Shown one piece after another: positions 1 through 64,000 of a stretch of DNA of 64,000 nucleotides; within the stretch, counting starts at the first letter, position 1; each line of letters starts with the position of its first letter. This DNA comes from a phage. The translations under genes and the position numbers were made by a program. Below the pieces are notes generated by a model. It was not told the origin of the DNA. It saw only the letters and a list, made by a program, of their open reading frames with translations, and made no database searches. The DNA is taken from the sequence record PX104378.1; one strand, given 5' to 3'.

Positions 1-401
1 ACAATTTCTGATATCTCGTCGGTCATGTCTTCTTCCCCTAAGAGAGCACCATTTACCCATTCGTATTGTTCAGACACATAATCACAGATTGCATTATATT
101 CTGCTGGGGTTATGTTGTTATGTTTGTAATATTTGAATACATTATCTCCAAAATCTTCGGAGTGTACTTCATACATCACATTAATGATTTTCTTGACAAA
201 TCCATAATCTTGTGTCTCGCGCTCAAGGAAGCGGATAATCTTCACATAATCATCAAAGTTAATCTGATCGCTGATCATCTCAGTGATCATGTAACCATTA
301 ATACCCTCAATGCCATATGTTTCGATGTAATTATCCATACGTTCCATCATTGATTCGCGTGAATCTTCTGAAAGACGAAAATCCTGTAATTGTTTGAACA
401 T
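1..401 (-). CDS. hypothetical acidic protein, 3' end beyond window edge
   Basis: ATG at 401 with GGGAGG SD 8 nt upstream; frame open to position 1 (MFKQLQDFRLSEDSRESMMERMDNY...). Confidence 0.5.
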   Translation of the reverse strand, partial: MFKQLQDFRLSEDSRESMMERMDNYIETYGIEGINGYMITEMISDQINFDDYVKIIRFLERETQDYGFVKKIINVMYEVHSEDFGDNVFKYYKHNNITPAEYNAICDYVSEQYEWVNGALLGEEDMTDEISEI

Positions 402-423
402 TTTAAACCTCCCATATAACAGA

Positions 424-455
424 AAACGGGGCTAGTATAAAACTAGTCCCCGTTT
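424..455 (-). terminator. rho-independent terminator after alt
   Basis: near-perfect hairpin AAACGGGGCTAGT/ACTAGTCCCCGTTT followed on minus strand by UUUCUGUU. Confidence 0.6.
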
Positions 456-479
456 GAGTCAACCATTATTTCTTAAAAA

Positions 480-2531
480 TTACATTTTAAATTTATCTGG
501 CATTGCGTCTACAGATACCAGATCAGCGATAAGCTGACGTAGAGTTGCCTTATCTGCTTTCTTACGTTCGGTTTTAGCTTCGGTAATAAAGCTGGAGAAA
601 GACAGGTCAGAAGCAGGTTTAACAACACCTTCACGGATGAATGCATCACCGTCCGCGATCATCTCGCCAGATTCTTGTAATGCTGCCAGTTCATTTTTGT
701 TCATAATATGTGCCTCAATGTAATAAGTTTCTTGTGAATCCGTCGATGCCGTAGCACGAGTTACCGTATCAAAGGATAACACAACACCGCGAGGAAGTAA
801 AATCTCGCATTCTTTGTAAGCAAATGCTTTGTTACCTACTGGCAATACGGGGATGTTTTCCGCGCCAGCAATGGAGAAAGCAACATTAGCGCCACCTTCA
901 CCGCGAGATCCAGCCATAGAATCTACACCAGCAACGGCACTAGCCACGTTTGCATTCCAGCCGCCAAAAATGTTAGGTGCAAGGGAAGTGCTCACATAGT
1001 TTTTAAAGTAAAACGCTTTTTGCTTACGTGCAGTTTCCCACATTTGCGACCGGAAGTCCATACCACGATACAGAATAGTACCAGGATCAAGTTTAACGCC
1101 ATAGTTGGAGAAGGCATTATCCAGTGCATCGCACATCTTGACCAATTCTTCTGGATCTGCGATGCCTTCAAACTCTTCCAGCTTACGGTCGGTTAGGAAG
1201 TTGTTCATATTGATGTATGCTGCATCGGCATATTCGCTCAACACAAAACCTTCCGCGCCCGGCAGATCAAGATCAATATCTGCCATCATTTCACCCATGT
1301 TGCTAGCAATTGCTTCAAACATACCGGAAGCAACATTACGTAGGGCATCGGTTTTAATCTGTGTGATGTGACTACGCAGCATTTCAGCTTTTACATCTGC
1401 TGGCATAGACTGGTCTACTCGATCCATTGCCAGGGCGGTGATCTTGTTTTCGAATACTTCCTCGCTCATGATTTCTTTTAAGCGTTTGATTGATGCTGCG
1501 ATAACTTCCGCAGACAACGGATCATATTGATCCTGAACTTTTACCAGTTCGCTTACTGCATATTTTGCATCGGCTTCGCTTTCAAAAATAGTACGCATGA
1601 AACCATAGCGAGTGATAATATCACTTGTCCAGTCATTCAGAGAACGAGCGGTTGAACGTTCTAAGGCTTGACGATCAATCAGAGTATTAAACTGTTTCTT
1701 AGGTTCGGCTTCGGTGATATCTTCTTCTGGTTTAAGATTAATTTTTTCTGGATGATTCACGTAGTCGCTGTTATATGTCGCTTGAGTTTTCAGCATTTCT
1801 TCTTTAGTCAAACGAGATTTAGCCGCTACGCGTTGTTCCGCTTCCGCGTTTCGTTCTTCTTCTGACACAAGACTAGCCGCATACGCCTCATCTTTAGTCA
1901 GAGATTCACCAGTAGCCTTAGATACCCAGCGATCACCTAAATCACTTTCTACTTTAGTGAACAAGGATTCATCAAGTTTAATCCCTTTAATCTTATCAAT
2001 CGCCATCCCGCGACGCTTGACAACAACTAAAGCGATCTTTTTGCTGGTCATTACTTCCTGCTGGAATACTTCAAACTTCGGTGTACGACGCACCAAACGC
2101 TCTATAACGCGCTTAACCAGTTCGGTCTTACCTTTCATGCGGGATACGTTAAAACGGAACATAACAGCGTCTAATTGCGCTTTACGGGCTGTTTCCATAA
2201 CCACATCAAAAGCACTTGCCATAACTGCAATCGGGTTATCGCCTAGACCATTTTTAAGCTGTACAATACGACCGCTTTTGTTCATTTCGCACAGTACAAC
2301 ATGTGCGGTCTTGTCACCCATACGAATGATTTTAGGTGTTTTGTTGGTGAAGTTACAAAGACGGACAATCACATCTTTATCGCGTGTCTGTACTGCAAAA
2401 AGCTGTTTAGGATTCTGCTTAGGCTTTAAGCACTGTACCGGAGCAATACTGCCAAAGTTTTCTTCCTCTTCCGTCAACAGCCATTTCTCGAAAGATTCAA
2501 TCATTAGATCGTCGATTTCTAAGTTAAACAT
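480..2531 (-). CDS. alt: Alt-like ADP-ribosyltransferase (virion protein)
   Basis: 683 aa (T4 Alt 682 aa); C-terminal R-S-ExE ART signature (YRGMD, STS, ECEILLPRG); GAGGA SD. Confidence 0.85.
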   Translation of the reverse strand: MFNLEIDDLMIESFEKWLLTEEEENFGSIAPVQCLKPKQNPKQLFAVQTRDKDVIVRLCNFTNKTPKIIRMGDKTAHVVLCEMNKSGRIVQLKNGLGDNPIAVMASAFDVVMETARKAQLDAVMFRFNVSRMKGKTELVKRVIERLVRRTPKFEVFQQEVMTSKKIALVVVKRRGMAIDKIKGIKLDESLFTKVESDLGDRWVSKATGESLTKDEAYAASLVSEEERNAEAEQRVAAKSRLTKEEMLKTQATYNSDYVNHPEKINLKPEEDITEAEPKKQFNTLIDRQALERSTARSLNDWTSDIITRYGFMRTIFESEADAKYAVSELVKVQDQYDPLSAEVIAASIKRLKEIMSEEVFENKITALAMDRVDQSMPADVKAEMLRSHITQIKTDALRNVASGMFEAIASNMGEMMADIDLDLPGAEGFVLSEYADAAYINMNNFLTDRKLEEFEGIADPEELVKMCDALDNAFSNYGVKLDPGTILYRGMDFRSQMWETARKQKAFYFKNYVSTSLAPNIFGGWNANVASAVAGVDSMAGSRGEGGANVAFSIAGAENIPVLPVGNKAFAYKECEILLPRGVVLSFDTVTRATASTDSQETYYIEAHIMNKNELAALQESGEMIADGDAFIREGVVKPASDLSFSSFITEAKTERKKADKATLRQLIADLVSVDAMPDKFKM

Positions 2532-2564
2532 TTTATATCCTCTAGTTGATAACCTATAAACCTA

Positions 2565-2572
2565 TATTTATG
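2565..2572 (-). promoter_or_regulatory. possible late promoter for alt
   Basis: CATAAATA on minus strand (7/8 match to T4 late TATAAATA) about 34 nt upstream of alt ATG. Confidence 0.3.
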
Positions 2573-2573
2573 A

Positions 2574-2596
2574 AAAAGGGGCTTTACGCCCCTTTT
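2574..2596 (-). terminator. GC hairpin terminator
   Basis: GGGGC-TTTAC-GCCCC stem flanked by A/T runs, directly after stop of 2598..2810. Confidence 0.5.
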
Positions 2597-2597
2597 A

Positions 2598-2810
2598 TTA
2601 TAATGCACCATCAAGCAATTGCTCTAAGGTGTATCCTGAATAGTCTTTTTCAATCAGGATATATTTTCCTACTCGTTTAATCCAGCCACGCATTTCAACG
2701 TATTCTGCGTAGTTGATGGTACGAGTTGTTCCATCTTCCAGTAATGCAGTACCGATTTCGTTGATGCGGTCATAAGTTACGTCGGTAATGATGATTTCGA
2801 TGTTAGCCAT
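2598..2810 (-). CDS. hypothetical early protein (70 aa)
   Basis: ORF starting MANIE, preceded by conserved leader and GGAG SD of a promoter cassette. Confidence 0.55.
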   Translation of the reverse strand: MANIEIIITDVTYDRINEIGTALLEDGTTRTINYAEYVEMRGWIKRVGKYILIEKDYSGYTLEQLLDGAL

Positions 2811-2846
2811 TTGATACTCCTTAGTAGTTCGTTTCGGTATGTGTGC

Positions 2847-2875
2847 ATTATAGGGGATCGATGATCCCCTGTCAA
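2847..2875 (-). promoter_or_regulatory. sigma70-type early promoter cassette
   Basis: minus strand TTGACA-GGGGATCATCGATCCCC(17)-TATAAT; palindromic spacer with two GATC. Confidence 0.6.
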
Positions 2876-2882
2876 CAACTTT

Positions 2883-3401
2883 TTAGTTATTTTTTAATTG
2901 CTCATCTTGCAATAAAGCAATCACATGCTGGCGATGTTCTTCCGATTGAGGCACACCGAAAAAGTTTGTTTTGTAGAAATACTCTAATCGGTCTTCTCGT
3001 GTGCTCTCTTCCATCATGATCGCGGGTAGTCCGAGATTTCGGAAACGTCGCTTTTCTGCTGGCGTAAAATCGCTGTAATACAGCATAGAATCATCATTAC
3101 CAGCAATGCTAAACTCATCCTTCATGAAGGAGAATATTGCGTTTAAACGCTGTTTACCGTCCACTATTTCGATTTCATAGCGAGAGCCATCATCAATCTT
3201 AGCCATTGCGATAGCACCAACCGGAAAATCATTAATCAGGTTTTCGATAAACATACGTTTGTTTTCGGTGTCCCATACCAAAGGACGCTGATAATCTGGG
3301 TTCATGTTGATATAGCCATCTTCTAACCACGCCTCATAAACAGAGATGACAAAGTTTTTAGTATTGGTATAGTAACGGCGTTTAGGAGTTAAACGGTTCA
3401 T
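2883..3401 (-). CDS. standalone DUF262 / ParB-like domain protein
   Basis: 172 aa; YQRPLVW and IVDGKQRLNAIF match the DUF262 QR..VW and DGQQR motifs; no DUF1524/HNH partner domain. Confidence 0.6.
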   Translation of the reverse strand: MNRLTPKRRYYTNTKNFVISVYEAWLEDGYINMNPDYQRPLVWDTENKRMFIENLINDFPVGAIAMAKIDDGSRYEIEIVDGKQRLNAIFSFMKDEFSIAGNDDSMLYYSDFTPAEKRRFRNLGLPAIMMEESTREDRLEYFYKTNFFGVPQSEEHRQHVIALLQDEQLKNN

Positions 3402-3577
3402 AGTGTGCTTACCTTTTCAATATATGCGTCCGCATACTGGCGAATGCTCATTTCTTCTCGTACTGCTGCTACAAATTCTTTCATGGATTCAAACCATTTG
3501 TAGGTGTCGCGATACATGACCAACTCTTCCCAAGTAAGATCGCAAATCTCTTTACCGTGTAGTTGTGGTGTTATCAT
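3398..3577 (-). CDS. small hypothetical protein (59 aa)
   Basis: ATGA start/stop overlaps with both neighbours (translational coupling); not in ORF track because under 60 aa. Confidence 0.4.
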   Translation of the reverse strand: MITPQLHGKEICDLTWEELVMYRDTYKWFESMKEFVAAVREEMSIRQYADAYIEKVSTL

Positions 3578-3912
3578 AATATAGTTCTCCTGAATGGATC
3601 ATCACGTAAATCAATATCTTTTAAGAACTCATCCCATGAATAGCGGATATTGTTCTTAATTCTCCAGATAAGCGCAGGGATTGAACGCTCTCCCATCTGG
3701 AAGTATGGATCGTATGATCCGTATGCCCAATATGCTACTACAATTCCACAATCAGCGCAATAGTATTCTATTTCACTTGCTGGCGACAAAAGTCCATCAA
3801 TATGATCAGTGATCTTGCTTTCGATGTTATGGCTATGACAATCAGGGCAACGGATGCAATGACCTTGTTTATCGTAATTTGACGTTAGCGAATACTTAAA
3901 CAATCTCATCAT
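3574..3912 (-). CDS. Cys/His-rich Zn-binding protein (112 aa)
   Basis: CIRCPDCHSH ... CADCG cysteine/histidine cluster; 4-nt overlaps with flanking genes. Confidence 0.5.
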   Translation of the reverse strand: MMRLFKYSLTSNYDKQGHCIRCPDCHSHNIESKITDHIDGLLSPASEIEYYCADCGIVVAYWAYGSYDPYFQMGERSIPALIWRIKNNIRYSWDEFLKDIDLRDDPFRRTIL

Positions 3913-4625
3913 AGATCCTTATTGGCTTCAAATACTGCCTTTGCGAATCCTCGCGGGGTAAGTGACCTGATAGTCTTTGTTCTGGTTCCTTTCCCGCCTA
4001 GCTTAGAATGCTGTTTACTGTACCCTTTCTCAATCGGCAACGGTTTCTTTTCTGGCATTATAAAGCCTTGTCCGGTCCATAAGCAAGTCTTTTTCGGGTA
4101 CATATCACGGGCGGCAATATACTCAGGAAACGTAGGATGTATATCATCTTCCGGCAAATAACCGCCATATTCCCACGGGTGGAACATGTAATCAGGCTTA
4201 CGCCACATGCTAGAGATAACGCTTACAGGATTCTCTATCATGTAGGGAACTCCTAGCCATTCACCCAAATAAGCGGTTATTTTAGCTGCCCGTACATCAT
4301 GAACTTGAATTAATGGTCCTTGCTCTCGTTTCTTTCGTTCAAAGTGTGCAGCGCCACTAACAGCTAAATTGGTACACGGTGGGAATGCAAAGATAATATC
4401 CGGTTTCCCCCATTCAAGGTCCATTGCTCTTTCCAGCCAATTCAAATCAATCCATGTGTTTACATAGGTAATGTTTGGATGTTCAAATCGGGTATTATAT
4501 TTTTTGTATGTACCGTGGTCGCCGTCGTCAGCATTGAAGCAGATCACCTTATGACCTGCTTTAGCCCATTCTAGCCCCATTATCCCCGATCCGTCAAAGT
4601 TGCAGAATATTAATTTTTGTTTCAT
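3909..4625 (-). CDS. truncated C5-cytosine methyltransferase-like protein
   Basis: 238 aa; FCNFDGSGIMG (motif I FxGxG), FPPCTNLAVSG (motif IV PC), YMIENP (motif VI ENV-like); no TRD or motifs IX-X. Confidence 0.5.
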   Translation of the reverse strand: MKQKLIFCNFDGSGIMGLEWAKAGHKVICFNADDGDHGTYKKYNTRFEHPNITYVNTWIDLNWLERAMDLEWGKPDIIFAFPPCTNLAVSGAAHFERKKREQGPLIQVHDVRAAKITAYLGEWLGVPYMIENPVSVISSMWRKPDYMFHPWEYGGYLPEDDIHPTFPEYIAARDMYPKKTCLWTGQGFIMPEKKPLPIEKGYSKQHSKLGGKGTRTKTIRSLTPRGFAKAVFEANKDL

Positions 4626-4867
4626 ATACGCCCCTTTAACCCAACACAGATTTTAGAAGGTTCTTTACCGTGCCACATTAAGTAAAGTCCGTTAGTGCGG
4701 CCTTGTTTTGTATATGATTCTTTTCTAATCTTCTTATAGTGTCGTGCTTCCTCAACCGATTGTTTAGAATACCAATCATAAAGGAAGATGAACAAAGGCC
4801 AACCATTAGCGGCCTTAATGCAGTTATTAAGAAATTCCTTATTGCGTTTAATTAATTTTCTTTTCAC
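4622..4867 (-). CDS. hypothetical basic protein (81 aa)
   Basis: ORF with 4-nt overlaps to both neighbours. Confidence 0.5.
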   Translation of the reverse strand: MKRKLIKRNKEFLNNCIKAANGWPLFIFLYDWYSKQSVEEARHYKKIRKESYTKQGRTNGLYLMWHGKEPSKICVGLKGRI

Positions 4868-5115
4868 GCTGCCCCCGTTGGTTTGATAGTAACAGAATCT
4901 AAAAGACCTTTGTTAGCCAGTTCGCGGCAAGTTTTCAGATCCGCAACTTCCCAGCCAGCCGCAATCAGGTTATCTATGAGGCTGTTAGCAACTTCCTCGC
5001 TCATGAAAGAGCACTGTTTGCCGATGGTGTAGCGTACACGCTGTAATTTCAGTTTACGGAAGCCTTTAACGTTCAGGTCTTTAGCGATTTTCTTTGCGGT
5101 TTCGATGTTAGCCAT
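4864..5115 (-). CDS. hypothetical protein (83 aa), first gene of coupled operon
   Basis: starts MANIE; conserved leader AGGAGAATCAAACAATG downstream of promoter cassette. Confidence 0.55.
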   Translation of the reverse strand: MANIETAKKIAKDLNVKGFRKLKLQRVRYTIGKQCSFMSEEVANSLIDNLIAAGWEVADLKTCRELANKGLLDSVTIKPTGAA

Positions 5116-5155
5116 TGTTTGATTCTCCTAAGTGGTATCTCGTCTTGATGGTTGT

Positions 5156-5184
5156 ATTGTAGGGGAGTTATCCTCCCCTGTCAA
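5156..5184 (-). promoter_or_regulatory. sigma70-type early promoter cassette
   Basis: TTGACA-GGGGAGGATAACTCCCC(17)-TACAAT on minus strand. Confidence 0.55.
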
Positions 5185-5198
5185 CACTTTTTATAAAA

Positions 5199-5366
5199 TT
5201 ATTTGTTAATTTCTGGTGCGTTGCTAGGATAGTAACCTTCTTTAACTCCGAGGTATTTCGCAACCATCCCTACAATCTTCTGTGCTACTACAATGTCAAA
5301 TTTCAGATAATCTTCGCCGTGGGTTTCAATGATATATGCTTCACATGCTGCTTTAGTCTCGAACAT
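5199..5366 (-). CDS. small hypothetical protein (55 aa), paralog of 8461..8628
   Basis: MFETKAACEAYIIETHGEDYLKFDIVVAQKIVGMVAKYLGVKEGYYPSNAPEINK; nearly identical to the 8461..8628 product. Confidence 0.5.
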   Translation of the reverse strand: MFETKAACEAYIIETHGEDYLKFDIVVAQKIVGMVAKYLGVKEGYYPSNAPEINK

Positions 5367-5399
5367 TTTGATTCTCCTATTTCGTTTCGGTATGTGTGT

Positions 5400-5428
5400 A
5401 TTATAGGGGATCTCCCGATCCCCGTCAA
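5400..5428 (-). promoter_or_regulatory. sigma70-type early promoter cassette
   Basis: TTGACG-GGGATCGGGAGATCCCC(17)-TATAAT on minus strand. Confidence 0.55.
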
Positions 5429-5442
5429 CAACTTTTTTAAAA

Positions 5443-5724
5443 TTATTCGTGATTAGTTTCGATGTTGTACATTTTGCACCAGTTCAGCCAATCGCCCAGA
5501 TCTTGATAGTTGATGCTTTTATCTGCGGCCATCGTTTTTGTCTTGATACCCATATGTGCGTTATGAGTAAGCATTTTTACAGTGAACTCAATTTTATCGC
5601 CTTTAGCTTTAACATCAACCAGTTTGGTCCACTGGCTACCAGCACCGCGAATGTTCATACCAACGATGTTTCCGATGTATGCTTCTTTGTTTTTCAGGAT
5701 TTCGGTTGCTTTGATGAATTTCAT
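5443..5724 (-). CDS. hypothetical protein (93 aa)
   Basis: ORF behind cassette leader GGAGAATCAAAAATG. Confidence 0.55.
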   Translation of the reverse strand: MKFIKATEILKNKEAYIGNIVGMNIRGAGSQWTKLVDVKAKGDKIEFTVKMLTHNAHMGIKTKTMAADKSINYQDLGDWLNWCKMYNIETNHE

Positions 5725-5757
5725 TTTTGATTCTCCAGTTCGTTTCGGTATGTGTGT

Positions 5758-5786
5758 ATTATGCTATGTTCTTACTTTGGTGTCAA
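5758..5786 (-). promoter_or_regulatory. sigma70-type early promoter cassette
   Basis: TTGACA-N17-CATAAT on minus strand. Confidence 0.55.
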
Positions 5787-5795
5787 CAACTTTTT

Positions 5796-6065
5796 TTAGA
5801 TATTTTCAGAAATAAATTTTAAAACTTGACGTAAATGTTTCTCATCTTTGATGGTAGCCGGAAGTTCTTCTTTTACTTCCTGTGCAAGATAGATATTTCC
5901 GTTCCAAGTGAAAGATCCGTCTTCGTTTACTCGATAGCTGAACATCCACTCGCAATCATTTTCGATTTCATATACACACAGAAGGGTGTAATCGTTAAAG
6001 CTATTGATTTCAAGGTCGAAGCCGTGACGTTTTGCAAAGTTGGTAGTGGTTTTAGTCAGTGCCAT
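5796..6065 (-). CDS. hypothetical protein (89 aa)
   Basis: ORF behind cassette leader AGGAGAATCAAACAATG. Confidence 0.55.
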   Translation of the reverse strand: MALTKTTTNFAKRHGFDLEINSFNDYTLLCVYEIENDCEWMFSYRVNEDGSFTWNGNIYLAQEVKEELPATIKDEKHLRQVLKFISENI

Positions 6066-6105
6066 TGTTTGATTCTCCTAAGTGGTATCTCGTTTCGATG
6101 TGTGT

Positions 6106-6134
6106 ATTATGCTATAGGCTAGACCAGGTGTCAA
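6106..6134 (-). promoter_or_regulatory. sigma70-type early promoter cassette
   Basis: TTGACA-N17-CATAAT on minus strand. Confidence 0.55.
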
Positions 6135-6160
6135 CAACTTTTTTTAATTTTTTTGGAAAT

Positions 6161-6185
6161 AAAAAAGCCGACGCTAAGGTCGGCT
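6161..6185 (-). terminator. rho-independent terminator
   Basis: AGCCGAC-GCTAAG-GTCGGCT hairpin followed on minus strand by UUUUUU. Confidence 0.6.
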
Positions 6186-6192
6186 AATAAAA

Positions 6193-6501
6193 TCATTTAG
6201 ACAAATAATCATTCTGTGCAATCCGGTCGGCGTATGCTGGTGTTACGTCAATCGCAATCACTTTAACGCGTGCTTTCTTGCGACCTGGGTTTTCTCGTAA
6301 CCAGTGCTCATGACCGTGAACATTTTTATACTGCGATGCTTCTTCGAAGGTACGGATCGGACCTGGGTAATCAGCGTAAAGGATCTCTAGATCTTCGGTG
6401 ATGTAAAAATATACATCGTAATTGCTGTTCTCTAGCTTAAGCAGAGACTTTCGGAACATTGGGAGATTTTCGCGGGTAAATTCAAAGATATTATCTTTCA
6501 T
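6193..6501 (-). CDS. HxHW-family small protein, copy 1 (102 aa)
   Basis: HGHEHW ... VKVIAIDV motif shared with five paralogs; GAGGA SD. Confidence 0.6.
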   Translation of the reverse strand: MKDNIFEFTRENLPMFRKSLLKLENSNYDVYFYITEDLEILYADYPGPIRTFEEASQYKNVHGHEHWLRENPGRKKARVKVIAIDVTPAYADRIAQNDYLSK

Positions 6502-6515
6502 AGTATTATCCTCAA

Positions 6516-6536
6516 TAGTTGGATGAAAAGGGGGCT
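6516..6536 (-). terminator. GC hairpin terminator
   Basis: GGGGGC-TTAAC-GCCCCC followed on minus strand by UUUU. Confidence 0.55.
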
Positions 6537-6551
6537 TAACGCCCCCATATA

Positions 6552-6839
6552 TTAAAACAGTCCTTCTTGTACGCCGTAGTAGAGTTCGTCGCTGATAATT
6601 TCATTAATGCGACGGTGTGCATATTCCTGATTTGCGAAGTTGTCAGCAAGTTCTACTTTAGTTTCGCCGTCATGAGTCCATTTAGTGATAACTTTACCAT
6701 CTGCAAATTTGAAGTTGAACTCTTTAGCTACTGCATCGCGTACCAGACGTGCAAACTTGTTGTTACGGATTGCATTATCGGTTTCGTGTGCAGCGTGAGC
6801 AAATTTGTTAACTTTCAGCGTGATAGTGATGTATGCCAT
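6552..6839 (-). CDS. hypothetical protein (95 aa)
   Basis: ORF behind cassette leader TAGGAGAATCAAATTATG. Confidence 0.55.
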   Translation of the reverse strand: MAYITITLKVNKFAHAAHETDNAIRNNKFARLVRDAVAKEFNFKFADGKVITKWTHDGETKVELADNFANQEYAHRRINEIISDELYYGVQEGLF

Positions 6840-6885
6840 AATTTGATTCTCCTAGTTAGAAAGTGTATCTCGTTTCGATGGGTGT

Positions 6886-6914
6886 ATTATGCTATACACC
6901 CGATCTTATGTCAA
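6886..6914 (-). promoter_or_regulatory. sigma70-type early promoter cassette
   Basis: TTGACA-N17-CATAAT on minus strand. Confidence 0.55.
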
Positions 6915-6920
6915 CACTTT

Positions 6921-7199
6921 TTATAAAATAATTTTTTGATATTTTTCTATGATGTTCGTGTAATCCACATCAACCGCTATCACCGTTGCTTCGAATCCAC
7001 CGTTTAGCCAATGGCTATGGTCATGATCGTGAAAGAAACCAAGACCAGTACGAAGACCTTCTTTATATTCGGCGCGTACATTTAGATCATCATCGATAAA
7101 CAGATAAAACCATGAATTTTTACTAGGATTGATGATACAACCTTTCAGATTAGGGAGAATATCACGACTAAGAATAAACTTATCACCTACTTTGAACAT
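6921..7199 (-). CDS. HxHW-family small protein, copy 2
   Basis: HDHDHSHW ... TVIAVDV; start moved to internal ATG (MFKVGDKF) that has a GAGGA SD. Confidence 0.55.
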   Translation of the reverse strand: MFKVGDKFILSRDILPNLKGCIINPSKNSWFYLFIDDDLNVRAEYKEGLRTGLGFFHDHDHSHWLNGGFEATVIAVDVDYTNIIEKYQKIIL

Positions 7200-7203
7200 A
7201 ATA

Positions 7204-7524
7204 TTAGTCCTCACTTATAAGGTCAAACCAATTGTTTTTCGCATAATGCTTAATGCGTGCTTGATCTGCTTCTGCTGGTGATAGATTCCATGCAACCACT
7301 ACAACTTCTGACGCATCGTCATCCGTTTCTGATACCCAATGATTATGATTCATACAATTGTTTGCTATCGCGTGAGCAAATGATTTCATCACTGGAGACG
7401 TATAATCATAGTAACGGATTTTCAGATTTTCATCAACGTACAAATAGATCGTATAAGGTTTATATTCAGTAACCAGTAACAGACAGTTACGCAATTCTGG
7501 GAAAATATTTTTAGTTAATTTCAT
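7204..7524 (-). CDS. HxHW-family small protein, copy 3 (106 aa)
   Basis: NHNHW ... VVVVAWN; GGAGAA SD. Confidence 0.55.
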   Translation of the reverse strand: MKLTKNIFPELRNCLLLVTEYKPYTIYLYVDENLKIRYYDYTSPVMKSFAHAIANNCMNHNHWVSETDDDASEVVVVAWNLSPAEADQARIKHYAKNNWFDLISED

Positions 7525-7739
7525 ATTCTAGTTCTCCGTAATACACGGTAATCCATTTTTTCTTCATACTTTGTATCTTTCCAACACACAATCCCGTTTA
7601 CTGTGCAATCTTTGGAATTGACGAATGATTCATATTGTTCTGCATCTTCCATCATTGCATGAGCGGTCTTTTCATCGAATATATCGCAGATCGCTTTATA
7701 TGCTCGATAATCTTTAAATTTGCTCATAATTAAGACCAC
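7521..7739 (-). CDS. hypothetical protein (72 aa), tandem paralog A
   Basis: MSKFKDYRAYK... shares N-terminus and C..W..T.Y pattern with 7730..7939. Confidence 0.5.
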   Translation of the reverse strand: MVLIMSKFKDYRAYKAICDIFDEKTAHAMMEDAEQYESFVNSKDCTVNGIVCWKDTKYEEKMDYRVLRRTRI

Positions 7740-7939
7740 TCAAGAGTTTTTGAAAACACATCTATCCATTGTTGAGTATATGCGGTTTCTTTCCATGATA
7801 CAATACCAGTCGAATAATGGTTTTTGTTTCCAGAAAAGGACGGGCATTTTGAGGCATCTTCCATCATCTTTTCGGCGAACTCTGGTTCGTATACTCGCAA
7901 GATCTGTTGATATGCTTTATAATCTTTAAATTTGCTCAT
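7730..7939 (-). CDS. hypothetical protein (69 aa), tandem paralog B
   Basis: MSKFKDYKAYQ... paralog of 7521..7739. Confidence 0.5.
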   Translation of the reverse strand: MSKFKDYKAYQQILRVYEPEFAEKMMEDASKCPSFSGNKNHYSTGIVSWKETAYTQQWIDVFSKTLEWS

Positions 7940-8204
7940 AATTGTTAACTACCTTATCAGCTTCTTTTATTGTTTTTACATCAACTGCGATAATCCGTAA
8001 AGGTTCGTCGAAGGTCCACCAATGATCGTGATTATCAGCTTGTGATTTATCACCAAAGGAATCACGAATATCATTTTTACATTTATAGCTAATGTGACCT
8101 TCATAGTCAACATAAAGGTAATTATCAAAAATCGGCGTTTTTAAGATCATACCGAAAAATCTTTCTTTGTGTGTCTTATCCAGCGTTGCAGTAATTCGCA
8201 TCAT
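7926..8204 (-). CDS. HxHW-family small protein, copy 4 (92 aa)
   Basis: DNHDHWW ... RIIAVDV; AGAGGA SD. Confidence 0.6.
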   Translation of the reverse strand: MMRITATLDKTHKERFFGMILKTPIFDNYLYVDYEGHISYKCKNDIRDSFGDKSQADNHDHWWTFDEPLRIIAVDVKTIKEADKVVNNYEQI

Positions 8205-8216
8205 AATATATTCCTC

Positions 8217-8396
8217 TTAGAAAGGGATGGTCATTTCTTGAGCTTGTACATTCTCGTTAGGATTAAACTTCATCCAACCGATATTGTCTACCAGCATATG
8301 CACATTTTTATCATATCCTACGTGAGTAGTCAATACTGTATGTGCTTTACCTTCAACGATGATTTCCATGTACTTCTGAACTTCGATAGCTTTCAT
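8217..8396 (-). CDS. small hypothetical protein (59 aa)
   Basis: MKAIEVQKYMEIIVEGKAHTVL...; cassette leader GGAGAATCAAAATG. Confidence 0.45.
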   Translation of the reverse strand: MKAIEVQKYMEIIVEGKAHTVLTTHVGYDKNVHMLVDNIGWMKFNPNENVQAQEMTIPF

Positions 8397-8428
8397 TTTG
8401 ATTCTCCGTTTGTTGTCTTGATGGGAGT

Positions 8429-8457
8429 ATCTTACTACTCCCTTTAATCATTGTCAA
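8429..8457 (-). promoter_or_regulatory. sigma70-type early promoter cassette
   Basis: TTGACA-N17-TAAGAT on minus strand. Confidence 0.5.
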
Positions 8458-8460
8458 CGA

Positions 8461-8628
8461 TTATTTGTTAATTTCCGGTGCGTTGCTTGGATAGTAACCT
8501 TCTTTAACACCCAGATATTTTGCAACCATTCCGGTGATCTTCTGTGCTACTACGATATCGAATTTCAGGTAGTCTTCACCGTGGTTTGCTACAATGTATG
8601 CTTCGCATTCTGCTTTAGTCTGGAACAT
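8461..8628 (-). CDS. small hypothetical protein (55 aa), paralog of 5199..5366
   Basis: MFQTKAECEAYIVANHGEDYLKFDIVVAQKITGMVAKYLGVKEGYYPSNAPEINK; start taken at internal ATG behind the cassette leader. Confidence 0.5.
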   Translation of the reverse strand: MFQTKAECEAYIVANHGEDYLKFDIVVAQKITGMVAKYLGVKEGYYPSNAPEINK

Positions 8629-8662
8629 TTTTGATTCTCCTATATCTCGTTGGTATGTGTGC

Positions 8663-8692
8663 ATTATAGGGGATCGGTGACCCCCCTGTCAA
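8663..8692 (-). promoter_or_regulatory. sigma70-type early promoter cassette
   Basis: TTGACA-GGGGGGTCACCGATCCCC(18)-TATAAT on minus strand. Confidence 0.55.
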
Positions 8693-8699
8693 CAACTTT

Positions 8700-9002
8700 T
8701 TATTCTTCGTCTTTATCTTTATATGCGTATTTCATAAATTTGTCTGCCACTTCGTCCGCGTTTTCAGGTTCTACGTCTGACGCTAGGACAACAGCTAGTT
8801 CGGTTTTGTCGTTTCCATCATACCAATGATTATGAGTGTCGTTTTCTTCGATATAAAACGAATCATTTGGATATGGGCGACAATATACGTCTAAATTCCC
8901 ATCGATATAAAAGATCCAATCCGAATACAAAATGATTGTTTTAGCCAGATTTTTATTGTCTCTTACAAAAGGTTCCGCGACAAATAGCTTAGTTTGTTCC
9001 AT
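8700..9002 (-). CDS. HxHW-family small protein, copy 5
   Basis: THNHW ... LAVVLASDV; start at internal ATG (MEQTKLF) with GAGGAG SD. Confidence 0.55.
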   Translation of the reverse strand: MEQTKLFVAEPFVRDNKNLAKTIILYSDWIFYIDGNLDVYCRPYPNDSFYIEENDTHNHWYDGNDKTELAVVLASDVEPENADEVADKFMKYAYKDKDEE

Positions 9003-9018
9003 AGTAATCTCCTCAAAA

Positions 9019-9210
9019 TTATACAACTTCGTAAACTTCCCAATGTCCAACACCGGAACGCTTAACGAAAAGGTTTTCTTTGATGTTATTCATAAACGTC
9101 TGGATGGATTTAATGCGGTTGGAAGGTTTCCAGTCTTCGTTGGCATTGCGGCGATACATAATAACATTACCAGTTCTCTTATATTCAGCAACCATTTTAA
9201 GACCACACAT
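9019..9210 (-). CDS. hypothetical protein (63 aa)
   Basis: ORF with GAGGA SD 9 nt upstream. Confidence 0.4.
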   Translation of the reverse strand: MCGLKMVAEYKRTGNVIMYRRNANEDWKPSNRIKSIQTFMNNIKENLFVKRSGVGHWEVYEVV

Positions 9211-9267
9211 AATATTATCCTCAATTTATGGGAGAGTATTACCCCTCCCAATGATTGTTATATTACA

Positions 9268-9588
9268 TCACACAAAATGGCGTTTCAATGCTTCTTTTGC
9301 GGTTCCGCTAAGACTTTCGATCTCGCCTGGCATAACATCAACTGCCAGAACTTCTACAACATCCTCTGACCCCAACCAGTGAGTATGACCTTTGTAGAAC
9401 TTGATAACCAGACTACCTTCCTCATCCCATTTAACGCTATCGCTAGCCCACCACACATCACCGTCGATAAAGTTGATGTAAAGCACACTACGCCACATTG
9501 AATTAATTACTTTCAATACTGCGCCTTTCATATCTTCCACGGTGTGGTCTTCCATTTTGAAGACCTCGCCTACCTGAACTTTTGCCAT
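9268..9588 (-). CDS. HxHW-family small protein, copy 6 (106 aa)
   Basis: GHTHW ... VLAVDV; GAGGTGA SD. Confidence 0.6.
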   Translation of the reverse strand: MAKVQVGEVFKMEDHTVEDMKGAVLKVINSMWRSVLYINFIDGDVWWASDSVKWDEEGSLVIKFYKGHTHWLGSEDVVEVLAVDVMPGEIESLSGTAKEALKRHFV

Positions 9589-9605
9589 TTAGTCACCTCT
9601 CTTTA

Positions 9606-9785
9606 TTACATAACAATCACGCCAGCCGTTGAAAGTTGATGTTTCAACTGAGCATTTTCTGCTACTGTCAAATCAATGATTTCTTGTGACGCTGCAATCA
9701 TATAACCATTGGTGATATTGTTTTGCATCAGTTCAATGGTTTCTTCGTTGTAGCGGATTTTAGCGATGATTTCGTTGAAGTTCAT
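9606..9785 (-). CDS. small hypothetical protein (59 aa)
   Basis: MNFNEIIAKIRYNEETIELMQ...; cassette leader TAGGAGAATCAAACATG. Confidence 0.45.
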   Translation of the reverse strand: MNFNEIIAKIRYNEETIELMQNNITNGYMIAASQEIIDLTVAENAQLKHQLSTAGVIVM

Positions 9786-9819
9786 GTTTGATTCTCCTAG
9801 TTCGTTTCGGTATGTGTGT

Positions 9820-9848
9820 AGTATAGGGGATCACCGATCCCCTGTCAA
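9820..9848 (-). promoter_or_regulatory. sigma70-type early promoter cassette
   Basis: TTGACA-GGGGATCGGTGATCCCC(17)-TATACT on minus strand. Confidence 0.55.
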
Positions 9849-9861
9849 CAACTTTTTTGAA

Positions 9862-10338
9862 TTATTTTTCTTGATGCTCGCGCTCGTACTTTTCGAAATA
9901 AAATTCTACTGGCTGGTCGTGGATTGACAGTAAGCCAAAGCGTTTAGCCGCTCGCAACCCCATATTGCGCTGAATGTACTTCTGGAAGTTCTCGCGTATA
10001 CACTTACGCCAGTATTCTAAGCCCATACAGCTTTTATAAAGATTGCATTGCACACACGCCGGATTCATGTTATCAAGTATATCATGCTCCGGTTTATGCA
10101 TTCCTACAACCTTATACTTCCACGATCCATCATCATTACGGGCAATTCGTCCATTTTCATCATAGACTACTTTTGAGCGTCGTAATACTGGTTTGATGTG
10201 GTCTGCGTGCCAGCGATCCCCTAGTTCCTCGCCACAATAGGCACAACGTCCACCATATTTCATTTTCAGGATCTGGCGTTGCTCTTTCTTTGACAATTTT
10301 TTAGGTTTAGGGGCTTTCGCCCCTTCATTATCACACAT
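9862..10338 (-). CDS. HNH endonuclease (homing-endonuclease-like)
   Basis: 158 aa; CAYCG ... WHADHIKP ... NMNPACVQCN (HNH with flanking Cys pairs); start overlaps ligase stop by 8 nt. Confidence 0.7.
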   Translation of the reverse strand: MCDNEGAKAPKPKKLSKKEQRQILKMKYGGRCAYCGEELGDRWHADHIKPVLRRSKVVYDENGRIARNDDGSWKYKVVGMHKPEHDILDNMNPACVQCNLYKSCMGLEYWRKCIRENFQKYIQRNMGLRAAKRFGLLSIHDQPVEFYFEKYEREHQEK

Positions 10339-11833
10339 CGAATACCTCTTTTACTGTATTTGCAGTGGTCTTGTCGTAGCGAATACGTTTGATGATCGGG
10401 AGAAATAAAGAGAACTCCGGTTCATCTTCTTTACGTGATTTGCTGCGGATATACCCGTTGCATGTCATCTCAATGACTTTTCCAATCAGGTTATGACGGT
10501 CAGCCCATAACATTTCTCGGTCAAGTTCATTTCGACGATCGAACGGAATTACACGTTCGATACCATCATCACCTTTTTCGGTTGTAGTGTCGGTTAATCC
10601 CGATCCGGTGTTAGTCATCATTCGTCCACACGCACTACGGACAGTAAAACCGCCTACCTTATTGGGGTCTTTACTATGCGGATATACATCAACAATTTCC
10701 GCGTCGAAGTCAATCACTTCTTTAAATTTAACCTGATCTTTACTACGGCGATCTTCAAATACACCATGCAGATTTTTAAGGATAATACCTTCTAAGCCCA
10801 TGTTTACATAGCGATGATATACTTCGCGAGCTTCATCGATATTGTTAACTACAGTATTTTCGATTATCTGAACACGAGGATCGTTAAGTTCTTCAACAAT
10901 CTGTTTTAGTTCTTCGAATCGATCTTTATATTGCTTCGTTGCTCTCTCGTTTCCGTAATACACATCACGGTCGATAACATCCCAGACAGTGTAAACAATA
11001 CATTGGGCTTCTTCTTTTGGAATAGTTCCTTTCAGTGATTTGTTGAGGATACCATTTCCGGTCTGACGATCCGCAACAACGGATTCTTTTACTGCTTCCG
11101 CTACTGGCGTTAATGGTATTTCCTCTTCTTCAAATATCCATGACAGAGTACCATCATAAACGCTCTCAACGAAGTTCTGCGCTGGTGTTTGCGAAAGGGT
11201 AGGCATATATACCAATTCGCCATCTAGAACAATTCCACGGCCTCGTAGACGCTCTAAAACAGAAAACAAATCATCCAGCCCCTGGTAGGTATTACCTGAA
11301 CGGGTATAGATTGCTAATGTTTCCCCGTCAATATCAGCCATACCACGAGCGCCATCACTTTTAAGCTGTGCATATGCCGGATATTTGATATTAGCAATAG
11401 CCTTATCAGAATATGACGATGCAAGGTGGCATGGTTGCTGGGGGATCAGTTTCTTCCATACCTTGTTTGCAGTGGTAGCGGAACAACCGCATTCCAGATC
11501 ACGATTCAGGACCATCATTGCAACTTTAGCATCATCTTCTGACAAGCAAGTCAGAGTATCGGTAACTAGCTGTAATGCTGCATTACCAGTTACTTGACGC
11601 GTGGCAAGTTTATTTTTAAAGACCTGCAATGCACCGGATAAAGACAATACAGACGAATAGCGCGATGGTTTATCGTATTTCTTTACGCCAAACGTAACCT
11701 GTTTGCAATATGCCAGATAAAAGCATTCTTTCAGCGTTTCATTGCTTGCAGATTCTTTCAGGATCTTTTCTTTCAGCGATGTTTTGTCGGTCGCTGCAAG
11801 CTGGTTAATGATATTAAGAATTGACATTTTCAC
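10331..11833 (-). CDS. 30: ATP-dependent DNA ligase
   Basis: 500 aa; KSDGARG adenylation motif (KxDG); N-terminal half aligns with recalled T4 gp30 (...TGNAA..., ...RDLECG..., LASSY). Confidence 0.9.
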   Translation of the reverse strand: MKMSILNIINQLAATDKTSLKEKILKESASNETLKECFYLAYCKQVTFGVKKYDKPSRYSSVLSLSGALQVFKNKLATRQVTGNAALQLVTDTLTCLSEDDAKVAMMVLNRDLECGCSATTANKVWKKLIPQQPCHLASSYSDKAIANIKYPAYAQLKSDGARGMADIDGETLAIYTRSGNTYQGLDDLFSVLERLRGRGIVLDGELVYMPTLSQTPAQNFVESVYDGTLSWIFEEEEIPLTPVAEAVKESVVADRQTGNGILNKSLKGTIPKEEAQCIVYTVWDVIDRDVYYGNERATKQYKDRFEELKQIVEELNDPRVQIIENTVVNNIDEAREVYHRYVNMGLEGIILKNLHGVFEDRRSKDQVKFKEVIDFDAEIVDVYPHSKDPNKVGGFTVRSACGRMMTNTGSGLTDTTTEKGDDGIERVIPFDRRNELDREMLWADRHNLIGKVIEMTCNGYIRSKSRKEDEPEFSLFLPIIKRIRYDKTTANTVKEVFDV

Positions 11834-12293
11834 CTCGTTTTGTTAAACGTTCACGAATATCATTGAGGATACTACAAAATTCCGATTCGGTCAATATGGT
11901 CTTTAACGGATCAGTTCCACCTATGCTATGACGCAATTTCTTATTTCCGGTAGCGAGTAATGCTTTACAAAATTCTGGGTTATTCCGTGCCATCGTAACA
12001 AATGCCAGATGTACCAGTCTGTAATAATGCTCACTCATTCTATGAATCGGGCGACCCTGAAAATATAGCATGTGATTCTCTATCTTTTCAGCCCTTCCGG
12101 TTCTTTTTGCTTTGCCACCGTGCATCAAAAAGATTTCTCTTTGTCTCTGAGGGTTCTTAAATCTTAGCCCCTGTAAAAATCCTTCTGTGCTGTTAATATC
12201 GCAACCAAATAGACGGAATGGTCTTTTATTGAAATTACTCAATTCACCCGATGGATAAGGTCCACCCGCATAGATATCAATTTCAGAAGTCAT
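11814..12293 (-). CDS. NADAR / YbiA-like (DUF1768) protein
   Basis: 159 aa; ELSNF ... STEGFLQGLRF ... ALLATGNKKLRH parallels E. coli YbiA FSNF ... TSEHYFQAQKF ... ALLLATAPAKLVEH. Confidence 0.55.
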   Translation of the reverse strand: MTSEIDIYAGGPYPSGELSNFNKRPFRLFGCDINSTEGFLQGLRFKNPQRQREIFLMHGGKAKRTGRAEKIENHMLYFQGRPIHRMSEHYYRLVHLAFVTMARNNPEFCKALLATGNKKLRHSIGGTDPLKTILTESEFCSILNDIRERLTKRGENVNS

Positions 12294-12447
12294 TGAAACT
12301 AATCTCGCTAATCATAGAGAACGGATCATAATCGTCATGAGGAATATCGATAGTAATCGAATGAGGATTTACCCATACACCAAACTGGTCTTCTTCGGTG
12401 AATACTTCGGTATGGATTTCGTGGATGTTTACATTCATAGTTTTCAT
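12283..12447 (-). CDS. small acidic hypothetical protein (54 aa)
   Basis: AAGGAA SD; stop overlaps start of NADAR-like gene. Confidence 0.4.
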   Translation of the reverse strand: MKTMNVNIHEIHTEVFTEEDQFGVWVNPHSITIDIPHDDYDPFSMISEISFNDF

Positions 12448-12499
12448 AATAAAATTCCTTAATAATCAATAACTTACAAAATCATATAGCCAAAATATA

Positions 12500-12518
12500 G
12501 GCGGGATTATTTCCCGCC
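12500..12518 (-). terminator. rho-independent terminator after gene 31
   Basis: GGCGGGA-TTATT-TCCCGCC hairpin directly after stop. Confidence 0.5.
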
Positions 12519-12529
12519 GTTTAAAATCA

Positions 12530-12853
12530 TTAACCGTAAACTACCACAATATTCTGTTTGTGCGTTACAGTCCATTTCAGGTCGATCTCTTCTTCCTTCT
12601 TAACGCCGTTAATAACGTCTGGATGAGGAACTTTATTCATCTTGCCATGTGGCAGTAGAACAATTTTACCCAGCAATTCTTTATCTACAGTTTCACCAAT
12701 ATCAATAATCTTACCTACCAGCGGAATCTCGCCCATAGTGCGCTTTTGCTCAATAATGATCCCCATAGAGCTTTTTACTTCGGTCCCTGCGCTTTCTGCT
12801 TTAGCTTCGATAATTACATAATCACCAAGTGCTTTAGGAGTTTTAACGGTCAT
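12530..12853 (-). CDS. 31: co-chaperonin GroES-like gp31
   Basis: 107 aa; GDYVII, SMGIII, KVPHPDV parallel T4 gp31 GEYVIL, SGLIIG, NVPHPFV. Confidence 0.8.
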   Translation of the reverse strand: MTVKTPKALGDYVIIEAKAESAGTEVKSSMGIIIEQKRTMGEIPLVGKIIDIGETVDKELLGKIVLLPHGKMNKVPHPDVINGVKKEEEIDLKWTVTHKQNIVVVYG

Positions 12854-12894
12854 AATTTTATTACCTCTTCAAATCAATACAGTTTAATGATGAA

Positions 12895-13215
12895 TTATTT
12901 ATAAATTTCGACGATCTGCGCTGGAGTCAGCCCGTCTACATTAATCAGACTATCAAGCCCAAAACTACGGAAACCTTCAACTGCAATTTCATATACTGGC
13001 AAAGATGTTTCTGATTCTTTACGCGGTTTTTCAACATTCGGAACTAACCACTTTTCGTATGTTTCAAACGGCATCAGTGCCGGATCTCTCGTAGCGATCA
13101 TCTCGCGGACAGTACCATCTTTCTTAGTAAACTGCAAAGAGTGAGTACCGACCGAAAACATTTTCTTTAGTGCTTCACGAAGTGCGATATTATCAATTTG
13201 TTCGGTCATTATCAA
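12895..13215 (-). CDS. hypothetical protein (106 aa)
   Basis: ORF overlapping the 3' end of cd by 23 nt. Confidence 0.5.
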   Translation of the reverse strand: MIMTEQIDNIALREALKKMFSVGTHSLQFTKKDGTVREMIATRDPALMPFETYEKWLVPNVEKPRKESETSLPVYEIAVEGFRSFGLDSLINVDGLTPAQIVEIYK

Positions 13216-13708
13216 TACCCTTCAAATCAGTCAATAATGCTTTTGGAATACGCGTGATCGTAATATCTGCATTATTAAGAATATCAGCCCAATCACGCCC
13301 ACCATTTCGATCATATGTGTCGCAATAGTATAGATGTTTAATTCCACTGTTTGCAATTGCTTTAGCGCAATCTGGACACGGTGAAGCAGTACACCACATA
13401 CTAGCACCTTCAATCGATACACCGCTACGGGCAGCAAACAAAATAGCATTTAATTCAGCATGGATCTCGTTTTTCTGTGACCATGCACTATGTTCTGGTC
13501 GTTTTTCTGGGATCATTTTGCCGTCATCATCCAGCCAACCGCTTTTATGTGCATGACAGCTACAATTTACTTGCCCTGCTGGAGTGCCGTTAAATCCAGT
13601 AGAAATGATTCGCCCGTCTTTTTCAATTAGTGCGCCTACCTTCCACGAAACGCATTTAGAGTTCTTTGCGATTAGATAGGCGATCTGCATGTAAGTTTGT
13701 GACAACAT
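13193..13708 (-). CDS. cd: dCMP deaminase
   Basis: 171 aa; HAELNAI and SPCPDCAKAI zinc-ligand motifs (HAE ... PCxxC). Confidence 0.9.
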   Translation of the reverse strand: MLSQTYMQIAYLIAKNSKCVSWKVGALIEKDGRIISTGFNGTPAGQVNCSCHAHKSGWLDDDGKMIPEKRPEHSAWSQKNEIHAELNAILFAARSGVSIEGASMWCTASPCPDCAKAIANSGIKHLYYCDTYDRNGGRDWADILNNADITITRIPKALLTDLKGIDNDRTN

Positions 13709-13729
13709 AATATAATCCTCACATATTAA

Positions 13730-13933
13730 TTAACCGTATACGCGAAAGTATTCTACTGATCCGTCGCTATACTGTTTTACATTGAATGTATTCACACCAT
13801 GATCATTGCTCATAATGACATATACACTACGACGCTCATCACCAAACGGGTTAACTGGTGCGGGTTCAATTTCAACATTAAAACCACGTTTAGCAAGTGC
13901 TTCGCCTAATTGCTTGAGTTTATCGGTAAACAT
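13730..13933 (-). CDS. hypothetical protein (67 aa)
   Basis: ORF; stop overlaps pseT start region. Confidence 0.5.
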   Translation of the reverse strand: MFTDKLKQLGEALAKRGFNVEIEPAPVNPFGDERRSVYVIMSNDHGVNTFNVKQYSDGSVEYFRVYG

Positions 13934-14832
13934 TAAAAGTCTCCGTAGTTAACCTGAAAACATTCTACACCAATTGATCGGTACATGTCAACCACTTGAT
14001 CACGGTCATCTACTGCCAACACAACATGATAACGCGGTGCAATTTCAGAGAAGAAAATCTCTTTCTTCACTTCATGATCAGGACGACGATCATTAGTTTC
14101 ACGTTGAAAGTGATCACTAGGTTCGATACCTTGTTCACGCAACCATTGCAGCGTATCTTCCTCGCAAACATCCTCACGTCCTGAGCACGTAATGATACGA
14201 TAGCCATTATCACGATACAGTTTAAGCATTTCGATCACTTGCGGACGCGGTTTATCTTCTTTGACCTTTGTCCAGTCAAACGGATGACGACCGCCCTTAT
14301 CCGCTAATGTTCCATCAATATCAAAGATCACTGCCTTCGGCAGCATGGTATTCGGTTTGTATACTTCTTGACCCATATATTCCTGCATCAGATAAAATTG
14401 GTTACGCAAATGAGAAAGTGGAATTGCTTTCTCGCCGCGATAGAAATTACGTTTCTTTAGTGTCTCAAATGATTCATTGAACACTTGTTCAGTATACACC
14501 GCGTTAAATTCTTTTGCAAGTTCTTTGTAGAATACACGATGTTTTTCTTTCAGGTTGGTATCGGAGATAATGATACTCAATCCGCGTGATAGAGTCTCAC
14601 GAGCAATCATTCTCTGAATAGACTCTACCAGCTTTTCTTTTTCCTTAGTATACTTGTATTTCAAAAGTGAGTCAACACCAAACAACATAAGACGAAGATC
14701 ATCGCGATTCACATTACGATAATTACTAAACCGTTTACATGTTTCCATAGCCCATGTAGTTTTACCGGACCCAGAACAACCAACGGTTAAAATCACTTCA
14801 CATTTCGGCATTATTTCTCCTTCGGTTTGCAC
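13933..14832 (-). CDS. pseT: polynucleotide 5'-kinase / 3'-phosphatase
   Basis: 299 aa; P-loop GCSGSGKTT; phosphatase DxDGT (VIFDIDGTLA); collinear with recalled T4 Pnk to the C-terminal QVNYGDF. Confidence 0.9.
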   Translation of the reverse strand: MQTEGEIMPKCEVILTVGCSGSGKTTWAMETCKRFSNYRNVNRDDLRLMLFGVDSLLKYKYTKEKEKLVESIQRMIARETLSRGLSIIISDTNLKEKHRVFYKELAKEFNAVYTEQVFNESFETLKKRNFYRGEKAIPLSHLRNQFYLMQEYMGQEVYKPNTMLPKAVIFDIDGTLADKGGRHPFDWTKVKEDKPRPQVIEMLKLYRDNGYRIITCSGREDVCEEDTLQWLREQGIEPSDHFQRETNDRRPDHEVKKEIFFSEIAPRYHVVLAVDDRDQVVDMYRSIGVECFQVNYGDF

Positions 14833-15263
14833 CGTTCCTCATTAAGTTCTTTGCGATAATAACACATGATCAACTTACTTTCAAGTGTATATCTCTTAAT
14901 ATCCGCAAGCCAGACTCTGAATTTTTGGGAGTCCTCCCACGACATAGAAACTCTAGGTTTACCGTCTATTGTATCCACTTTCAGGTTAATGTCAACTTTT
15001 TCTATTGGTGCTGGTAGTGGAGGATGTAATTTCGGTTCCTGTGAATAATGGTCCATTGTACACGAAGAAAGAGCAAATACAATAGGCACAGCGAAGACAT
15101 GGATTATGGCGGTCTGAAAATTCTTATGTGCTTTCTTAAACATCCAGTGTATCACGAAAATTGAAAACACCATAAGGATAATAATGCTTGCACCTATCCC
15201 CAGATAATCAACCAGATTAAAATTGCTTATCTGCTCTTGCGTAGGCAATATTTCTATGCTCAT
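14811..15263 (-). CDS. membrane protein, possible o-spanin-like component
   Basis: two hydrophobic segments; internal Met followed by a lipobox-like FALSSC and Pro-rich PPLPAPIEK; GGAGG SD at first ATG. Confidence 0.4.
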   Translation of the reverse strand: MSIEILPTQEQISNFNLVDYLGIGASIIILMVFSIFVIHWMFKKAHKNFQTAIIHVFAVPIVFALSSCTMDHYSQEPKLHPPLPAPIEKVDINLKVDTIDGKPRVSMSWEDSQKFRVWLADIKRYTLESKLIMCYYRKELNEERCKPKEK

Positions 15264-15583
15264 TTAGTAGCCTCCTTTAATTCTTCGGTAAACTCCTTAA
15301 ATGAATCATTAAGCTGTTTCTCTACCAACTTGGGTTTTTGTGCTACTACATAGCCTCGTGTAGCGTCTTTCATTGCTTTGTTTTGTTCTTCGGCAAACTT
15401 AGTTCTTATTCCGTACATCTCCTTTTGTAGTGAGTCTACGACCTTCATCTTTTCATCTGTCTTTTTCTTATACTCTGTAAATTCCTGATTCAGTCGATCT
15501 ACCTCCTTTTTATTTTCCCACCACATATTGCCACCTATCCCCAACAACACAGATATGATAACAATGTATATCAGCTTTGACAT
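15260..15583 (-). CDS. i-spanin-like protein (N-terminal TM plus coiled coil)
   Basis: start at internal ATG (MSKLIYIVIISVLLGIGG) downstream of terminator hairpin; the predicted Lys/Glu-rich helix is periplasmic. Confidence 0.45.
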   Translation of the reverse strand: MSKLIYIVIISVLLGIGGNMWWENKKEVDRLNQEFTEYKKKTDEKMKVVDSLQKEMYGIRTKFAEEQNKAMKDATRGYVVAQKPKLVEKQLNDSFKEFTEELKEATK

Positions 15584-15603
15584 ATTACCCCCAACGACAA
15601 AAG

Positions 15604-15621
15604 GCGGGGAACTAGCCCCGC
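15604..15621 (-). terminator. rho-independent terminator after rnlA
   Basis: GCGGGG-AACTAG-CCCCGC hairpin followed by UUUUGUCG. Confidence 0.55.
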
Positions 15622-15627
15622 TTATTA

Positions 15628-16797
15628 TTACCAATCAATCTTATCAGCCGGAATTAGTTTCTTATAATTCCGTAGATAGTAAGTTTTCATTGAAGCCAGA
15701 ATACGGTCATAATCAAGACCATCAAATGCAATCATCAGACACATGAAAATATATGCTTGTGCATCACCATGTTTACGTGATTCGATAGTCGCATTGGATG
15801 CATATGTCTTTCTGTCTTCTCCCGCGTGTGCGTTATAAAATTCTGTTGCTGTCGTAAAGGCATTGCGAAGAATGGACCTGAATGCTTCCTCGAATAGCTC
15901 GATTCGTTCCAGTGCTTCCGGTTCGCCTTCATATGCAGCACGCAAATCATCGGTTTCGCTTTCTACGACATAGTAGATCAGGTTATTAGGAAACATCGAT
16001 GTGTTTTTAATGTTATGCACACCAATATACCATTCACTCTTCACCTTGAACATTTGACCGTCTTTAGTGCGTGCAACAATTCCTTCGATACCTTCTGCGG
16101 TCCTAACTTCATCAAGAATATTGCTAAAACGCGCTGAATCAACCTGTAACGCATTTACCATATGAGGACGTAGGATTGCATCAGCAAATAGCATTTGATG
16201 CGGTACATACTCTCCTGTGACGTTATGGCGTACATTCAGAAGTGTCAGCGACGGTTCAGAATATTCTACAACAATTCGGTTGCTGGGTGCTGTATATTCA
16301 AAGTTGAAAGTATAATCAGACCCAATATCGGCGATCTTAGCGCGTAGATCCGCATACTTCTCTGAATACAGAAGACCGTTTGCTCTCTCTGCCTGGCTTG
16401 AGTACAAGGCCGCTTTAGACTTCAACTGAACATAGCCGTTATCAATGTATGTGCTTACTAGACTACCGTCCATTTTGTCCATGACCATTTCCACATCTTC
16501 CGGCTTAAAGCGAGCGCGATCATTCTCACCCAAATTAAAAAACTTCTCCATAGGACGAGATGCAATGCGGACCGGACGACCTTTATCGTCAATTTCAAAC
16601 ATGATCCCGCGACACTCTAACGCATCTGGTTTATTCCACATTTCCGGTTTGCTCAAGTACAGATAGCTAAAAATGCGCATACGGGTTTGCATCGCCGTAA
16701 TTTCATCTTTGTAATAGAACGTATCAGATCCGTCACATAGTGCCATCAGATTTTTGAACAATGCTAAAATTTTTTTGTTGTTTTCTTTTGTTGACAT
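15628..16797 (-). CDS. rnlA: RNA ligase 1
   Basis: 389 aa; DALECRGIMFE..VRIASRPMEKFFNLGEN and FEYTAPSNRIV match recalled T4 Rnl1 (gp63). Confidence 0.9.
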   Translation of the reverse strand: MSTKENNKKILALFKNLMALCDGSDTFYYKDEITAMQTRMRIFSYLYLSKPEMWNKPDALECRGIMFEIDDKGRPVRIASRPMEKFFNLGENDRARFKPEDVEMVMDKMDGSLVSTYIDNGYVQLKSKAALYSSQAERANGLLYSEKYADLRAKIADIGSDYTFNFEYTAPSNRIVVEYSEPSLTLLNVRHNVTGEYVPHQMLFADAILRPHMVNALQVDSARFSNILDEVRTAEGIEGIVARTKDGQMFKVKSEWYIGVHNIKNTSMFPNNLIYYVVESETDDLRAAYEGEPEALERIELFEEAFRSILRNAFTTATEFYNAHAGEDRKTYASNATIESRKHGDAQAYIFMCLMIAFDGLDYDRILASMKTYYLRNYKKLIPADKIDW

Positions 16798-17194
16798 AAT
16801 TTGTGTTCCATTCCGGTTTAAATTTGGTGATCAAAACAGGTTCTTCGATATCGGCAGTGCTTATAATATCTTTACCCGTTGGATTCTCTATGTACAACTC
16901 AAAGCACTGGCGGTAATAGAATGTTACTGTCTTCCCTTCCTCTAGCGCCTTATGAATATTCTTACTCTTGCGAGTATCCGCCGTTGGTGTCTGTCTGTTA
17001 ATGCTAGTCCGGTAATAGTTGATCCGCTTTCTGAGATTAACAGTCTGACCAATATATACCAGTTCATCATCAACCACAATAGCGTAAAGAACATTTAAAC
17101 GGTTCTTCTGAGGCGGTAGAATCACATCACCATCTTTACACTCTAAACATGAATATTTAACGAATCCATAGTTTTCTATTAGCTCATTAATCAT
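16733..17194 (-). CDS. denA: endonuclease II (GIY-YIG)
   Basis: VLYAIVVDDELVYIGQTVNLRKRINYYRTSINR nearly identical to recalled T4 DenA; 3' end overlaps rnlA start by 65 nt. Confidence 0.8.
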   Translation of the reverse strand: MINELIENYGFVKYSCLECKDGDVILPPQKNRLNVLYAIVVDDELVYIGQTVNLRKRINYYRTSINRQTPTADTRKSKNIHKALEEGKTVTFYYRQCFELYIENPTGKDIISTADIEEPVLITKFKPEWNTNYVNKRKQQKNFSIVQKSDGTM

Positions 17195-17218
17195 TATCCT
17201 TTCCTCACGTCACAACAA

Positions 17219-17238
17219 AGGCGGGATTTCTCCCGCCC
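17219..17238 (-). terminator. rho-independent terminator
   Basis: GGCGGGA-TTTC-TCCCGCC hairpin followed by UUUGUUGUG. Confidence 0.55.
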
Positions 17239-17244
17239 ACCTTA

Positions 17245-17643
17245 TTAACTTTCCAGAATATCGCGAGCTTCGTTACGCTCCTTGATGATTTTCAGGACAA
17301 ATTCCAGTTTTTCTTTGTTCAGTGTTCCGTTTTCCATTGCTTCTTTGACGGTAAACACTCCGCCACCTTGCCCGTATACAGTGACAGTGATTTCACCTAA
17401 CATCGTGGTATGAAAACCGCCAATTTTCGGTGATTCGAAAGAAACAATTACCTCGCGGACAGTATTACCGTCGTTGATTTCTGAGAGGGTAATGTCGTTT
17501 TTGTAGGCGGTTGCTTTAACCATACGGATCAGCATAGTCTGATCTGGGGAGATGGTCATTTTGTCCATTGCATGTTGCAATGCAGCGTAACCGAAAACTT
17601 TAACGAAATCCAGAACGTCTTTGCGAGTTTGAAATTTAATCAT
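17245..17643 (-). CDS. hypothetical protein (132 aa)
   Basis: ORF behind cassette leader TAAGGAGTATCAAGATG. Confidence 0.55.
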   Translation of the reverse strand: MIKFQTRKDVLDFVKVFGYAALQHAMDKMTISPDQTMLIRMVKATAYKNDITLSEINDGNTVREVIVSFESPKIGGFHTTMLGEITVTVYGQGGGVFTVKEAMENGTLNKEKLEFVLKIIKERNEARDILES

Positions 17644-17684
17644 CTTGATACTCCTTAGTAAGTTAGTTTCGTTTCGATGGGGGT

Positions 17685-17713
17685 ATATTACTACCCCCGT
17701 TCCATGCTGTCAA
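17685..17713 (-). promoter_or_regulatory. sigma70-type early promoter cassette
   Basis: TTGACA-N17-TAATAT with GGGGGTAGTAATATACCCCC stem-loop. Confidence 0.5.
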
Positions 17714-17932
17714 CTACTTTTTAATGACAAGTTCGAATTTTGCTACCTTGCGTCCTCTTTTATTGAAAGCAACCCACGGACGGTTTTCAATGTAGAACAA
17801 TTCTTCGCCAATAAAGAATACTGGCTGATTGTAAAGGCGACCCATCAGGTCACGCTGGCGAATGGTAGTAGATTCGTATACTTCTCCTACTACAAAGTGT
17901 TTGCTGATAGAGTCGGTGCAAGTAAATTTCAT
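17714..17932 (-). CDS. hypothetical protein (72 aa)
   Basis: ORF behind cassette leader AGGAGAATCAAAATG. Confidence 0.5.
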   Translation of the reverse strand: MKFTCTDSISKHFVVGEVYESTTIRQRDLMGRLYNQPVFFIGEELFYIENRPWVAFNKRGRKVAKFELVIKK

Positions 17933-17965
17933 TTTGATTCTCCTTTGTTTCTTTTCGATGGGGGT

Positions 17966-17994
17966 ATATTACTACCCCCGTTATTCAGTGTCAA
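17966..17994 (-). promoter_or_regulatory. sigma70-type early promoter cassette
   Basis: TTGACA-N17-TAATAT; near-duplicate of the cassette at 17685. Confidence 0.5.
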
Positions 17995-18001
17995 CTACTT
18001 T

Positions 18002-18220
18002 TTACTTGTTGTATTCATTCCACCATTGGGTGAGCTTATCAATTATTTTTGTGTTTCTATCCAACTTATCCCACCGTTTTCGAGGGTTTATCAACCGGAA
18101 TAGGTAAGGTGTACTTGTTAAGTGGACTCGGTCAATATAGTGATTGATGTACTGTTTTTCGATTCTAAGTTTCATCTTTTTACGATGAAAATATGCAATG
18201 ACTTGTTCTTCTGTTTCCAT
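18002..18220 (-). CDS. hypothetical protein (72 aa)
   Basis: ORF with GGAGGAA SD. Confidence 0.5.
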   Translation of the reverse strand: METEEQVIAYFHRKKMKLRIEKQYINHYIDRVHLTSTPYLFRLINPRKRWDKLDRNTKIIDKLTQWWNEYNK

Positions 18221-18244
18221 ATGTTCCTCCGTTTCGATGTGCGT

Positions 18245-18273
18245 ATTATGCTATGGCAAGATCCTATTGTCAA
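18245..18273 (-). promoter_or_regulatory. sigma70-type early promoter cassette
   Basis: TTGACA-N17-CATAAT on minus strand. Confidence 0.5.
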
Positions 18274-18320
18274 CACCCAATAACAAAAAAGTCGCCACTA
18301 TGGGCGACTTTGAACAAACA

Positions 18321-18797
18321 TTAATCATGACCGTGATTTGCAATATCCGCTCGCGTCGTATCTTTGTGATTTCCTACGTCAAAGACACGATAACCATTTT
18401 CACGCAAAACTTTAATCACTTCTGGGTTATCTTCGAATACTCCCACCACTTCATCTTTATCAAATGATTTAATTACTTCCAGTTTGATGTGATAGTCTTT
18501 ACGGGAATCGGTACGGCCTCTCATAAAGATTTTATCAAAACACACCCCGTTAGAAATTAACCAATCCAGTGTTTCCATGTAAGCATGTGAACTTCGTCCG
18601 GTGAGGATGTAAATCAAATGCCCGTTGTCGGAAAGAGCATTGATAACACGGATTACATCGTAAATGGGGGAATCTCCCCCACATGCCTTGTTATATTCGA
18701 TCCATGACTCGACTTTATCAAGATTTTCGGTTGGCATCTTTGCTAGTCGATGCGTTGGATCTGTGATCGTAAAATCTAAATCGACAAAATATATCAT
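18321..18797 (-). CDS. HAD-superfamily phosphatase-like protein
   Basis: 158 aa; N-terminal FVDLDFTIT (DxDxT), later LTGRS and DNPEV; resembles the Pnk phosphatase domain; 4-nt overlap with nrdB. Confidence 0.55.
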   Translation of the reverse strand: MIYFVDLDFTITDPTHRLAKMPTENLDKVESWIEYNKACGGDSPIYDVIRVINALSDNGHLIYILTGRSSHAYMETLDWLISNGVCFDKIFMRGRTDSRKDYHIKLEVIKSFDKDEVVGVFEDNPEVIKVLRENGYRVFDVGNHKDTTRADIANHGHD

Positions 18798-19954
18798 AGA
18801 TATTTCCCGAATCGGTTGTAGTCGTCGTCTGTTAAATCGGTATTAACCTGAGATACCAGATACATGATCTCTACTTCTTGCGCCGCGTTTTGAACTTCGT
18901 CAGAGTTTAACCACTTACGCATCCACGGTAAAGGATGACGACGAACACTAAACGGGCTTTTCAGTCCGGCAGCACGCATACGGGAATCTGCCAGGTATTC
19001 TACATAGGTTTTCAGAATTTCCGGTGACAGATTAGGAATTGCCCCCATTGCGAATAAGTGATCTACCCATTCTTTTTCTTGCTCGACAACATCCAGAAAG
19101 ATTTTCGTTGCTTCGTCTTCAAGTTCTTCCGCAATCTGTTTCCACTCATCACCATCAGCCCCCGTTTGCCATTGACGAATAATGTATTGTGTGCCTTTTA
19201 AGTGAAGTTGTTCATCACGCGCAATAAATTTCATGATCTTCGCGTTGCCTTCCAGTAAACCACGTTCGGCAAAGCTGAAAGTACACGCAAAGGACACATA
19301 AAAACGGATTGCTTCCAGTGCATTGACGCAGTGTGCACACAGATAAATCGAAGCCATCAGATCTCGTTTTGTATCTTCAAAAAATCTTCTTGCATCATCT
19401 AATGCTGTCGGGTCGTCTCGTTCTTCCCAATAGCGGAGATCTTCTTTTGCGTTCTCATACTTACGAATCCAATAGAGAACATCATCATAATATTGCCCGA
19501 TAGATTCTGCTCGCTTCATGATAGCCGGGTTATCGATGATCTGGTCGAACTCACTAGCCGGATCAATGAAACAGTTACGCATAATGTGAGTATAACTGCG
19601 GCTATGAATCGTTTCGCTGAATGTCCATGTTTGCAACCATGTATCAAGAGTCGGATCGGATACAATTGGACCAAATGCTGCGGACGGTGCGCGACCTTGA
19701 ATAGAATCAAGTAATGTCTGATACTTCAAGTTTTCTGTGAAGAAACGCTTTTCAACGTCACCCATATTAAGATATTGAATACGGTCGGTTGCAAGTGAAA
19801 TTTCTTCGGGACGCCAGAAAAATGACAGAGATTTTTCGATCAGTTCTTCAAATACTTGATGACGCTGAATATCATAGCGAGCGATACCCAACCCACTACC
19901 CAGAAACATCGGTTCGTTCATAATATCAACATGTTCGCGGTTAAATACGCTCAT
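18794..19954 (-). CDS. nrdB: ribonucleotide reductase beta subunit
   Basis: 386 aa; uninterrupted ORF, so no intron as in T4 nrdB; class Ia R2 size and sequence character. Confidence 0.85.
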   Translation of the reverse strand: MSVFNREHVDIMNEPMFLGSGLGIARYDIQRHQVFEELIEKSLSFFWRPEEISLATDRIQYLNMGDVEKRFFTENLKYQTLLDSIQGRAPSAAFGPIVSDPTLDTWLQTWTFSETIHSRSYTHIMRNCFIDPASEFDQIIDNPAIMKRAESIGQYYDDVLYWIRKYENAKEDLRYWEERDDPTALDDARRFFEDTKRDLMASIYLCAHCVNALEAIRFYVSFACTFSFAERGLLEGNAKIMKFIARDEQLHLKGTQYIIRQWQTGADGDEWKQIAEELEDEATKIFLDVVEQEKEWVDHLFAMGAIPNLSPEILKTYVEYLADSRMRAAGLKSPFSVRRHPLPWMRKWLNSDEVQNAAQEVEIMYLVSQVNTDLTDDDYNRFGKYL

Positions 19955-19969
19955 TAATTCACCTCACTA

Positions 19970-20137
19970 TCACTTTTTAACACAAAAGAACTTAGTATTT
20001 CTGTTTATTTCGTTATCCTGTTGCAATTCCTGCACGGCTTCAAAACAACTTTGATGTGATGAAAACTCCACGCTGGTAACAGTTCCTTTATTATATAAGC
20101 CTACGCTAACGGAAAGCAATAACCATATTGTGGCCAT
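19970..20137 (-). CDS. small protein with hydrophobic N-terminus (55 aa), paralog A
   Basis: MATIWLLLSVSVGLYNKG...; 1-nt stop/start overlap with paralog B. Confidence 0.4.
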   Translation of the reverse strand: MATIWLLLSVSVGLYNKGTVTSVEFSSHQSCFEAVQELQQDNEINRNTKFFCVKK

Positions 20138-20310
20138 TAGTTCACCTTCTGCTTTTCAACACAGTACAGATTCATAAAGCGTTTATTGTCTTCGCGGATA
20201 ATCTCGCGAGCTTTAACGCAATCCTGCTTTGTTGCAAATTCAATGCTTGACATATTTCCGTAATTATACATTGAATTGCTGATTGCAATCAATAACCATA
20301 CAGTAGCCAT
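20137..20310 (-). CDS. small protein with hydrophobic N-terminus (57 aa), paralog B
   Basis: MATVWLLIAISNSMYNYG...; shares MAT-WLL, S-EF and C..K pattern with paralog A. Confidence 0.4.
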   Translation of the reverse strand: MATVWLLIAISNSMYNYGNMSSIEFATKQDCVKAREIIREDNKRFMNLYCVEKQKVN

Positions 20311-20477
20311 TATTCGACAACCTCAAAGCATTTATCATCAGGAAGAATAGCCCATTCTACGCCGTATTCATCCTCAACGTAGTAGCAAGCCCCATCATGT
20401 CGAGCATCATATACATCACCGACAACAAAGCTATCGGCTAGTTCAAAATCTACAGCAACACATTTTAATTTGATCAT
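20310..20477 (-). CDS. small hypothetical protein (55 aa)
   Basis: start at internal ATG (MIKLKC) with GAGGA SD. Confidence 0.45.
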   Translation of the reverse strand: MIKLKCVAVDFELADSFVVGDVYDARHDGACYYVEDEYGVEWAILPDDKCFEVVE

Positions 20478-20508
20478 AATAAAATCCTCACTTGTTTTTG
20501 ATGGTTGA

Positions 20509-20537
20509 ATTATAGCGGGGATTTCTCCCCGCGTCAA
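20509..20537 (-). promoter_or_regulatory. sigma70-type early promoter cassette
   Basis: TTGACG-CGGGGAGAAATCCCCGC(17)-TATAAT immediately after nrdA stop. Confidence 0.55.
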
Positions 20538-20545
20538 CACTTATT

Positions 20546-22789
20546 TTACAGCTTGCAAGATGAACATTCGCTAGCGTCTTCCGTACCATCAGCACCATCA
20601 CGCACGTTAGCGTAATACAGTGTCTTGAGGCCGTAATATTGAGCAAACAACATATCATCTAATACATCAGCAATATCGACTTTACCAGTCTTATAAGTGC
20701 TTGGATCGTAGGATGTATTGGAACTAATCGCCTGATCTACAAACTTCTGCATGATCGCTGCCAGTGTCAGATAAGGCTTGTTACCTTTCTTGATCAGTGT
20801 CCAAAGCAGGTCAATAACATCAGCATTATTCTCTACGTTCGGAATAACCTGATTAAATTGCCCTTCTTTCGATCCTTTAACCGATACAATCCCGCGAGGC
20901 GGTTCAATACCGTTTGTACTGTTAGACACCTGAGAAGACGACTCACAAGGCATCAGCGCCGAAAGCGTACTGTTACGAATGCCATATTTTTTCAGGTCTT
21001 CGCGCAGTTCTTCCCAATCCATCTCATACACCGGGTCAACCAGTTCATCTACTGTCTTTTTGTACCAGTCGATAGGCAGTTCACCGCGTCCATAACGTGT
21101 TTCGTGTATCAGTTCGCAAGCACCTTTCTCTTTAGCCAGTTGCACACTAGCCTTAATCAGAGCATATTGCAAGCGTTCAAACGTTTTATGCGTAAACTCG
21201 TTAGCGTCTTCATATGTGAAGAAATTATCCGCCAGATATGATGCAAAGTTAGTCACACCAACACCCAGAGAGCGACGTTTTTTGGCTGTCAGAGCTTGTT
21301 CTACAGGATAATCCTGATAATCTAACAGGTTGTCAAGTGCACGCACCATAACCATAGCGATCCGCTCTACTTCTTCCATATTTTCGATATCGAAATTACC
21401 TAAAACATATGCTGCCAAAGTACATAGGCTGATCTCTGAATCATCACGACCCATCGGTTTTGTCGGCAGAGCAATTTCACAACACAGGTTAGATTGTTTA
21501 ATCGGTGCTACATTACGAATAAACGCCCCGTGATTGTTCATGTTGTCTGTGAACGCTGGATAGATTCGACCAGTGTTAAAACGTTCAATTGCCACCGCTA
21601 AAAACAGGTCTTCGGCTTTAACACGAGTTTTACGAACACTCGGATCTTTTTCCAGTTTTTCGTAAAGCTGGCGGAAACCTTCCTCATCTCGGAAGTACAG
21701 ATCCCACAACAAGCCACCCGCAACATCTGGACTAAACAGAGTAATGTAATCCCGTTTAAGGAATCGCTCTACCATCAGGTTATTAATCTGTACGCCGTAG
21801 TCAAGATGGCGAATGCGGTTATCTTCCACGCCCTTATTGTTCTTTAACACAATCAGACTTTCAAACTCTAAATGCCACATTGGGTAATAGAGTGTCGCTG
21901 CCCCGCCACGAATACCGCCTTGTGAGCATGACTTAACGGCAGTCTGAAAATGTTTCCAGAATGGGATAACGCCAGTATGACGAACTTCACCATGCCCGAT
22001 CTTAGATCCTTCCGCGCGAATCATACCAGCATTGATACCGATGCCAGCACGCTTGCTAATATACTTGATGATTGCATTTGCGGTTTCATTAATACCCTGC
22101 AATGAATCATCAGATTCGATCACCACACACGAACTAAATTGTCGTGTTGGAGTACGCACACCAGCCATAATCGGAGTAGGCAGAGAGATTTGCTTATTCG
22201 CAACAGCATTATAAAAATCAATCACATGTTCAAGTCGATTTTCTGTCTCTTCTTGATGCAAGCACATACCGATCAGCATATACGCAAATTGCGGTGTTTC
22301 GATGATTTTCTTAGTGCTGCGATCCTGAACAAGATACTTCTCTTTTAACTGCATTGCACCCGCATAGGTCATTTTAAAATCAAGTTTATGGTCGATGAAT
22401 TTCTCCAGATATTCCACTTCTTCACGGGAATATTTTTGCAGAATTTCGCGATCATATTTTCCGGTTGCAATATTACGCTCAATATGGCTATAAAAATCAA
22501 TAGGTTGGAATTGACCGTATACTGATTTACGAAGTGCGAACATTGCAAGGTTACTTGCTACATATTGATAATCAGGTGTTTCTACAGTAATGTTATCTGC
22601 GGCGACCTTAATCAATACTTTCTGGATATCATTGGTAGACATACCTTCTGTCAGAAGTGGTTCAACCATATCAAACAATTCATATGGATCAACGTTATGA
22701 CCTTCGGCTGCCGCTTCCAGAATTTTCATTACTTTTTCTTTTTCAAACGGAACAGTCAGACCGGAAGACTTAACAACATTTTTAATCAT
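20546..22789 (-). CDS. nrdA: ribonucleotide reductase alpha subunit
   Basis: 747 aa (T4 NrdA about 754); N-terminal ATP-cone; C-terminal Cys pair in SECSSCKL. Confidence 0.9.
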   Translation of the reverse strand: MIKNVVKSSGLTVPFEKEKVMKILEAAAEGHNVDPYELFDMVEPLLTEGMSTNDIQKVLIKVAADNITVETPDYQYVASNLAMFALRKSVYGQFQPIDFYSHIERNIATGKYDREILQKYSREEVEYLEKFIDHKLDFKMTYAGAMQLKEKYLVQDRSTKKIIETPQFAYMLIGMCLHQEETENRLEHVIDFYNAVANKQISLPTPIMAGVRTPTRQFSSCVVIESDDSLQGINETANAIIKYISKRAGIGINAGMIRAEGSKIGHGEVRHTGVIPFWKHFQTAVKSCSQGGIRGGAATLYYPMWHLEFESLIVLKNNKGVEDNRIRHLDYGVQINNLMVERFLKRDYITLFSPDVAGGLLWDLYFRDEEGFRQLYEKLEKDPSVRKTRVKAEDLFLAVAIERFNTGRIYPAFTDNMNNHGAFIRNVAPIKQSNLCCEIALPTKPMGRDDSEISLCTLAAYVLGNFDIENMEEVERIAMVMVRALDNLLDYQDYPVEQALTAKKRRSLGVGVTNFASYLADNFFTYEDANEFTHKTFERLQYALIKASVQLAKEKGACELIHETRYGRGELPIDWYKKTVDELVDPVYEMDWEELREDLKKYGIRNSTLSALMPCESSSQVSNSTNGIEPPRGIVSVKGSKEGQFNQVIPNVENNADVIDLLWTLIKKGNKPYLTLAAIMQKFVDQAISSNTSYDPSTYKTGKVDIADVLDDMLFAQYYGLKTLYYANVRDGADGTEDASECSSCKL

Positions 22790-22859
22790 ATTACCTCACT
22801 TCATATTTTAGCAGGAACAAGTTTATCCTCCATATTGGGGGGCTTTCGCCCCCTTTTGT

Positions 22860-24092
22860 TTATACTGCCATTTGAGCGGTGATTGCTGGATGGCTTTGAT
22901 AGTTGTGAATTTTAAAGTCTTTCGGAGTCTTTGTCAATACCTCATCTAAAGATTTAAATTCCGGCAACTCAATTGTTGGTTTATCAAACGGAACACGGCT
23001 TAACTGTTCAATAACTTGATCAAAATGGTTTTTGTAAATGTGAGTATCTCCACCAGAGAAAATCAGTTCTCCTACCTCAAGATCACACATTTTCGCTATG
23101 ATGTGAGTTAACAGCGCATAGCTGGCAACATTAAAGGGCAAGCCCAAAAAGCTGTCTACGCTTCGCTGAAACCACATACAAGACAGTTTACCTTCATTGA
23201 CATAGAATTGCACGAACGGATGACATACACCTAATACAGCATTATGTGTTCCTTGTACGTTCCATGAGTCAATAATGATCCGGCGATCCGTTGGATTGTT
23301 TTTAATTTGTTCAATCACGTTTTGTAATTGGTCTTCCCAAATCTTCGGGCGATAGACATATTCTTCATCGTCTTTAGTGCTCGATGTGTCTACGTCCATA
23401 CTAGCAAAAATCGTGGTATCTGGTGCTAAAATATCCCCACCCAGATAATCACTATCAAGTAGATAACCGAAATAACCATCATCTACCCATTCCTGGAATC
23501 CCCACAAGCAATATGCATCATTAACAAAATTAGATTGAGTCTTCCAGTGGTCTGCTACTAAGAATAGATTATATTCAGAATCAAACTCTTCATAACGCAT
23601 ACCACGCCAGATAGCACATAAACGGTCTTCTGTGTCGTTGGTTGGCGTAAAGTCTTCTACCCACGGGTGTTTAAATGTATGTGTATATTTGCTCTTAACG
23701 CGCTTAATTTTGATTTCACCGTGTGGGTGAATCGGTTTGCGTCGCCACGCCATACCATACATATTGCCGACATTATAACCATTGAATCGCAAAGGATTCT
23801 TTTCTTTCATATCAAGACAGTTGCCGCGCCAAATGTCGAAGGCTTCTTCGTCAAACTTACCGCGTGTAATTTCCTGTAAGCGACGGCGGTCAAGTGATCC
23901 CTCCATAAACCATATCAACTCGCCAATTACAGAGGCTGTAGCCATCTTTTTAGTGGTCAGTAAGGGGAAACCCTTTCTTAAATCAATTCGCATCTCTGCG
24001 CCGAATTTAGAGAGCGTACCTACCCCCGTGCGGTCTTCACGAGGCCAGCCATTATCAAGAACATCACGCAACAGTTTCAAATATTCTTTCAT
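22860..24092 (-). CDS. td: thymidylate synthase with large internal insertion
   Basis: 410 aa; TS motifs DRTGVGT, TTKK, DRRIIIDSWN, VCHPFVQFYV, GLPFNVASYALL; about 115 extra residues between the YG.AWRR and QLQNVIEQIK blocks. Confidence 0.8.
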   Translation of the reverse strand: MKEYLKLLRDVLDNGWPREDRTGVGTLSKFGAEMRIDLRKGFPLLTTKKMATASVIGELIWFMEGSLDRRRLQEITRGKFDEEAFDIWRGNCLDMKEKNPLRFNGYNVGNMYGMAWRRKPIHPHGEIKIKRVKSKYTHTFKHPWVEDFTPTNDTEDRLCAIWRGMRYEEFDSEYNLFLVADHWKTQSNFVNDAYCLWGFQEWVDDGYFGYLLDSDYLGGDILAPDTTIFASMDVDTSSTKDDEEYVYRPKIWEDQLQNVIEQIKNNPTDRRIIIDSWNVQGTHNAVLGVCHPFVQFYVNEGKLSCMWFQRSVDSFLGLPFNVASYALLTHIIAKMCDLEVGELIFSGGDTHIYKNHFDQVIEQLSRVPFDKPTIELPEFKSLDEVLTKTPKDFKIHNYQSHPAITAQMAV

Positions 24093-24333
24093 CCCACATC
24101 ACCTTTTTCTTATTGATTGCTTTCTTACGCAGTTTTGCGACTGTCTCGTCAATATCGATAAAGACAACGCCAGGATCGAATACAGTAACAGGTCTTGAAA
24201 TGTCGCTATTTTCCTGTACTGGAAGCCATGACGCTTTAGCTTCATCATAGAGATATTGTAACCCGTAATAATCTACGGCTACTGCGTAGTTTTCACTGGT
24301 AGCTGACCATAATTGAATAATGGTTATTTTCAT
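24064..24333 (-). CDS. hypothetical protein (89 aa)
   Basis: ORF overlapping td start by 29 nt; start taken at MKITIIQ. Confidence 0.4.
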   Translation of the reverse strand: MKITIIQLWSATSENYAVAVDYYGLQYLYDEAKASWLPVQENSDISRPVTVFDPGVVFIDIDETVAKLRKKAINKKKVMWDERIFETVA

Positions 24334-24425
24334 TATTGTTCCCGTCCACAATGTAAACACCGACTACCAGCAAACATCAAAGATTCACCACAATGTTTGC
24401 ACTCATAATCTGTCAGAATTTTCAT
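24333..24425 (-). CDS. tiny zinc-ribbon peptide (30 aa)
   Basis: MKILTDYECKHCGESLMFAGSRCLHCGREQ (two CxxC pairs); 1-nt overlaps with both neighbours; speculative. Confidence 0.3.
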   Translation of the reverse strand: MKILTDYECKHCGESLMFAGSRCLHCGREQ

Positions 24426-24426
24426 G

Positions 24427-24996
24427 TTACGCCTTCTTACGTTCCAAAATTTGCTCACTGATCAGGTAATTATCAAGGAAGTAATTATGTTCTTCTTTGG
24501 TTACAAAGTCAAAATATAATTCCTGAATCATTTCCTTAGAGATACCAACATCATATTCAAATGGATCGTTGATTCCTGAACGTTGAACATACGTTAACAC
24601 AATACGGTCCGAAAAGTCAACCGCTTTTTCAATCAGGGAAGGTCCACCGATAACACTTACCAAACCTTGCGTTTTCTCCAGGACTTTTAACAGATCCTTT
24701 AATTCAATTCCAGTATACACATCTGGTTGGTCGCCGTTTTTGGCTTTCGGTGTCGGCTTGCTGGCATCGGTACTAATAACCACATTCACACGACCTTCCA
24801 GTGCTTTAGGAAGACTTTCAAAGGTATTACGTCCCATTACAACCGCCGCAAGACCAACATCTCCCATAGTGCGCATTTTAAAGTTTTCCATATCTTTTTT
24901 GATTGGACGACCCCACGGTAAACCGCCTTTAAAACCAAACGCCCAATTTTCATCTGACATTTTAGTGTCACCAATCGCAAATACACATTGAATCAT
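24427..24996 (-). CDS. frd: dihydrofolate reductase
   Basis: 189 aa; GGLPWGRPIKKDMENFK, VVMGRNTFESLP, VIGGPSLIEKA (DHFR motifs). Confidence 0.85.
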   Translation of the reverse strand: MIQCVFAIGDTKMSDENWAFGFKGGLPWGRPIKKDMENFKMRTMGDVGLAAVVMGRNTFESLPKALEGRVNVVISTDASKPTPKAKNGDQPDVYTGIELKDLLKVLEKTQGLVSVIGGPSLIEKAVDFSDRIVLTYVQRSGINDPFEYDVGISKEMIQELYFDFVTKEEHNYFLDNYLISEQILERKKA

Positions 24997-25009
24997 AATA
25001 TATCTCCTA

Positions 25010-25339
25010 TCAGATCATTTTAAAGTAGTTTTCGTTAACGTTTTCTTCATTAATTTCTGATTTAAACACTGTGCCATCATCAGGACAGACATAATATCGT
25101 TCTGAATAGTCACGATACTTTTTCAGTAGGCTGACACCAACGTTAACACCATTTTCCCAGAAACGAAAGATAATTTTATCGGCAGTGTAACGATAATCAC
25201 TTTGAATCAGGCTACCATCACCGCGACGAGACTCATAAATTGTAATACAATTGCGGTTGGCTGTATTAAGACATTCCTCAATAGTACCACAAGACAGAAT
25301 TTCGATTGATCCGTTAACTTCTTGTTCTACAGTCCACAT
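25010..25339 (-). CDS. hypothetical protein (109 aa)
   Basis: ORF with GAGGA SD. Confidence 0.5.
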   Translation of the reverse strand: MWTVEQEVNGSIEILSCGTIEECLNTANRNCITIYESRRGDGSLIQSDYRYTADKIIFRFWENGVNVGVSLLKKYRDYSERYYVCPDDGTVFKSEINEENVNENYFKMI

Positions 25340-25361
25340 AATGTAATCCTCACTTTGTATT

Positions 25362-25691
25362 TCACTGTTTTTTGCTCATATTATATGCTTCTAGTGACAG
25401 GTCGTCAACCATCGAAGAAATCTCATTAAGAAAATCTTTTTCCATATATGCCATCAAAGAGTTTGATTCTTTGATATGTTGTATAGCAGTCTCACTTAGA
25501 ACTCCTTCCCCTAAAAATAATGCAACAAGAACACTATCTGGGATATGAATCTCATCATAATCATCGATTCCTTTCTGTACTCGAATAGTGGCTTTTGTTG
25601 TGTTGTGTGTCATGTCTAATTTTGAGAAAAGTTCTACGTTCGGATACTTGTTACTTTTCTTATGCAGTGTCGCGTTCAATAACATAGGCAA
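25362..25691 (-). CDS. hypothetical protein (109 aa)
   Basis: ORF with GGAGGAA SD behind promoter cassette. Confidence 0.5.
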   Translation of the reverse strand: MPMLLNATLHKKSNKYPNVELFSKLDMTHNTTKATIRVQKGIDDYDEIHIPDSVLVALFLGEGVLSETAIQHIKESNSLMAYMEKDFLNEISSMVDDLSLEAYNMSKKQ

Positions 25692-25715
25692 GTTCCTCCA
25701 TTGTTTCGATGTTTG

Positions 25716-25743
25716 TATTATACAATACTATGTTACTTTGTCA
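25716..25743 (-). promoter_or_regulatory. sigma70-type early promoter cassette
   Basis: TTGACA-N16-TATAAT on minus strand. Confidence 0.5.
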
Positions 25744-26362
25744 ACTCTTTTTCAAAAGATTTTACGATATACATGATAGTGCTCAATTCGGACGGTGCTA
25801 CTGTTTCTGTGTAGCCATCCGGCATATCTTTTTTTGAGATATAGGAAGTTTTACCTTTCATCGCTTCCTTGATCTTGTTCTCTAATTCTAAGATCTTTTG
25901 ACCGTCTTGTAAAGTCAATTCATAAAAGATCTCATGGTCGAATTTAGAAACACGAGATTGGTCTTTCATTCGTGCTTTAGTTGTTAAGTTAGTTATTCCA
26001 AATTTAACACCAACAAAATTATTATTGTTGATTAGTCTCTGGATATACAGAGTTCCAATTTTTAATGTATTGTATCCATAGTGGGCACATTTAGGGCAAC
26101 GTCTTCCTTTCTGAAACTCCATTATTGGTTGAGTGTATGTATGCCCTTCGCTACATGTCAAATTTAATTTTGTCTTATTACCTTTCCATTCTCCAATGAA
26201 TCCATTGAAGGTTATATTTTCTTTTTCAAAGACTGGTTTCAATCTTTCATAATATTCAATTGGCGATATAGAACGATTGCTTTTTCTTACCCATTCAATC
26301 TCATGTGCTTGACGTACTAACATAATTTTATCCTCCGTTGTTTCGATGAGTTCATTATACAT
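25733..26362 (-). CDS. Zn-finger protein, possibly nuclease-like (209 aa)
   Basis: CSEGH ... CPKCAH Cys/His cluster, then LYIQRL ... GVKFGIT block loosely resembling GIY-YIG. Confidence 0.45.
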   Translation of the reverse strand: MYNELIETTEDKIMLVRQAHEIEWVRKSNRSISPIEYYERLKPVFEKENITFNGFIGEWKGNKTKLNLTCSEGHTYTQPIMEFQKGRRCPKCAHYGYNTLKIGTLYIQRLINNNNFVGVKFGITNLTTKARMKDQSRVSKFDHEIFYELTLQDGQKILELENKIKEAMKGKTSYISKKDMPDGYTETVAPSELSTIMYIVKSFEKELTK

Positions 26363-26382
26363 TACCTCGCCAACATGTCAAC
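26355..26382 (-). promoter_or_regulatory. sigma70-type early promoter cassette
   Basis: TTGACA-N16-TATAAT on minus strand. Confidence 0.5.
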
Positions 26383-26405
26383 ACCTTTTTCATAAATTTT
26401 TAGGC

Positions 26406-26433
26406 AATAAAAAAGCCTCCCCGAAGGGAGGCT
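26406..26433 (-). terminator. rho-independent terminator after gene 32
   Basis: GCCTCCC-CGAA-GGGAGGC hairpin followed on minus strand by UUUUUUAUUG. Confidence 0.7.
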
Positions 26434-26443
26434 GTAAAATTCA

Positions 26444-27391
26444 TTACATCGCTAACAGAGAGTCCAGGTCATCCAGATCAGAAGCGGAGGAAGTACCGCC
26501 ACCCAGGTCCAGAGATGCCATCAGATCATCAGCGGAAGAATCGGATGTTGTGCTAGTTGCGGTAGTACCAGCGTCGAATGCATTCATCTGTGCATCGAAA
26601 TCGTCAAGCTGGTTGTTAATCGCTGCCGCAGCACCAGAAGCCGCAGCACCAGCTACCAGGCTTACACCTTTAACTTTCTTAAATTTAGCATCCAGTTCCT
26701 CGAAAGATTTAAACTGGTCTTTTGCTACGATAACATCAATATCTACCATGTTTTCGAACAGATATTTCTGGAATGCTTCATCTTCGATGTTCGGAATCGC
26801 TGATTGCTGCATGAAACGTGAATCATCGTAGTTCAGGAATTTATCTACTTTCTTAGCTTTCAGAAGGAAGTTAGCGCCTTCGAACGGACATACGATGTTT
26901 ACAGGTTTTTCGCCCAATTCCGTGTTTACGTTGCTCATTGCCAGAATCTTATCATAAATTTTCTTACCGAAGCGGTATTTAAATACTTTACCTTCGTTTT
27001 CCGGCGCTTTCGGATCTTTCATTACCAGAATGTTTGCGAAGTAAGAAGATTTACGCTTAACATCTTGATATTCTTTATTGTTGGTGTTGTACAGATCATT
27101 TTCGCTAATGTATTTGCACACAGGGCAAGAATCAAAATCACCGTGGGTGCTAGGGCAGTTTTCCCAATAATACTTACCATTTACTTTGAAAGAATGGTTT
27201 ACAAGGTTGATGATCGGTAAACCGTCTTCGGTGCGTGCTGGAAGAAAACGAATCACCGCTTCACCGTTACCCGCCGCGTCAGTTTTAATCTTCCACTCTT
27301 TCGGATCTTCTTTGGAGAAGCCGTTGCTACCTTTCAGTGCTGCCAGTTGAGCTTGCAGTTTGGAAGAATCTTGACGACGAAAAATGTTCAT
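26444..27391 (-). CDS. 32: ssDNA-binding protein gp32
   Basis: [35 protein letters not shown] and acidic C-terminal tail match recalled T4 gp32; start at MNIF with AGAGG SD. Confidence 0.9.
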
Positions 27392-27433
27392 AATTATACC
27401 TCTTTTATACATTAACTATTAATTTGCTAGACT

Positions 27434-27461
27434 ATTATACAGATTTAAATTTACTTGTCAA
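27434..27461 (-). promoter_or_regulatory. sigma70-type promoter upstream of gene 32
   Basis: TTGACA-N16-TATAAT overlapping the 3' end of gene 59. Confidence 0.5.
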
Positions 27462-28138
27462 CTATTTGTTTCGGCTTTTAATTGAGATATTTCTTTACAC
27501 TCTTTAACTACTTTAACAAATAATGCTCTTGCTTTTGCGGCGTCAATAACAAGTAGTTTCTTGTACGCCTTCATTTTAACACTATAAGTTTGCCAAATCA
27601 AGTCTTTGGCTACCTTGTCGTGTTCGTCGATTATATTTAGAAAGCTATCTAACAACATAAACGACTCAAACGATATAATCCGATTTTGCAGTAGTTTAAA
27701 GATACCGCTAGTTTCGGTTGCGGGATTGTATGTAATTAGCTCTTTAAGAGTAACCCCGCGTTTCTCTGAGAAGTATACCAGACTTTTAATGTCATCGTCA
27801 AATCGTGTTGCAGCATCAGTGATCTTACCGATATACTCCATGTAAAATCCGTATGCGTCAACATCGGTGATTTCACCTACCCATGCATCGGTATTAGCTA
27901 CCAGATTGCTTAGGAATAGGAAGTATAATTCTCTTAGATTGTACTTTTCCGCTAATTTTGCGAAATAATACTTATCTCTGCGTTTATTGAATGCGGCATC
28001 AGACAACCGCATCCTCCAATTGTATTTTACGCAATCATAACGCCCGTTCATATGAGCTTTCATCATGCAATATAACATATACACAGATTTAGCATTAATT
28101 CGCATATCTGGATCTGGAGGAAGACGGTTTCTGATCAT
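27458..28138 (-). CDS. 59: helicase loader gp59
   Basis: 226 aa; KSVYMLYCMMKAHMNGRYDCVKYNW, FLSNLVANTDAWVG, SFESFMLLDSFLNIIDEHD match recalled T4 gp59. Confidence 0.85.
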   Translation of the reverse strand: MIRNRLPPDPDMRINAKSVYMLYCMMKAHMNGRYDCVKYNWRMRLSDAAFNKRRDKYYFAKLAEKYNLRELYFLFLSNLVANTDAWVGEITDVDAYGFYMEYIGKITDAATRFDDDIKSLVYFSEKRGVTLKELITYNPATETSGIFKLLQNRIISFESFMLLDSFLNIIDEHDKVAKDLIWQTYSVKMKAYKKLLVIDAAKARALFVKVVKECKEISQLKAETNS

Positions 28139-28147
28139 ACATACCCC

Positions 28148-28417
28148 TTAAATATCGAGAGTGTTGGTCGGTTCGTCGATCACTCCCTTCCTGAGCGTTC
28201 TATTCACTATACATTCTTGTGTGATCTTGTCAATAATGGACACCGGAATATACTTCTGATAGTGACCATATTCTATAGAGTTTTCCTCTACAAACTGAGT
28301 TGTCGCTTCAAGATAAGTCAATCCCTCTTCAACAACCAGTTTTTCGATTGCAAGACCGTTTGCTGTTTTATTCGCGGCTTTTACCGCATGTTCATTAAGC
28401 ATTGAACACCCGATCAT
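28148..28417 (-). CDS. 33: late transcription co-activator gp33
   Basis: YLEATTQFVEENSI and C-terminal PTNTLDI match recalled T4 gp33; N-terminus shorter than T4. Confidence 0.65.
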   Translation of the reverse strand: MIGCSMLNEHAVKAANKTANGLAIEKLVVEEGLTYLEATTQFVEENSIEYGHYQKYIPVSIIDKITQECIVNRTLRKGVIDEPTNTLDI

Positions 28418-28670
28418 AGAGTTCTACCGCTTCATCGCGTTCTGCTTCGAAGGTTTCTCGCTGTTGCTGGTGATACAGTTTAAACAGAATGCCCCACATT
28501 TTACCATCTACGCCTAATTCTTCTTTAGCACGCTGTTTGATCTCTTTGATCTTATCGCCATATGCTTCTTGAATGGTTTTCTGATCGCTGGCTTCTTTAA
28601 TCAGTTGTGCCAGGGTATTTCCGTGCACTGCTTCGTCAAATACTACTTTTTCTTTTTTCTGTTCAGTCAT
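28395..28670 (-). CDS. dsbA: dsDNA-binding protein DsbA-like
   Basis: 91 aa, position between 33 and rnh, helical charged protein; assignment mainly by synteny. Confidence 0.55.
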   Translation of the reverse strand: MTEQKKEKVVFDEAVHGNTLAQLIKEASDQKTIQEAYGDKIKEIKQRAKEELGVDGKMWGILFKLYHQQQRETFEAERDEAVELYDRVFNA

Positions 28671-28674
28671 AATA

Positions 28675-29274
28675 TTAACCCTCTTTAGTCATTAATTGAA
28701 AACCACGTTCAGCTTTTGAGATTTCGCTAGGACTTAAATCGTCACCCACATATTCTAGCATCATTTCTCGGATAATGTCAAGTGCTTTTTCATCACCTGA
28801 TTTTAACTCGAACTCAAGTTCATAATGAGCAGTGTCGCCCAATCCTTCGCCTACTTTGCCATAATAGAAAGTGTCTTTGCACATTTCCACTATACCGCAA
28901 CCCATATCTAGAGTCAATGACTTGCGATATGTCATTACTTGCATTATTGTAGTGATATAGTCGGAGTTTACCCCTAGACTATCAATAAAATGGACGAACT
29001 CATCCCAATTTGAAAATGTCATTTCCTCGCGGTTGAATAGTCCAGATTCATTATCACCCATTTTGACCATGATCTCTGATTTTCGACAGTCAAGTCGTGC
29101 ATAAATTCCTTTTTGACGTAGCGCATGATCTTCGGTATCATAATAAAATTCGTGTTTTAGAATGTTATCACGGTCTACGAGATTGTACCCGTCATACATT
29201 GCTACCCACAAATCACAGATGGTTTCGACGCCAATTTGTGAGTGTGCATAGTATTTTAATTCAAGTTCTTTCAT
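28675..29274 (-). CDS. CYTH-domain (triphosphate tunnel metalloenzyme) protein
   Basis: 199 aa; N-terminal ELELKYY (CYTH EIExK-type motif) and later YELEFELK acidic strand. Confidence 0.5.
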   Translation of the reverse strand: MKELELKYYAHSQIGVETICDLWVAMYDGYNLVDRDNILKHEFYYDTEDHALRQKGIYARLDCRKSEIMVKMGDNESGLFNREEMTFSNWDEFVHFIDSLGVNSDYITTIMQVMTYRKSLTLDMGCGIVEMCKDTFYYGKVGEGLGDTAHYELEFELKSGDEKALDIIREMMLEYVGDDLSPSEISKAERGFQLMTKEG

Positions 29275-29284
29275 GTGTCAACCC

Positions 29285-30232
29285 TTAGAACTCACCAATT
29301 TTCTGCAACATTTTAACTAACGCATTTGTTACAAAATAGTTATAAATTTTACCGCGTGGTGCTGGTTTAGATTTTTCCCATGACTCCAGAATCTGATTCT
29401 GAATATTGTCTGGGATGTAATCGAAATCAATAAGTTCGCGGTTTTCATCAAATCGACGTGCTTCTTCCTCTGTCATCAAAGACTTTGGATCTTCGGCATC
29501 GAAGATTTGCTCTAACCATTTGGTCGCAACTGGTTTAGCTCGTTCACCTTCCAATCGAGAGATAATAAAATCACTACGGCACTTGACAGAAGCTACACCG
29601 TCTTTTGCGTCACCCTTAACACATTTTACCATAAGGTCTTTGTACGGGCTACCGTATTTGCATTTCTTCCATGCTTTTTGTACTGGTGCCCACTGCTTCA
29701 CATTTTTGTATTTGTGCAACTGTGTGTAGTCACCATCGCCGGAGTTGATCAGCACCTGACGACCTTCTACAGAAAACTTTTTAGTTAGCACAGCGATTAT
29801 ATCATCCGCTTCAACTTTGTCAACCTTAATAACGTGATAAGGCATGTTCTCTTTAAACTCTTCGGTGATCTTATTGATCGCAGCAAAGATCATCTCCCAA
29901 TCACGCGGATCTGCGTCTCGTTTTTCCTTACGGTTGCGTTTATAGTAAGGGGCGATATCACGTCGCCAGTAACCTTTGCTTGAATCAAAAGCAAGTACCG
30001 TAATAGGGTATTGCTCTTTGAATTTTGTCATATTATAACGCATGGTGTCAAGAATAAGATGACGGATCATGCCTTCACTAATAGGATCTTCCGGTTTAAA
30101 GGTATGCGAGATAGTAGCAATCATAAGCTGCGACATATCAATCAAATGCACACCTTCCGGTAGTTTATCTTCTGGGTCATCGAAGAAATCATTAAGTGTA
30201 GCGGTAGTTTTTGTAAACGGGTTATACGTCAT
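29285..30232 (-). CDS. rnh: RNase H (5'-3' exonuclease / flap endonuclease)
   Basis: 315 aa; GYWRRD, YYKRNR, VEADDIIAVL, NSGDGDYTQLHKY.NVKQW, IDFDYIPDNI match recalled T4 RNase H. Confidence 0.9.
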   Translation of the reverse strand: MTYNPFTKTTATLNDFFDDPEDKLPEGVHLIDMSQLMIATISHTFKPEDPISEGMIRHLILDTMRYNMTKFKEQYPITVLAFDSSKGYWRRDIAPYYKRNRKEKRDADPRDWEMIFAAINKITEEFKENMPYHVIKVDKVEADDIIAVLTKKFSVEGRQVLINSGDGDYTQLHKYKNVKQWAPVQKAWKKCKYGSPYKDLMVKCVKGDAKDGVASVKCRSDFIISRLEGERAKPVATKWLEQIFDAEDPKSLMTEEEARRFDENRELIDFDYIPDNIQNQILESWEKSKPAPRGKIYNYFVTNALVKMLQKIGEF

Positions 30233-30234
30233 AA

Positions 30235-30420
30235 TTAAGTTCTCTCCACTCTCACAACAACATATTCGCCAAACGAGTTAGATACTTCACGATCATAACC
30301 GTACTTCTCCATAACTCGCAGAATTGCATTGTTTAATTCGGCACGGAAATAATTGTAATCCTTATCTGGGATTCTGTCAACTATCCATTTTGCACCGTCT
30401 GACAAATCAACTTTAACCAT
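30235..30420 (-). CDS. small hypothetical protein (61 aa)
   Basis: ORF directly downstream of rnh. Confidence 0.4.
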   Translation of the reverse strand: MVKVDLSDGAKWIVDRIPDKDYNYFRAELNNAILRVMEKYGYDREVSNSFGEYVVVRVERT

Positions 30421-30458
30421 AATATATCATCCTCTTTTGTTTCTATCAAGCCTTATTT

Positions 30459-30466
30459 TATAAATA
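30459..30466 (+). promoter_or_regulatory. T4-type late promoter
   Basis: exact TATAAATA about 29 nt upstream of gp34 ATG; AAGGAG SD at 30481. Confidence 0.7.
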
Positions 30467-30494
30467 TGAACATACTATAAAAGGAGACCCAATA

Positions 30495-33400
30495 ATGGCA
30501 GATTTTTCTCAACATTTCAAGGCCACATTTGGCTTTGACGCTGGTAATGAAAAGGTCGTCAATGTAGCATTGGCTGATAAGAATGTCAACACCGATGCGG
30601 TCAACGTTGAATTTTTCAATTACCATAATGGTATTACTCAGTATGACACAACTCGCGGTTATGATCAATACGGAACTACAATCTATCAAAACCGTCCGTA
30701 TTATGCAAAAGAAGATATCACAAAGCCAGCAGGTGATTTTGACCCGACTAAATGGCAAGCACTGCGCACCGATCCACGTTGGGATTATATTGCAGCAACT
30801 TCCGGTGATACTCCTTTAAAGTCTGGTGATTATATCGCAGCAGATGGTCAATTTGCAAACTTGACTTTCTCCATGCCAAACAAACCAGCAGAGGGAGACA
30901 CTATAACAGTAAAAGATATCGGTGGCAAGTGTGGTGTTAATGAATTATCGTTCTTGAGTTCAGGTCATGAGTTTTATCATAACGGTAATGTGTATAACCG
31001 CAAATGGTATTGCACTACCCCGTATGCAATGAACTATTTCATCTTTGTTCGTAATCGTTGGCATGTTTATCAGACAGGAACAGAGCCACGCGGTGTGTAC
31101 GCACAGCCAGCGATTGATGCTATTCAAATGCAGAATGGTGATCAGGTATTTCGTCGTAGTTCGTTGGGTAATATTACCTTAGTGCTTCCTAAGTTTGCCA
31201 ACAATGGCGACATGATCCAGACCACAGACCTTGACGGGTTAACCGCAACCAACCACGTTACGGTTAAAGTTCATGAGCACGCAGAAGAACAATCAATTGG
31301 CACGTTCGGATTAAAAGAGATTATCGGTAAGCGTAGCGGTCATGGTGTATTCATCTTTGATAAGCCTGAAAACTTATGGCGTGTGTGGGATGGTGATCAG
31401 TCTGTTCGTCTTAAACCGATCATCGATGACACTCGCTTGCAACCTAATAGTTATGTTGCTGTATTTGGTGATCATGATGTTACTCTGACGCTACCGACCA
31501 ATGTCGAGCCGGGTGATCGTATTCAAGTTTCTATGCAGTATATGCACGGAAACCAGAATTGCCGTATTATCACCGCCGCAGAGGATACAAAAATCCTTAT
31601 GCAGAAAAATATGGTTCAGTTTCCTAAGCGTAGCGAGTACCCATTCAACGGGACCGAGACATGGAAGGAAGTGTCTGAATTGTCGTTCAATGCGGCTAGT
31701 GATTATGTACCTTATCTGGAGTTCTCTTATTCAGAAGGTGATGATGGTAAAAAACACTGGTTGGTAGCACATGCTCACCCGATTGTAGAACGAGTAGATC
31801 CGACTCGTAAAGCGCGTGTTGGTGTAATTGCACTGGCTACCCAGACTGAAACGAATAAAAACCATGAAGAGAATCCTAGCGACGAAGTTGCAGTAACACC
31901 AAAAATGCTGGCTAATAAAACCGCCAACGAAACTCGACGCGGTATTGCTCGCATTGCGACTCAGGAGGAAACGCATCAAGATACTGGTTCCAGCTTCCTG
32001 GATGATGTTATCGTTACGCCTAAAAAGTTAAATGATTGTGTTGCTACCGAAGCCCGTCGTGGTGTGATGGAAATTGCAACTCAACATGAAACCAACGAAG
32101 GTTTAGACGATACTCGCGCAATAACTCCTAAGAAGTTAGAAGAACGTCGCGCGTCCGAGGATCTTGCTGGTATTGCTGAAATTGTTCAGGTAGGCGGTAA
32201 TGCTGCCGCTCGAAGGGGTGAAGCTGGCACGGGGATCTATAACATAAACGACCACGCTAAAATCGTTACTCCGCAAAACATCAACGAAGTCAAGGCGACA
32301 GAAACTTCCCGTGGTGTTGGCTATCTGGCAACTGACGCGGAAGTGCAAGGGGCTACAGAATCAACCCCGCAAGATGCTTTACTAATCACGACTCGCACGC
32401 TAACGAAACGTACTGCTACAGAATCGCGTACTGGTATCGCTGAAATTGCAACTCAGGAAGAAACAAACTTAGGTCAGAGTGATAACCATATCATCACGCC
32501 TAAAAAGCTGCATACTCGCCGCGCAACGGAAACTTTACATGGTTTAGCAGAAATTGCAACTCAGCCGGAATTTGACGCAGGTCGTGACGATGCTCGCATT
32601 TCTACCCCATTGAAGATTAAAACCTTCTTTGAGAATGCACAGCGTTTGAAAGTAGATCCGACTCAGGGGCTTAACCTTACTGGTGATTTGTGGCAAGGTA
32701 TCATGATCAGCGGTCTGGATGCAACCGAAGACACAAAAGGTGTCGCTAAAGTTGCTACTACTCAGCTTACGGATGCTGGTCAAGATGATACTACAATCAT
32801 TACTCCTAAAAAGCTGCAAGGCAAAAAGGCCACCGAAGGTAAAGAAGGTATTATCCGAGTTGGTACTCAAGCCGAAACCGTGGCTGGTGTACTGGCTAAT
32901 GTAGCAATTTCTCCGAAGAACTTCAAATATGTTGTTCAGACAGAGGATACATGGAAAGCAACCGAAGCGCGTCGTGGTTTCTTGAAAGTTGCTACTCAGG
33001 AAAACTGTTTTGTTGGTGATAATCTGCAAGGTTCTACTCAAGAACTAGGAAACTACCAGCATGACGGAATTGCTGTTACCCCGAAAGGATTAAACTACGC
33101 ACTTGCTAATTTCTTACCTAAGATGGCAACCGCTCAGAATAGTTTGAAATTGGGTAACGTAGAGGCCGCTAAATGGGCGCGTAGAGACATTGACCAGACC
33201 ATTGAGAGCAATTACACGTTTAATAAAAACGTTAACGTGAAGGGCGATTTAGAGTGCTTAAAATCTGGTTCCTTTGAAACTCTGTTTGTGACTAAGAACT
33301 CGACTGATGATCCGAGTAATGGTCATCTGGTGTTGGGTGAGCGTGGAGTTGACGGTCACACCGGAATTACTCTGCACGGCACAACCGCATCGGAAGGTAT

Positions 33401-34235
33401 GGAAAACTCATGGTCTATTATCGTTGGTGGTACTGGAACAGCGCAAGTTGTTGATAGTGACGCTATCGCTTTCGGTAAAATCAATGATGGTGGATTCGTC
33501 GAGCATTACGCCTTTGCTATGGAACACAATGGCGACGCGGCAGCATATAGAGACTTTATTGCAGGTCGTAACCTGTATGCGAAACAAGGCGGTTTATACA
33601 TTGTTGACCAGTCTAATCCGGCAATGACTCGTTCCCCAGATGGTATGCTGAATATCGGTCACGGTGGAAGTGTTAATATCAAGGCAGGTTATCAAACGTT
33701 AACTACAGAGATCGCCGGACAGAAATATCAGATCGTACACGCAGGAAACGCAGACGAAGTTCTTAACCGTCAGTTTGTTAAGAATGCTGGCGATACAATG
33801 GTCGGTAAGCTGATTATGGATAATGCGCCTATTGTTTCTGTTAAGCATGAAGCTAGCGCGGCAACCGCTCCGGCAATCGGTAACATCGGTTTCTGGAATA
33901 TGCGCGTTACTACCCAGAACATCAAAGAAACTTATCCAGAGAAGAAAAACGGTACTCTGATGCAATGGGGTACTGACGAGGACGGGCTTACCCAGCTTTG
34001 GTCCCCTGATGGTACTCATAAACATTATATCCGTTCCGGTACTGGTGGTCAATGGACCGCATGGGGTGAAATTTACACCAAACAGAATAAGCCTACCGCT
34101 CAGGAAATCGGGGCAGTAGTTGCAGAAGGTGGTTTAATGAACTCTATGACGGTTCGTGATTGGATCAAAGTTGGTAATGTTAAAATCATCGCCAATAATC
34201 TGACTCGTACCGTAGACTTTATCTGGGAAGACTAA
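30495..34235 (+). CDS. 34: long tail fibre proximal subunit gp34
   Basis: 1246 aa; N-terminus ...DAGNEKVVNVALADKNVNTDAVNVE...YDTTRGY matches recalled T4 gp34; internal GIAEIATQ...TPKKL repeats. Confidence 0.85.
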   Translation: MADFSQHFKATFGFDAGNEKVVNVALADKNVNTDAVNVEFFNYHNGITQYDTTRGYDQYGTTIYQNRPYYAKEDITKPAGDFDPTKWQALRTDPRWDYIAATSGDTPLKSGDYIAADGQFANLTFSMPNKPAEGDTITVKDIGGKCGVNELSFLSSGHEFYHNGNVYNRKWYCTTPYAMNYFIFVRNRWHVYQTGTEPRGVYAQPAIDAIQMQNGDQVFRRSSLGNITLVLPKFANNGDMIQTTDLDGLTATNHVTVKVHEHAEEQSIGTFGLKEIIGKRSGHGVFIFDKPENLWRVWDGDQSVRLKPIIDDTRLQPNSYVAVFGDHDVTLTLPTNVEPGDRIQVSMQYMHGNQNCRIITAAEDTKILMQKNMVQFPKRSEYPFNGTETWKEVSELSFNAASDYVPYLEFSYSEGDDGKKHWLVAHAHPIVERVDPTRKARVGVIALATQTETNKNHEENPSDEVAVTPKMLANKTANETRRGIARIATQEETHQDTGSSFLDDVIVTPKKLNDCVATEARRGVMEIATQHETNEGLDDTRAITPKKLEERRASEDLAGIAEIVQVGGNAAARRGEAGTGIYNINDHAKIVTPQNINEVKATETSRGVGYLATDAEVQGATESTPQDALLITTRTLTKRTATESRTGIAEIATQEETNLGQSDNHIITPKKLHTRRATETLHGLAEIATQPEFDAGRDDARISTPLKIKTFFENAQRLKVDPTQGLNLTGDLWQGIMISGLDATEDTKGVAKVATTQLTDAGQDDTTIITPKKLQGKKATEGKEGIIRVGTQAETVAGVLANVAISPKNFKYVVQTEDTWKATEARRGFLKVATQENCFVGDNLQGSTQELGNYQHDGIAVTPKGLNYALANFLPKMATAQNSLKLGNVEAAKWARRDIDQTIESNYTFNKNVNVKGDLECLKSGSFETLFVTKNSTDDPSNGHLVLGERGVDGHTGITLHGTTASEGMENSWSIIVGGTGTAQVVDSDAIAFGKINDGGFVEHYAFAMEHNGDAAAYRDFIAGRNLYAKQGGLYIVDQSNPAMTRSPDGMLNIGHGGSVNIKAGYQTLTTEIAGQKYQIVHAGNADEVLNRQFVKNAGDTMVGKLIMDNAPIVSVKHEASAATAPAIGNIGFWNMRVTTQNIKETYPEKKNGTLMQWGTDEDGLTQLWSPDGTHKHYIRSGTGGQWTAWGEIYTKQNKPTAQEIGAVVAEGGLMNSMTVRDWIKVGNVKIIANNLTRTVDFIWED

Positions 34236-34269
34236 TTAAAGGGGGGCGAAAGCCCCCTATGGGGTTATT

Positions 34270-35409
34270 ATGACACAAGAGATAGAATTACGCAATACTG
34301 GAATTAAGTTTGCGCATTTCGACGAAGACTCTGCGACATTTACCAGCATTTCAGAAAATAACTCTGTAATGTATAAACTTGAGGTTAGAGGATCTAATGC
34401 GGATTCTACCAAACCAGCAAGGATTAGATTTAATGGAGTGGAGATCGTTGGCACTGGCTATGAAAATGGCCTAAATTTTAAAGTTCTTACTCCAACTGGA
34501 CAATTACACGAAGAAAAGGTATTCTATGGTCGCGGTGCTGTTTTGGCAATGCGTGATTATCTTTCTTTGCTGAAAGGTGATTATATCATTGCGATGGCAA
34601 CGCATGGAGAATTGTTTGCAGATCCGGTAAGTGATGATGTATTCTCTAAGCTGGGATCTGTATCATTCCCGAATCACATTTTGTTACAGCAAATGCCTCG
34701 TGTATCATATGCAGCAATTTATTCTACGAAAATGGGTAAAATTGTTTGTGAGGGTATGCAAGCGACCCACGGGGAAGGGCAAGATTCATCTATACAAATT
34801 GAGAAAGTCTATGATACTATAGATGATCTTGCTATAACAGGAACACCACAACGATTTTTAGATTATCCGGTTGAGTATGTTAGCGAAGATGCCGAACATT
34901 TCGAGCTAATACAATGGCCTCATGATGAGATCAGCGCACCACTTGAAGATTTTAACATAAAGACAGGTGACAAACTATCAATATCTTTTGAATTGTTCCG
35001 TGATAGTGCCGCAGCCGCAGCCAACGTAACAGCGCGTTTCTATCACAACTACTTCACCGATGGACAATATAAAACTGGTGTTCGATACAATGCCAGCAAA
35101 AAAGATCAATGGGAAAAGTTTGAAGCCGTCTATACCGTACCGGAAGGAGTTGATAGTGTTACCACTGGTTGCGTTAGATATCCAACCAACTCAAATGAAG
35201 GTATTGTTAAAGTTAGAAACATACTAATAACGCCGATCAGTGGAGTTGTCAAAACGACTGGTCCTACTTCCTTTGGTGTTAACGGTGTTAGAACAACTCA
35301 CATTCAGGATAACGGTGATTTTACTAACCCTGTAATGAGTCTTCTTAAACTACCCAGAGACAATAAACATATCACATCCAACAACTTTAAAGAGTTCGAT
35401 GTTGATTAA
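34270..35409 (+). CDS. 35: long tail fibre hinge protein gp35
   Basis: 379 aa (T4 gp35 372 aa); position between 34 and 36. Confidence 0.6.
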   Translation: MTQEIELRNTGIKFAHFDEDSATFTSISENNSVMYKLEVRGSNADSTKPARIRFNGVEIVGTGYENGLNFKVLTPTGQLHEEKVFYGRGAVLAMRDYLSLLKGDYIIAMATHGELFADPVSDDVFSKLGSVSFPNHILLQQMPRVSYAAIYSTKMGKIVCEGMQATHGEGQDSSIQIEKVYDTIDDLAITGTPQRFLDYPVEYVSEDAEHFELIQWPHDEISAPLEDFNIKTGDKLSISFELFRDSAAAAANVTARFYHNYFTDGQYKTGVRYNASKKDQWEKFEAVYTVPEGVDSVTTGCVRYPTNSNEGIVKVRNILITPISGVVKTTGPTSFGVNGVRTTHIQDNGDFTNPVMSLLKLPRDNKHITSNNFKEFDVD

Positions 35410-35420
35410 CATTTTTAACA

Positions 35421-35450
35421 AGCCGATCCATGTGGTCGGCTTTATTTTTA
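35421..35450 (+). terminator. rho-independent terminator after gp35
   Basis: AGCCGA...TCGGCT hairpin followed by TTTATTTTTA. Confidence 0.5.
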
Positions 35451-35569
35451 TACAGTTGGTTAAAATGTAACCAAAACGAAGAAAGATCTTTAGAATATAG
35501 AAAATTTGTTTCGGTTAAAAATTAGTCAGTGCCTCCGGCACGTCGCGAAGCGATATTTTGTTAACATTC

Positions 35570-35577
35570 TATAAATA
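35570..35577 (+). promoter_or_regulatory. T4-type late promoter
   Basis: exact TATAAATA 34 nt upstream of gp36 ATG. Confidence 0.7.
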
Positions 35578-35610
35578 CTCGGAACTATAACTAATTTTTG
35601 AGGTTACTTT

Positions 35611-37101
35611 ATGGCAGATTTGAAACATGGATCTACTGTAGGTGGATCTCCCATTTGGACGCAAGGAAACTTGACGATCCAGCCAGCGGGGGACCAGCTT
35701 TTCTACAAAGGTCATAAAATCTATACCGCTTTTGATAGACCTTCGGCTACCGATTTTGATGCTGTTAGTGCATCCGAAGGTGGCACATTTCAAAAGCAAG
35801 TTCATTTCGAGGAAGGTTTAAGCGTAGGTAGCGCATCGGCTGGAGAAACCAAAAAGAACGGTATCTTTAAAGGCCAGAGCGATGCCGCTAATTTTGACGG
35901 CGTAAGCTGGGGTTTGCATTCATGGAAGTCAATCGGCTTTGTTAATGCCCGTGATGGCGTTATAATGGCGTATATTGACACCACAACGGGCGAATTTAAG
36001 TCTAAAGGGACTATCGAAGGGACAACCATTAAAGACACTGGTCAACGCGTCTATAGCCCTGTTAATAAACCAACGAATAATGATTTGGATTTAGTTTCCC
36101 GTCGCGGTGATACTCTCACAGGAACATATAATTTAAACACTGTCACTGTTAAACTATCGGTTGATTCGAAATTAATTGCAAGGGAACGTGATTTAATTAA
36201 TTTTGATGCGACTAAGATCTATTATGGTAACGTTCTTGACACGTTGGTCTTCCGAAGTAAAGATGAGCCTACCATTTTTGTTAATGGCAAAGAAGGTCGT
36301 TTTTATCACACCAACAATAAACCAACTAAAGCCGATGTTGGACTAGGCAATGTCACCAATGATGCACAGGTTAAACGTGCTGGTGATATTATGGAAGGTA
36401 ACTTGCAAGCGCCTAGAATGTTGGCGACAAACGATCCTGCTGGTCCTAATGAATTGGTTCGTTTGAGCTACTTTGAGAAAAAATCAATGGTAGCAAATCC
36501 AACAATCATTGGAAACGTTGATTGGAACACTCTTATTAATCGCGGTATCTATCGTGTGGAAAATGCTGGATCAGGTACTAATAAACCGTCTGATAGCTAT
36601 TATAACGGCGTTTTGATGGTATATCGCCCAGAAGATGCGGTCGGTACTCGTCGAATTGTTCAGGTTTATTATCCTGAATCTATTGACCATCCGATGTGCT
36701 GGCGTTCGTGTTCTAATGAATCATGGACTGCATGGAACTATGTAGATCACCGTAAATTAGCCGATATTCGCTATGTTAACGTAACTGGCGATACCATGAC
36801 AGGACCGTTAACTGTTCCTGCTGCAAATGGCGTTAGAACAGCTAAAACTAACTATAACGGGGATAACTGTTATGCGGCGTTAAGCGGTGCTGATGGCACT
36901 GCTATGATTCACCGCATTAGTGATATTAAAGGGACCGAAAAGCTGGGGATCACCCACGACTCAAAGGTCGTGTTTTTCCGTTCTAGAAACAATACTCAAA
37001 CCGTGGACCGCTATCAGCTTTATCATGAAGGCAATAAACCTACTCCGGCTGATGTTGGAGCAGTTCCACTTAATGCGGTGATTGATTTTGGTACTTTCTA
37101 A
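35611..37101 (+). CDS. 36: long tail fibre distal connector gp36 (enlarged)
   Basis: 496 aa; N-terminus MADLKHGSTVGGSPIWTQGN matches T4 gp36 MADLKVGSTTGGSVIWHQGN; more than twice T4 length. Confidence 0.75.
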   Translation: MADLKHGSTVGGSPIWTQGNLTIQPAGDQLFYKGHKIYTAFDRPSATDFDAVSASEGGTFQKQVHFEEGLSVGSASAGETKKNGIFKGQSDAANFDGVSWGLHSWKSIGFVNARDGVIMAYIDTTTGEFKSKGTIEGTTIKDTGQRVYSPVNKPTNNDLDLVSRRGDTLTGTYNLNTVTVKLSVDSKLIARERDLINFDATKIYYGNVLDTLVFRSKDEPTIFVNGKEGRFYHTNNKPTKADVGLGNVTNDAQVKRAGDIMEGNLQAPRMLATNDPAGPNELVRLSYFEKKSMVANPTIIGNVDWNTLINRGIYRVENAGSGTNKPSDSYYNGVLMVYRPEDAVGTRRIVQVYYPESIDHPMCWRSCSNESWTAWNYVDHRKLADIRYVNVTGDTMTGPLTVPAANGVRTAKTNYNGDNCYAALSGADGTAMIHRISDIKGTEKLGITHDSKVVFFRSRNNTQTVDRYQLYHEGNKPTPADVGAVPLNAVIDFGTF

Positions 37102-37105
37102 TTTT

Positions 37106-37129
37106 AGCGGGGATTATCTCCCCGCTTTT
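37106..37129 (+). terminator. hairpin after gp36 (attenuator or terminator)
   Basis: AGCGGGGA-TTATC-TCCCCGCT followed by TTTTC. Confidence 0.5.
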
Positions 37130-37171
37130 CTAAATAATATTATTCTAATAACCGTTTAAGGATTTTATAAA

Positions 37172-39940
37172 ATGGCAGATTTAAGCAGAATCCAATTTAA
37201 ACGCACTAGCACTAAAGGTCGTCGACCTGATGCTGGTACGATGAATCCGGGTGAGTTGGCGATCAACTTAGCCGACCAATATTTGCTTACTAAAAACGAC
37301 TCAGGTGCTATTATCAATTTAAGTTGTCCTCCGGTGTATGACCGCGATGTTACAATGGCTGGTAAAGTTAAAGGTAATAATTATATCTTAAGTAAAACCG
37401 CTAACTATCTGGAAGATCAGACAGCGCGAGATCTTAACTACTTTGGTGCTTTCCGTACCAATGGTCTTGATGGTTTTCTAGAACTAACGCTAAACGTTCC
37501 TCATTCTTCTGGTGTTCAGCATGGTCGAGGATTTACTTTCCAGTATGGTCACACTGGATCGCGAGTAGAAACCTATGGCTATAATAGAGAAGGTCAAAAA
37601 GCATTCAGCTATAAAATGTATCACGAAGGTGATAAACCAACTCCAGGAGAATTGAACGTTTATAGCAAACAAGAAGTAGATAGAATGTTTGTTAAGAACG
37701 TTAAACTTGCTACAGTTCCTGGTGATACAGTTGAAGGCTATTTTAAATTAGCAACTGCAATGATTCCACAAAATGGTCGTAGTGTATTTTTCCGTATTCA
37801 TGGTGGTAACGGATATAACGTTACTGCATACGATCAAGTTGATATTGTAGAAATTGTTATTCGCAGTGGAAATAATCGCCCTAAAGGTGTTAACGTTATT
37901 GCATATCGCCGAAATACAAACAAATCATTTGATGTTTTGGCTGTTAATACTTCTGGTGATAACTATGATATCTATGTGAAATATCAGCGTTACACTGATA
38001 ACGTTATTGTTGAATTTGGTAAAAGTGTTGATGTTAATCTGGTAGTTCATGACGTTCCAGATTTTGTTGCTGAACGTCCTGCTGGTGATAATGTTATTGG
38101 CGGTCGCGCGGTAACTCTTTTCAACACCGAAAATAAACGTGGTGTGTTGAGTTTTGACGATAACACACAAAATAGCTATGATATTGTTCACTTGAGTAAT
38201 GATAAAGGTACTGGACGAAAATATATTCGTAAATTCCGTAGCAACTATAATGAAATGATCTGGCATGAGACTGTTCAAGGTTCCAGTTATCGTCTGGCTA
38301 CTGGTAGCACTGATGCTCAGGAAATTATGACTATTGAATCTAGTAGCTCAATTGCTGGAACTCATAAAGGTAATATTATTTCTGGTCGTATGCTGTTAAA
38401 TGGCGGATCTAATGCCATTACACTACGCCGACCTGCTGGTCAATCTAATCATATTGCGTTTCAAGATAATCGTACTGGAGATATTACCCGTCAAGGATGG
38501 ATCGGTTATGCAAACGCCGATACTGACGTTTTTGAATGGTATAGTGATGTAGGTGGCAGTTCTATTCGTCAACATATCGACGGACAGATCGAATTTCAGA
38601 CAGGTAACATGAAGCGAGTTTATACCAACGGTCAATTCATTTCTTTATATGCTGATGGCTTCCGTACTGTATATGGTAACTATGGATCATGGTGGCGAAA
38701 TGACGGTAGTAACGTTTATCTGATGAGCACAAAATCAGGCGACGCTATGGGTCCGTGGAATACCTTTAGGCCGTTCATATACAGTCTCGCCAATGGAAAC
38801 GTTACTCTAGGTGGTAGCGATGCTGGCAATCATTTAATGCGTCTCAATAATGAAAATCGTCAAGTAGAAATAAATGCAACAACACATTTAGGGTCTCGAT
38901 TATATTGGGAACGTAGCGAAGGATCGGCATCTAGATTTTTTATTAAGAATTGGGGTAATGGAACTTCTCGCGCTCAAGTGTGGGAACTTGCTGACGAGAC
39001 AGGTTATCATGTATATTCTCAGCGAAACGACGCGGGTGTTCTTCAATTCCGTACTGCTGGTAATTTTGAGACTGGTGGTGATGCTCAAGTAAACGGGACT
39101 TTACGTGTCACCAATGTTCTTCGAACAGATAACCAAATTCAGATTTATCGCGATAACAACAAAGAACTCTGGTTTAAGGATGCTAATGGTACTAACCGTG
39201 GTGTTATCTGGGGTGATAGCACAGGTCAAATGCGCATTCGAAACTATAACAGCGGAGAATTTGACCATGTTTTCCAGACTGGTATGATTCGCTTAGAACG
39301 TGGGTATGCAAACGGTAGCGACCGTGGTTTGATTCGCGGAGAAGTACAAGGTGGTGCTTGGTCAGAATGGAAAACTCGCGCTGCTGGCTTATTGGTTGAC
39401 TGTCCAGCTGCTCAAACTTCCGCATATAACGTATGGAAAGCGACCAAATGGGGTTTAGACCACATCGCGGCAATGGGCGTTCATGTTCCTAGTGGTGTTA
39501 TTACTAATGCTATGGCACGTCTTCATATTCATACCACAAACTTTGACTTTAACGCATCTGGTGATTTCCAAGCTGGTCGCAATGGTAACTTTAACGATGT
39601 TTACATTCGCTCTGATGCTCGCCTGAAAATCAATAAGGAAGAGTATAAGGAGAATGCCACCGATAAAGTTAATCGCTTGACGGTATACACCTATGACAAG
39701 GTTAAATCTTTAACCGACCGTACTGTCATTGCTCATGAAGTCGGTATTATTGCTCAGGATCTTGAAAAAGAATTGCCGGAAGCAGTAACAACTTCTAAGG
39801 TCGGCGATCCTGATAAGCCAGAAGAGATCTTAACAATTTCTAACTCTGCTGTCAACGCTCTTTTAATTAAGGCGTTTCAGGAAATGAGCGAAGAATTGAA
39901 AGTCGTTAAAGCTGAACTAGCGGAACTTAAAAAGAATTAA
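37172..39940 (+). CDS. 37: long tail fibre distal subunit gp37 with C-terminal intramolecular chaperone domain
   Basis: 922 aa; N-terminus QFKRTS..GRRPDAG...GELAINL matches T4 gp37; C-terminal SDARLKINKEE...GIIAQDLEKELPEAV resembles peptidase S74 domain. Confidence 0.8.
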   Translation: MADLSRIQFKRTSTKGRRPDAGTMNPGELAINLADQYLLTKNDSGAIINLSCPPVYDRDVTMAGKVKGNNYILSKTANYLEDQTARDLNYFGAFRTNGLDGFLELTLNVPHSSGVQHGRGFTFQYGHTGSRVETYGYNREGQKAFSYKMYHEGDKPTPGELNVYSKQEVDRMFVKNVKLATVPGDTVEGYFKLATAMIPQNGRSVFFRIHGGNGYNVTAYDQVDIVEIVIRSGNNRPKGVNVIAYRRNTNKSFDVLAVNTSGDNYDIYVKYQRYTDNVIVEFGKSVDVNLVVHDVPDFVAERPAGDNVIGGRAVTLFNTENKRGVLSFDDNTQNSYDIVHLSNDKGTGRKYIRKFRSNYNEMIWHETVQGSSYRLATGSTDAQEIMTIESSSSIAGTHKGNIISGRMLLNGGSNAITLRRPAGQSNHIAFQDNRTGDITRQGWIGYANADTDVFEWYSDVGGSSIRQHIDGQIEFQTGNMKRVYTNGQFISLYADGFRTVYGNYGSWWRNDGSNVYLMSTKSGDAMGPWNTFRPFIYSLANGNVTLGGSDAGNHLMRLNNENRQVEINATTHLGSRLYWERSEGSASRFFIKNWGNGTSRAQVWELADETGYHVYSQRNDAGVLQFRTAGNFETGGDAQVNGTLRVTNVLRTDNQIQIYRDNNKELWFKDANGTNRGVIWGDSTGQMRIRNYNSGEFDHVFQTGMIRLERGYANGSDRGLIRGEVQGGAWSEWKTRAAGLLVDCPAAQTSAYNVWKATKWGLDHIAAMGVHVPSGVITNAMARLHIHTTNFDFNASGDFQAGRNGNFNDVYIRSDARLKINKEEYKENATDKVNRLTVYTYDKVKSLTDRTVIAHEVGIIAQDLEKELPEAVTTSKVGDPDKPEEILTISNSAVNALLIKAFQEMSEELKVVKAELAELKKN

Positions 39941-39982
39941 GGAAAACTCCCAGGGAAGGGAAACTACTAAGGAGAAACGGCT

Positions 39983-40222
39983 ATGGTCTATAATATCGTC
40001 ATTGGTGCTTTGTCTAATTTCGGAATGAAACTATTGTCAAAGTTAATTAGTGAAAAGATGCTCACTAAAATTTTCTTCTACTGCGCTCGTCGTCTTGCGG
40101 CTTATACCAATACGCCAATTGATGATCGTTTCGTGGAAGAACTTTATAAGGAGTTTAATAAAGATCAGTCAGAAGATAGTAACGAGCAAGATAAACCTAG
40201 TGATAGTCAAGTACCTAAATAA
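39983..40222 (+). CDS. hypothetical protein with hydrophobic N-terminus (79 aa)
   Basis: AAGGAG SD; sits where T4 has gene 38. Confidence 0.45.
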   Translation: MVYNIVIGALSNFGMKLLSKLISEKMLTKIFFYCARRLAAYTNTPIDDRFVEELYKEFNKDQSEDSNEQDKPSDSQVPK

Positions 40223-40255
40223 GAGTACACTGTCATAGTTATCTTAGGGCATTAT

Positions 40256-40912
40256 ATGCAAGTTTCTGAAAAAGAGAAAGACTTTGCTATCTCAAATGTC
40301 CTGCGCGCTATTTTCACAACTAAAAGCACGGAGTTGCTCGTACTTCGTGTTTTTGCTGCCGTCGTGTTGTCCATATTAGCATTTGTCGTTTATAGTAAAA
40401 ACGAGTTATTTGCGCTTTATAAAGAGACTCGTTATGAGACTTATGCTCACGTTCTCCAGGTAGAGAAAGACCGCAATTTTGATAATGCAGCACAGGAGCA
40501 GTTACAGATAGTTCATGTGTCGGCTGATGCCGATTTTTCTGCTGTTTTTAGTTTTCGTCCGAAAAACCTAAACTATTTTGTTGATTTGGTGGCATATGAA
40601 GGAAAGCTACCGCATACAATTGACGAAAAGAATTTAGGCGGATTCCCTATCAATAAAACGAGTGAAGAATATCGTAGGCATCTTTTAGGTAAATCCTATT
40701 TTACTGATAAAGATTTCCAGTATATTCCATCGAGGGAGAAAAAATTAGAGAATATCGATATAGGGTTTATGTATTCTTGTCCTATATTCAATCTCGATAA
40801 TGTCTATTCTGGTAGTATCGCCATTGCATGGAGGAATAAACCAGATATTGACATTGAGAATTTAGATACTCTTTGCAATCAATCTGCCAGAATCCTCGGA
40901 AGGATCAGATAA
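40256..40912 (+). CDS. t: holin
   Basis: 218 aa (same as T4 T); one TM segment; EQLQIVH.S..ADFSAV.SFRPKNLNYFVD..AYEGKLP and ARILGR match recalled T4 holin. Confidence 0.85.
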   Translation: MQVSEKEKDFAISNVLRAIFTTKSTELLVLRVFAAVVLSILAFVVYSKNELFALYKETRYETYAHVLQVEKDRNFDNAAQEQLQIVHVSADADFSAVFSFRPKNLNYFVDLVAYEGKLPHTIDEKNLGGFPINKTSEEYRRHLLGKSYFTDKDFQYIPSREKKLENIDIGFMYSCPIFNLDNVYSGSIAIAWRNKPDIDIENLDTLCNQSARILGRIR

Positions 40913-40916
40913 CTTA

Positions 40917-40950
40917 AAGGGGAAGCCTTTCGGCCTCCCCTTCTTTTTTA
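40917..40950 (+). terminator. bidirectional rho-independent terminator
   Basis: AAGGGGAAGCC-TTTC-GGCCTCCCCTT hairpin followed by TCTTTTTTATT, between convergent genes. Confidence 0.7.
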
Positions 40951-41196
40951 TTGGCGCATAGAAGCCCCTGAATCACATTTTGACGCTGTATGATGAAAAC
41001 ATGTAGCGTACCAGTCATCGGCTTGCTTGTCTTCGTCAGAGAACGCGTAATTTCGTTGTATACCGTTTTCTACTTTGACCAGTGCAATAGCTGTTTCTGG
41101 AAGATCAATCAATCGGACAAAATCACCATCTTCCCATTCTACACGAGCAATATCATAACCCATCTCAAAATAAACAATCGCTTGCTCTAATCTCAT
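40948..41196 (-). CDS. hypothetical protein (82 aa)
   Basis: ORF; last gene of minus-strand block converging on t. Confidence 0.45.
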   Translation of the reverse strand: MRLEQAIVYFEMGYDIARVEWEDGDFVRLIDLPETAIALVKVENGIQRNYAFSDEDKQADDWYATCFHHTASKCDSGASMRQ

Positions 41197-41525
41197 TCTG
41201 GAAACTTCCCGTAAATGTTCTCTGCCAACATACGCGCATCGCTAATGATATCTTTCATGCTATGACCGTAGTGTTCAGCCATTGAGTTGACACAATCAAC
41301 AAAGAAATTATAACGGCGACGGTTTAAGATTTCTTCTCTGCTATAGTTTTCATATTTGACGGTCGAGTGTGCTTTCTCGATTGCCTTTATCGCTATATTG
41401 ACTTCATTGATAATGGTTTTAGCATTGTATGCACCACGACGGATCAGGATATTTGTCAATTCTCTTGCAATATCTTGCAATTCTTCATATTCATGTTCAA
41501 ACATAATCAACCTCTCAAAATACAA
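41193..41525 (-). CDS. hypothetical protein (110 aa)
   Basis: ORF with 4-nt overlap to downstream gene. Confidence 0.5.
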   Translation of the reverse strand: MYFERLIMFEHEYEELQDIARELTNILIRRGAYNAKTIINEVNIAIKAIEKAHSTVKYENYSREEILNRRRYNFFVDCVNSMAEHYGHSMKDIISDARMLAENIYGKFPE

Positions 41526-41529
41526 TCCC

Positions 41530-41862
41530 TTACAGATGAAAACCTGTTACGATCACCGCATCGATCGTACCGCTAGGAATAAACGGTTCGCCCTCTTTTA
41601 TTTCAACTTTGAATTGATGCCATTTCGCTAATACTTCTTCCGGTACACCCAGCGATTCGGCGTCTGCTTTAGTTTCATCCATAATCCAACTAGGCTGCAT
41701 GAGAGCATAGTTTACATAGTCCATTTCTGGTGTCATGTCATCAATGTTAATATATTTGCAGTTGACGCGTTTCAGAATTTCAAATTCTTTATTGTCAACC
41801 TGTACCATGTATAATTCAGTAGTTTCTGGAATCAGTTCCCACACAATCAGTACATTTTTCAT
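41530..41862 (-). CDS. hypothetical protein (110 aa)
   Basis: ORF. Confidence 0.5.
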   Translation of the reverse strand: MKNVLIVWELIPETTELYMVQVDNKEFEILKRVNCKYINIDDMTPEMDYVNYALMQPSWIMDETKADAESLGVPEEVLAKWHQFKVEIKEGEPFIPSGTIDAVIVTGFHL

Positions 41863-41870
41863 AGTTCACC

Positions 41871-42239
41871 TCACTTAACAAAGATTTTCTTTAATGCTTT
41901 CAGGATCGTTGCTTCCGGCGCTTCTTCCGGTGGAGGAAGCAATTCTACCACTTCCTCTTCCAACTCGATATAGTCTACCAGATATTCTACATAGAATGCA
42001 AGTGCTTCCATGAAATTAGATGCTACATCCGATTCACCACAAGCTCCTACATGCATTGTATAAACATCACTGCGATCAAGTTTGTGGATGCTTCCCAGAT
42101 AGTTTCGGTTATACCAGACTTCCCACACTTTCAGCTTTCCGGTTTTGGTTGCTGTTTTATAATCGGTTTCGTAATGATGCAATTGACGTTGCAAATCATT
42201 GATAATAACACATTTTTCGTAATTGCTTTGAATTTCCAT
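41871..42239 (-). CDS. hypothetical protein (122 aa)
   Basis: ORF. Confidence 0.5.
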   Translation of the reverse strand: MEIQSNYEKCVIINDLQRQLHHYETDYKTATKTGKLKVWEVWYNRNYLGSIHKLDRSDVYTMHVGACGESDVASNFMEALAFYVEYLVDYIELEEEVVELLPPPEEAPEATILKALKKIFVK

Positions 42240-42249
42240 GATGTAATCC

Positions 42250-42441
42250 TCACTTATCGTTAAGAAGTTCTAAAACTTTCTGTCGTACTTTGTCAATATT
42301 AGTTGATTCAAAAACTGTACGGTATCCCCAGCGTTGACCGTATGAGCGCGAGCAATCCCCATATCCCCATTGTTCAACCTGATAGTATTCAAGGAATGGG
42401 TGTTGCCGAACTATGATACCATCACGGTTAAAAATTACCAT
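42250..42441 (-). CDS. hypothetical protein (63 aa)
   Basis: ORF. Confidence 0.4.
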   Translation of the reverse strand: MVIFNRDGIIVRQHPFLEYYQVEQWGYGDCSRSYGQRWGYRTVFESTNIDKVRQKVLELLNDK

Positions 42442-42464
42442 AATATAATCCTCATGTCAACAAC

Positions 42465-42764
42465 TTATTTTCGGTTGTGGTCACGATATGTTTTAAAATA
42501 TCCCTCGTACCACGGTAAAACATCTGGATTTTTACCACTATACAGACCTTTAACCATCATGTCAATAAGACCGTCCGGTGTTTGATAATTACCAGCTTTT
42601 ATAAGCTCTCTGATTAAAATTTCCTTGTATATGTCTTTCGGATCTTCGTAATCAACTTGTATTGTGGTTGTTGTCCCGCTTAATTTGGTTTCTGGAGTAT
42701 CTTGCATCGCCTTCCACCAATCTTTTGTAATCTTCATGCTGTTGAATTTCATAATTATCTGCAC
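42465..42764 (-). CDS. hypothetical protein (99 aa)
   Basis: ORF overlapping the 3' end of 42755..43522. Confidence 0.45.
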   Translation of the reverse strand: MQIIMKFNSMKITKDWWKAMQDTPETKLSGTTTTIQVDYEDPKDIYKEILIRELIKAGNYQTPDGLIDMMVKGLYSGKNPDVLPWYEGYFKTYRDHNRK

Positions 42765-43522
42765 CCGTACTGGTCAACATAGGTTTTAGAGTGTCCTTGT
42801 TCGCGGACTTCTAAGCGAATGATATCGCTATCCTGTTCACGCCACACATAATACTTTTTATTTTCTTTCCAGCCGCTAAAAACGATCATTCCGTTGTCAT
42901 CAACTACTCGTTTTGTGTTTGCCTTATGAACATCATTATTGTCGATGTATGTAAAATGGATAATCTGACCATCTTTTACTTTCAGAGTCAATTCACCTGG
43001 ATTGTATTCTTTATAAAAAGGCTGTTCTTTCGGCTTAGTGTTTGCTCCGTCGATATTTTTCCATTTAAAGTGAGATTCACATTGCAAGGTAAACTCGCTG
43101 GTTTGTGGTTTCTTTTCTTTCTTCGGTTGCTCTACCACTTTTTCTTCCTGTTTCGGTTGTTCTTCTTCAACCTTCGCAGAAGTCTCTGAATCGCTTTCTG
43201 ACGCTGTTTCTTCTTTAGGTAATACATTCATCAAGTTTTGGATTTGAGCGTTATATACAGCCTCCAGTGGCTGAATCTGCCCGATATTGATCATTGTATC
43301 ACGAACGGTTTTATTCCAGTTGCGTTGCTCTTGTTTCAGAGACGGATCAATCTTAACAGCCTTAACATATACTTCATGGAGTTTAGAATCCAGTGCGGAG
43401 ATTGACTCATTAGCACAAATAAACTTCTCTGATTTGGTAGTGGCTTTAGCGCAATCGAAGGACGCAGCATTAGCACCGAATGCAGTAGCAGAAAGAACGA
43501 TAGCAGCGATAATGTTTTTCAT
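42755..43522 (-). CDS. secreted protein with DUF1311 (LprI-like) N-terminal domain
   Basis: signal peptide MKNIIAAIVLSATAFGANA; then FDCAKATT.SEKFICANESISALDSKLHEVY ... EQRNW typical of DUF1311. Confidence 0.55.
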   Translation of the reverse strand: MKNIIAAIVLSATAFGANAASFDCAKATTKSEKFICANESISALDSKLHEVYVKAVKIDPSLKQEQRNWNKTVRDTMINIGQIQPLEAVYNAQIQNLMNVLPKEETASESDSETSAKVEEEQPKQEEKVVEQPKKEKKPQTSEFTLQCESHFKWKNIDGANTKPKEQPFYKEYNPGELTLKVKDGQIIHFTYIDNNDVHKANTKRVVDDNGMIVFSGWKENKKYYVWREQDSDIIRLEVREQGHSKTYVDQYGCR

Positions 43523-43556
43523 AATATATTCCTCAGTGTTTTGTCTTGATGTGAGT

Positions 43557-43585
43557 ATCTTACTACTCCCTTAATCCGGTGTCAA
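43557..43585 (-). promoter_or_regulatory. sigma70-type early promoter cassette
   Basis: TTGACA-N17-TAAGAT on minus strand. Confidence 0.5.
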
Positions 43586-43592
43586 CTACTTT

Positions 43593-43748
43593 TTAAATTT
43601 CTTCTACAGTAAAGTCTTCAATGTTGTTGTGCTCGGCGAACGTTGCCAGACCAGCATTCCATGCATCATCCTCAGAGAAGAATACACCGTAACGTTCATA
43701 TCCCTTAGCGCCTTCAAATTTAACCAGTAATTTGTGAGTATGTTTCAT
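43593..43748 (-). CDS. small hypothetical protein (51 aa)
   Basis: start at MKHTHKL behind cassette leader GAAGGAGAATCAAAATG. Confidence 0.4.
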   Translation of the reverse strand: MKHTHKLLVKFEGAKGYERYGVFFSEDDAWNAGLATFAEHNNIEDFTVEEI

Positions 43749-43779
43749 TTTGATTCTCCTTCGTTGTCTTGATGAGTTC

Positions 43780-43808
43780 ATTGTAGGGGATCGCCGATCC
43801 CCTGTCAA
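43780..43808 (-). promoter_or_regulatory. sigma70-type early promoter cassette
   Basis: TTGACA-GGGGATCGGCGATCCCC(17)-TACAAT on minus strand. Confidence 0.55.
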
Positions 43809-43818
43809 CAACTATTTT

Positions 43819-44031
43819 TTAATTTTTACCCGCTCGTGCATTAATACGCATTTTCTGAATAGCCATGATCTGGCTTACTGCTTCTTCTTTACGTTCTTGC
43901 GTGATAACGTGACCAGATTCCGCAAACTCTCCCGCAACTTCTTCTACGATCTCGCGAACTTGAGAACATCCAAAGATGCGGTTTCCTTCGTAGCTCATAA
44001 ATTCAGTCACTACTTGCTCAATAGATTTCAT
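43819..44031 (-). CDS. hypothetical protein (70 aa)
   Basis: ORF behind cassette leader GAAGGAGAATCACATG. Confidence 0.5.
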   Translation of the reverse strand: MKSIEQVVTEFMSYEGNRIFGCSQVREIVEEVAGEFAESGHVITQERKEEAVSQIMAIQKMRINARAGKN

Positions 44032-44064
44032 GTGATTCTCCTTCTTTCGTTTCGGTATGGGAGT

Positions 44065-44093
44065 ATATTACTACTCCCGTTTCTTTACGTCAA
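44065..44093 (-). promoter_or_regulatory. sigma70-type early promoter cassette
   Basis: TTGACG-N17-TAATAT on minus strand. Confidence 0.5.
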
Positions 44094-44100
44094 CTGGTTT

Positions 44101-44343
44101 TTAGAAATTTTTCGCTTCTTCTTCGGTCATCATAACCGCGCATTCGTGCATAACTTTGAAAACCGGATCAATCATGTCAAATGCTTCACGGGACAGTTTA
44201 CGAGAAGCGATTTTGATTGCTTCTACGTCTTCTACTACAGGAACAAAAACAGTTTTCAGTTCGTCGAGGACGGCAGCTTCTTTTTCATTCAGGAAGATCC
44301 CAGCGTCGTACAGTGCAACTTCGATAACATTAACTTTAACCAT
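44101..44343 (-). CDS. hypothetical protein (80 aa)
   Basis: start at MVKVNVIEV with GGAGGAA SD. Confidence 0.5.
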   Translation of the reverse strand: MVKVNVIEVALYDAGIFLNEKEAAVLDELKTVFVPVVEDVEAIKIASRKLSREAFDMIDPVFKVMHECAVMMTEEEAKNF

Positions 44344-44377
44344 TTTTATTTCCTCCAGTTCGTTTCGGTATGGGAGT

Positions 44378-44406
44378 ATAATACTACCGATGACCTTTGG
44401 CGTCAA
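44378..44406 (-). promoter_or_regulatory. sigma70-type early promoter cassette
   Basis: TTGACG-N17-TATTAT on minus strand. Confidence 0.45.
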
Positions 44407-44608
44407 CTGCTTTTTTATTATTTTCGTGAAAATTTTTCGTCGCCTCATGTGCTTTTCGCTGGGCTTCTTGTTGTGCTTGCTGGCGTGCTGCCTCTTGCGA
44501 TGCCATAACGGAAGCATTTGCGGCAGTTACAGCCGCTACCATCGCTGCGGTATTGGCATTTACAGTACATGCGCTCGCCAACAAAGCAATTGCAATCATT
44601 TTCTTCAT
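44384..44608 (-). CDS. small secreted protein (74 aa)
   Basis: N-terminal signal-like MKKMIAIALLASACTVNA; AGGGGA SD; 3' end overlaps next promoter cassette. Confidence 0.45.
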   Translation of the reverse strand: MKKMIAIALLASACTVNANTAAMVAAVTAANASVMASQEAARQQAQQEAQRKAHEATKNFHENNKKAVDAKGHR

Positions 44609-44775
44609 AATTTCCCCTTTAGGTTATCTTCGACCTTCATCCATTCCGCATATTCTTGCGCGGCTACTTTCGGAATTAGGCCGTCTTCGTACATTGCCTC
44701 AAGTAATTCTTCGTCGGTGGGCTTATACCCCAGATAAGCCGCAACCTGATTTTTCCAAATCTTATACCAGTTCAT
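44605..44775 (-). CDS. hypothetical protein (56 aa)
   Basis: start taken at MNWYKIW; weak SD. Confidence 0.35.
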   Translation of the reverse strand: MNWYKIWKNQVAAYLGYKPTDEELLEAMYEDGLIPKVAAQEYAEWMKVEDNLKGKL

Positions 44776-44779
44776 ATTA

Positions 44780-45052
44780 TCACCAATCAAGAGCGCGTGT
44801 CTCTGCGTCTTCCCATGCTTGATCCATAACAGCCTTGAAAACATATTCTAAGGTATCATCTTTCGAGAATCCGAAGATCTTAGACGGAATATCTTCAATT
44901 GCTACTCCAGCAACTTCCGCATTACGTGCCTGGCAATAATGCAACTCTAAGTTATCGAGATAACGACCGCCTAATTTCTCCATATCGTCCCAGCATTTCC
45001 AGTAACCTACTTTATCGGCAATTGCTAACACTTTGCTGTTTTTGTTGCTCAT
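44780..45052 (-). CDS. hypothetical protein (90 aa)
   Basis: start at MSNKNSK behind cassette leader AAAGGAGAATCAAAGATG. Confidence 0.5.
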   Translation of the reverse strand: MSNKNSKVLAIADKVGYWKCWDDMEKLGGRYLDNLELHYCQARNAEVAGVAIEDIPSKIFGFSKDDTLEYVFKAVMDQAWEDAETRALDW

Positions 45053-45083
45053 CTTTGATTCTCCTTTTGTTTGGTATGTGTGT

Positions 45084-45112
45084 ATTATGCAATGTTTGAT
45101 TATGGAAGTCAA
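45084..45112 (-). promoter_or_regulatory. sigma70-type early promoter cassette
   Basis: TTGACT-N17-CATAAT on minus strand. Confidence 0.5.
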
Positions 45113-45125
45113 CAACTTTTCAAAT

Positions 45126-45151
45126 AAAAAAGCCGACCACAAGGATCGGCT
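45126..45151 (-). terminator. rho-independent terminator
   Basis: AGCCGA...TCGGCT hairpin followed on minus strand by UUUUUUAUUUG. Confidence 0.5.
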
Positions 45152-45161
45152 TAATAATCAG

Positions 45162-45554
45162 TTACTTACTAAATTTCTTTTTGGCTTCGTCTACTGCATG
45201 AGATGCCAGTACCGCCGCCGCATGTGCGCTTTTATCTGTGTTACAGAGAACACCCAAATAAACATCACGCCAAAGTTTAATCATCTCATAGATCATATCA
45301 ATATCATTTTCTTGTTTGTTGGCGATGCTACTTGTCGTTATCTGGTAAGGCAACGGTTTAATCTGTACTGGATCTGCCATTGGGCTAATCGGTTTCGGTT
45401 CGGTCATAATAGGTGCTGTTGGTGATGTTTTCCATACGCTATCATGCCACGGTTTAATCGTTGTATCGTACAGTTTGTAAGGATTTTTATCTGGATTAAC
45501 CATCCATGCATGATGATTACCCAAACCATTTGAAGTGATGCGTCGTTCAGTCAT
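45162..45554 (-). CDS. hypothetical protein (130 aa)
   Basis: ORF. Confidence 0.5.
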   Translation of the reverse strand: MTERRITSNGLGNHHAWMVNPDKNPYKLYDTTIKPWHDSVWKTSPTAPIMTEPKPISPMADPVQIKPLPYQITTSSIANKQENDIDMIYEMIKLWRDVYLGVLCNTDKSAHAAAVLASHAVDEAKKKFSK

Positions 45555-45557
45555 AAT

Positions 45558-45761
45558 TTATTTCCTCTCTGAAAACTCTTTCATCAAGTTGTCGATCTTT
45601 GCTCTGTGATCTGGCGTGTTTGTCATCTCTGCTAATTTGCTCAGAGATTCACTGGTGATCCGGTTGGATTCTTCCAGTGTTTCAACGACCATTGGCACAA
45701 TCTTTTTATTTTTGTACACAAATGCAATATAACCGCCTTCTGGATATTCTTTCATAATCAA
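45558..45761 (-). CDS. hypothetical protein (67 aa)
   Basis: ORF with 4-nt overlap to gene 52. Confidence 0.5.
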   Translation of the reverse strand: MIMKEYPEGGYIAFVYKNKKIVPMVVETLEESNRITSESLSKLAEMTNTPDHRAKIDNLMKEFSERK

Positions 45762-47119
45762 CCCTTCTTAAGTTCTTTAAGATCTTTCTTATATTCTTTC
45801 ATTGCGGTCGTCTTTGTCCAATACTCATATTCACTATGATGTTTATCGGCATCTTTGACCAGTCGATCATACTCTTCTTGAGTAACGCTATACAATGGCA
45901 TAGAAACGAGCTTATCGGCGTATGGACGCAGTTTTTCATGTCCATTGATGGATTGCATTACCTCGGCCTTTTTCTTGCCCTGTATCGCGATTTCGCCCTT
46001 AATTACGCGGTCGATAAATTCGGCTTTAGCCATTGCATAATTGTATGCTTCCAGTGTTTCCGCTTGCATCAATTCAATGCGTTTATCAACATACCCTAAG
46101 CGGATTTCGACGAATCGGCGAATCAGGTCGCTAGCTTTCTCGAATACTTCTACTAAACCACGTTCGTTAACTACTACGATATTCTGGGCTACTAACTGCG
46201 TTAGTTTAAAATCCTTCATGATTTGCTCATGTCGAGCGGATTCATCTTCGCTTTTGAAATAATCACGTTTCAGTGTTACCTCAAATCTGAATCCGTCCTT
46301 AGAGCAACGGTCATTATACGATACAATCAGATCTTTTTCTTCCAGTGCATCCAGTACCGCTACATATTCTTCACGGTCGAACTTATAAGGAACTTCTGAT
46401 ATTGTCAGTTTAGTCTTGCCGTTTAGTTCATATGTACCCTCAAGAATCACACCATCGCGATCATCTCGCGGGATAACTTTACCCGTGAATTTCGGGAATT
46501 GAACACTAGGTTCTTTATCCAGTTTTCCGGCAAGTGCTAGCTCTGTGCATTCAATAAGGCTTTCCAGTGAATGCGGTAAAATGTCAGTTTTATACCCTGT
46601 AGCAATACCACTAATACCATTAGCCAATACCATTGGCACAACTGGCAAGTAGAACGCTGGCGGGATGTGTTCCAGATCTTCGTGCTTAGGTGCGCAATTC
46701 ATATCTTTATAGATTTTAAAGAAGTTTTCATGCACACGAGCAAAGATATAACGTGCCGCACCTGCTTTCTGGACTAAACGCGATCCGAAGTTACCTTGAC
46801 CGTCAAGCAGTGGAGTATTATTGCTCCATGTATTTGCCATGAGTGATCCGGCTTCTACGGCATTAGTTTCCCCGTGGTGATACCCCAACTCAGCGACACC
46901 AGATCCAATATCTGCCATCTTACGGAATTTCTTACGGTCGCCTTTACTCTTTTGCAAAGCACATTCCATAACAAAGCGTTGCACTGGTTTAAGACCATCC
47001 ACTAATTGAGGAATCCCGCGTTCCTCGGCAGAATAGATCGCATATTCCTTAGCTTCATTATGTACAATGCTTTCAAGGCTACGGTAAGTAACTGATTTAT
47101 TCATCTTCACCTCATACAC
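45758..47119 (-). CDS. 52: DNA topoisomerase II medium subunit (GyrA-like)
   Basis: 453 aa; KPVQRFV, GELGYHHGE, LLDGQGNFGSR, RYIFAR, IPPAFYLP match recalled T4 gp52. Confidence 0.9.
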   Translation of the reverse strand: MYEVKMNKSVTYRSLESIVHNEAKEYAIYSAEERGIPQLVDGLKPVQRFVMECALQKSKGDRKKFRKMADIGSGVAELGYHHGETNAVEAGSLMANTWSNNTPLLDGQGNFGSRLVQKAGAARYIFARVHENFFKIYKDMNCAPKHEDLEHIPPAFYLPVVPMVLANGISGIATGYKTDILPHSLESLIECTELALAGKLDKEPSVQFPKFTGKVIPRDDRDGVILEGTYELNGKTKLTISEVPYKFDREEYVAVLDALEEKDLIVSYNDRCSKDGFRFEVTLKRDYFKSEDESARHEQIMKDFKLTQLVAQNIVVVNERGLVEVFEKASDLIRRFVEIRLGYVDKRIELMQAETLEAYNYAMAKAEFIDRVIKGEIAIQGKKKAEVMQSINGHEKLRPYADKLVSMPLYSVTQEEYDRLVKDADKHHSEYEYWTKTTAMKEYKKDLKELKKG

Positions 47120-47474
47120 GCTTACAAATCACATTCTTTACTTTATCAGATTTATCAGCCCAATCCAATAGCCATTTTAACGGAAGGATTGAAACAATAA
47201 ACGGGGCAGCAATCAAAGCAAACATGATACACCTGATAATCAGGAAAACGCAAGTGACAAAACTAGCGATAGTGATCCCGACAAAACAAAATACCATAGA
47301 AAACAGAGTAATGATATAGAAAGGCCAGAATACCCACTCCCGCATCTTAACGCCTTTGTATTCTCTGAATTGCTTAAAATCTACAAACAACTCTCGGATA
47401 GACGCGTACAGGACTGAAAAATCATCTTTCATTGCTCTGAATGAGCAATCTTCTATTTTAGAATGACCTAGCAT
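47112..47474 (-). CDS. membrane protein (120 aa)
   Basis: two to three hydrophobic segments (FWPFYIITLFSMVFCFVGITIASFVTCVFLII...). Confidence 0.5.
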   Translation of the reverse strand: MLGHSKIEDCSFRAMKDDFSVLYASIRELFVDFKQFREYKGVKMREWVFWPFYIITLFSMVFCFVGITIASFVTCVFLIIRCIMFALIAAPFIVSILPLKWLLDWADKSDKVKNVICKRV

Positions 47475-47476
47475 TA

Positions 47477-47770
47477 TTAACCGCCTTTAACCATTGATAC
47501 CGGAATTGTTTTCTGATTTGTGTATAACTGGCCTACTTCAATTTTTTCTTGAATCACCACGACGTTACAATATCCACTGTCTTTAAGTTTTCTGATAATG
47601 ACTCGCTTTTGTTCGTCGGTGATAGGATTGACTGTTCTCACCAATTCACCACAAATAATAGCACCATCTTTACAATTACCAGTAACTTTCATGCTACGAC
47701 CGTGAACAACAACCACGTCACCGTAAATCACATTTTCGTCGTCGTATTTGGTAATAATCGTGACCGTCAT
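47477..47770 (-). CDS. hypothetical protein (97 aa)
   Basis: ORF. Confidence 0.5.
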   Translation of the reverse strand: MTVTIITKYDDENVIYGDVVVVHGRSMKVTGNCKDGAIICGELVRTVNPITDEQKRVIIRKLKDSGYCNVVVIQEKIEVGQLYTNQKTIPVSMVKGG

Positions 47771-47785
47771 AATGTTATTCCCTCT

Positions 47786-47809
47786 AAGAAAGGCCGCGCA
47801 AAGCGGCCT
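47786..47809 (-). terminator. hairpin terminator
   Basis: AGGCCGC-GCAAA-GCGGCCT hairpin after stop of 47817..48143. Confidence 0.45.
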
Positions 47810-47816
47810 ATGTTTA

Positions 47817-48143
47817 TTATTGTTCTACAGTATAGCCGTTGTTTTCAAGCCATGCAATAACAATCTTTTCGCCAATTTCATCGAGCATTTCATCAGCGCC
47901 ATATTCTTTAATGAAAGTCGATGGATCATTATTGCTTACTACGTGCTGGATCACAACATGTTCAGGAATTGCGTCTAGCAGTTCACTATGATCATACTCA
48001 TTAACGATATCTTCAACACTAACATTATTAACCAAATCAACATCATCCATAGTCACAGTAACGCGACCGGACGGACGCAATGAATATTGGCTACTTTCAA
48101 CTTCAACATGTGCACTTTCGCAAGTAACTTTAATATCAATCAT
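47817..48143 (-). CDS. hypothetical acidic protein (108 aa)
   Basis: ORF. Confidence 0.5.
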   Translation of the reverse strand: MIDIKVTCESAHVEVESSQYSLRPSGRVTVTMDDVDLVNNVSVEDIVNEYDHSELLDAIPEHVVIQHVVSNNDPSTFIKEYGADEMLDEIGEKIVIAWLENNGYTVEQ

Positions 48144-48157
48144 AATTAATTCCTCTA

Positions 48158-49159
48158 TTAGTAATGGCTAAAACCTTCGGTTACATCTTCAACCACATAG
48201 TAACGATGACAGCGCATTTTGGCATTCGCATAATCTTTCGGGATACTTACAACGTGACGCGGATCAACTTTGCATTTAATGATTCGGCCTCGCCCACCGC
48301 CATAGTGCGGAATATAGTGTTTCGCTGCAACGTGGAGGCCATTAGAGCAAGTGCGATCATCATCTGGGTCCACGTCTTTACGTTTCATTTTAACCGTGCG
48401 CCCTGGGCTATTATCAAACGTATGCGTAAAGAAATCTTTATAATCAACATCAACACGTTTCCATGCATAGAAACAACCATCTTCCCCGATCTCAATGTCG
48501 TTGTGCTCTAAGAAGTCAAACAGACGATCTACCGCCTTACGGCTAGGATTCTTCTTGCACTTCTCAAAGAAGTTCAGATAGTGCGTATATGGCTTATTCT
48601 CTTTAATCGACTCCACAACTCGACGAGTCAGATTATTATCAAGAACAATATTATGATAATACACAATGCCATTTTCGATACGGAAAGCGCCGTGATAATA
48701 TACTTCAACCGCTTTCTTAATGTCAATCAGCGTAATAGCTTTGATGAAATCATTCTGTTTAATCGCTTCCAGTGCTTCATTAAAGTTAACATGTGATGGA
48801 TCAGCAGTATAAACAATGTCACCACATGTAATAGTAATGAATTTAGATGAGGCTATTGCTACGATTTTTGAGGAAGTAGTTACGGGCTTTTTTGCGCGTT
48901 CACCGCCTTTTCCTTTACTGGTTTTACGGCGTGCTTTACGTTTTTCTAGTGCCTTGCGACCTTCCGCTACTGCGTCTTTCTGAATCAGTAATACACGGGA
49001 GGCAGTGCGACGAGATACACCAAATGCTGCCGCAAGTGCTTCGCGGGTAGTAAACTTACCTTCACCCCACTGTTTAGCCAGTTTGATTTGTTTTGCAGAG
49101 TCCAGACATTGAACGTTACGGTCAGAGACGGTGATTTTTGCTTTAGTCATATTATTCAT
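48158..49159 (-). CDS. rIIB: rIIB-like membrane-associated protein
   Basis: 333 aa; AVDRLFDFLEHNDIEIGEDGCFYAWK, TFDNSPGRTVKM, SIPKDYANAKMRCHRYYVVEDVTE match recalled T4 rIIB. Confidence 0.7.
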   Translation of the reverse strand: MNNMTKAKITVSDRNVQCLDSAKQIKLAKQWGEGKFTTREALAAAFGVSRRTASRVLLIQKDAVAEGRKALEKRKARRKTSKGKGGERAKKPVTTSSKIVAIASSKFITITCGDIVYTADPSHVNFNEALEAIKQNDFIKAITLIDIKKAVEVYYHGAFRIENGIVYYHNIVLDNNLTRRVVESIKENKPYTHYLNFFEKCKKNPSRKAVDRLFDFLEHNDIEIGEDGCFYAWKRVDVDYKDFFTHTFDNSPGRTVKMKRKDVDPDDDRTCSNGLHVAAKHYIPHYGGGRGRIIKCKVDPRHVVSIPKDYANAKMRCHRYYVVEDVTEGFSHY

Positions 49160-49212
49160 TCCTCTATTAGTTGGGCGACTCTCGCCGCCCGATTCACATC
49201 ATTATACCAGAA

Positions 49213-49344
49213 TTATTTTGCTTCTACAACCTTGCGGATTGTGCGGTCTGATACATTATAGATTCGTGCCAGTTCGCCTTTAGTCAAGCCGCGAGCGTAT
49301 TGTTTACGGATGGTTTCTTTCTGGATAGCGGTCAGTTTAGTCAT
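49213..49344 (-). CDS. small helix-turn-helix protein (43 aa)
   Basis: MTKLTAIQKETIRKQYARGLTKGELARIYNVSDRTIRKVVEAK; HTH-like; between rIIA and rIIB. Confidence 0.4.
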   Translation of the reverse strand: MTKLTAIQKETIRKQYARGLTKGELARIYNVSDRTIRKVVEAK

Positions 49345-49355
49345 AATATCACCTC

Positions 49356-51464
49356 TTAAAATTTAACATTCTTAACCAGTTTCATAAAGTCTTGTGCGCG
49401 TTTGTCGTTATGCAGAATACGATACCAGTTATCTACAATATCATACAGTAACGGGCTATTCTCTTTAAACTTCGCACAAACTGCTTTAATTCGTTCGTTT
49501 GCTGCCGTGAATTTTTCATCACAAATCTTTTTAGTTTCTTCGTCCATAATCCAACGAGTACGAAGGAGTAACTTGGAAACCTCTTTATTATAATGACGAC
49601 CGTACAGTCTGTCAATAAATTCTGGAATACAGCGTTCTAATTCATCGTCATGAAACAACATAGTGATCACACCCAGATATTCGCCATACCCCAGATGATT
49701 GGTCTTAACCTTCTTAGCCAGACCAGCCAGCTTACCGCGAACAAATTCTAGCGCACATTCCAATTGTTCGTCAACGAGATATTTTTGTGTCTCATTACGG
49801 GTAATAATATACTTTGTTACCCCGAAGTAGTCAAGCGCTGTGTGTAATGTATTTTCACTATAGATCGATTGACGGCTACGGCTTTCGAATGCATCACCCA
49901 CGCGGAACATGTGCAAGCCTGATAACTCGCGAATCTCTGCCGCTTTCATGTGATGGCTGGTTTTATGCCAACTGTCACCAATCTTTTCCATGATATACAC
50001 GTTAGGCAGCTTAGGAGTAGCTTCACGCTGTACACGTTCGGCCTTCTCCGGCTTAACTGCTTTAGCACGCAGATCATCGGCCTCGGACACTTTAATCACG
50101 GTCATTTCCGATTCATCATAATACTGTTTGATGTACTCGAAAGTCTCCATATGTTTTTCGTTTCTCTGACGGAACACCAGTACCTTTTTATTGATGCCGT
50201 ATTCTTGGACCATGCCGTTAAGAGTCAGTGCACGTAGTTTCGGTTTATCGGTATCATCAATTACACACAGAATATCTTCTTTATGCATCCATACAAAATG
50301 CGTAATGTTGTATTGACTGCTAACGAAAGCAGGGCGCAATTTACTGATTGTGTGACGAGTACGATACAGAGTATACACCTGTCCTTCTACGTCATTTGGC
50401 GAATCTTTACCCGCATTCACAAACTTATTATAGATTGCTACCGGATCATCCCACTGTCCGATCTTACCCATTTTGCTAATAATATTGCGTTGAGTCGATG
50501 AATACTCGCTCATAAATTGCGCAAGTTTACGCTCTGTTTCAATGCTGGCGATCTTTTCTTTAACCTTTTCCAACATCATTTCATTGATTTCTGCAATGCG
50601 TTTTTCGATGTTCGCTTTAGTCTCAATTGACAAGTGAACTTCTTCACGCGATGGCATCAGGTCCAGATCACCTAACTCGAAATTGATGTAAATGGTCTGG
50701 TGCTGGCGGTTTACAGCTTCTAACCATGTTCCGCGAACATATTCATACGGGATCGGATACTGGATCTTACCCATGATTGCATATACCACATAGGAATCGT
50801 TATCACGTCCATTACACACATAATAATTATCAAAGCTAGGGAAATAATTAATTTCGATGGCATTGATATTAGGTTTGTGTTCCCCAAAATGACGCAGTAC
50901 AAATTGTGCTTCTCGATGCCATGTCTGAATATCTTTTTCCTTCACCGGAATAGTGATTTTCAGACCGTTGTCTTCATAGGTCGGTTCGTCGAAAATCTGC
51001 ACCATTTTCGGCATAGAGTTTTGCACGAATGCAGTAAAGCCATAAGCGCGACCATTGTAGTAGTTTACGATTGTAAAGGTGTCGGTGTAGCTATAAGCAG
51101 ATTTCGCACCTAAACCAAAAGATCCGATATAATCATTAGTCTGGTCTTTGGTTGATTCAAAGTAAACAGTAAACAGTTGTTCTAATTCTTTCTTAGACGG
51201 AATACCCGTACCATAATCACGCACAGAGAAATACGGTTCGATTGCAGTCGGTAAATGAATATCAAACGGACGATCTAAGGTTCCGGCTTCTTTGTGAGTG
51301 TCGGTAGCATTACATGAATACTCACGGACGCAAGCACGCTCACAATATTGATAAGTGTTCTTAGAAAGCACCATAAAAGCCTTGCTACTTGCTTTCAGAG
51401 AAAAATCAACCGCACCGCTCAGGTCACTACCAAATACTTCTTCATTATCAATATGCATTTTCAT
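49356..51464 (-). CDS. rIIA: rIIA-like protein (GHKL ATPase-like N-terminus)
   Basis: 702 aa (T4 rIIA 725); DYGTGI and GSFGLGAKS GHKL-type motifs; adjacent to rIIB. Confidence 0.75.
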   Translation of the reverse strand: MKMHIDNEEVFGSDLSGAVDFSLKASSKAFMVLSKNTYQYCERACVREYSCNATDTHKEAGTLDRPFDIHLPTAIEPYFSVRDYGTGIPSKKELEQLFTVYFESTKDQTNDYIGSFGLGAKSAYSYTDTFTIVNYYNGRAYGFTAFVQNSMPKMVQIFDEPTYEDNGLKITIPVKEKDIQTWHREAQFVLRHFGEHKPNINAIEINYFPSFDNYYVCNGRDNDSYVVYAIMGKIQYPIPYEYVRGTWLEAVNRQHQTIYINFELGDLDLMPSREEVHLSIETKANIEKRIAEINEMMLEKVKEKIASIETERKLAQFMSEYSSTQRNIISKMGKIGQWDDPVAIYNKFVNAGKDSPNDVEGQVYTLYRTRHTISKLRPAFVSSQYNITHFVWMHKEDILCVIDDTDKPKLRALTLNGMVQEYGINKKVLVFRQRNEKHMETFEYIKQYYDESEMTVIKVSEADDLRAKAVKPEKAERVQREATPKLPNVYIMEKIGDSWHKTSHHMKAAEIRELSGLHMFRVGDAFESRSRQSIYSENTLHTALDYFGVTKYIITRNETQKYLVDEQLECALEFVRGKLAGLAKKVKTNHLGYGEYLGVITMLFHDDELERCIPEFIDRLYGRHYNKEVSKLLLRTRWIMDEETKKICDEKFTAANERIKAVCAKFKENSPLLYDIVDNWYRILHNDKRAQDFMKLVKNVKF

Positions 51465-51478
51465 AATATAATCCTCAC

Positions 51479-51736
51479 TTAATTAAAATCTTCTTTGTCC
51501 ATCTCTGCGTAGATTACATCCCACGCCCATAAATCAATAAACGCATTATATGTCACGGTGCAATCGTTGTCAATCACTTCTTTCGCATATTTCTTGATGT
51601 TTTCGTAGGAAACTTGCGGATCAATTTTGTTCTTCCGAAGGTGCGCATATTCATACCTCAAACATTTCATAAACAGGTCCATCGATTTCTTTTCTCGATG
51701 ACACTTGGCGAACATAAAATCAAAACTTCGACTCAT
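51479..51736 (-). CDS. hypothetical protein (85 aa)
   Basis: ORF. Confidence 0.45.
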   Translation of the reverse strand: MSRSFDFMFAKCHREKKSMDLFMKCLRYEYAHLRKNKIDPQVSYENIKKYAKEVIDNDCTVTYNAFIDLWAWDVIYAEMDKEDFN

Positions 51737-51746
51737 TTTCTACTCC

Positions 51747-51941
51747 TTACACATTTTCAATCACCCATTGCAGATGGGCTTCTGCGTCAACCAGTTCAGC
51801 GCGGCTTTTCTCTAAGCACTTGCTGTATTCTTTACGTTCCCAATCAGCAATTTCGTTTTTCAGGACTTCTTCATAGTAAGCAATTACGCCTTTCAGATCG
51901 GAAACTCTACGGCTTGCCAGTTCGATGTAATGGTTACGCAT
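51747..51941 (-). CDS. hypothetical protein (64 aa)
   Basis: ORF. Confidence 0.4.
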   Translation of the reverse strand: MRNHYIELASRRVSDLKGVIAYYEEVLKNEIADWERKEYSKCLEKSRAELVDAEAHLQWVIENV

Positions 51942-52182
51942 TTTGATTCTCCTTTGTTACTAGATAACGAATTTGGTCTTGCATTGCGATCAGTTCCCAG
52001 CGTGCTACTTTCATCATGGAAACTGACTCTTTGAACATAATATTAGCTTTTTCCTTTTCCCCTGTCAAGTAGATTTCTGAAATTTTTTCACAAAATTTTT
52101 GAGTTTCTTCATTCTTAAACGGTTTCATATAAGTCAACCTTTTGTTTTCGATGGGGATATTATGATATATCCCCGATCTCAT
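51934..52182 (-). CDS. hypothetical protein (82 aa)
   Basis: ORF. Confidence 0.45.
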   Translation of the reverse strand: MRSGIYHNIPIENKRLTYMKPFKNEETQKFCEKISEIYLTGEKEKANIMFKESVSMMKVARWELIAMQDQIRYLVTKENQNA

Positions 52183-52194
52183 GTCAACAACTTT

Positions 52195-52494
52195 TTAATC
52201 TTTTTTCAGTGCATCCATTACTCGCGCTGCGATCAGTTCTCGTAAGCACTGATAACCATGATATTTGATGGCAATGTCACGCAGATCATTAACCAGTTCC
52301 CGTACTTCATGGTCTTTCAAATCGTCTCTGTATTTCGATTTAACCGTGTCTTTAGGTGGATTGCGGATAACCTGAAAACCTTGTTCTGCAATCACTGCGG
52401 CTTCGCGCTGGCGTTCATGTTGTACTGTATTTTTGATCAGGTCTGCTTCCATGAACTTTGCCATACTCATCATCATGTTATTCTTTTTGCTCAT
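52195..52494 (-). CDS. hypothetical protein (99 aa)
   Basis: start at MSKKNNMMM with GAGGA SD downstream of promoter cassette. Confidence 0.45.
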   Translation of the reverse strand: MSKKNNMMMSMAKFMEADLIKNTVQHERQREAAVIAEQGFQVIRNPPKDTVKSKYRDDLKDHEVRELVNDLRDIAIKYHGYQCLRELIAARVMDALKKD

Positions 52495-52528
52495 CGTTAA
52501 ATCCTCATAAAAGAAAAGGGAGACTCCC

Positions 52529-52556
52529 ATTATAGAGAATCTCCCTTGTATGTCAA
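52529..52556 (-). promoter_or_regulatory. sigma70-type early promoter cassette
   Basis: TTGACA-N16-TATAAT directly after gp39 stop. Confidence 0.5.
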
Positions 52557-52559
52557 GTG

Positions 52560-54383
52560 TTATGATTGCATCCAAATTTTGCGTTGATCTGCATCTTCAC
52601 TATAGAGCAAATCGAATAGCTCTTTATAGTTTTCCGGCAACGTGATGATCTCCATTACAGGATCGTTGATCACGCGATGATAGTCTGATTCTGTGAGCGA
52701 TGCTAAACCTTTGATATATCGAATGTTGTAACCTTTGATATTATCGCGATCGTTCTCAAAATCTTCTAGGTCATAATACCATCGAACATCATCACCTTTC
52801 TTTGGTTCCGCAATGATAATAGGTGTTTTGATAAACCGGATTCGACCATCTTCGAACAATTCAGGCCAACGTGCAAAGAAAGAGATCAGACTAGGCTTAA
52901 TAGACCCGATCCCGTCAGTATCAGCGTCTGTCATAATCGCAATATTTTTGTATTGCATAACTTCCAATGCATCAACACCAAATTGCAGACCAGTGATCGC
53001 CATGATGTTAAAAATTTCGGCGTTCTTAACGATCTTTGCCTCCGGTTGTTCCCACGTTGTAAGAGTTTTGCCTCGCAACGGGAAACCGCCATGTAAATCT
53101 TGATCACGTACAGAGATCAGATAGTTGATCGCGGAATCACCTTCCGTCAAAAACAGGGTAGTTTCTGCGTCAGTTCCAATAAGGTTAGCTTTAACGTGTT
53201 TTGCTACCTTAGCCCGTTTCGCTGCCTTTGCTGCCTTAGTCGCTGCCGCTTTATCTGCTGCCTCTTTGCGTGCCAGGACTACAGCAATAATAGGCATGAT
53301 AATGTTTTCTTTCTTCGCAATGACTTTAGCCAGTTTTTTAAAATCCAGATCAATGTGTCGCTTGATATCACCAGTTGGATTAGTCAAGCGTTCTTTTGTC
53401 TGTGAATCAAAACGAAGATTAGGCAATTCACGAACAATAAGAATACAGGTCAATCCAGACTTAACCGCAGCTTTAGTAACATCAACCTTATATTCTTTCT
53501 TGATTCGTTTTACAATCTCTTCACAAAGATCATCTGTCACGTAGTCTACGTGCGTTCCCCCGTTTTTGGTAAACAGACCATTAGCAAAGGATACTGATTT
53601 AAAACCTTCTCCCTCGACCGCAGGAACTAGGGCAAGTGAAAAGTTTTTATCTTCAATGACAAACGGATCATCATTGTATAGTTTAGCATAATCCTTGAAC
53701 TTACTAACAATACGTTTACCATTAAACTTAAACGTGATCTTAGGAAAGATTACGCTCAATGATTGCAGACGATCATGAACAATATCTAAAACAGAGTTGT
53801 CCATCATATAACCTTCGAAGTGGTCGAAGTCTGGGCAAAATGTAACCTTCGTTCCCTTCAATTTTGATGGTTTCGACGACCATGTGATATTTTCAGCACC
53901 GTTTGTGCATTGAACGGTCATTTCTGTTTCACCGTCACAGGTCACACCAGTAAACCAATCGCTAAAGAAGTTTGACAACGACGATCCTACGCCGTTCATC
54001 CCTTGCGTTAGTCGATTTGTATCATCAAAGTTAGACCCTGCTTTTGTTCGTGTCCATGCGGCTACAGGTTGCGGAATCTGCGTACCCTCTGGGGTAGTAA
54101 CCATATGTTGAGGAATACCGCGACCATTGTCTGTTACCGTAACAATATTGTTTTGGATATCGACGCTAATCACATTGGCAAATTCAAAGTTAGTGCGGAT
54201 CGCCTCGTCTACAGAGTTGTCGATGATCTCATCAATGATTTTAACCAGTCCAGGAACGTATGAAATTTTTGTCCATTTACCGAACAGGAAACGTTGATGT
54301 TCTTCGTAAGTTGTTGATCCTATATACATTCCTGCACGCTTAAGGACATGTTCACGATCAGATAAAATGCGGAACTCACTCAT
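52560..54383 (-). CDS. 39: DNA topoisomerase II large subunit, fused 39/60 form (GyrB-like)
   Basis: 607 aa; GHKL ATPase motifs (EIIDNSVDEA, DNGRGIP, GLTQGMNGVGSSL) plus TOPRIM region in one ORF. Confidence 0.9.
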   Translation of the reverse strand: MSEFRILSDREHVLKRAGMYIGSTTYEEHQRFLFGKWTKISYVPGLVKIIDEIIDNSVDEAIRTNFEFANVISVDIQNNIVTVTDNGRGIPQHMVTTPEGTQIPQPVAAWTRTKAGSNFDDTNRLTQGMNGVGSSLSNFFSDWFTGVTCDGETEMTVQCTNGAENITWSSKPSKLKGTKVTFCPDFDHFEGYMMDNSVLDIVHDRLQSLSVIFPKITFKFNGKRIVSKFKDYAKLYNDDPFVIEDKNFSLALVPAVEGEGFKSVSFANGLFTKNGGTHVDYVTDDLCEEIVKRIKKEYKVDVTKAAVKSGLTCILIVRELPNLRFDSQTKERLTNPTGDIKRHIDLDFKKLAKVIAKKENIIMPIIAVVLARKEAADKAAATKAAKAAKRAKVAKHVKANLIGTDAETTLFLTEGDSAINYLISVRDQDLHGGFPLRGKTLTTWEQPEAKIVKNAEIFNIMAITGLQFGVDALEVMQYKNIAIMTDADTDGIGSIKPSLISFFARWPELFEDGRIRFIKTPIIIAEPKKGDDVRWYYDLEDFENDRDNIKGYNIRYIKGLASLTESDYHRVINDPVMEIITLPENYKELFDLLYSEDADQRKIWMQS

Positions 54384-54482
54384 TATTAAACCTCTTCATA
54401 ACATAACCATAACTTACTGCAACCGCCACAAAGACGGCTGCAACAATCATATTAAAAATTGAGTGATTGTCAAGTATATGAC

Positions 54483-54656
54483 TCATGACACGCGCACATT
54501 TTTATCGTAATACCCGCCATTAATCCCGCGCGGGGCAGTCAATCCCTGTTTGCATTCTTTACCACATTCAGGGCATTCTGCCTTTTCACGCTCGGAAATT
54601 TTGCGGATTTTCTGAAATTGACCGTGTTCTTCACAAGAATAATCATATAATGGCAT
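54483..54656 (-). CDS. FmdB-type zinc-ribbon protein (57 aa)
   Basis: MPLYDYSCEEHGQF ... CPECGK (CxxH ... CxxC); GGGGA SD. Confidence 0.5.
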   Translation of the reverse strand: MPLYDYSCEEHGQFQKIRKISEREKAECPECGKECKQGLTAPRGINGGYYDKNVRVS

Positions 54657-54657
54657 A

Positions 54658-55326
54658 TTATCCCCTTTGTTTCTTAACTGAATTTGGATCTGGATTTTCT
54701 GGTAGGTCTTCCAGACCCATAGCATAACGTTGTGCATAGATTAGCATAAGAATATCGCGAGCGCAATCATGAATTGCATCATGCGCGATAAATCCGTCTA
54801 GCGTACCCATTGGTAACGGACACTCACACATCCCGCGATGCATCAATGTACGCTCAATGGCGGTGCGAACATCTCGGATGTTCCAGAATCGCACAGGTTC
54901 AAGGCTGAACGTCTCTCGTGTATTGTGTGCACGGCGGATCATATCAACTAGTAACGGAATATCAAACGCATTACCGCGTGACCACATTACTGATTTAACC
55001 GGATCTACTCCTACAGATTCACAGAATGCGTTAAAACGCGCTAAACCTTCTTTAGTTGATACTTCCGTACCATTTGTAATTAATTGCTTTCTCATGCCTT
55101 CTGAGGCGGTATTCTTCCACCATTCAACCACACCATGATCAAAGATCCTTACACCTTTCTGGGAAGGAATATCAAATTTTACCAGAAAGGAATTGTCAAC
55201 CAGTTCTTTAAAAGTCGGTGGATTATGTGGGTCTTCTTTAAATCCGATTGCCGCCATATTGATCACCGCCCCATCAGGCGGATAACCTAAACTTTCAAAG
55301 TCAATCATTAAATCCATTGGAAGCAT
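54658..55326 (-). CDS. dexA: exonuclease A (DnaQ-like 3'-5' exonuclease)
   Basis: MIDFESLG (Exo I DxE), EWWKN, FDIPLLVD, TLDGFIAHDAIHDCARDI, RYAMGLED; position between 39 and dda. Confidence 0.75.
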   Translation of the reverse strand: MLPMDLMIDFESLGYPPDGAVINMAAIGFKEDPHNPPTFKELVDNSFLVKFDIPSQKGVRIFDHGVVEWWKNTASEGMRKQLITNGTEVSTKEGLARFNAFCESVGVDPVKSVMWSRGNAFDIPLLVDMIRRAHNTRETFSLEPVRFWNIRDVRTAIERTLMHRGMCECPLPMGTLDGFIAHDAIHDCARDILMLIYAQRYAMGLEDLPENPDPNSVKKQRG

Positions 55327-55327
55327 T

Positions 55328-55570
55328 TTAAATATCCTCCGCGATGTGTCGGAATAACTCCAGATCGTTTTTATCCAGAATGAAACCGCTACAATCAATA
55401 ATTCCTTTACCGTAATTATCGGTTAATAGTCGGTCCGTTGCCATGTATGCGCGTACCTTGTGGTTAAAATTCATTACATGTTGTGTATAGTCACAATGAA
55501 TCTTTTGACGGTTCCACGCGACAATTGATTCAAGATGAATTACCTTAGAGATATCGTTAATAACAACCAT
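55328..55570 (-). CDS. hypothetical protein (80 aa)
   Basis: ORF between dda and dexA. Confidence 0.45.
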   Translation of the reverse strand: MVVINDISKVIHLESIVAWNRQKIHCDYTQHVMNFNHKVRAYMATDRLLTDNYGKGIIDCSGFILDKNDLELFRHIAEDI

Positions 55571-55571
55571 A

Positions 55572-55739
55572 TCAAAAACCTCGCTTAGTGAAATGTTCGA
55601 TCATTTTATTGATACATGCAGCTTCACTATCGCCGGACACGTTCCAGCCGTACAGACCCCATCTAAAGCACATGGTAACAGTTCCATTGTGACGGCTTAC
55701 CGTCACATCATTAAATTCTGGGATACTTCGCATAATCAT
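55572..55739 (-). CDS. small hypothetical protein (55 aa)
   Basis: MIMRSIPEFNDVTVSRHNG...; GAGGAAA SD. Confidence 0.35.
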   Translation of the reverse strand: MIMRSIPEFNDVTVSRHNGTVTMCFRWGLYGWNVSGDSEAACINKMIEHFTKRGF

Positions 55740-55749
55740 AATAATTTCC

Positions 55750-57141
55750 TCAAATATAGTCTACTCGATACCGCGCACGGGTAACACCCACATATAATAA
55801 CTGCATTGCCAATTCAAAGTCAACATTGTCTGTACACATGCAAGGAGTATACAGGAACACGCGGTCTACGCTGATCCCTTGTGACTTATGAATGGTGCAA
55901 GCTGGTAATGCTTTTACATTCAAGAACATACGTTTCATCGTCCAGAAGGAATCCCAATCTGGTTTAAATTTTGGATTCTCTTTCTTCATTTCGCGATATT
56001 GTCCGGCGACCGTATTCAGATAGATAGAGAAAATGTTCTTCTGACGTTGTTCTGTCAGAATGTTGATTTCTACTAAATCCGGTTTATCTGTAGTGATTCC
56101 GACTGCATCTAAACCGACTTTCTGATTTAGGATTTCTTTGTCTTCGTCATCATCGACGCTTTCCACTTTCAGAGTATAGCCTAAAACTGGTTGCGGATCT
56201 ACCCCCGTGCAACGTAATGTAAATTCACGCGGGATGACCTCTTTAACTCGGATCATCTCACCATTGTTAAAAATAACATTGGGAATCTTCTTCCCGCGTT
56301 CATCTCGCATATATTCGATCAACGGTTCCTGAGTAACCAGAATTTCATCTACAATCACTGGTTCATCGGTGTTATAAACGCGCTTACGTACAATTTCATT
56401 TAGTTTTTCGACGCTCTTGTTAGTGTAAGCCAGAATACGGTTTTCTAGAAGGTCTTCCGGCGTTTTAACGGTTTCGAAATAATGCTTCATAAACTCCGGC
56501 AGAGTTGAGCTATGGAATACACCCTCGTTACCGCACTGCTTTTCGAATACCCATTTACCGTTACGGACAGCGGTCGCCACATCAATTATTGGCGCATTAG
56601 ATCGTTTAATCTCTGTAAGTTCTACATTCTGGAATCTTTCATCTGTGAAGAAAGGAGAGATCGACGTTGCACCGCTCGGATCAACTGGTCGTAACTGGTA
56701 CAGATCACCCACGGCAATAATAACAATTCGACCGTTGATACTCTTCATGAGAATATCAAATAGTTTCTTATCGACCATACTCGCTTCATCAACAATGATG
56801 ATCTGAACATCATCTAGTTTAGGAGTATCCTTTTGCTCAAATACTTGAGTATCTTCATAGTTGGTCGGGTTTAGTCGCAGTAGTGCATGTAAAGTAAATG
56901 CTTGACGACCTACCGCCTTACTCAAAACTTTTTTAGCCTGGTGGGTAGGCGTTGCCAAAACCACACCAGTTACACCACGGCGGACCATTTCCTGGACAAT
57001 GAATTTCATCATTGCGGTTTTACCAGTACCCGCCGCACCACGGACAGTTGTATGCTTCTTTTGTTCAATGCGTTTCATTAGAACATCAAAAGCATGTTTT
57101 TGTCCGTCTGTCAACATATCGAAAGTTAATACTCTGCTCAT
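55750..57141 (-). CDS. dda: Dda DNA helicase (SF1B)
   Basis: 463 aa; Walker A GAAGTGKT, DEASMVD, KRSNAPIIDVATAVRNGKW, LYVGVTRARY match recalled T4 Dda. Confidence 0.9.
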   Translation of the reverse strand: MSRVLTFDMLTDGQKHAFDVLMKRIEQKKHTTVRGAAGTGKTAMMKFIVQEMVRRGVTGVVLATPTHQAKKVLSKAVGRQAFTLHALLRLNPTNYEDTQVFEQKDTPKLDDVQIIIVDEASMVDKKLFDILMKSINGRIVIIAVGDLYQLRPVDPSGATSISPFFTDERFQNVELTEIKRSNAPIIDVATAVRNGKWVFEKQCGNEGVFHSSTLPEFMKHYFETVKTPEDLLENRILAYTNKSVEKLNEIVRKRVYNTDEPVIVDEILVTQEPLIEYMRDERGKKIPNVIFNNGEMIRVKEVIPREFTLRCTGVDPQPVLGYTLKVESVDDDEDKEILNQKVGLDAVGITTDKPDLVEINILTEQRQKNIFSIYLNTVAGQYREMKKENPKFKPDWDSFWTMKRMFLNVKALPACTIHKSQGISVDRVFLYTPCMCTDNVDFELAMQLLYVGVTRARYRVDYI

Positions 57142-57455
57142 TATCCTAAAATCCTCACCTTGCGAACACAGATAGTATTGAGTTCTCGCCGTACCCGTTC
57201 TTTTTCATATTCAGGAATTTTGTATTCTATACCATCCCGAACAATTTCAGAAGACCGGATTATACCAAATTTTCGTTTAGGCACAACCTTGTATTTCGGT
57301 TCACCTGCCAATAGACTCTCACAATAATCTATCTGATCACACATTGACGCTAACGCAGCATCATGAGTTTCGCAAGTTAGGACGCGACCTTTCGCGTCCA
57401 CTGAGTATTGAAAGAATCCGTCTTTATCACGATAACATACAGCAAATACATGCAT
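57141..57455 (-). CDS. hypothetical protein (104 aa)
   Basis: ORF; start/stop abut neighbours. Confidence 0.5.
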   Translation of the reverse strand: MHVFAVCYRDKDGFFQYSVDAKGRVLTCETHDAALASMCDQIDYCESLLAGEPKYKVVPKRKFGIIRSSEIVRDGIEYKIPEYEKERVRRELNTICVRKVRILG

Positions 57456-58210
57456 TATAAACCTACCTTCGCTTTCATCAATTCAATCCACGACGCATCA
57501 ATCGGAAGCCCGTATTTCACGCGTTCTTTTTGTGCTGGCGTTAAGTTCTCATACTTAGAAAGAGATTCAATCAAAACGCTGGTATATTTTAGCACGATTT
57601 CGGTATTGTTTGCAATAGCCTTGAGTTTTTCCTCTTTCTTGTTGATTTCGCTAAGGGCTTGCTTGAGATCTGCAATTTTCTGATAACGTTCTTCCATACG
57701 GAAGAGAGTATTTTTAATCGCTCGCTCGGCTGCCTCTGCTTTCTCCGGTTCGTTGTGCTTTTTGTGGCGCTCGATTGCTAATTTCTTTTCTTCGATTGCC
57801 ATTTCCTGATTTTTGATGCGATTCTCGTTAAGTTCGATCCACTCGATGTACTTTGCACGTAGGGCGATCTCATCATCAGAAAGTTTACCGTTAGTTCCTA
57901 GTTCCTGGATCTCTTTAAGAGATTCGATAGTGTGATTGCCACGGAAAGAATTGTATTTCAGTTTAACCGGAATTACATTGCCATCAACATATCCCAGATT
58001 GCAATCAATGCGCTCTAAGGAGAGTCCGTCATCACCTTCACCGAAAGCCTCACCTGAATATGCGCAATGAGTCTGACGGTAAATGTTACGCACAGTGACT
58101 AAGCTCATAGAGAAGTCTTTGTTGCGACGTGAAGCGCCAGCCATGATAGAGTTCAGACGGAAAACAACCAGCGCCAATTCTTCGTTAGATTTAAAAGCAA
58201 ACAGTTTCAT
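57455..58210 (-). CDS. hypothetical coiled-coil protein (251 aa), srd-position
   Basis: Cys-containing N-terminal domain, Lys/Glu-rich central helix; sits where T4 carries srd; not recognised. Confidence 0.5.
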   Translation of the reverse strand: MKLFAFKSNEELALVVFRLNSIMAGASRRNKDFSMSLVTVRNIYRQTHCAYSGEAFGEGDDGLSLERIDCNLGYVDGNVIPVKLKYNSFRGNHTIESLKEIQELGTNGKLSDDEIALRAKYIEWIELNENRIKNQEMAIEEKKLAIERHKKHNEPEKAEAAERAIKNTLFRMEERYQKIADLKQALSEINKKEEKLKAIANNTEIVLKYTSVLIESLSKYENLTPAQKERVKYGLPIDASWIELMKAKVGL

Positions 58211-58271
58211 AATTGATTCTCCTTAGTTGGTATGTGTGTATTATTGTCTATCTGGTTTGTGCTGTCAACAC

Positions 58272-58775
58272 TTAAATTAAAGAAAATTTGTAAATCTCTA
58301 TCAGGTCGCCGTTACATGCGTAAACTTCCTCGATCTCATCAAGGATCATGGTCGTCCCTGTCTTGTATATGCACTCGCGCTCATCCGCCAACATAGCATA
58401 CAAAGACAGTCGAGTAGTCGGATTGTCATACTCTTTAGACACCACTCGATCAATAGCATGTTCGTAATAATTCATGCAAGGCTTGGTAGGTTTTATTGCA
58501 ATAATCTTTCCTGTTGCATAAACATCGGTTGCAAAGTCCTCTGCTGTTGATTGCAGTGGCGTAAAGCTCATAGGACGCTCTACAACGAAAGAATCGCCTA
58601 CAATTAAGGTATCCAGCTTACGGCCTTCTCTTTTGCTCACACCGCGATACAAGGCTTCATGATGCACTAACCGTTCAGTCTTTTCAATCAATCCATTAAG
58701 GATCGACATATCGATATTTTCTTTAGAGTTCATCACTTCATCAATGATGTTAAGTTCTTCTGGTGTAAATTGCAT
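58272..58775 (-). CDS. modA: ModA/ModB-like ADP-ribosyltransferase
   Basis: R-S-ExE pattern (LYRGV ... PLQSTAED ... ADERECIY); between dda and 56 as in T4; start at MQFTPEE with GGAGG SD. Confidence 0.6.
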   Translation of the reverse strand: MQFTPEELNIIDEVMNSKENIDMSILNGLIEKTERLVHHEALYRGVSKREGRKLDTLIVGDSFVVERPMSFTPLQSTAEDFATDVYATGKIIAIKPTKPCMNYYEHAIDRVVSKEYDNPTTRLSLYAMLADERECIYKTGTTMILDEIEEVYACNGDLIEIYKFSLI

Positions 58776-58808
58776 AATAAAAAGCCTCCAATCTTTCGAC
58801 GGGAGGCA

Positions 58809-58836
58809 TAATAAAACCATTATAGAGTAGTGTCAA
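58809..58836 (-). promoter_or_regulatory. sigma70-type early promoter
   Basis: TTGACA-N16-TATTAT on minus strand. Confidence 0.4.
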
Positions 58837-58843
58837 CTAATTT

Positions 58844-59368
58844 TTAGTAGCCGCGTTCTTGACGGGCGAAGTTTTCAGCATTTTTCAGATAGTACAGCTT
58901 GAAGATATCCTTAGCGGTTAAACCTAAGCCCAGCATTTTAATCAGCACAAAATGCCAGATATCGATCAATTCCATCGCAATTTCGGTTTTATCGTCATCT
59001 GACAGATCAGCAAATTTACGCGCTCGTGCTTCGCCGTGGTTCTTCTTCCACACTTTAGTAATTGCGCTTGCATCTTTGCCATTTGACATGCCACCCAGGG
59101 CAACATAAAGTTCTCGTGTCTCGTCGTCGATTGCGTCATCCCATAGCTTCATCCAATCAAGGATCTCCCCGCAAGTTTCCAGCTTATCAGGATGCGGCAC
59201 CCACTCAAATTTATCAGCTAGTGCGACCTGTAAGCCTTTTTGCATATCTAACATTACTTGCAGCGGATCTTTGCCGCTAGTGATTGCCTCGGAATACGCA
59301 ATACCAGCTTTAGACATAGTTTCGTCGCTAACCAGACCAGCACAAGAATTAAATTCTGACATATTCAC
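58844..59368 (-). CDS. 56: dCTP pyrophosphatase (dCTPase)
   Basis: 174 aa; DPLQVMLDMQ, HPDKLET, IFKLYYLKNAENFARQERGY nearly identical to recalled T4 gp56. Confidence 0.9.
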   Translation of the reverse strand: MNMSEFNSCAGLVSDETMSKAGIAYSEAITSGKDPLQVMLDMQKGLQVALADKFEWVPHPDKLETCGEILDWMKLWDDAIDDETRELYVALGGMSNGKDASAITKVWKKNHGEARARKFADLSDDDKTEIAMELIDIWHFVLIKMLGLGLTAKDIFKLYYLKNAENFARQERGY

Positions 59369-59376
59369 CTCATTAA

Positions 59377-60405
59377 TTAAAATTTACAATATTTCATAAA
59401 CCGCATTTTAGCCATCAGACCTTGTACGGTGTTCTCTTTGATATATTCCATGATCTGGTCGCGTGTAGCGCCCTCGTCCTGAATCATGGCGTTAACGTCT
59501 TTAGAATGCCACGGACAACGATCCCACAAAACAATCTTTTCCCCTGCATTGATAAACTTTTCCAGTCGGTGCATTGTATCGGCTGACCGTGGTTCCGCAT
59601 CAAGTACAAACACTCGCTGGTCTGGGAAAGGGATTTCATCTAATCCCAAAGTACCGCCAGTAATTGCACACCCGTTATCAATAAACAATGAATCGATCGG
59701 ACCTTCTAAGAAATACACTGGCTTGCTCGGATCGGCGCGTTCAAGACCATAGACCTTACTCGCTAACTCGTGAGTTTTAATCGTCATATATTTGGTCTTT
59801 CCGTAATCCTTTCTCAATGCTCGCCCCTGAATGGATTCTATCTTGTTCTCACGGTTAAAGATAGGAATCACTAAACGCGGTTCAGGTTGCGGATTCTTAA
59901 AAGTATCAGCCTTAATGTGATTTGCTACCTTTTGCCATTCTCTCGTGAAATACAGAAGATCCCATTTATCGTGGGGAATGCAACGATCACTGACATACTT
60001 TATTATAGGATGATTAGCCGGAAGAGTATCTAATCTCTCGCAGAAAGGCAATGTTTGCACTTTCTTAATCTCCGGCTTTTCTACCTTTTTCAGTGGCTTG
60101 ACCGTGGTGTTCTTGTGGTCGCCTTGTTCCTTCCGTCTCTCCATAAGCCATTCCCTGAATAGGTCCGGCTTATACTGTTTGAGAAATTCACCTAACGGCT
60201 GATTGTAGTTACAGTTGAAACATCCGGCTCGCAAACTATCTTTATAGGTATAGATACGGAATCGCGCTTGAGTATGATTTTTCTTTGAGTCACCGCAGAT
60301 CGGACAACTACAGACCAGCGTAAATGAGCTAGTATGCAACCGTTTAAAATTTCGTTCGCCGTATATGGCTTTTTCCGCTATTTCATAATCTGCGTAGTAA
60401 ATCAT
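59377..60405 (-). CDS. 61: DNA primase
   Basis: 342 aa (same as T4 gp61); zinc ribbon CPICGDSK ... CFNCNY; EPRLVIPI, LEGPIDSLFI, QGLMAKMR. Confidence 0.9.
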   Translation of the reverse strand: MIYYADYEIAEKAIYGERNFKRLHTSSFTLVCSCPICGDSKKNHTQARFRIYTYKDSLRAGCFNCNYNQPLGEFLKQYKPDLFREWLMERRKEQGDHKNTTVKPLKKVEKPEIKKVQTLPFCERLDTLPANHPIIKYVSDRCIPHDKWDLLYFTREWQKVANHIKADTFKNPQPEPRLVIPIFNRENKIESIQGRALRKDYGKTKYMTIKTHELASKVYGLERADPSKPVYFLEGPIDSLFIDNGCAITGGTLGLDEIPFPDQRVFVLDAEPRSADTMHRLEKFINAGEKIVLWDRCPWHSKDVNAMIQDEGATRDQIMEYIKENTVQGLMAKMRFMKYCKF

Positions 60406-60414
60406 ATTAACCTC

Positions 60415-60618
60415 TTATAGCTCAAATTTCATGAAAGTTCCCACACTTTCATTTTCATTCTCTCCGTTTTCATCTAAGCCAAATTTATAGACACTACCAT
60501 CTGGCGATGTGTAAGAGAATACACGAAAACGGCCTACCGGATCAAGTTCTGTAAATTCATATTCTTTTCCGGCTTCAAAAAGTGCATATGTGCTTTTAAG
60601 ACATTTCATCGTAATCAT
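60415..60618 (-). CDS. hypothetical protein (67 aa)
   Basis: ORF. Confidence 0.45.
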   Translation of the reverse strand: MITMKCLKSTYALFEAGKEYEFTELDPVGRFRVFSYTSPDGSVYKFGLDENGENENESVGTFMKFEL

Positions 60619-60806
60619 TTAAGCGCCACCGACAACAGAATGAGAACTACACCAACATACATTGTGATCTCGGATAACTTTTCTGTTTTTGTTTTGTGTC
60701 CAGATAATCCGAAAACAACAACACCGATAATAGCGGACAGCAAGCCAACGATAAACATGATGATACTAAGCACCGTCTTTCTCCTTCTTGCGTTTTTCTT
60801 TACCAA
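60615..60806 (-). CDS. small membrane protein, two TM segments (63 aa)
   Basis: LSIIMFIVGLLSAIIGVVVFGL and ITMYVGVVLILLSVAL hydrophobic helices. Confidence 0.5.
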   Translation of the reverse strand: MVKKNARRRKTVLSIIMFIVGLLSAIIGVVVFGLSGHKTKTEKLSEITMYVGVVLILLSVALK

Positions 60807-60938
60807 CTATACTAGGTCCACGATTGGTAATAGATCCGCTCGTTTCCCCTGCTGCGATCTTCTCAGGATTGCCGCCAGCATCGCCAGCGGTCATATCTTC
60901 TTTGAGTTTATTTTCTTCAACAAACTGTTTAAAGCCAA

Positions 60939-61313
60939 TCATAGAATAATCTCTTTTAGTAAGTCAACAATCTGGTCTTTCGTCAGTTTATCCTGATTCT
61001 CTACAATCTTGATAACACAAGCGTTAACATCTTTGCGAGTCACGCGGGAGATCGTTTTAATACGATGAAACGGTTCGTAGAAATATACTGCTTCATTATA
61101 GAGCGCAGCAATTTTTCGACGCATTTGATCTTTATCAGCCAGAAAAACAATTGCAGTTTTCGGATCTACACCAGCCACATCATAAAGTTCGGCGACTCCC
61201 CAGCGTCCTTCCGGTTCAACCATACCAGCATGTTTACCGTTAATAAAGATAAGAATGTCTCCGTTATTTGCGGTTTTAAATGCTACATCTTCCGGTGTAA
61301 TCATATTTTTCAT
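60939..61313 (-). CDS. hypothetical protein (124 aa)
   Basis: ORF. Confidence 0.5.
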   Translation of the reverse strand: MKNMITPEDVAFKTANNGDILIFINGKHAGMVEPEGRWGVAELYDVAGVDPKTAIVFLADKDQMRRKIAALYNEAVYFYEPFHRIKTISRVTRKDVNACVIKIVENQDKLTKDQIVDLLKEIIL

Positions 61314-61332
61314 AATATAGTCTCCTTATAGG

Positions 61333-61968
61333 TCAAGCGAACGTAGAAAGCAAATGTTTTGTTTCTTTCAGTTGTCGTTCAAGATCTTTGCGTTTCTCTT
61401 TAAGTTGCATTTTAGCATTGTTTCGCTGTTTTTCAACATCTTTATCGATGTGCTTAGTCCAATTATCAATATCAGAATAAGTTGGCATACCCAATTCTAA
61501 ACCTAATGCGGTTGGATACAGGGTAACAGTCCATAAACCGCTAATCTTCTTAAATAGGTCATGGTGTAGTGTACTACCTACATCTTCCGGTGTCAACTCT
61601 TTTTCTTCTTTCAGTGGTGGGATCTCGTCATATGGTTCCAGTGCATTTACTTTAATATCAGATACCTCATCAAAGAATCCGCGTACATCCGCAGGAAATA
61701 CACAAGCAATTTCCCAACCGTGATCACGCAGAGAAGTAATATTTTTCACTCCCCCACCATGTGTGATGATTGATGTGACATTGCCATCAAGGTCCACCGA
61801 ATTTACGAGAAATGGCTTATCGTCTGTCAGATCATTATAAAACTGTGCTTCGGCTGTAGTCATCTCCAGAAACAGATCTCGGATCGGACGACCATCAGGT
61901 GCGTTACCTTCCTTGAGAGTATAAAAGCGACTTACGATCCATTTTGGCGGTAAAGCATTAGCGATCAT
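61333..61968 (-). CDS. hypothetical protein (211 aa)
   Basis: ORF with basic coiled-coil C-terminus. Confidence 0.5.
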   Translation of the reverse strand: MIANALPPKWIVSRFYTLKEGNAPDGRPIRDLFLEMTTAEAQFYNDLTDDKPFLVNSVDLDGNVTSIITHGGGVKNITSLRDHGWEIACVFPADVRGFFDEVSDIKVNALEPYDEIPPLKEEKELTPEDVGSTLHHDLFKKISGLWTVTLYPTALGLELGMPTYSDIDNWTKHIDKDVEKQRNNAKMQLKEKRKDLERQLKETKHLLSTFA

Positions 61969-62018
61969 GTTATATCTCCTATCAAATCATTCACCAGCGC
62001 CCCGTAGGGCGCATTTTA

Positions 62019-63431
62019 TTAGAAAGTCATGTTATTTGCTAGCTCGTCGAGTTTTTCGCGTTTCTCGGCTTGCTGTGCGCTTTGTGGTTTAACTTGTGCA
62101 TTCTCCTGATCGGCGATCTGGTTTGGAACTTCATACCAACGCTGATTTCCTTTTTTCACACCAACATTAAACCGTGAATAGTAGTTCTTATCACCGTAAC
62201 GAGATTTAATCTGCTTGAGTAGTTGAACACCCATTTTTGCAAGGTCTTCGGTTTCAATTACACCCAACATAAAATCGGCTGTAGCCGGAAGACCTGCTGA
62301 TTCAGCGGTATCACTCATGTTAAGGTCGGAAGCATCCCAACCAGCACGGGTAGTCTGTGCCGCAGTCCAACCAACAACATCCCACTTAACAAAAAATCCT
62401 CGCAGTTCTTCCGCAATCGCCTTAACTAGTGTGTAACTATTTTCAGAGTATACACGCAAGCGAGACGATGCGCAAATCCCCAGATAGTCAACAATCACAA
62501 CATCAGGTTTAAACTGTTTCTTGAGTCGCAATTCATTCATTAACGCCTCAAAGTGATTGGAGTTCGCGCCACCAGTCGGATACTGCTTGATCATCAATTT
62601 TCCAACCGGACGATCTCCGATCTTCTTATTCTTAACACGCTTCATACGTGCGGAATATTCCGCAAAAGAAACATTACCATTATCCAATTCATCTAATGTA
62701 AGGTCAAGCAAGTTTGCGTCAATACGTTTGGCTACGACATGCTCTGCCATCTCCATTGAGATATACAATACATCATAACCACATTCCATATAATCCGCAG
62801 CAAGAGAACACAATCCAAGCGATTTACCAACGTTTACACCAGCAAGCAACACATTTAGCGTTTTTCTTTCCGCCCCTCCTTTCGTGATTTTGTTCAACAT
62901 CGGCAGTTTAAACGGGATCTTATTCGCTTTAGTCTGATATAGCAAGAATCGTTTTTCGAAGTCATTAAACCAGTCATGACCTACATCAGAATCAAACGTA
63001 ATGGATAGTGCTTCCTGCATGATCTCAGGAATAGCTCCCTCGCCAGGCAATTTCTTATTCTGTTTCTCTTTTGGTAGTTGTGCGTTCGCTTGAATCTCTA
63101 GCGCCCGTGACATTGCATTATACATGGCACGGTCACGAATAAATTTTTCGGTTTCCTTCATTAACCAATCAAGGTCTTCCGGTGTATTCTCAAGCGAATC
63201 AAGAAGAGTTTTAGCCCCTTCATATGTTGTCTGATTGCCTCTCTCCTTGTCTAAAGCAATCTGTAATGCAGTTGGCGTAGGAATATTGGAATATTCGTCT
63301 ACGTGCTTTTTAATCAGCTTATAAATCAGTTTTTCTTCGTCTTCGGTGAAGTAGTCCGCTTTAAGGTGAGGCCATACATTCGTAAAGAATGCGCCATTGT
63401 AAATCAACTGTGAAAAGATAGTTTTAATCAT
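62019..63431 (-). CDS. 41: replicative DNA helicase (DnaB-like)
   Basis: 470 aa; Walker A GVNVGKS, YISMEMAE, KQYPTGGA, VVIVDYLGIC, SAGLPATADFMLGVIETE match recalled T4 gp41. Confidence 0.9.
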   Translation of the reverse strand: MIKTIFSQLIYNGAFFTNVWPHLKADYFTEDEEKLIYKLIKKHVDEYSNIPTPTALQIALDKERGNQTTYEGAKTLLDSLENTPEDLDWLMKETEKFIRDRAMYNAMSRALEIQANAQLPKEKQNKKLPGEGAIPEIMQEALSITFDSDVGHDWFNDFEKRFLLYQTKANKIPFKLPMLNKITKGGAERKTLNVLLAGVNVGKSLGLCSLAADYMECGYDVLYISMEMAEHVVAKRIDANLLDLTLDELDNGNVSFAEYSARMKRVKNKKIGDRPVGKLMIKQYPTGGANSNHFEALMNELRLKKQFKPDVVIVDYLGICASSRLRVYSENSYTLVKAIAEELRGFFVKWDVVGWTAAQTTRAGWDASDLNMSDTAESAGLPATADFMLGVIETEDLAKMGVQLLKQIKSRYGDKNYYSRFNVGVKKGNQRWYEVPNQIADQENAQVKPQSAQQAEKREKLDELANNMTF

Positions 63432-63745
63432 ACATAGCCCCCAACTACACGCATAACAAAGGTCTTGAGTTTATACCAGAAAGTTTCTTTTTTCAACTTT
63501 TCTTCTGCTTCTTTGATCTGCGCTGTTAACGCCTTAATGACGTGAGGATATACCACATCACGATCTGACGGCGTGGAGTAGTCGACCACAATACCTTTAG
63601 TGTCTGGATCGTATTCAACATTATGAATATAGACAATATGATGCTCTCCCTCTTCATCAACAATTATCAGTTCCTGAATAACTGTCTTCATTGCTTCTTG
63701 AATCAAGCCGTGTGCTTCTTCTAAACTTGTTGGTTTCTTATCCAT
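63428..63745 (-). CDS. hypothetical protein (105 aa), gene-40 position
   Basis: between 41 and putative uvsX as T4 gene 40; sequence not recognised. Confidence 0.45.
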   Translation of the reverse strand: MDKKPTSLEEAHGLIQEAMKTVIQELIIVDEEGEHHIVYIHNVEYDPDTKGIVVDYSTPSDRDVVYPHVIKALTAQIKEAEEKLKKETFWYKLKTFVMRVVGGYV

Positions 63746-63800
63746 AATATAATCCTCTCTAGATATGAAAAAGGGGCACGTAGCCCCTTTACTACCATTG

Positions 63801-64000
63801 TTATGCTAACATATCTTCGATTTCTTTGTCAACTGCTTCGTCGCTGATCACTTGCCCCAGCTTATAATGATCGTTGATTGCTTCGTTAAACTTATCGTTT
63901 GTCAGAAGTGGTTTCCAGAACTCAATGCTATTGGTTTCTTTAGCACGGAACTTGCGTTCTTCGGTTTCCATCTCTCCGGTCTCAGTATTCAGGATTGAAC
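63801..64000 (-). CDS. uvsX: C-terminal fragment of an ORF, probably uvsX recombinase
   Basis: frame open to window edge; ...KFRAKETNSIEFWKPLLTNDKFNEAINDHYKLGQVISDEAVDKEIEDMLA*; called by synteny only. Confidence 0.45.
   Translation of the reverse strand, partial: SILNTETGEMETEERKFRAKETNSIEFWKPLLTNDKFNEAINDHYKLGQVISDEAVDKEIEDMLA

Follow-up and report, generated by a model that had tools for sequence, protein, structure and literature searches.

The GC-clamped hairpins that recur at gene boundaries in this phage DNA (sequence record PX104378.1; the window, meaning the whole stretch analysed, is 64,000 nt long) are real and conserved, and are probably ordinary terminator or mRNA-stabilising stem-loops of T4-type phages, as such essentially known. 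The window belongs to a Krischvirus, that is an RB49/phi1-like T4-type phage, with 97.9% identity to Shigella phage JK32, and all its genes between positions 1 and 30232 lie on the minus strand. We consider it probable that these elements represent, in the form typical of Krischvirus, the intrinsic terminator or extra-stable intercistronic hairpin of T4-type phages, placed on the sense strand just downstream of stop codons. Most of them already carry a putative-terminator annotation in a sister genome: orthologues of 7 of 10 hairpins are so labelled in GenBank entry MK327932, whose terminator features are computational predictions only.

Using direct reading and a perfect-stem scan of the window, six hairpins of the form GGGG(G)C-loop-GCCCC(C) were located, at 2574-2596 (core 2578-2592), 6530-6546, 10309-10324, 22838-22853, 34242-34257 and 63770-63790. 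All five members listed in an earlier note on this DNA are present, although the one placed there at 6520..6536 is 10 nt off, and the sixth copy was missing from its list. Six matches to GGGGC-N3-6-GCCCC compare with a mean of 0.02 and a maximum of 1 in 300 dinucleotide shuffles, while 31 perfect hairpins having 5 or more G-C pairs were counted against 3.8 +/- 1.8 expected from shuffles. The second family that had been proposed at 12500, 15604, 17219 (17220 in our scan), 20515 and 37106 is there too, but its arms are not uniform, reading GGCGGGA, GCGGGG or GCGGGGA depending on the member. The 11 listed hairpins all lie 1-13 nt past a stop, the six GGGGC members starting 1-11 nt past it on the gene strand, and have 5-6 G-C pairs with a bare-hairpin dG of -10.8 to -14.3 kcal/mol. 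When RNA was folded with its flanks (56-61 nt of context), as the earlier note had proposed, the hairpin was the centroid structure at 6/6 GGGGC sites, with modest local-fold z-scores of -1.3 to -3.3. No match to Rfam 15 models was found at gathering score in the whole window.

A sense-strand U-tract follows three of the six GGGGC hairpins, all on the minus strand, and judging from the sequence these look like intrinsic terminators. The hairpin at 2574..2596 (AAAAGGGGC-GUAAA-GCCCCUUUU with a UUUUUC tail), a predicted terminator upstream of alt, lies 1 nt past the stop codon of an ORFan of 70 aa and 42 nt ahead of alt, and directly abuts a late-promoter-like box, CATAAATA; T4 is arranged likewise before alt, with a hairpin followed by TATAAATA, and the orthologue in MK327932 is a putative terminator. 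At 6530..6546 a putative intercistronic terminator or attenuator (GGGGGC-GUUAA-GCCCCC plus UUUUCAU) is found 5 nt past one ORFan stop and 28 nt ahead of the next ORFan start, its hairpin being retained in RB49, JSE and KFS-EC with G/C runs of varying length. The third, at 63770..63790 (AAAGGGGC-UACGU-GCCCCUUU, with a U-tract given as UUCAU or UUUUUC), is 10 nt past the uvsX stop and 24 nt ahead of gene 40. The loops of all three are 5 nt long and are not GNRA or UNCG tetraloops.

Four second-family members are also followed by sense U-tracts, weak only at 12500, and are terminator-like. On the minus strand these are 12500..12518 (GGCGGGA-AAUAA-UCCCGCC plus UAUAUUUUGG, 11 nt past the gp31 stop), 15604..15621 (GCGGGG-CUAGUU-CCCCGC plus CUUUUGU, 6 nt past the rnlA stop) and 17220..17237 (GGCGGGA-GAAA-UCCCGCC plus UUUGUUGU, with an A(GAAA)U tetraloop, 7 nt past an ORFan stop and ahead of denA). 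The plus-strand hairpin at 37106..37126 (AGCGGGGA-UUAUC-UCCCCGCU, with a U-tract given as UUUCU or UUUUCU) is 4 nt past the gp36 stop and is followed by a late-promoter-like box, TCTAAATA, and then gp37. Further hairpins of the same class, absent from the first list, include a predicted terminator after gene 32 on the minus strand (26414..26433, AGCCUCCC-UUCG-GGGAGGCU plus U5, C(UUCG)G tetraloop, with a sigma70 promoter next) and another predicted between gp35 and gp36 on the plus strand (35420..35442, AAGCCGAUCC-AUG-UGGUCGGCUU plus UAUUUUUAUA, upstream of a late promoter at 35570), as well as a hairpin with a C(UACG)G tetraloop at 61997. In T4-like phages, predicted terminators are conserved at three of these places, namely before alt, downstream of gene 32 and in the 35/36 interval (PMC1524935).

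The three remaining GGGGC hairpins, 10309, 22838 and 34242, share a C(GAAA)G tetraloop and are followed by AAACCUAA, CAAUAUGG and UAUGGGGU, respectively, rather than by a sense U-tract; thus they are not canonical intrinsic terminators. The one at 22838..22853 (minus strand, GGGGGC-GAAA-GCCCCC) occupies the td/nrdA junction, 6 nt past the td stop and 48 nt ahead of the nrdA start, and the T-run adjoining 22837-22853 is on the antisense strand. It is kept in six Krischvirus sequences and is a putative terminator in MK327932. The hairpin at 34242..34257 (plus strand, GGGGGC-GAAA-GCCCCC) was correctly placed before gp35 by the earlier note but starts at 34242 instead of 34241; it begins 6 nt past the gp34 stop (34235) and ends 12 nt rather than 10 short of the gp35 ATG (34270), immediately 5' of the gp35 GGGG Shine-Dalgarno, which is unpaired in the predicted fold. 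Its orthologue is likewise a putative terminator in MK327932. Neither a late nor a sigma70 promoter belonging to gp35 was found within 570 nt, so the hairpin must be read through. The td/nrdA and gp34/gp35 hairpins have no counterpart in T4 or in Serratia phage X20, where the gp34/gp35 gap is only 8 nt, and are therefore lineage-specific and in principle dispensable.

Conservation in related genomes, on which the earlier note had staked its proposal, was found throughout: every site retains a hairpin in JK32, RB49, JSE, KFS-EC and IMG/VR relatives. The covariation that it had suggested looking for was also seen. At 26414 a sense U.G intermediate occurs in JSE and KFS-EC and full A-U compensation in JK32, and at td/nrdA the Pseudomonas phage PspYZU05 has GGAGGC-GAAA-GCCUCC plus U6, a compensatory change from G-C to A-U. 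Moreover, orthologous sites alternate between having and lacking a U-tract; thus at gp34/gp35 the relative L011 (80% nt identity) carries GGGGGC-UUU-GCCCCC plus UUUU.

Placement and loop statistics were taken from the complete JK32 genome. Among its stand-alone non-coding GC hairpins, 34/38 begin 2-23 nt past a stop (median 7 nt), those lying closer to the upstream stop than to the downstream start outnumber the reverse by 28 to 6 (p = 2e-4), and 24/38 have a sense tail of at least 5 U. Read on the sense strand, the four-nucleotide loop is of the GNRA or UNCG type in 14/16 non-coding hairpins, against 0/16 when read in antisense and 0/7 among coding hairpins, counts of events that are not phylogenetically independent; the sense-strand pattern is seen in plus- and minus-strand gene blocks alike. 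Hairpins containing G.U pairs number 21 sense against 9 antisense in non-coding DNA, and 39 against 37 in coding DNA. The sense-only loops point to selection on RNA, and together with the sense-biased G.U pairs they indicate that the elements act as RNA.

The earlier note had supposed that the first family may be a shared RNA processing or translational-control element rather than only terminators. The second half of this idea holds in part, given the three members without a U-tract, the read-through at 34242, the possible damping of HNH initiation at 10309 (see below) and the selection at the RNA level; a single shared element does not. The flanks are unrelated, with pairwise identities of 32-35%, about random for their composition, the GGGGC family passes gradually into four or more other types of GC hairpin in the same genome, and the switching of U-tracts at orthologous sites likewise argues against it.

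The same GGGG...CCCC stem motif is known from this phage group as part of the promoter-early stem-loop (PeSL) cassettes of RB49 and phi1 (Arbiol et al. 2010, PMC2839356; Comeau et al. 2014, PMC4122927), in which a strong sigma70-like -35/-10 overlaps or adjoins the stem-loop, with AT-rich sequence upstream and a Shine-Dalgarno and ATG downstream. An RB49 stem-loop of the GGGG..CCCC type that lacks a U-tract reduced lacZ expression roughly as strongly as rrnB T1 did (PMC2839356), a demonstrated case of attenuation. The second-family hairpin at 20515..20532 (minus strand, GCGGGGA-GAAA-UCCCCGC, A(GAAA)U tetraloop) lies in a sigma70 promoter (TTGACG-17-TATAAT, 20537-20509), whose spacer it fills, and is thus a PeSL cassette and not a stand-alone hairpin. 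Eight others in the window are embedded in TTGAC..TATAAT promoters as well, including classic copies at 2852..2870 (minus strand, TTGAC-AGGGGAUC-AUC-GAUCCCCU-AUAAU), 5161-5179, 5406-5423, 9825-9843 and 43785-43803, and a variant with its -10 box in the loop at 17679-17698 and 17960-17979. That the GGGG...CCCC stem-loops are such recombination-prone promoter/terminator modules, shuffling ORFans among phages (Arbiol et al. 2010), is nevertheless very improbable. Homology breakpoints against four relatives fall within 60 nt of promoter-embedded hairpins in 19/82 cases (2.1 expected), as this idea would have it, but in 0/82 cases near stand-alone hairpins (2.5 expected). No sigma70 promoter was found at any of the six GGGGC hairpins or at 12500, 15604, 17220 and 37106, that is at four of the five second-family sites. 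Both families lie partly between core or late genes, three members (ligase/HNH, td/nrdA, gp34/gp35) being between core genes and not beside ORFans, and a DNA role leaves the sense-only tetraloops unexplained.

The octamer GCGAAAGC forms the exact core of 10309, 22838 and 34242, and one could think of an extraordinarily stable mini-hairpin in the non-template DNA strand serving replication priming, gp32 exclusion or specific protein binding: d(GCGAAAGC) has a melting temperature of 76.5 C and is encountered close to origins of replication and transcription (PMC13037366), and a T4 origin lies inside gene 34. Here, however, the octamer caps a G-C stem of 5-6 bp that is oriented with transcription in both gene blocks, G.U pairs specific to the sense strand are present and L011 has UUU as its loop, which makes this the most far-fetched of the readings. 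Hairpins of this positional class also have UUCG and UACG loops, which are known for extra stability in RNA but are not known for it in DNA. Upstream of the three hairpins the flanks are A-rich, so that the antisense strand has a U-rich tail (T-rich in the DNA at 22838 and 34242). This raises a further idea, which we consider quite unlikely: that members without a U-tract stop opposing RNA polymerase, such as polymerase entering the tail-fibre genes by early 'anti-late' read-through. In JK32, at least 5 of the 8 nt upstream are A in 7/10 hairpins lacking a sense U-tract, against a 26% baseline, and minus-strand early genes from 40948 onward face the plus-strand fibre cluster. Yet stop codons account for part of the A-richness, one of the seven A-flanked hairpins is a true convergent-gene terminator, and the loop at all three sites is GAAA in sense and an unremarkable UUUC in antisense.

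Translational control, in which the hairpin modulates ribosome access to the downstream cistron, was the earlier note's own idea, and 10309..10324 (minus strand, AGGGGC-GAAA-GCCCCU) speaks for it. As the note had it, this hairpin sits in the 5' end of the HNH ORF just after the ligase stop: it begins 6 nt past the DNA ligase TGA (10331-10333), which the HNH endonuclease start (ATG 10338, Shine-Dalgarno GAGG) overlaps, and corresponds to HNH codons 5-10 (+13..+28), within the 30S footprint. It is encoded in an 18-residue N-terminal extension lacking from homologues outside Krischvirus, which align from residue 19-20 only, and the Pfam HNH domain spans residues 32-53; in KFS-EC one stem pair is broken by an uncompensated mismatch. 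T4 mobE and segF are alike in that the endonuclease ATG overlaps the upstream stop and a stable stem-loop lies in the first codons, an arrangement repeated here with ligase as the host gene. Both carry a terminator in the 5' coding region, such structures down-regulate T4 homing endonucleases, and about 30% of transcripts were measured ending at that of mobE (PMC2988022), which unlike 10309 has a weak U-tract. By analogy, the 10309 hairpin can damp HNH initiation. T4 long tail fibres are described as having gp34 as a trimer and gp35 as a monomer. At gp35, 34242 abuts the Shine-Dalgarno, comparable to the seg43(25) hairpin of Aeromonas phage 25 (PMC2988022). Translational control is still unlikely: Shine-Dalgarno sequences are unpaired in the predicted folds, and the hairpins keep a tight distance to the upstream stop but not to the downstream start, which may be 12 nt or over 50 nt away and for most members is at 20-50 nt.

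Post-stop stem-loops of the T4 type fit better. A T4 terminator combines a GC stem with a 4-nt loop and poly(U) (PMC2988022), and UUCG hairpins were first found in T4 mRNA (Tuerk et al. 1988 via PMC4371310). The Krischvirus elements share the GC-rich stem, the GNRA/UNCG loop on the mRNA strand, the location after stops and usually poly(U), together with the three conserved positions at alt, gene 32 and 35/36; X20 and T4 show the same post-stop habit, each with its own favourite hairpins. They differ in that Krischvirus prefers stems of G and C runs with GAAA loops, whereas UUCG is preferred in T4 and X20, and in the three members without poly(U). The latter may resemble the intercistronic mRNA stabilisers of bacteria, such as the REP of E. 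coli malE-malF and the hairpin of the Rhodobacter puf operon, in which a stable stem-loop follows the upstream cistron of a read-through operon whose co-transcribed genes are unequally expressed; those structures are longer or repeated.

In the post-stop reading, whose split into terminators and decay barriers we infer from the U-tracts alone, the U-tract members (2574, 6530, 63770, 37106, 15604, 17220 and 12500) would be intrinsic terminators or attenuators, separating early ORFan cassettes from late genes and trimming read-through. At 10309, 22838 and 34242 RNA polymerase would pass, leaving very stable structural punctuation within the operon that may act as a barrier to 3'->5' exonucleases. 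By this block the upstream cistron (ligase, td or gp34) may outlive or outnumber the downstream one. The hairpins would also reduce expression of the downstream genes (HNH endonuclease, nrdA and gp35), with possible effects on protein ratios.

The best match of the window was Shigella phage JK32 (MK962753), with 97.9% identity, and the sequence belongs to Krischvirus, the RB49/phi1/JSE-like T4-type phages. Genes were assigned via the annotations of JK32, RB49, JSE and KFS-EC: a minus-strand block (1-30232) holds alt, a hyperplastic ORFan region, HNH, ligase gp30, gp31, cd, pseT, rnlA, denA, nrdB, nrdA, td, frd, gene 32 and rnh, a plus-strand block (30495-40912) holds the tail-fibre genes 34-37 and the holin, and beyond 40912 the genes are on the minus strand again; most of the hairpins listed in the earlier note must therefore be read on the minus strand. 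All five of its GGGG(G)C-loop-GCCCC(C) hairpins are present, with one coordinate 10 nt off (6530-6546, not 6520-6536), and a sixth copy was found at 63770-63790. The pattern GGGGC-N3-6-GCCCC occurs 6 times in the window versus 0.02 expected from dinucleotide shuffles, and perfect hairpins containing 5 or more G-C pairs number 31 versus 3.8 +/- 1.8, which excludes a chance origin. When RNA was folded with flanking context, each GGGGC hairpin was the centroid structure in 56-61 nt. The second family proposed there, with GCGGGGA-type stems, is also real but heterogeneous in sequence.

We divided the strong GC hairpins into classes P, T and I by gene-strand position. Class P hairpins lie inside a sigma70 promoter, either as TTGAC-[AGGGGAUC..GAUCCCCU]-AUAAU (2852, 5161, 5406, 9825, 43785) or with the -10 box as the hairpin loop (17679, 17960), and include the second-family member at 20515 (TTGACG-17-TATAAT); they are the published promoter-early stem-loop (PeSL) cassettes of RB49/phi1, whose stems, according to the original authors, "generally involve GGGG...CCCC" (PMC2839356). 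In class T the hairpin and a U-run are followed by a promoter (6166, 18288, 26414). Class I hairpins stand alone, without a promoter, and begin 1-11 nt past the upstream stop codon; all six GGGGC hairpins (2574, 6530, 10309, 22838, 34242, 63770) are of this class, further members being 12500, 15604, 17220, 37106, 47791 and 61997. When the window was compared with JK32, RB49, JSE and KFS-EC, 19 of 82 breakpoints of homology fell within 60 nt of promoter-embedded hairpins (2.1 expected), piling up at 2852-2870, 5161-5179, 5406-5423, 9825-9843, 17679-17698, 17960-17979 and 20515-20532, a clustering that supports the published PeSL shuffling model. None of the 82 lay within 60 nt of a stand-alone hairpin (2.5 expected), thus the first family is not a recombination cassette, though the stem motif is common to both. 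With neither promoter nor breakpoints at its members, the GGGGC family was rejected as part of the PeSLs; shuffling breakpoints are marked by the promoter-embedded hairpins only, and annotation should keep the stand-alone GGGGC hairpins distinct from PeSL cassettes.

The GGGGC hairpins fall into two subtypes, one with a 5-nt loop and a U-tract, that is a U-run 3' of the stem on the sense strand (2574, 6530, 63770), the other with a C(GAAA)G tetraloop and no U-tract (10309, 22838, 34242). The tail UUUUCAU is common to the three U-tailed ones (2567-2573, 6523-6529 and 63763-63769, minus strand), occurs also at JK32 38293, and may reflect shared origin or constraint. The flanks of the GGGGC hairpins are otherwise unrelated (32-35% identity, about random), so the hairpins are not copies of a mobile repeat with shared flanks, which is thereby ruled out. 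Membership of a known family of structured RNAs was likewise rejected, an Rfam scan at gathering score giving 0 matches.

Related genomes, where the earlier note had suggested looking for conservation, keep the hairpin at every site (JK32, RB49, JSE, KFS-EC and IMG/VR relatives), the variation between them being chiefly slippage in G/C-run length and loop changes. At the gene 32 terminator (26414) a C to U change leaves JSE and KFS-EC with U.G on the sense strand and is fully compensated to A-U in JK32; hairpin 10309 of KFS-EC carries a mismatch without compensation. At the td/nrdA junction Pseudomonas phage PspYZU05 (NrdA 68% identical) has GGAGGC-GAAA-GCCUCC followed by U6, so that at this position G-C is replaced by A-U with compensation and a U-tract is present, and at the gp34/gp35 junction a relative at ~80% nucleotide identity (L011) has GGGGGC-UUU-GCCCCC followed by UUUU; orthologous hairpins therefore toggle between presence and absence of a U-tract. 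Among 49 IMG/VR T4-like loci the td/nrdA hairpin was confined to Krischvirus and PspYZU05, and in T4 and Serratia phage X20 genes 34 and 35 are spaced by 8 nt only.

The complete JK32 genome, joined from six pieces, was scanned with the same hairpin search and gave 68 strong hairpins, 51 of them non-coding (13 promoter-embedded, 38 stand-alone). Stand-alone hairpins began 2-23 nt past a stop codon in 34/38 cases, lying nearer the stop in 28 and nearer the next start in 6 (p = 2e-4; median 7 nt), and 24/38 had at least 5 U within the 8-nt sense tail. Loops were the most informative feature. The 16 non-coding 4-nt loops, read on the gene strand, were GNRA in 10 and UNCG in 4, while none was GNRA or UNCG on the opposite strand, and neither type occurred in the coding-region hairpins (0/7); this bias was present in plus- and minus-strand gene blocks alike. 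Non-coding hairpins containing G.U pairs numbered 21 sense versus 9 antisense, four of the nine antisense being outer pairs of PeSLs, and coding ones 39 versus 37. The sense-only tetraloops and sense-biased G.U pairs thus point to selection on the sense RNA. A further family, AAGCCnnUCC-(GAAA/UUCG)-GGGnnGGCUU, was seen in JK32 (e.g. 36386-36407, 49419-49444, 57766-57789, 101304-101329, 108746-108765) and at 35420-35442 of the window; its third pair counted from the loop, parsed in one member (JK32 36386), is a U.G wobble that can pair on the sense RNA only.

Other T4-like phages have the same habit. T4 uses mostly UUCG loops, a tetraloop first found in this T4 hairpin class (PMC4371310), and X20 (Winklervirus) has its own favourite, (AU)GGGAGAC-UUCG-GUCUCCC(AU), recurring after stop codons (e.g. 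9277-9298, 17564-17581, 25713-25734, 33921-33938) and sense-strand in both gene orientations. A separate hairpin, TGGCAGCC-loop-GGCTGCCA, lies ~190 nt upstream of nrdA both in T4 (L019:20863-20882, inside nrdA.1) and at about 15 IMG/VR loci (e.g. L043, L051-L054). It is conserved in many T4-like phages, its loop is always of the GNRA or UNCG type (GGGA, GTGA, GCGA, GAGA or TTCG), and a U.G pair occurs in some variants. It was not found in the window.

Placements of the other hairpins match known T4 architecture, since the terminators predicted ahead of alt, behind gene 32 and between genes 35 and 36 are kept in T4-like genomes (PMC1524935). Hairpin 2574 lies upstream of alt and directly adjoins CATAAATA; in T4 this position is taken by a UUCG hairpin, then TATAAATA. 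U-tracts continue straight into late-promoter-like boxes before alt (2574 with CATAAATA, 2560-2574, minus strand), before gp37 (37106 with TCTAAATA, 37127-37136, plus strand) and at the hairpin upstream of alt in T4 (with TATAAATA, L019:3530-3542), an arrangement resembling a PeSL layout for late genes. The stretch 22802-22834 (minus strand), lying between hairpin 22838 and nrdA, contains a GGAGG box, which is a GGAG motif of the RegB type, and a mini-ORF of 10 codons (MEDKLVPAKI) that stops just short of the nrdA Shine-Dalgarno. The adjacent thymidylate synthase ORF (22860-24092, minus strand) encodes 410 aa versus 286 aa in X20, and its Pfam match is split in two stretches; against a profile of 266 positions the ~140 extra residues are probably an in-frame insert.

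Hairpin 10309 does lie inside the 5' end of the HNH ORF, covering codons 5-10. The ORF starts at ATG 10338, which overlaps the ligase stop and has the Shine-Dalgarno GAGG; a mis-called start was rejected, as the in-frame TTG 12 nt past the hairpin, which would make it intergenic, has none. Homologues outside the genus align from residue 19-20 only and the Pfam HNH domain spans residues 32-53, thus the hairpin sits in a lineage-specific N-terminal extension, effectively the ligase 3' region, and under either start it is upstream of the conserved HNH core. T4 mobE has the same layout (an HNH gene, its ATG overlapping the nrdA stop, with a stem-loop in the 5' coding region), and segF likewise has a stem-loop near the 5' end of its coding sequence. 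The mobE stem-loop, where about 30% of transcripts end, is thought to restrict endonuclease expression (PMC2988022). The odd hairpin in the HNH ORF is explained as a copy of this mobE/segF layout.

For gp35, TATAAATA late promoters occur before gp31, gp34 and gp36 only and no promoter was found within 570 nt upstream, one mismatch allowed; gp35 is therefore made by read-through of hairpin 34242, a very stable structure on whose passage the gene depends, and the missing U-tract is consistent with this. In the predicted ensemble the gp35 Shine-Dalgarno GGGG is unpaired, and its alternative pairing with the 3' arm CCCCC is not favoured. The seg43(25) hairpin of Aeromonas phage 25, just upstream of an RBS, is a described parallel. 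The 3' end of gene 34 also contains, in antisense orientation (34024-34052, minus strand), a strong promoter of sigma70-like sequence (TTGACC-17-TATAAT, 11/12); in T4 the oriG primer promoter is antisense within gene 34.

In RB49 a GGGG..CCCC stem-loop without a U-tract (PeSL211/210) lowered lacZ expression roughly to the extent that rrnB T1 did (PMC2839356), which by analogy makes an attenuating effect of the U-tract-less members plausible. They could also terminate antisense transcription: the flanks upstream of 10309, 22838 and 34242 are A-rich, which in antisense reads as a U-rich tail, and such a flank accompanies 7/10 JK32 hairpins without a U-tract versus a 26% baseline; however, the sense-specific GAAA loop argues that sense RNA matters, and we consider this role improbable. 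The core GCGAAAGC is an extraordinarily stable DNA mini-hairpin (PMC13037366), but a DNA-level role is unlikely in view of UUCG/UACG siblings, sense G.U pairs and an orientation linked to transcription. It also seems doubtful that the three identical GGGGC-GAAA-GCCCC hairpins (ligase/HNH, td/nrdA, gp34/gp35) are a dedicated Krischvirus cis-element, not a generic stable hairpin, fixing expression ratios in read-through operons (e.g. gp34:gp35 = 3:1), whether by binding a phage protein at the RNA or DNA level, by forming a d(GCGAAAGC) mini-hairpin on the non-template strand or by terminating antisense transcription.

In the GenBank record of Krischvirus G2248 (MK327932), putative transcriptional terminators are already annotated at the orthologues of 2574, 12500, 15604, 17220, 22838, 34242 and 37106. 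The stem motif has been on record since 2010 and this class of hairpin since 1988. A literature search yielded no usable Term-seq data or transcript 3'-end maps for T4-like phages. The hairpins are real, well conserved and ordinary, a repertoire of post-stop-codon terminator/attenuator and stabiliser hairpins whose roles are predicted from sequence. The suggestion that they are more than terminators is reasonable for the three without a U-tract, but no new kind of element is indicated. The main value of the finding is annotation, and it opens no new question; should the U-tract-less subset prove to tune ratios within operons, it would provide a compact natural part with which expression ratios could be set, and would add modestly to T4-type post-transcriptional control.

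Follow-up and report, generated by a model that had tools for sequence, protein, structure and literature searches.

Repeated early-promoter cassettes in a Krischvirus genome and their relation to the PeSLs of RB49 and phi1

Promoter-plus-leader units and their distribution

The stretch of phage DNA analyzed here (64,000 nucleotides of record PX104378.1; the window) comes from a Krischvirus and is ~95-98% identical to RB49, phi1, JK32 and others. Repeated units of promoter plus leader recur in its variable regions, ahead of small genes whose function is unknown. The exact pattern TTGACA-N15-19-TATAAT occurs at nine sites, every one on the minus strand, where shuffles predict 0.14. With at most one mismatch and a spacer of 16-18 nt, there are 33 minus-strand sites and one on the plus strand; dinucleotide shuffles give 1.5 on average and never more than 4. 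An independent consensus scan placed the same promoter sites in its top ranks. Thus, the minus-strand, near-consensus promoters noticed in a sequence-only reading recur well above chance, and the first and last sites fall where that reading had them, at 2847 and 58836. Approximately 13 of the 33 fall within coding sequence; these lack a leader and are not cassettes.

A profile of the whole unit (nhmmer; built from 20 copies, spanning -30 to +75) retrieved 22 full-length copies, all of them on the minus strand, with E-values of 3e-20 to 7e-10; the match ranked after them has E=2e-4. Approximately seven further units (462, 13991, 25408, 27461, 42296, 52556 and 58836) have a promoter and SD-ATG without the conserved leader. 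An earlier count of 'at least 23' copies was about right, because there are 22 in the strict sense and ~29 in a wider one. The cassettes cover 3.1% of the window, and ~20% of gene junctions bear one. Nine lie in 2807-9870, the region already singled out as the densest cluster (2847..9848). The full cassettes, each with the ORF that it would drive, are as follows:

2807..2896, minus strand: full cassette; -35 2875-2870, -10 2852-2847; spacer palindrome GGGGATCATCGATCCCC; before a 70-aa ORF (2598-2810), homolog of RB49 ORF185
5111..5208, minus strand: full cassette; -35 5184; spacer palindrome GGGGAGGATAACTCCCC; before an 83-aa ORF (4864-5115)
5362..5452, minus strand: full cassette; -35 5428; before a 55-aa ORF (5199-5366)
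5718..5813, minus strand: full cassette; -35 5786; no hairpin; before a 93-aa ORF (5443-5724)
6063..6185, minus strand: full cassette; -35 6134; canonical terminator hairpin and T-run (6185-6166) ahead of the promoter; before an 89-aa ORF (5796-6065)
6834..6934, minus strand: full cassette; -35 6914; stem GGGTGTAT/ACACCC over the -10 box; before a 95-aa ORF (6552-6839)
8389..8477, minus strand: full cassette; -35 8457; stem GGGAGTA/TACTCCC over the -10 box; before a 59-aa ORF (8217-8396)
8621..8704, minus strand: full cassette; -35 8692; 18-nt spacer with palindrome; before a 55-aa ORF (8461-8628)
9778..9870, minus strand: full cassette; -35 9848; spacer palindrome GGGGATCGGTGATCCCC; before a 59-aa ORF (9606-9785)
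17638..17738, minus strand: full cassette; -35 17713; stem GGGGGTA/TACCCCC over the -10 box; before a 132-aa ORF (17245-17643)
17924..18011, minus strand: full cassette; -35 17994; stem over the -10 box; before a 72-aa ORF (17714-17932)
18204..18311, minus strand: full cassette; -35 18273; canonical terminator (18311-18288) ahead; before a 72-aa ORF (18002-18220)
20470..20564, minus strand: full cassette; -35 20537; palindrome GCGGGGAGAAATCCCCGC; before a 55-aa ORF (20310-20477)
25691..25771, minus strand: full cassette; -35 25744; no hairpin; before a 107-aa ORF (25362-25685)
26324..26407, minus strand: full cassette; -35 26381; before a 196-aa ORF (25733-26323)
43517..43609, minus strand: full cassette; -35 43585; before a 255-aa ORF (42755-43522), a secreted protein with an LprI-like domain
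43739..43830, minus strand: full cassette; -35 43808; spacer palindrome GGGGATCGGCGATCCCC; before a 51-aa ORF (43593-43748)
44030..44115, minus strand: full cassette; -35 TTGACG at 44093, -10 TAATAT; stem over the -10 box; before a 70-aa ORF (43819-44031)
44338..44432, minus strand: full cassette; -35 44406; decayed stem; an upstream 74-aa ORF ends within the spacer; before an 80-aa ORF (44101-44343)
45045..45165, minus strand: full cassette; -35 45112; canonical terminator (AAGCCGATCCTTGTGGTCGGCTTTTTT) ahead; before a 90-aa ORF (44780-45052)
52142..52209, minus strand: full cassette; -35 52187; stem GGGGATAT/ATATCCCC over the -10 box; before a 64-aa ORF (51934-52128)
58203..58292, minus strand: full cassette; -35 58268; before a 251-aa ORF (57455-58210), an srd homolog

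Promoter-only units lie at:

401..462, minus strand: promoter-only unit downstream of alt; TTGACT-17-TATACT; stem over the -10 box, then TTTTCTGTT
13933..13991, minus strand: promoter-only unit; TTGACA-18-TAGAAT; ahead of a 67-aa ORF
25339..25408, minus strand: promoter-only unit; TTGACG-17-TATAAT; ahead of a 109-aa ORF
27391..27461, minus strand: promoter-only unit ahead of gene 32; -35, spacer and -10 identical to the 'early RB49 promoter' annotated in NC_005066
52494..52556, minus strand: promoter-only unit with exact hexamers; 12-bp stem (-20.7 kcal/mol) over the -10 box, then a T-run; before a 99-aa ORF
58775..58836, minus strand: promoter-only unit ahead of a modB homolog; hairpin 3' of the -10 box (GCCTCC...GGAGGC, then TTTTTATT) enclosing the SD

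Anatomy of the cassette

Each full copy occupies the entire intergenic gap and has the same order of elements: an A/T-rich tract with the upstream stop codon (TAAAAAGTTG), the -35 box, a 17-nt spacer, the -10 box, CAT, a short, A-rich and unstructured leader, GGAGAATCAAA and the ATG. Conservation extends beyond the hexamers to AAAAAGTTG 5' of the -35 box, to the CAT at the predicted +1 and to GGAGAATCAAA ahead of the ATG. The CAT is invariant, 6-8 nt past the -10 box, and (A)C(C)GAAAC comes next; GGAG[A/T]ATCA is present in 14 of 22 copies, with a GGAG-to-ATG gap of 7-9 nt. In 15 of 22 copies the upstream stop codon is 3-17 nt ahead of the -35 box; A+T makes up 75% of the 25 nt upstream, versus 59% of the window. 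The predicted 5'UTRs (mean 27.6 nt) fold at -0.03 kcal/mol per nt against a background of -0.13 (p=8e-11).

A GC-rich hairpin upstream of, or spanning, the predicted start site is found in approximately two thirds of copies. It takes the form of a G4...C4 palindrome within the spacer (seven copies), a stem spanning the -10 box (eight) or a hairpin just outside the promoter (at least four). Self-complementary stem-loops had been ascribed to many of the spacers; many units do carry one, but 8-9 of the 29 have no hairpin. The positions and energies (-10 to -21 kcal/mol) are those of the published PeSL classes (PMC2839356). The spacer palindromes fail a canonical intrinsic-terminator scan because UAUAAU follows them, not a U-tract. 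The loop of the palindrome reads GGT at some sites and ACC at their orthologs.

PeSL orthologs and indel breakpoints at the cassettes

RB49 and phi1, with 51 and 52 PeSLs respectively, are the phages in which these elements were defined (Arbiol, Comeau, Kutateladze, Adamia & Krisch 2010, Genome Biol Evol 2:140; PMC2839356). Our comparison supports the window cassettes being these same, already known elements of RB49-type T4-like coliphages, in line with the match to PeSLs of T4-type phages suggested by the sequence-only reading. Every defining feature that could be compared is present: a sigma-70 consensus promoter, an A/T-rich tract with the upstream stop, a stem-loop in the published positions, a 3' SD with start codon, and coinciding indel breakpoints. 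The genus, loci and anatomy are the same (~96% nucleotide identity to RB49 and phi1), as is the setting, hyperplastic regions in which the copies precede small ORFs of unknown function. Individual cassettes align base for base with published RB49/phi1 copies, with no essential difference. The ortholog of cassette 8692, for example, is PeSL206/205, for which a lacZ reporter yielded ~13,000 Miller units (PMC2839356); between the -10 box and the ATG, cassette 8692 does not differ from the RB49 copy. The RB49 early promoter consensus also agrees with 5'-end mapping (PMC1524935).

Breakpoints were mapped between the window and nine stretches from eight relatives. For 11 of the 19 gene-sized indels, at least one end is within a cassette (p ~4e-9 by position), and six of 11 single-site insertions are at cassette-bearing gene junctions (p=0.01); under the most conservative null, in which either end may hit such a junction, the association has p=0.035. 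This comparison backs the recombination-site role proposed earlier. In six events, the flanking alignment blocks overlap by 18-106 nt because the longer genome carries a cassette at both ends; some other events have one at a single end. The remaining eight indels lie away from cassettes (3401-3574, 4624-4851, 9588, 12876, 41318-41527, 54314, 59356 and 63759).

The individual loci reveal genes present or absent between cassettes. Relatives have an additional ORF186 between two cassettes at 2807..2896, RB49, JK32 and Brandy have +406 bp between two at 6063..6185, and RB49 and phi1 have ORF226 between two at 17638..17738. ORF192 (+530 bp) is present in RB49 and G2494 at 5362..5452; its loss left cassette 5428 as a phi1-type hybrid, PeSL193/191, with the upstream flank of RB49 PeSL193/192 and the remainder of PeSL192/191. 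ORF210/211 (+278 to +764 bp) is found at 9778..9870 in RB49, phi1, PHB13 and G2494, and ORF263.1 is inserted in phi1 at 43739..43830, where the 51-aa ORF between two cassettes is absent from phiS. Cassette 5111..5208 is the left end of the ORF191 deletion in JK32 and Brandy, and 44030..44115 that of a 523-bp segment missing in RB49, phi1 and KFS-EC. At 25691..25771 the window has 336 bp more than RB49, phi1 and JK32, a window-specific segment with the 25339..25408 unit at its left end; the 107-aa ORF here has no close match in the phage collection. A replacement breakpoint lies at 26325, by cassette 26324..26407, and the 196-aa ORF that follows has similarity to an endonuclease family only in that family's C-terminal third. 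The ORF186, ORF192, ORF210/211, ORF226 and ORF263.1 indels are common to the window and the RB49/phi1 PeSL loci, but the mix is the window's own: phi1-like at ORF192, JK32-like at ORF186, and with an extra cassette-plus-ORF at 25362-25771.

Proposed working, alternatives and related systems

We consider it highly probable (roughly 0.9) that the cassettes are PeSLs, self-contained intergenic linkers of ~65-100 bp. The TAA of the upstream gene lies within the conserved A/T-rich tract, which resembles an UP element. Host RNA polymerase, still unmodified, would use the near-consensus sigma-70 promoter as soon as infection begins, with transcription probably starting at the A of the invariant CAT, 7 nt past the -10 box. 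Since the hairpin lies in the spacer, across the -10 box or just upstream, it should be present only in RNA arriving from upstream and never in the cassette's own transcript. It could thereby attenuate or terminate read-through and insulate each small gene, presumably at every copy that has one. The leader (18-40 nt, ~50% A, almost free of predicted structure), with GGAGAATCAAA 7-9 nt before the ATG, should yield strong translation. Finally, ~90 bp of near-identical sequence recurs between unrelated genes, always in the same orientation, so phage homologous recombination would cross over between copies, and flanked small genes could be deleted, inserted or swapped along with the signals for their expression. 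The literature on orthologous copies is the source for promoter strength, terminator activity and mini-circle formation, and activity in the window is extrapolated from orthologs ~90-100% identical. PeSLs would thus switch on small accessory genes early and also serve as points where such genes are gained or lost.

The units could instead be ordinary strong early promoters with optimized ribosome-binding sites, convergent under selection for expression, with recombination incidental and no role in genome evolution. Most conserved positions do have a plausible expression role (UP-like A-tract, hexamers, CAT, A-rich leader, GGAG SD), eight of 19 indels are elsewhere, and PMC2839356 itself leaves open that shuffling is a by-product of an efficient phage recombination system. 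However, the likeness is continuous over ~90 nt (E to 3e-20) and includes spacer and leader positions with no known requirement. The sequence is found only in Krischvirus records, in 5-10 places each, and not in other T4-like genera with the same host polymerase. In addition, indel ends coincide exactly with hybrid cassettes and duplicated cassettes. We regard this explanation as unlikely, with perhaps one chance in four left to it.

A true mobile element, with the cassettes as its ends and a dedicated site-specific or structure-specific protein recognizing the GGGG...CCCC palindrome and moving the cassettes in an integron-like manner, is considerably less probable. This was raised as speculation in PMC2839356; the G4/C4 palindrome is conserved, its GGT/ACC loop flips suggest a structurally active DNA palindrome, and an HNH endonuclease gene (9862-10338) adjoins cassette 9848. 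Yet the spacer palindrome occurs in just seven of 29 units, and the hairpin-less copies 25744 and 26381 are at breakpoints too. The crossover in hybrid cassette 5428 is in the A/T-rich tract rather than the palindrome, published crossovers fall in the stretch from the -10 box to the SD or ATG, and neither RB49 nor phi1 has an identified integrase. That the repeats are remnants of tandem or dispersed duplication of whole gene-plus-promoter units is largely refuted, since only the 55-aa proteins driven by cassettes 5428 and 8692 are paralogs (89% identical) and the other 27 downstream proteins have no detectable mutual similarity (blastp, E<1e-3).

As PeSLs, the cassettes share a concept with the PeSL-like motifs of T4/PST and KVP40/nt-1 (Comeau, Arbiol & Krisch 2014, PMC4122927) and with T-even IP-locus elements: composite linkers of early promoter and stem-loop on either side of accessory genes that are swapped. 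They are analogs rather than homologs; T-even versions have a T4-type early promoter and weaker, A/T-rich stems. Lambdoid-phage morons and integron gene cassettes are likewise single accessory genes with their own expression signals, but morons have no conserved flanking linker, and integrons use attC sites and an integrase, of which none has been identified here.

The RegB-like SD block, GATC sites and loop flips are not mentioned in PMC2839356; the RegB/S1 near-match and the loop flips are the sole points that are possibly unreported. The SD block GGAGAAUCAAA matches 10 of 11 positions of the RegB/S1 endoribonuclease target consensus of T4-type phages, GGAGRAYARAA (Durand et al. 2006, PMC1702504), differing at position 8, which is C where the consensus strongly favors A. 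Like RegB/S1 targets, it is within the SD of early genes and predicted to be single-stranded. This candidate site may double as a point of cleavage that shuts the mRNA off later, and RB49 encodes an active, divergent RegB.

Cassette number and anatomy

Near-consensus sigma-70 promoters are concentrated on one strand of the window. The exact motif TTGACA-N15-19-TATAAT occurs nine times across the whole window, always on the minus strand, versus 0.14 in shuffles, and with a spacer of 16-18 nt and up to one mismatch there are 33 minus-strand sites against one on the plus strand. Dinucleotide shuffles yield a mean of 1.5 such sites and a maximum of 4, and an independent consensus scanner applied to 1-20000 ranked the same sites top. 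A cassette profile was made from 20 copies, spanning -30 to +75 as counted from the -35 box, and a search of both strands with it returned 22 full-length matches, all on the minus strand, with E-values of 3e-20 to 7e-10; the next match has E=2e-4. About seven further units, named like all others by the window coordinate of their -35 box, place a promoter 24-46 nt before an SD-ATG and lack the conserved leader. Of the 33 near-consensus sites, approximately 13 are intragenic; these also lack the leader and are not cassettes.

Promoter-only units and intragenic sites
Promoter-only units: 462, 13991, 25408, 27461, 42296, 52556, 58836
Intragenic near-consensus sites, minus strand, at most one mismatch (examples): 14995, 22937, 28233, 28781, 29281, 29823, 30380, 42565, 48726, 49615, 51573, 54473

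The sequence-only reading had counted at least 23 copies between 2847 and 58836, which is fair given 22 strict full-length copies and ~7 promoter-only units, and we find the same outer coordinates. Its densest cluster is borne out by nine cassettes in 2807-9870. The conserved leader that it described holds for the 22 full copies, but not for the promoter-only units or the intragenic sites. The latter share the strand of the early genes, ~13 being found versus ~1.5 expected across the whole strand, and may be internal early promoters or reflect a strand-specific composition bias. The RB49 record annotates internal early promoters inside gene 41.

Each cassette is the entire gap between two genes. 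All 29 units have at most three mismatches over the 12 hexamer positions and spacers of 16-18 nt, nine of them being exact; the cassette promoter consists of TTGACA, a spacer of mostly 17 nt and a T/C-A-T-A-A-T -10 box. In 15 of the 22 full copies an upstream stop codon, nearly always TAA, is found 3-17 nt before the -35 box within a conserved A/T-rich tract (consensus TAAAAAGTTG-TTGACA), and the 25 nt upstream of the -35 box average 75% A+T versus 59% for the window. Downstream, an invariant CAT occupies nucleotides 6-8 past the -10 box, so its A, 7 nt downstream of the box, is the likely transcription start. The predicted 5'UTR is 18-40 nt long (mean 27.6), ~50% A, and has a predicted folding energy of only -0.03 kcal/mol per nt versus -0.13 for random same-strand segments (p=8e-11). 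The unit ends with GGAG[A/T]ATCA in 14 of the 22 copies, 7-9 nt separate GGAG from the ATG, and an SD-ATG is located 24-46 nt after the -10 box in 29 of 29 units. Rfam, run over the complete window with its gathering thresholds, has no match, and the leader thus is not among the described RNA families.

Correspondence to published PeSLs

The window is a Krischvirus sequence, 95-98% identical to RB49, phi1, JK32, Skers and ~60 other records, with window position 49356 corresponding to RB49 position 1. Promoter-early stem-loop cassettes (PeSLs) were defined in RB49 (51 copies) and phi1 (52 copies) as a sigma-70 consensus promoter, an A/T-rich tract with an upstream stop, and an SD and ATG at the 3' end, carrying stable, often polyG/polyC stem-loops in five position classes, most commonly in the spacer or across the -10 box; they are mostly found in hyperplastic regions, ahead of ORFans (PMC2839356). 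Our profile matches 25 sites in the RB49 sequence compared and at least 22 in that of phi1. In the window, the units cluster at 2.8-9.9, 17.6-20.6, 25.3-26.4 and 43.5-45.1 kb, with no cassettes in the late tail-fibre block (30.5-40.9 kb). Most of the ORFs behind them are 51-132 aa long, and RB49/phi1 annotation labels them hypothetical.

Individual copies can be paired by alignment. Cassette 8692 is the ortholog of PeSL206/205, a published copy numbered by its flanking ORFs, and shows no difference from the RB49 copy between the -10 box and the ATG. In cassette 5428, the upstream flank of RB49 PeSL193/192 gives way within the A/T-rich tract to the PeSL192/191 body, exactly the topology of phi1, which was explained there by loss of ORF192 (PMC2839356). 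The gene 32 promoter (27461) is identical to the "early RB49 promoter" annotated in NC_005066. The identification as PeSLs that the sequence-only reading offered is therefore supported by the match in anatomy, loci, orthology and breakpoints alike, and the feature, already known in this phage group, is recognized here rather than discovered.

Among published copies, PeSL206/205 gave strong lacZ expression in a reporter, the PeSL211/210 stem-loop had terminator activity, and mini-circles arising from crossovers between neighbouring PeSLs were recovered by inverse PCR around ORF192 and ORF210, this in vivo evidence coming from RB49 and phi1 copies only (PMC2839356). By orthology, the window's cassettes would be expected to behave likewise.

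By sequence, the cassette is confined to Krischvirus. Sensitive blastn against 50,697 phage records returned Krischvirus only, plus two weak jumbo-phage matches (76% over ~70 nt, E~1e-4) that are probably chance or convergent consensus promoters, and an exact 19-mer scan of IMG/VR hit two contigs of 150-165 kb.

Weak matches in jumbo phages
OQ411014.1 (EJP2), 244702-244772
PQ464590.1 (Erwinia phage Hallingskeid), 126599-126665

The window's stem-loops have energies of -10 to -21 kcal/mol and fall among the five promoter-relative positions. There are seven in the spacer, eight over the -10 box and three or four 5' of the -35 box, and a single one follows the -10 box; 8-9 of the 29 units, 5786, 25744 and 26381 among them, have no hairpin. 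Self-complementary spacers, earlier said to be many, are thus a property of seven units, with the hairpin placed differently or missing elsewhere.

Hairpin classes
G4...C4 palindrome within the spacer: 2875, 5184, 5428, 8692, 9848, 20537, 43808
Stem with the -10 box as loop, 3' arm formed by the first transcribed bases: 462, 6914, 8457, 17713, 17994, 44093, 52187, 52556
Canonical terminator with T-run just 5' of the -35 box: 6134, 18273, 45112
Hairpin downstream of the -10 box: 58836

The spacer, -10-spanning and upstream-of--35 hairpins are complete only in RNA arriving from upstream, and never in the cassette's own transcript. In a terminator scan of 1-20000, only hairpins upstream of the -35 box pass (6185-6166 and 18311-18288); T-runs are visible by eye also at 45112, 52556, 462 and 58836. 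The spacer and -10-spanning hairpins fail the scan for canonical Rho-independent terminators (a GC-rich hairpin with a direct U-tract), as they are followed by UAUAAU or AUCGAA and no U-tract, and for these "attenuator" is consequently a safer label than "terminator."

Cassettes at insertion and deletion breakpoints

The window was aligned to nine stretches from RB49, phi1, JK32, Brandy, PHB13, G2494, phiS and KFS-EC, breaks of >40 bp were listed, and cassettes in the relatives were located with the same profile. Of 19 gene-sized events, 11 have an end in a cassette. In six, genes gained or lost are bounded by cassettes at both ends in the longer genome, and the flanking alignment blocks overlap by 18-106 nt, this overlap being the duplicated cassette.

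Events with an end in a cassette
2851/2810: ORF186, +211 bp in four relatives; cassettes at both ends
5206-5367: ORF191 absent in JK32 and Brandy; cassettes at both ends
5447: ORF192, +530 bp in RB49 and G2494; cassette detected at one end
6184/6087: +406 bp in RB49, JK32 and Brandy; cassettes at both ends
9875: ORF210/211, four relatives longer by 278-764 bp; cassettes at both ends (phi1) or at one end (RB49)
17726/17632: ORF226 in RB49 and phi1; cassettes at both ends
25357-25694: +336 bp in the window; one end a cassette, the other a promoter-only unit
26325: endonuclease gene replaced; cassette at one end
43600-43809: gene absent in phiS; cassettes at both ends
43822: ORF263.1 in phi1; cassette at one end
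44094-44618: +523 bp in the window; cassette at one end

Events away from cassettes
3401-3574, 4624-4851, 9588, 12876, 41318-41527, 54314, 59356, 63759

Cassettes make up 3.1% of the window, and their association with the events has p~4e-9 by position. Cassette-bearing junctions, ~20% of gene junctions, hold six of 11 single-site insertions (p=0.01), and the most conservative null, two-ended and at the junction level, gives p=0.035 for the nine stretches compared. The role as recombination sites proposed from the sequence is supported by this association. An origin of the repeats by gene duplication can be rejected, because in an all-against-all blastp the proteins behind the cassettes are mutually unrelated except for a single pair (5428 and 8692, 89% identical).

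The published mechanism is the best-supported reading of the anatomy, counts, orthology and breakpoint association observed here directly. The cassette would be early promoter, upstream-facing insulator and ribosome-binding-site linker in one, and would double as a homology patch for the phage recombination system; termination at every copy and an adaptive role for shuffling are presumed. Few concrete mechanisms have been put forward for how large lytic phages shuffle genes as modules, and PeSLs, conserved regulatory linkers that serve also as patches of homology, are one of them. The window independently replicates, in a genome outside the original work, the clustering of indel ends at cassettes, and leaves the picture unchanged. 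The catalogue also marks early transcription units and the safest insertion/deletion points for engineering Krischvirus therapy phages.

Variable loci
3398-3577, minus: 59-aa ORF exactly at the 4-nt overlap of the ORF187/ORF188 homologs, without flanking cassettes
25362-25685, minus: 107-aa ORF behind cassette 25744
25733-26323, minus: 196-aa ORF with cassette 26381 adjoining its ATG
44384-44608 and 44101-44343, minus: two small ORFs filling a 523-bp segment
12876-12902: +640 bp in PHB13 near gene 31.1, no cassette
54314-54396: +645 bp in phiS after gene 39, no cassette
59356-59368: +588 bp in phiS and KFS-EC between genes 56 and 61, no cassette
38721-39418, plus: ~700 bp of the distal tail-fibre gene (gp37 homolog), unalignable to RB49/phi1 (870 bp there)

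The 59-aa ORF has no Pfam or PHROG match; it is absent in six of six relatives aligned there and present, at 100% identity, in just two of ~60 Krischvirus records, kaaroe and FL04. The 107-aa ORF likewise has no Pfam/PHROG match, and nothing among 50,697 phage records resembles it closely at the DNA level (at best, 74% identity over 46% of its length); it represents either a genome-specific cassette-plus-ORF unit or a very divergent allele. For the 196-aa ORF, similarity to the endonuclease family phrog_681 is limited to positions 370-541 of 576, with a further match to the CapR homology domain; the ORF looks truncated, and the same locus in RB49 encodes a 485-aa endonuclease, ORF240. About half of Krischvirus records carry the 523-bp segment, which RB49, phi1 and KFS-EC lack. 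Neither of its ORFs has a family match; the 74-aa product has a signal-peptide or lipoprotein-like N-terminus, and its gene stops inside the promoter spacer of cassette 44406. The extra gene at 59356-59368 is an HNH endonuclease in the phiS annotation and is probably a homing-endonuclease insertion, and the tail-fibre segment is probably a host-range-determining variable region.

Palindrome loops and a possible RegB target

The spacer palindrome GGGGATC-NNN-GATCCCC has a 3-nt loop that flips at two orthologous cassettes, reading GGT in some close relatives and the reverse complement, ACC, in others, while the leaders flanking the palindrome are unmoved. Upstream of ORF205, the window, JK32, phi1, PHB13 and G2494 have ACC, and RB49 and Brandy have GGT; the opposite holds upstream of ORF209. 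This pattern is that expected of DNA hairpin-loop inversion, and suggests such a process.

Loop-flip loci
Window: 8663-8692 and 9820-9848
Stretch L001: 7567-7652 and 8712-8809; also in L004 and L003

The spacers hold 13 GATC sites versus ~3 expected. We set GATC aside as a regulatory feature, as the enrichment traces to the shared GGGGATC palindrome arms and the window as a whole has 369 sites versus 230 expected, that is, over-representation and no genome-wide avoidance. GATC occurs in 9 of the 29 units, differing hairpin classes included (for example 2875, 5428, 6914, 9848, 18273, 43808 and 52187), and its spacer position is near-fixed at bases 9-13 from the first base of the -35 box.

The RegB/S1 target consensus is the 11-nt GGAGRAYARAA (PMC1702504), single-stranded and placed in the SD of early mRNAs; the cassette leaders are predicted to be unstructured. 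The SD block GGAGAAUCAAA matches it at 10 of 11 positions, with C at position 8. Allowing up to one mismatch, there are 16 minus-strand sites and one plus-strand site, 12 of them in cassettes, and GGAGAAUCAAA is the recurring form. Since the divergent RegB of RB49 shows activity in vivo (PMC3014915), this match raises the possibility that the cassette may also programme early-mRNA inactivation. We hold it as a tentative proposal, at somewhat below even odds, that GGAGAAUCAAA is also a built-in RegB/S1 target and that, separately, the palindromes form DNA hairpins or cruciforms acting in recombination. If the SD block is such a target, any inserted gene would be insulated, strongly expressed from the outset and shut down once the early period is over. 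The terms "RegB," "GATC," "Dam" and "leader" do not occur in the 2010 PeSL paper (PMC2839356); the RegB-type target and loop-flip readings are not raised in the PeSL papers and may be new.

On the minus strand at 51941-51952, the 3' block of the cassette, GGAGAATCAAA-ATG, precedes a gene with no promoter part upstream, and may be a half cassette or a remnant.

Follow-up and report, generated by a model that had tools for sequence, protein, structure and literature searches.

A PeSL-bounded, translationally coupled early operon of a Krischvirus with a predicted Dcm-like C5-cytosine methyltransferase among accessory genes

Introduction

Promoter-early stem-loop (PeSL) cassettes characterize the hyperplastic (accessory-gene) regions of phages RB49 and phi1 (Arbiol, Comeau et al. 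2010, PMC2839356; PMC4122927). They combine a sigma-70 promoter, bearing a G/C stem-loop between its -35 and -10 elements, with a conserved UTR and Shine-Dalgarno sequence. The accessory genes that they flank amount to one or two ORFs in most described cassettes, and close relatives differ by PeSL-bounded insertions and deletions. The PeSLs of RB49 have been shown by experiment to work as both promoters and terminators (PMC2839356). RB49 DNA is cut by HpaII and NheI, indicating that it carries no global modification, a situation that a site-specific methylase fits.

Phage-borne methylases of a suitable kind have been described in T1-like siphoviruses. When expressed alone, K42 Dcm, which is near-identical to the enzyme of phage KarlJaspers, triggers retron Ec86 and raises msDNA 5mC, while the C82A/E128A/K175A/K176A mutant does neither; the same study superposed its enzyme on DNMT3A, and assumed the site specificity of the phage Dcm family from E. 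coli Dcm, with msDNA mutagenesis as the sole support (bioRxiv 10.1101/2023.08.16.553469). A second group of proteins relevant here, the GmrSD/BrxU/SspE family, joins a DUF262 NTPase domain with a DGQQR-type motif and a ParB/Srx fold to a C-terminal DUF1524/HNH nuclease. Here we describe an early operon in which relatives of both occur together.

Results

Operon boundaries and gene packing

The whole stretch of DNA analyzed (64 kb, hereafter the window) is DNA of a Krischvirus, a T4-type coliphage resembling RB49. A preliminary description of this DNA proposed one promoter followed by six ORFs of 83, 81, 238, 112, 59 and 172 aa, and both the ORF list and the sequence agree with it. All six lie on the minus strand: ORF1 (4864..5115, 83 aa; equivalent to RB49p190), ORF2 (4622..4867, 81 aa, GTG start; RB49p189.1), ORF3 (3909..4625, 238 aa, the putative Dcm-like C5-cytosine methyltransferase; RB49p189), ORF4 (3574..3912, 112 aa, or 111 aa if the second ATG is used as the start, a zinc-ribbon protein; RB49p188), ORF5 (3398..3577, 59 aa, a lineage-specific insertion without an RB49 equivalent) and ORF6 (2883..3401, 172 aa, a standalone DUF262 protein; RB49p187). 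The cluster is equivalent to RB49 ORFs 190 to 187. It is not present in T4-proper, as expected from the earlier remark that this gene combination was not recognized from T4.

A PeSL-type early promoter (5156..5184, minus strand; TTGACA-17 nt-TACAAT) matched the consensus at 11 of 12 positions in a promoter scan. Its 17-nt spacer carries a GGGGAG/CTCCCC stem-loop (-19.4 kcal/mol, z = -5.6), and a conserved 5'UTR with a Shine-Dalgarno sequence lies downstream (5116..5155, minus strand). This architecture is repeated at 43808, 8692, 5428 and 2875, with a variant at 20537. The copy downstream of the operon (2847..2875, minus strand; TTGACA-GGGGATCATCGATCCCC-TATAAT) is a 12/12 promoter match whose stem-loop folds at -14.1 kcal/mol (z = -3.6). 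By analogy with the RB49 elements it probably terminates operon transcription and drives the next cassette, a 70-aa ORF (2598..2810). Inside the operon, the promoter scan revealed no comparably strong promoter and no convincing terminator, and an Rfam search over 2400..5600 returned nothing. As in RB49 and phi1, both borders carry a sigma-70 promoter enclosing a stem-loop, together with the conserved UTR/Shine-Dalgarno sequence, and indels occur at the cassette level: the ORF186 cassette, found in RB49 and FL04, is missing from this phage. Unlike most described PeSL cassettes, this one holds five or six tightly coupled ORFs.

Each of the five junctions is a 4-nt overlap. The overlap had been given as ATGA throughout, which applies to four junctions, while the GTG start of the 81-aa ORF makes the first one GTGA. 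A Shine-Dalgarno-like purine run can be read upstream of every start, such that at each junction the stop and start overlap and the upstream gene itself contains a Shine-Dalgarno sequence. In a crude whole-window gene call, 4-nt overlaps account for eleven of 104 same-strand junctions, five of them consecutive in this operon, and elsewhere in that call overlapping junctions of whatever length came at most two in a row. The operon is therefore the most tightly packed part of the window, as first claimed. Taken together, these features support the prediction that the ORFs form one early transcription unit whose geometry is that of translational coupling; fixed-ratio co-expression of its products is conceivable. 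Uninterrupted 4-nt coupling over five junctions is unusual even within this window.

A minimal Dcm-like methylase

The 238-aa protein matched phrog_757 (E 1e-90) and is 56% identical over 237 aa to bas06_0055 of KarlJaspers (711-bp gene, 236 aa; E 2e-91). It carries motif I (F10-DGSG), motif IV (PPC, Cys84), motif VI (ENP, Glu131) and K178/K179; in K42 Dcm, the counterparts of C84, E131 and K178/K179 are C82, E128 and K175/K176. The SAM motif FxGxG is formed by F10-G12-S13-G14, and most catalytic and SAM residues are invariant in 30 family members. The protein has a C5-cytosine methyltransferase fold with DNMT3 as the closest match, although a PDB sequence search returned nothing. Against Pfam PF00145 (DNA_methylase) it scored 13.4 bits, below the gathering cut-off of 22, with residues 10-100 alone matched. 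In contrast to PF00145 enzymes such as E. coli Dcm, M.HhaI and M.HaeIII, it is ~90-230 aa shorter, and the space from the motif VIII region to IX/X holds ~30 aa in place of a discrete target-recognition domain, which puts it outside the canonical family. The C5-methyltransferase-like core suggested at the outset is thus borne out below the Pfam threshold, by the phrog_757 match and clear fold matches.

The full-length homology, similar size (238 vs 236 aa), catalytic Cys/Glu/Lys-Lys residues and DNMT3-like fold are shared with KarlJaspers/K42 Dcm. The setting differs: whereas the KarlJaspers/K42-type gene resides in a T1-like siphovirus near helicase/primase genes, the gene described here belongs to a T4-type myovirus and sits within a coupled operon among unrelated neighbors. 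As judged from its sequence, the 238-aa protein is clearly assignable to the phage Dcm-like minimal C5-cytosine methyltransferase family (phrog_757), and the one clearly assignable enzyme of the operon therefore belongs to a small, phage-borne family that has already been studied. A 223-aa form starting at an internal Met, given by some gene callers and by an 'alternative start' note for RB49, was rejected because it would lose the invariant SAM-binding FDGSG motif.

We also examined the sites that such an enzyme might modify. GAATTC, GGATCC and AAGCTT have zero sites in the window; restriction pressure on the unmodified genome is therefore real. Restriction-site avoidance in the window is extreme. 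CCWGG occurs 31 times versus 72 expected (o/e 0.43, a 2.3-fold depletion), whereas in KarlJaspers it is not depleted (123 observed vs 118 expected, o/e 1.04). This difference makes the target site of the 238-aa methylase uncertain. By analogy, the protein would form 5mC and the methylated site is probably CCWGG, but at 56% identity to the KarlJaspers enzyme its specificity may differ. Depletion of CCWGG in the window is unexpected if the site is fully protected there. The most likely function of the methylase is anti-restriction, and we infer a corresponding benefit to the phage.

A DUF262 protein consisting of the core domain

The 172-aa protein matched Pfam GmrSD_N (PF03235) at E 4e-20, in keeping with the standalone DUF262 protein originally proposed. 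It bears the motifs YQRxxVW, DGKQR and NFxGVPQSEEH, of which DGKQR is invariant in the homologue alignment, and its fold is ParB/Srx, resembling the N-domains of SspE and BrxU. Like the GmrSD/BrxU/SspE family, it possesses an N-terminal-type DUF262 domain with a DGQQR-type motif (here DGKQR). In contrast to that family, it stops after the core domain, with neither a fused C-terminal DUF1524/HNH nuclease nor an adjacent GmrD-like gene, the next gene downstream being the 70-aa ORF behind the PeSL. Its nearest relatives are also short and also without a nuclease domain, and the N-terminal extension of longer relatives (270-290 aa) had no Pfam identity. A word-indexed homologue search gave 7 matches, while a PDB sequence search gave chance sliding-clamp matches only.

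The zinc-ribbon protein and the small ORFs

The 112-aa protein matched phrog_2993 (E 2e-33) and, below threshold, Pfam Zn_Ribbon_TF (E 1e-4). It has four cysteines (CxxCxxC...CxxC) and a conserved YWAYG motif, and is 40% identical to a 'zinc finger protein' of 9g-like phage in which the cysteines are conserved; its sole match in a word-indexed homologue search was itself. The conserved CxxC pairs uphold the initial zinc-ribbon call in spite of the sub-threshold Pfam score, and so all three domain calls hold, at differing strengths. An NCBIfam search with the six proteins yielded zero matches.

The 83-aa protein matched phrog_14908 (E 2.5e-58) and, weakly, the C-terminal region of RT_UG35 in PADLOC (E 2.5e-5). 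The 81-aa protein matched phrog_7065 over its full length (E 3.5e-37), and its homologues in T5-like, JS98-like and Erwinia phages (34-43% identity) lie either within tRNA clusters or next to capsid genes, with no methylase near. For the 59-aa protein, Pfam and PHROG searches gave no family match. Alignment revealed its gene to be a clean ~178-nt insertion between the zinc-ribbon stop and the DUF262 start, present in only 2 of ~57 GenBank Krischvirus records, missing from RB49 and most relatives, and always at the same operon position in metagenome assemblies. It is an optional insertion restricted to a sublineage and, unlike PeSL-mediated indels, lies within the operon. RB49p186 is likewise 59 aa long, but a paralogous relationship to the 59-aa ORF was rejected, as the sequences are unrelated.

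Distribution of the genes outside Krischvirus

The five-gene order is invariant across Krischvirus genomes, which are ~97% identical to one another and for this reason largely uninformative either way. The genes were compared individually, as tblastn record counts. The methylase was found in 1526 phage records, including T1-like, rV5-like and Webervirus phages; the DUF262 gene in 306 (RB16-like, Klebsiella T4-likes, ST64B); the 81-aa gene in 167 (T5-like and others); the zinc-ribbon gene in 99 (9g-like, FelixO1-like); the 83-aa gene in 57, exclusively Krischvirus; and the 59-aa gene in 2. In about seven inspected loci (from T1-like, rV5-like, 9g-like, RB16, Morganella, T5-like and Erwinia phages and a metagenomic contig), none of the partner genes lay beside homologues of the methylase, DUF262, zinc-ribbon or 81-aa genes. 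Among the best 120 methylase homologues, all of 219-259 aa, there were no fusions with a zinc-ribbon or DUF262 domain.

These disjoint distributions bear on the earlier proposal of a stoichiometric complex or dedicated six-gene module. The order of five genes is kept in ~57 Krischvirus genomes, but in other phage groups the genes are scattered, with differing neighbors rather than a neighborhood conserved across distant genomes, an outcome that the proposal itself had named as speaking against a dedicated module. The 59-aa gene is optional, and the homologous K42 Dcm works alone. A dedicated module is consequently not supported. The operon genes look more like a mosaic of accessory genes, each acquired on its own, than like parts of one dedicated complex, and the small proteins presumably function independently.

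Discussion

The region is best explained as a PeSL-bounded early unit within the hyperplastic region of a Krischvirus with ordinary cytosine. We consider it likely that this unit is a translationally coupled mosaic accessory cassette in which a self-sufficient Dcm-like methylase provides site-specific anti-restriction. Host sigma-70 RNA polymerase would initiate at the PeSL promoter (5184..5156), transcribe the six translationally coupled ORFs and halt at the next PeSL stem-loop (~2875..2847). The 238-aa methylase, acting by itself, would modify a specific short site, probably CCWGG by analogy, in replicating phage DNA, and the methylated progeny DNA would escape cognate type II restriction, for example by EcoRII-type enzymes, above all after growth in dcm-minus hosts. 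The 172-aa DUF262-only protein would represent an NTP-binding ParB/Srx-fold switch without an effector domain, while the zinc-ribbon protein and the three small proteins would serve as separate early accessory or host-interaction factors. Compaction and coupled translation are common in T4-type early clusters, and the 4-nt overlaps may reflect both. Of the accessory DNA modification or anti-restriction module suspected initially, an anti-restriction methylase survives as the most likely role, but a dedicated module of six genes does not.

A different relationship between the methylase and the DUF262 protein was also considered, in which 5mC formed by the former exposes the DNA to type IV DUF262 nucleases (GmrSD/BrxU relatives) and the latter acts as a decoy or dominant-negative poison. 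The 172-aa protein retains NTP-binding motifs (YQR, DGKQR) in the absence of a nuclease domain, folds like the N-domains of SspE and BrxU, and shares its operon with an enzyme that by analogy forms 5mC; in addition, some host systems are known to contain both a GmrS-only and a GmrSD gene (PMC12373910). However, the homologous mini-DUF262 genes of RB16-like and Morganella phages lack a methylase of this family within ~3.5 kb, and >1400 phages have the methylase without this DUF262 protein, making a decoy role unlikely.

We think it very unlikely that the methylase instead labels the phage's DNA so that its own nucleases (a DenA homologue) can tell self from non-self, or regulates phage gene expression, with one or more small neighbors countering Ec86-type sensing. 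RB49-group phages do retain DenA and dCTPase homologues despite their unmodified cytosine, and a review has suggested that RB49-group methylases might protect against these enzymes (PMC8056088). CCWGG is depleted in spite of the methylase, and the propagation host of RB49 is E. coli B, a lineage whose derivative BL21(DE3) carries native Ec86, though the methylase family triggers Ec86. Nevertheless, 31 CCWGG sites per 64 kb are too sparse for global self-marking, and in Pfam, PHROG, PADLOC and NCBIfam searches the small proteins matched no known anti-defense family.

Least credible is a single stoichiometric DNA-modification/anti-restriction complex of all six products, for example with the zinc ribbon as specificity subunit for the TRD-less methylase and DUF262 as DNA-loading/NTPase subunit, since the longest run of 4-nt overlaps in the window, the ~30 aa in place of a normal target-recognition domain and the order kept in ~57 Krischvirus genomes are outweighed by homologues without partner genes in other phage groups, the activity of K42 Dcm by itself, the optional 59-aa gene and the zero fusion proteins among the best 120 methylase homologues.

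The favored reading remains a mosaic cassette with a self-sufficient anti-restriction methylase. It is improbable that the DUF262 protein, possibly together with its small neighbors, is an anti-defense partner, whether as a decoy for modification-dependent DUF262 nucleases or as a block to an Ec86-type sensor; if true, the operon would pair DNA modification with protection from the immunity that detects that modification. As a new six-gene module is not upheld, the value of the operon lies chiefly in annotation and in pointing to its small proteins. In the T4-type Krischviruses cytosine is unmodified, and their survival of restriction must rest on means other than hmC. A retron-triggering type of Dcm-like methylase in a Krischvirus early cassette would offer a testable handle on which residual sites are protected and on why E. 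coli B with Ec86 supports growth of these phages, and the cassette likewise provides a handle on the role of a nuclease-less DUF262 protein in a phage.

An unbroken run of coupled genes

The source of the window is a Krischvirus genome, that of an RB49-like T4-type coliphage, and its 2.7-kb operon region is matched by 55 phage records at 95-99% identity, with at least 80% of the length covered. The ORF list and the sequence place six minus-strand ORFs (83, 81, 238, 112, 59 and 172 aa) exactly where the preliminary description had put them; the RB49 cluster consists of ORFs 190, 189.1, 189, 188 and 187. Successive ORFs overlap by 4 nt at all five junctions, as it had reported, but the overlap is not ATGA throughout: the first reads GTGA, the 81-aa ORF having a GTG start, and the other four read ATGA. 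A purine-rich Shine-Dalgarno element precedes every start, within the upstream gene. In a crude gene call of the whole window, 4-nt overlaps occurred at 11 of 104 same-strand junctions, and 5 of the 11 form the operon's unbroken run; other runs of overlapping junctions reached two at most. Thus, the operon does show the tightest packing in the window, and its chain of coupled junctions is both genuine and unusually long.

The operon lies in a PeSL-bounded cassette

The operon promoter (5184..5156, minus strand) reads TTGACA-17 nt-TACAAT, with a GGGGAG...CTCCCC hairpin in its spacer (-19.4 kcal/mol, z = -5.6) and a conserved 5'UTR after it. It belongs to a family of minus-strand TTGACA-GGGG...CCCC-TAYAAT elements located at 43780..43808, 20509..20537 (a variant), 8663..8692, 5400..5428, 5156..5184 and 2847..2875, each leading into a conserved 5'UTR that ends in AGGAGAATCAAA-ATG. 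These recurring elements are promoter-early stem-loop (PeSL) cassettes as described for RB49 and phi1, where experiments identified them as strong sigma-70 promoters and terminators that mediate the shuffling of genes as modules within hyperplastic regions (PMC2839356). Their presence characterises the surrounding stretch of the window as hyperplastic and accessory. The PeSL at 2875..2847 is the downstream border of the operon, inside which a promoter/terminator scan found neither a promoter of comparable strength nor a convincing terminator; no Rfam family was found there. The ORFs after PeSLs 5184 and 2875 share identical first five codons, ATGGCTAACATCGAA (MANIE; 5101..5115 and 2796..2810, minus strand), indicating that PeSL-associated identity reaches into the start of otherwise unrelated genes.

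Between the DUF262 gene and a 70-aa ORF, RB49 and phage FL04 have one more cassette, made up of a PeSL and a 59-aa ORF (ORF186, RB49p186; 3112..3430 and 3112..3432 of the respective loci). Since this cassette is absent from the window (~2811..2882), its presence or absence is a typical PeSL-level indel polymorphism, by deletion or insertion. The operon's own 59-aa ORF is not a relative of RB49p186, the two sequences being unrelated. Directly downstream of the accessory cassettes is a gene for a 683-aa Alt-like RNA-polymerase ADP-ribosyltransferase (480..2531, minus strand); RB49 has a second Alt-related gene beyond the Alt-like one.

The 238-aa methylase is predicted to act without partners

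The 238-aa protein matched Pfam DNA_methylase weakly (13.4 bits, cut-off 22) and phrog_757 ('DNA methyltransferase') at E 1e-90. Its family comprises 7311 clusters in the protein collection, the best 120 listed all being 219-259 aa, and occurs in 1526 phage records, including T1-like, rV5-like, phAPEC8-like and Webervirus phages. Invariant across 30 aligned members are F10-x-G12-S13-G14 (SAM motif I), P82-P83-C84 (motif IV, with the catalytic cysteine), E131-N-P (motif VI), the K178 region and a C-terminal IRSLTPRG motif. Several gene callers, and an 'alternative start' note in RB49, begin the gene at internal Met16 (window 4580) to give a 223-aa product; since this would remove the invariant FDGSG SAM-binding motif, such annotations are probably wrong.

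The trigger of retron Ec86 is the 711-bp 'Dcm-like' gene of K42, a KarlJaspers-like T1-type phage; expressed alone it raises 5mC on retron msDNA and activates Ec86, and a C82A/E128A/K175A/K176A mutant does neither (bioRxiv 10.1101/2023.08.16.553469). The 711-bp bas06_0055 of KarlJaspers (MZ501090) encodes a protein 56% identical to the 238-aa protein over its full length (E 2e-91), and all four residues mutated in K42 are kept in both. On this similarity, the 238-aa protein belongs to an already-known family of partner-independent 5mC methyltransferases. The family's CCWGG specificity is less firmly established than its activity: it was adopted from E. coli Dcm, with support from a mutated CCTGG in the msDNA hairpin (bioRxiv 10.1101/2023.08.16.553469).

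Restriction pressure and site avoidance

RB49 DNA contains ordinary cytosine and is cleaved by HpaII and NheI (PMC4041780), so any methylation must be site-specific. Restriction pressure on the window's phage is evidently real, and its avoidance of restriction sites is extreme. The window contains zero GAATTC (expected 17), GGATCC (15), AAGCTT (14.5), TCCGGA (23), CTGAAG/CTTCAG (30), GACATC/GATGTC (19), ACTGGG/CCCAGT (19) and CCWWGG sites (13-38 across models). Strong depletion also affects GGCC, CCSGG and GGSCC but spares GATC (369 observed, 349 expected). GAACC is missing from the plus strand of the whole window (expected 34), its complement GGTTC occurring 50 times. This complete bias resembles the way in which T7, with its sites in a single orientation, evades type III restriction, but could equally reflect an mRNA-sense constraint, most window genes being on the minus strand.

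CCWGG is depleted 2.3-fold in the window (31 observed, 72 expected) and not eliminated; in KarlJaspers, which has a characterised Dcm-like methylase, it is at expectation (123 vs 118). CCSGG is strongly depleted in both. The CCWGG pattern would fit protection that is partial or recent, or the Krischvirus enzyme may recognise another site.

The remaining proteins

The 172-aa protein carries a DUF262/GmrSD_N domain (Pfam E 4e-20; PADLOC NsnA E 1e-20) with invariant YQRxxVW, DGKQR and NFxGVPQSEEH motifs. It lacks a nuclease domain, and its nearest relatives in an exhaustive profile search are standalone (165-185 aa) or have an uncharacterised N-terminal extension (270-290 aa), which rules out a GmrSD-type restriction enzyme. 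A switch of the NTP-binding ParB/Srx type is its probable identity.

In the 112-aa protein, the CxxCxxC...CxxC cysteines are conserved, and it shares a YWAYG motif with 9g-like phage proteins. The 81-aa protein has distant homologues in TrudiRoth (T5-like; 3501..3731 of its locus) and Erwinia phage FBB1 (T4-like; 3001..3231), both among tRNA genes, the former adjoining homing endonuclease genes; some JS98-like records place the match under or beside scaffold/major-capsid annotations. These contexts suggest a small mobile ORF. The 83-aa protein is restricted to Krischvirus. Residues 12-75 of its ORF (4864..5115) gave a weak but non-trivial PADLOC match to the C-terminal part (722-785 of 938) of RT_UG35, a defence reverse transcriptase (E 2.5e-5, 20.7 bits).

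The 59-aa protein occurs in only 2 of ~57 GenBank Krischvirus records; in RB49 and most relatives, the Zn-ribbon and DUF262 genes are direct neighbours. By alignment the gene is a clean ~178-nt insertion with ATGA overlaps recreated on both sides, and its position is always the same in metagenome assemblies. That most relatives do without this sixth 'subunit' argues against a six-part complex.

A probable mosaic of accessory genes

Beyond near-identical Krischvirus genomes, the six genes are essentially disjoint in distribution. Searching with all six proteins (tblastn), we found no second operon member at the homologous loci of LeonhardEuler (T1-like), WalterGehring (rV5-like), FritzHoffmann (9g-like), RB16 or Morganella phage vB_Mm5. 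Likewise, no methylase was present among annotated or called neighbours at the loci of TrudiRoth, Erwinia phage FBB1 and one metagenomic contig. The methylase usually lies close to replication genes, and the DUF262 gene in a group of unrelated small early ORFs. The preliminary description had proposed a dedicated six-gene module and had itself named scattered genes as evidence against one; with disjoint neighbourhoods, an optional 59-aa gene and a self-sufficient homologous methylase, that module is not upheld. Its operon observation stands, and its interpretation is partly supported.

Two further readings seem improbable to us: that the nuclease-less DUF262 protein acts as a decoy against DUF262-family modification-dependent nucleases attacking 5mC DNA, or that a small protein blocks Ec86-type sensing of the methylase. 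As to the latter, E. coli B serves as the propagation host of RB49 (PMC4041780), and native Ec86 is present in BL21(DE3), which is of the B lineage (bioRxiv 10.1101/2023.08.16.553469). The most plausible reading of the operon is a mosaic of accessory genes that would have been acquired independently and packed into a single early transcript, translationally coupled, within a PeSL-bounded cassette. The PeSL cassette, the phage Dcm-like methylase and the standalone DUF262 protein are already-known kinds, newly represented here.
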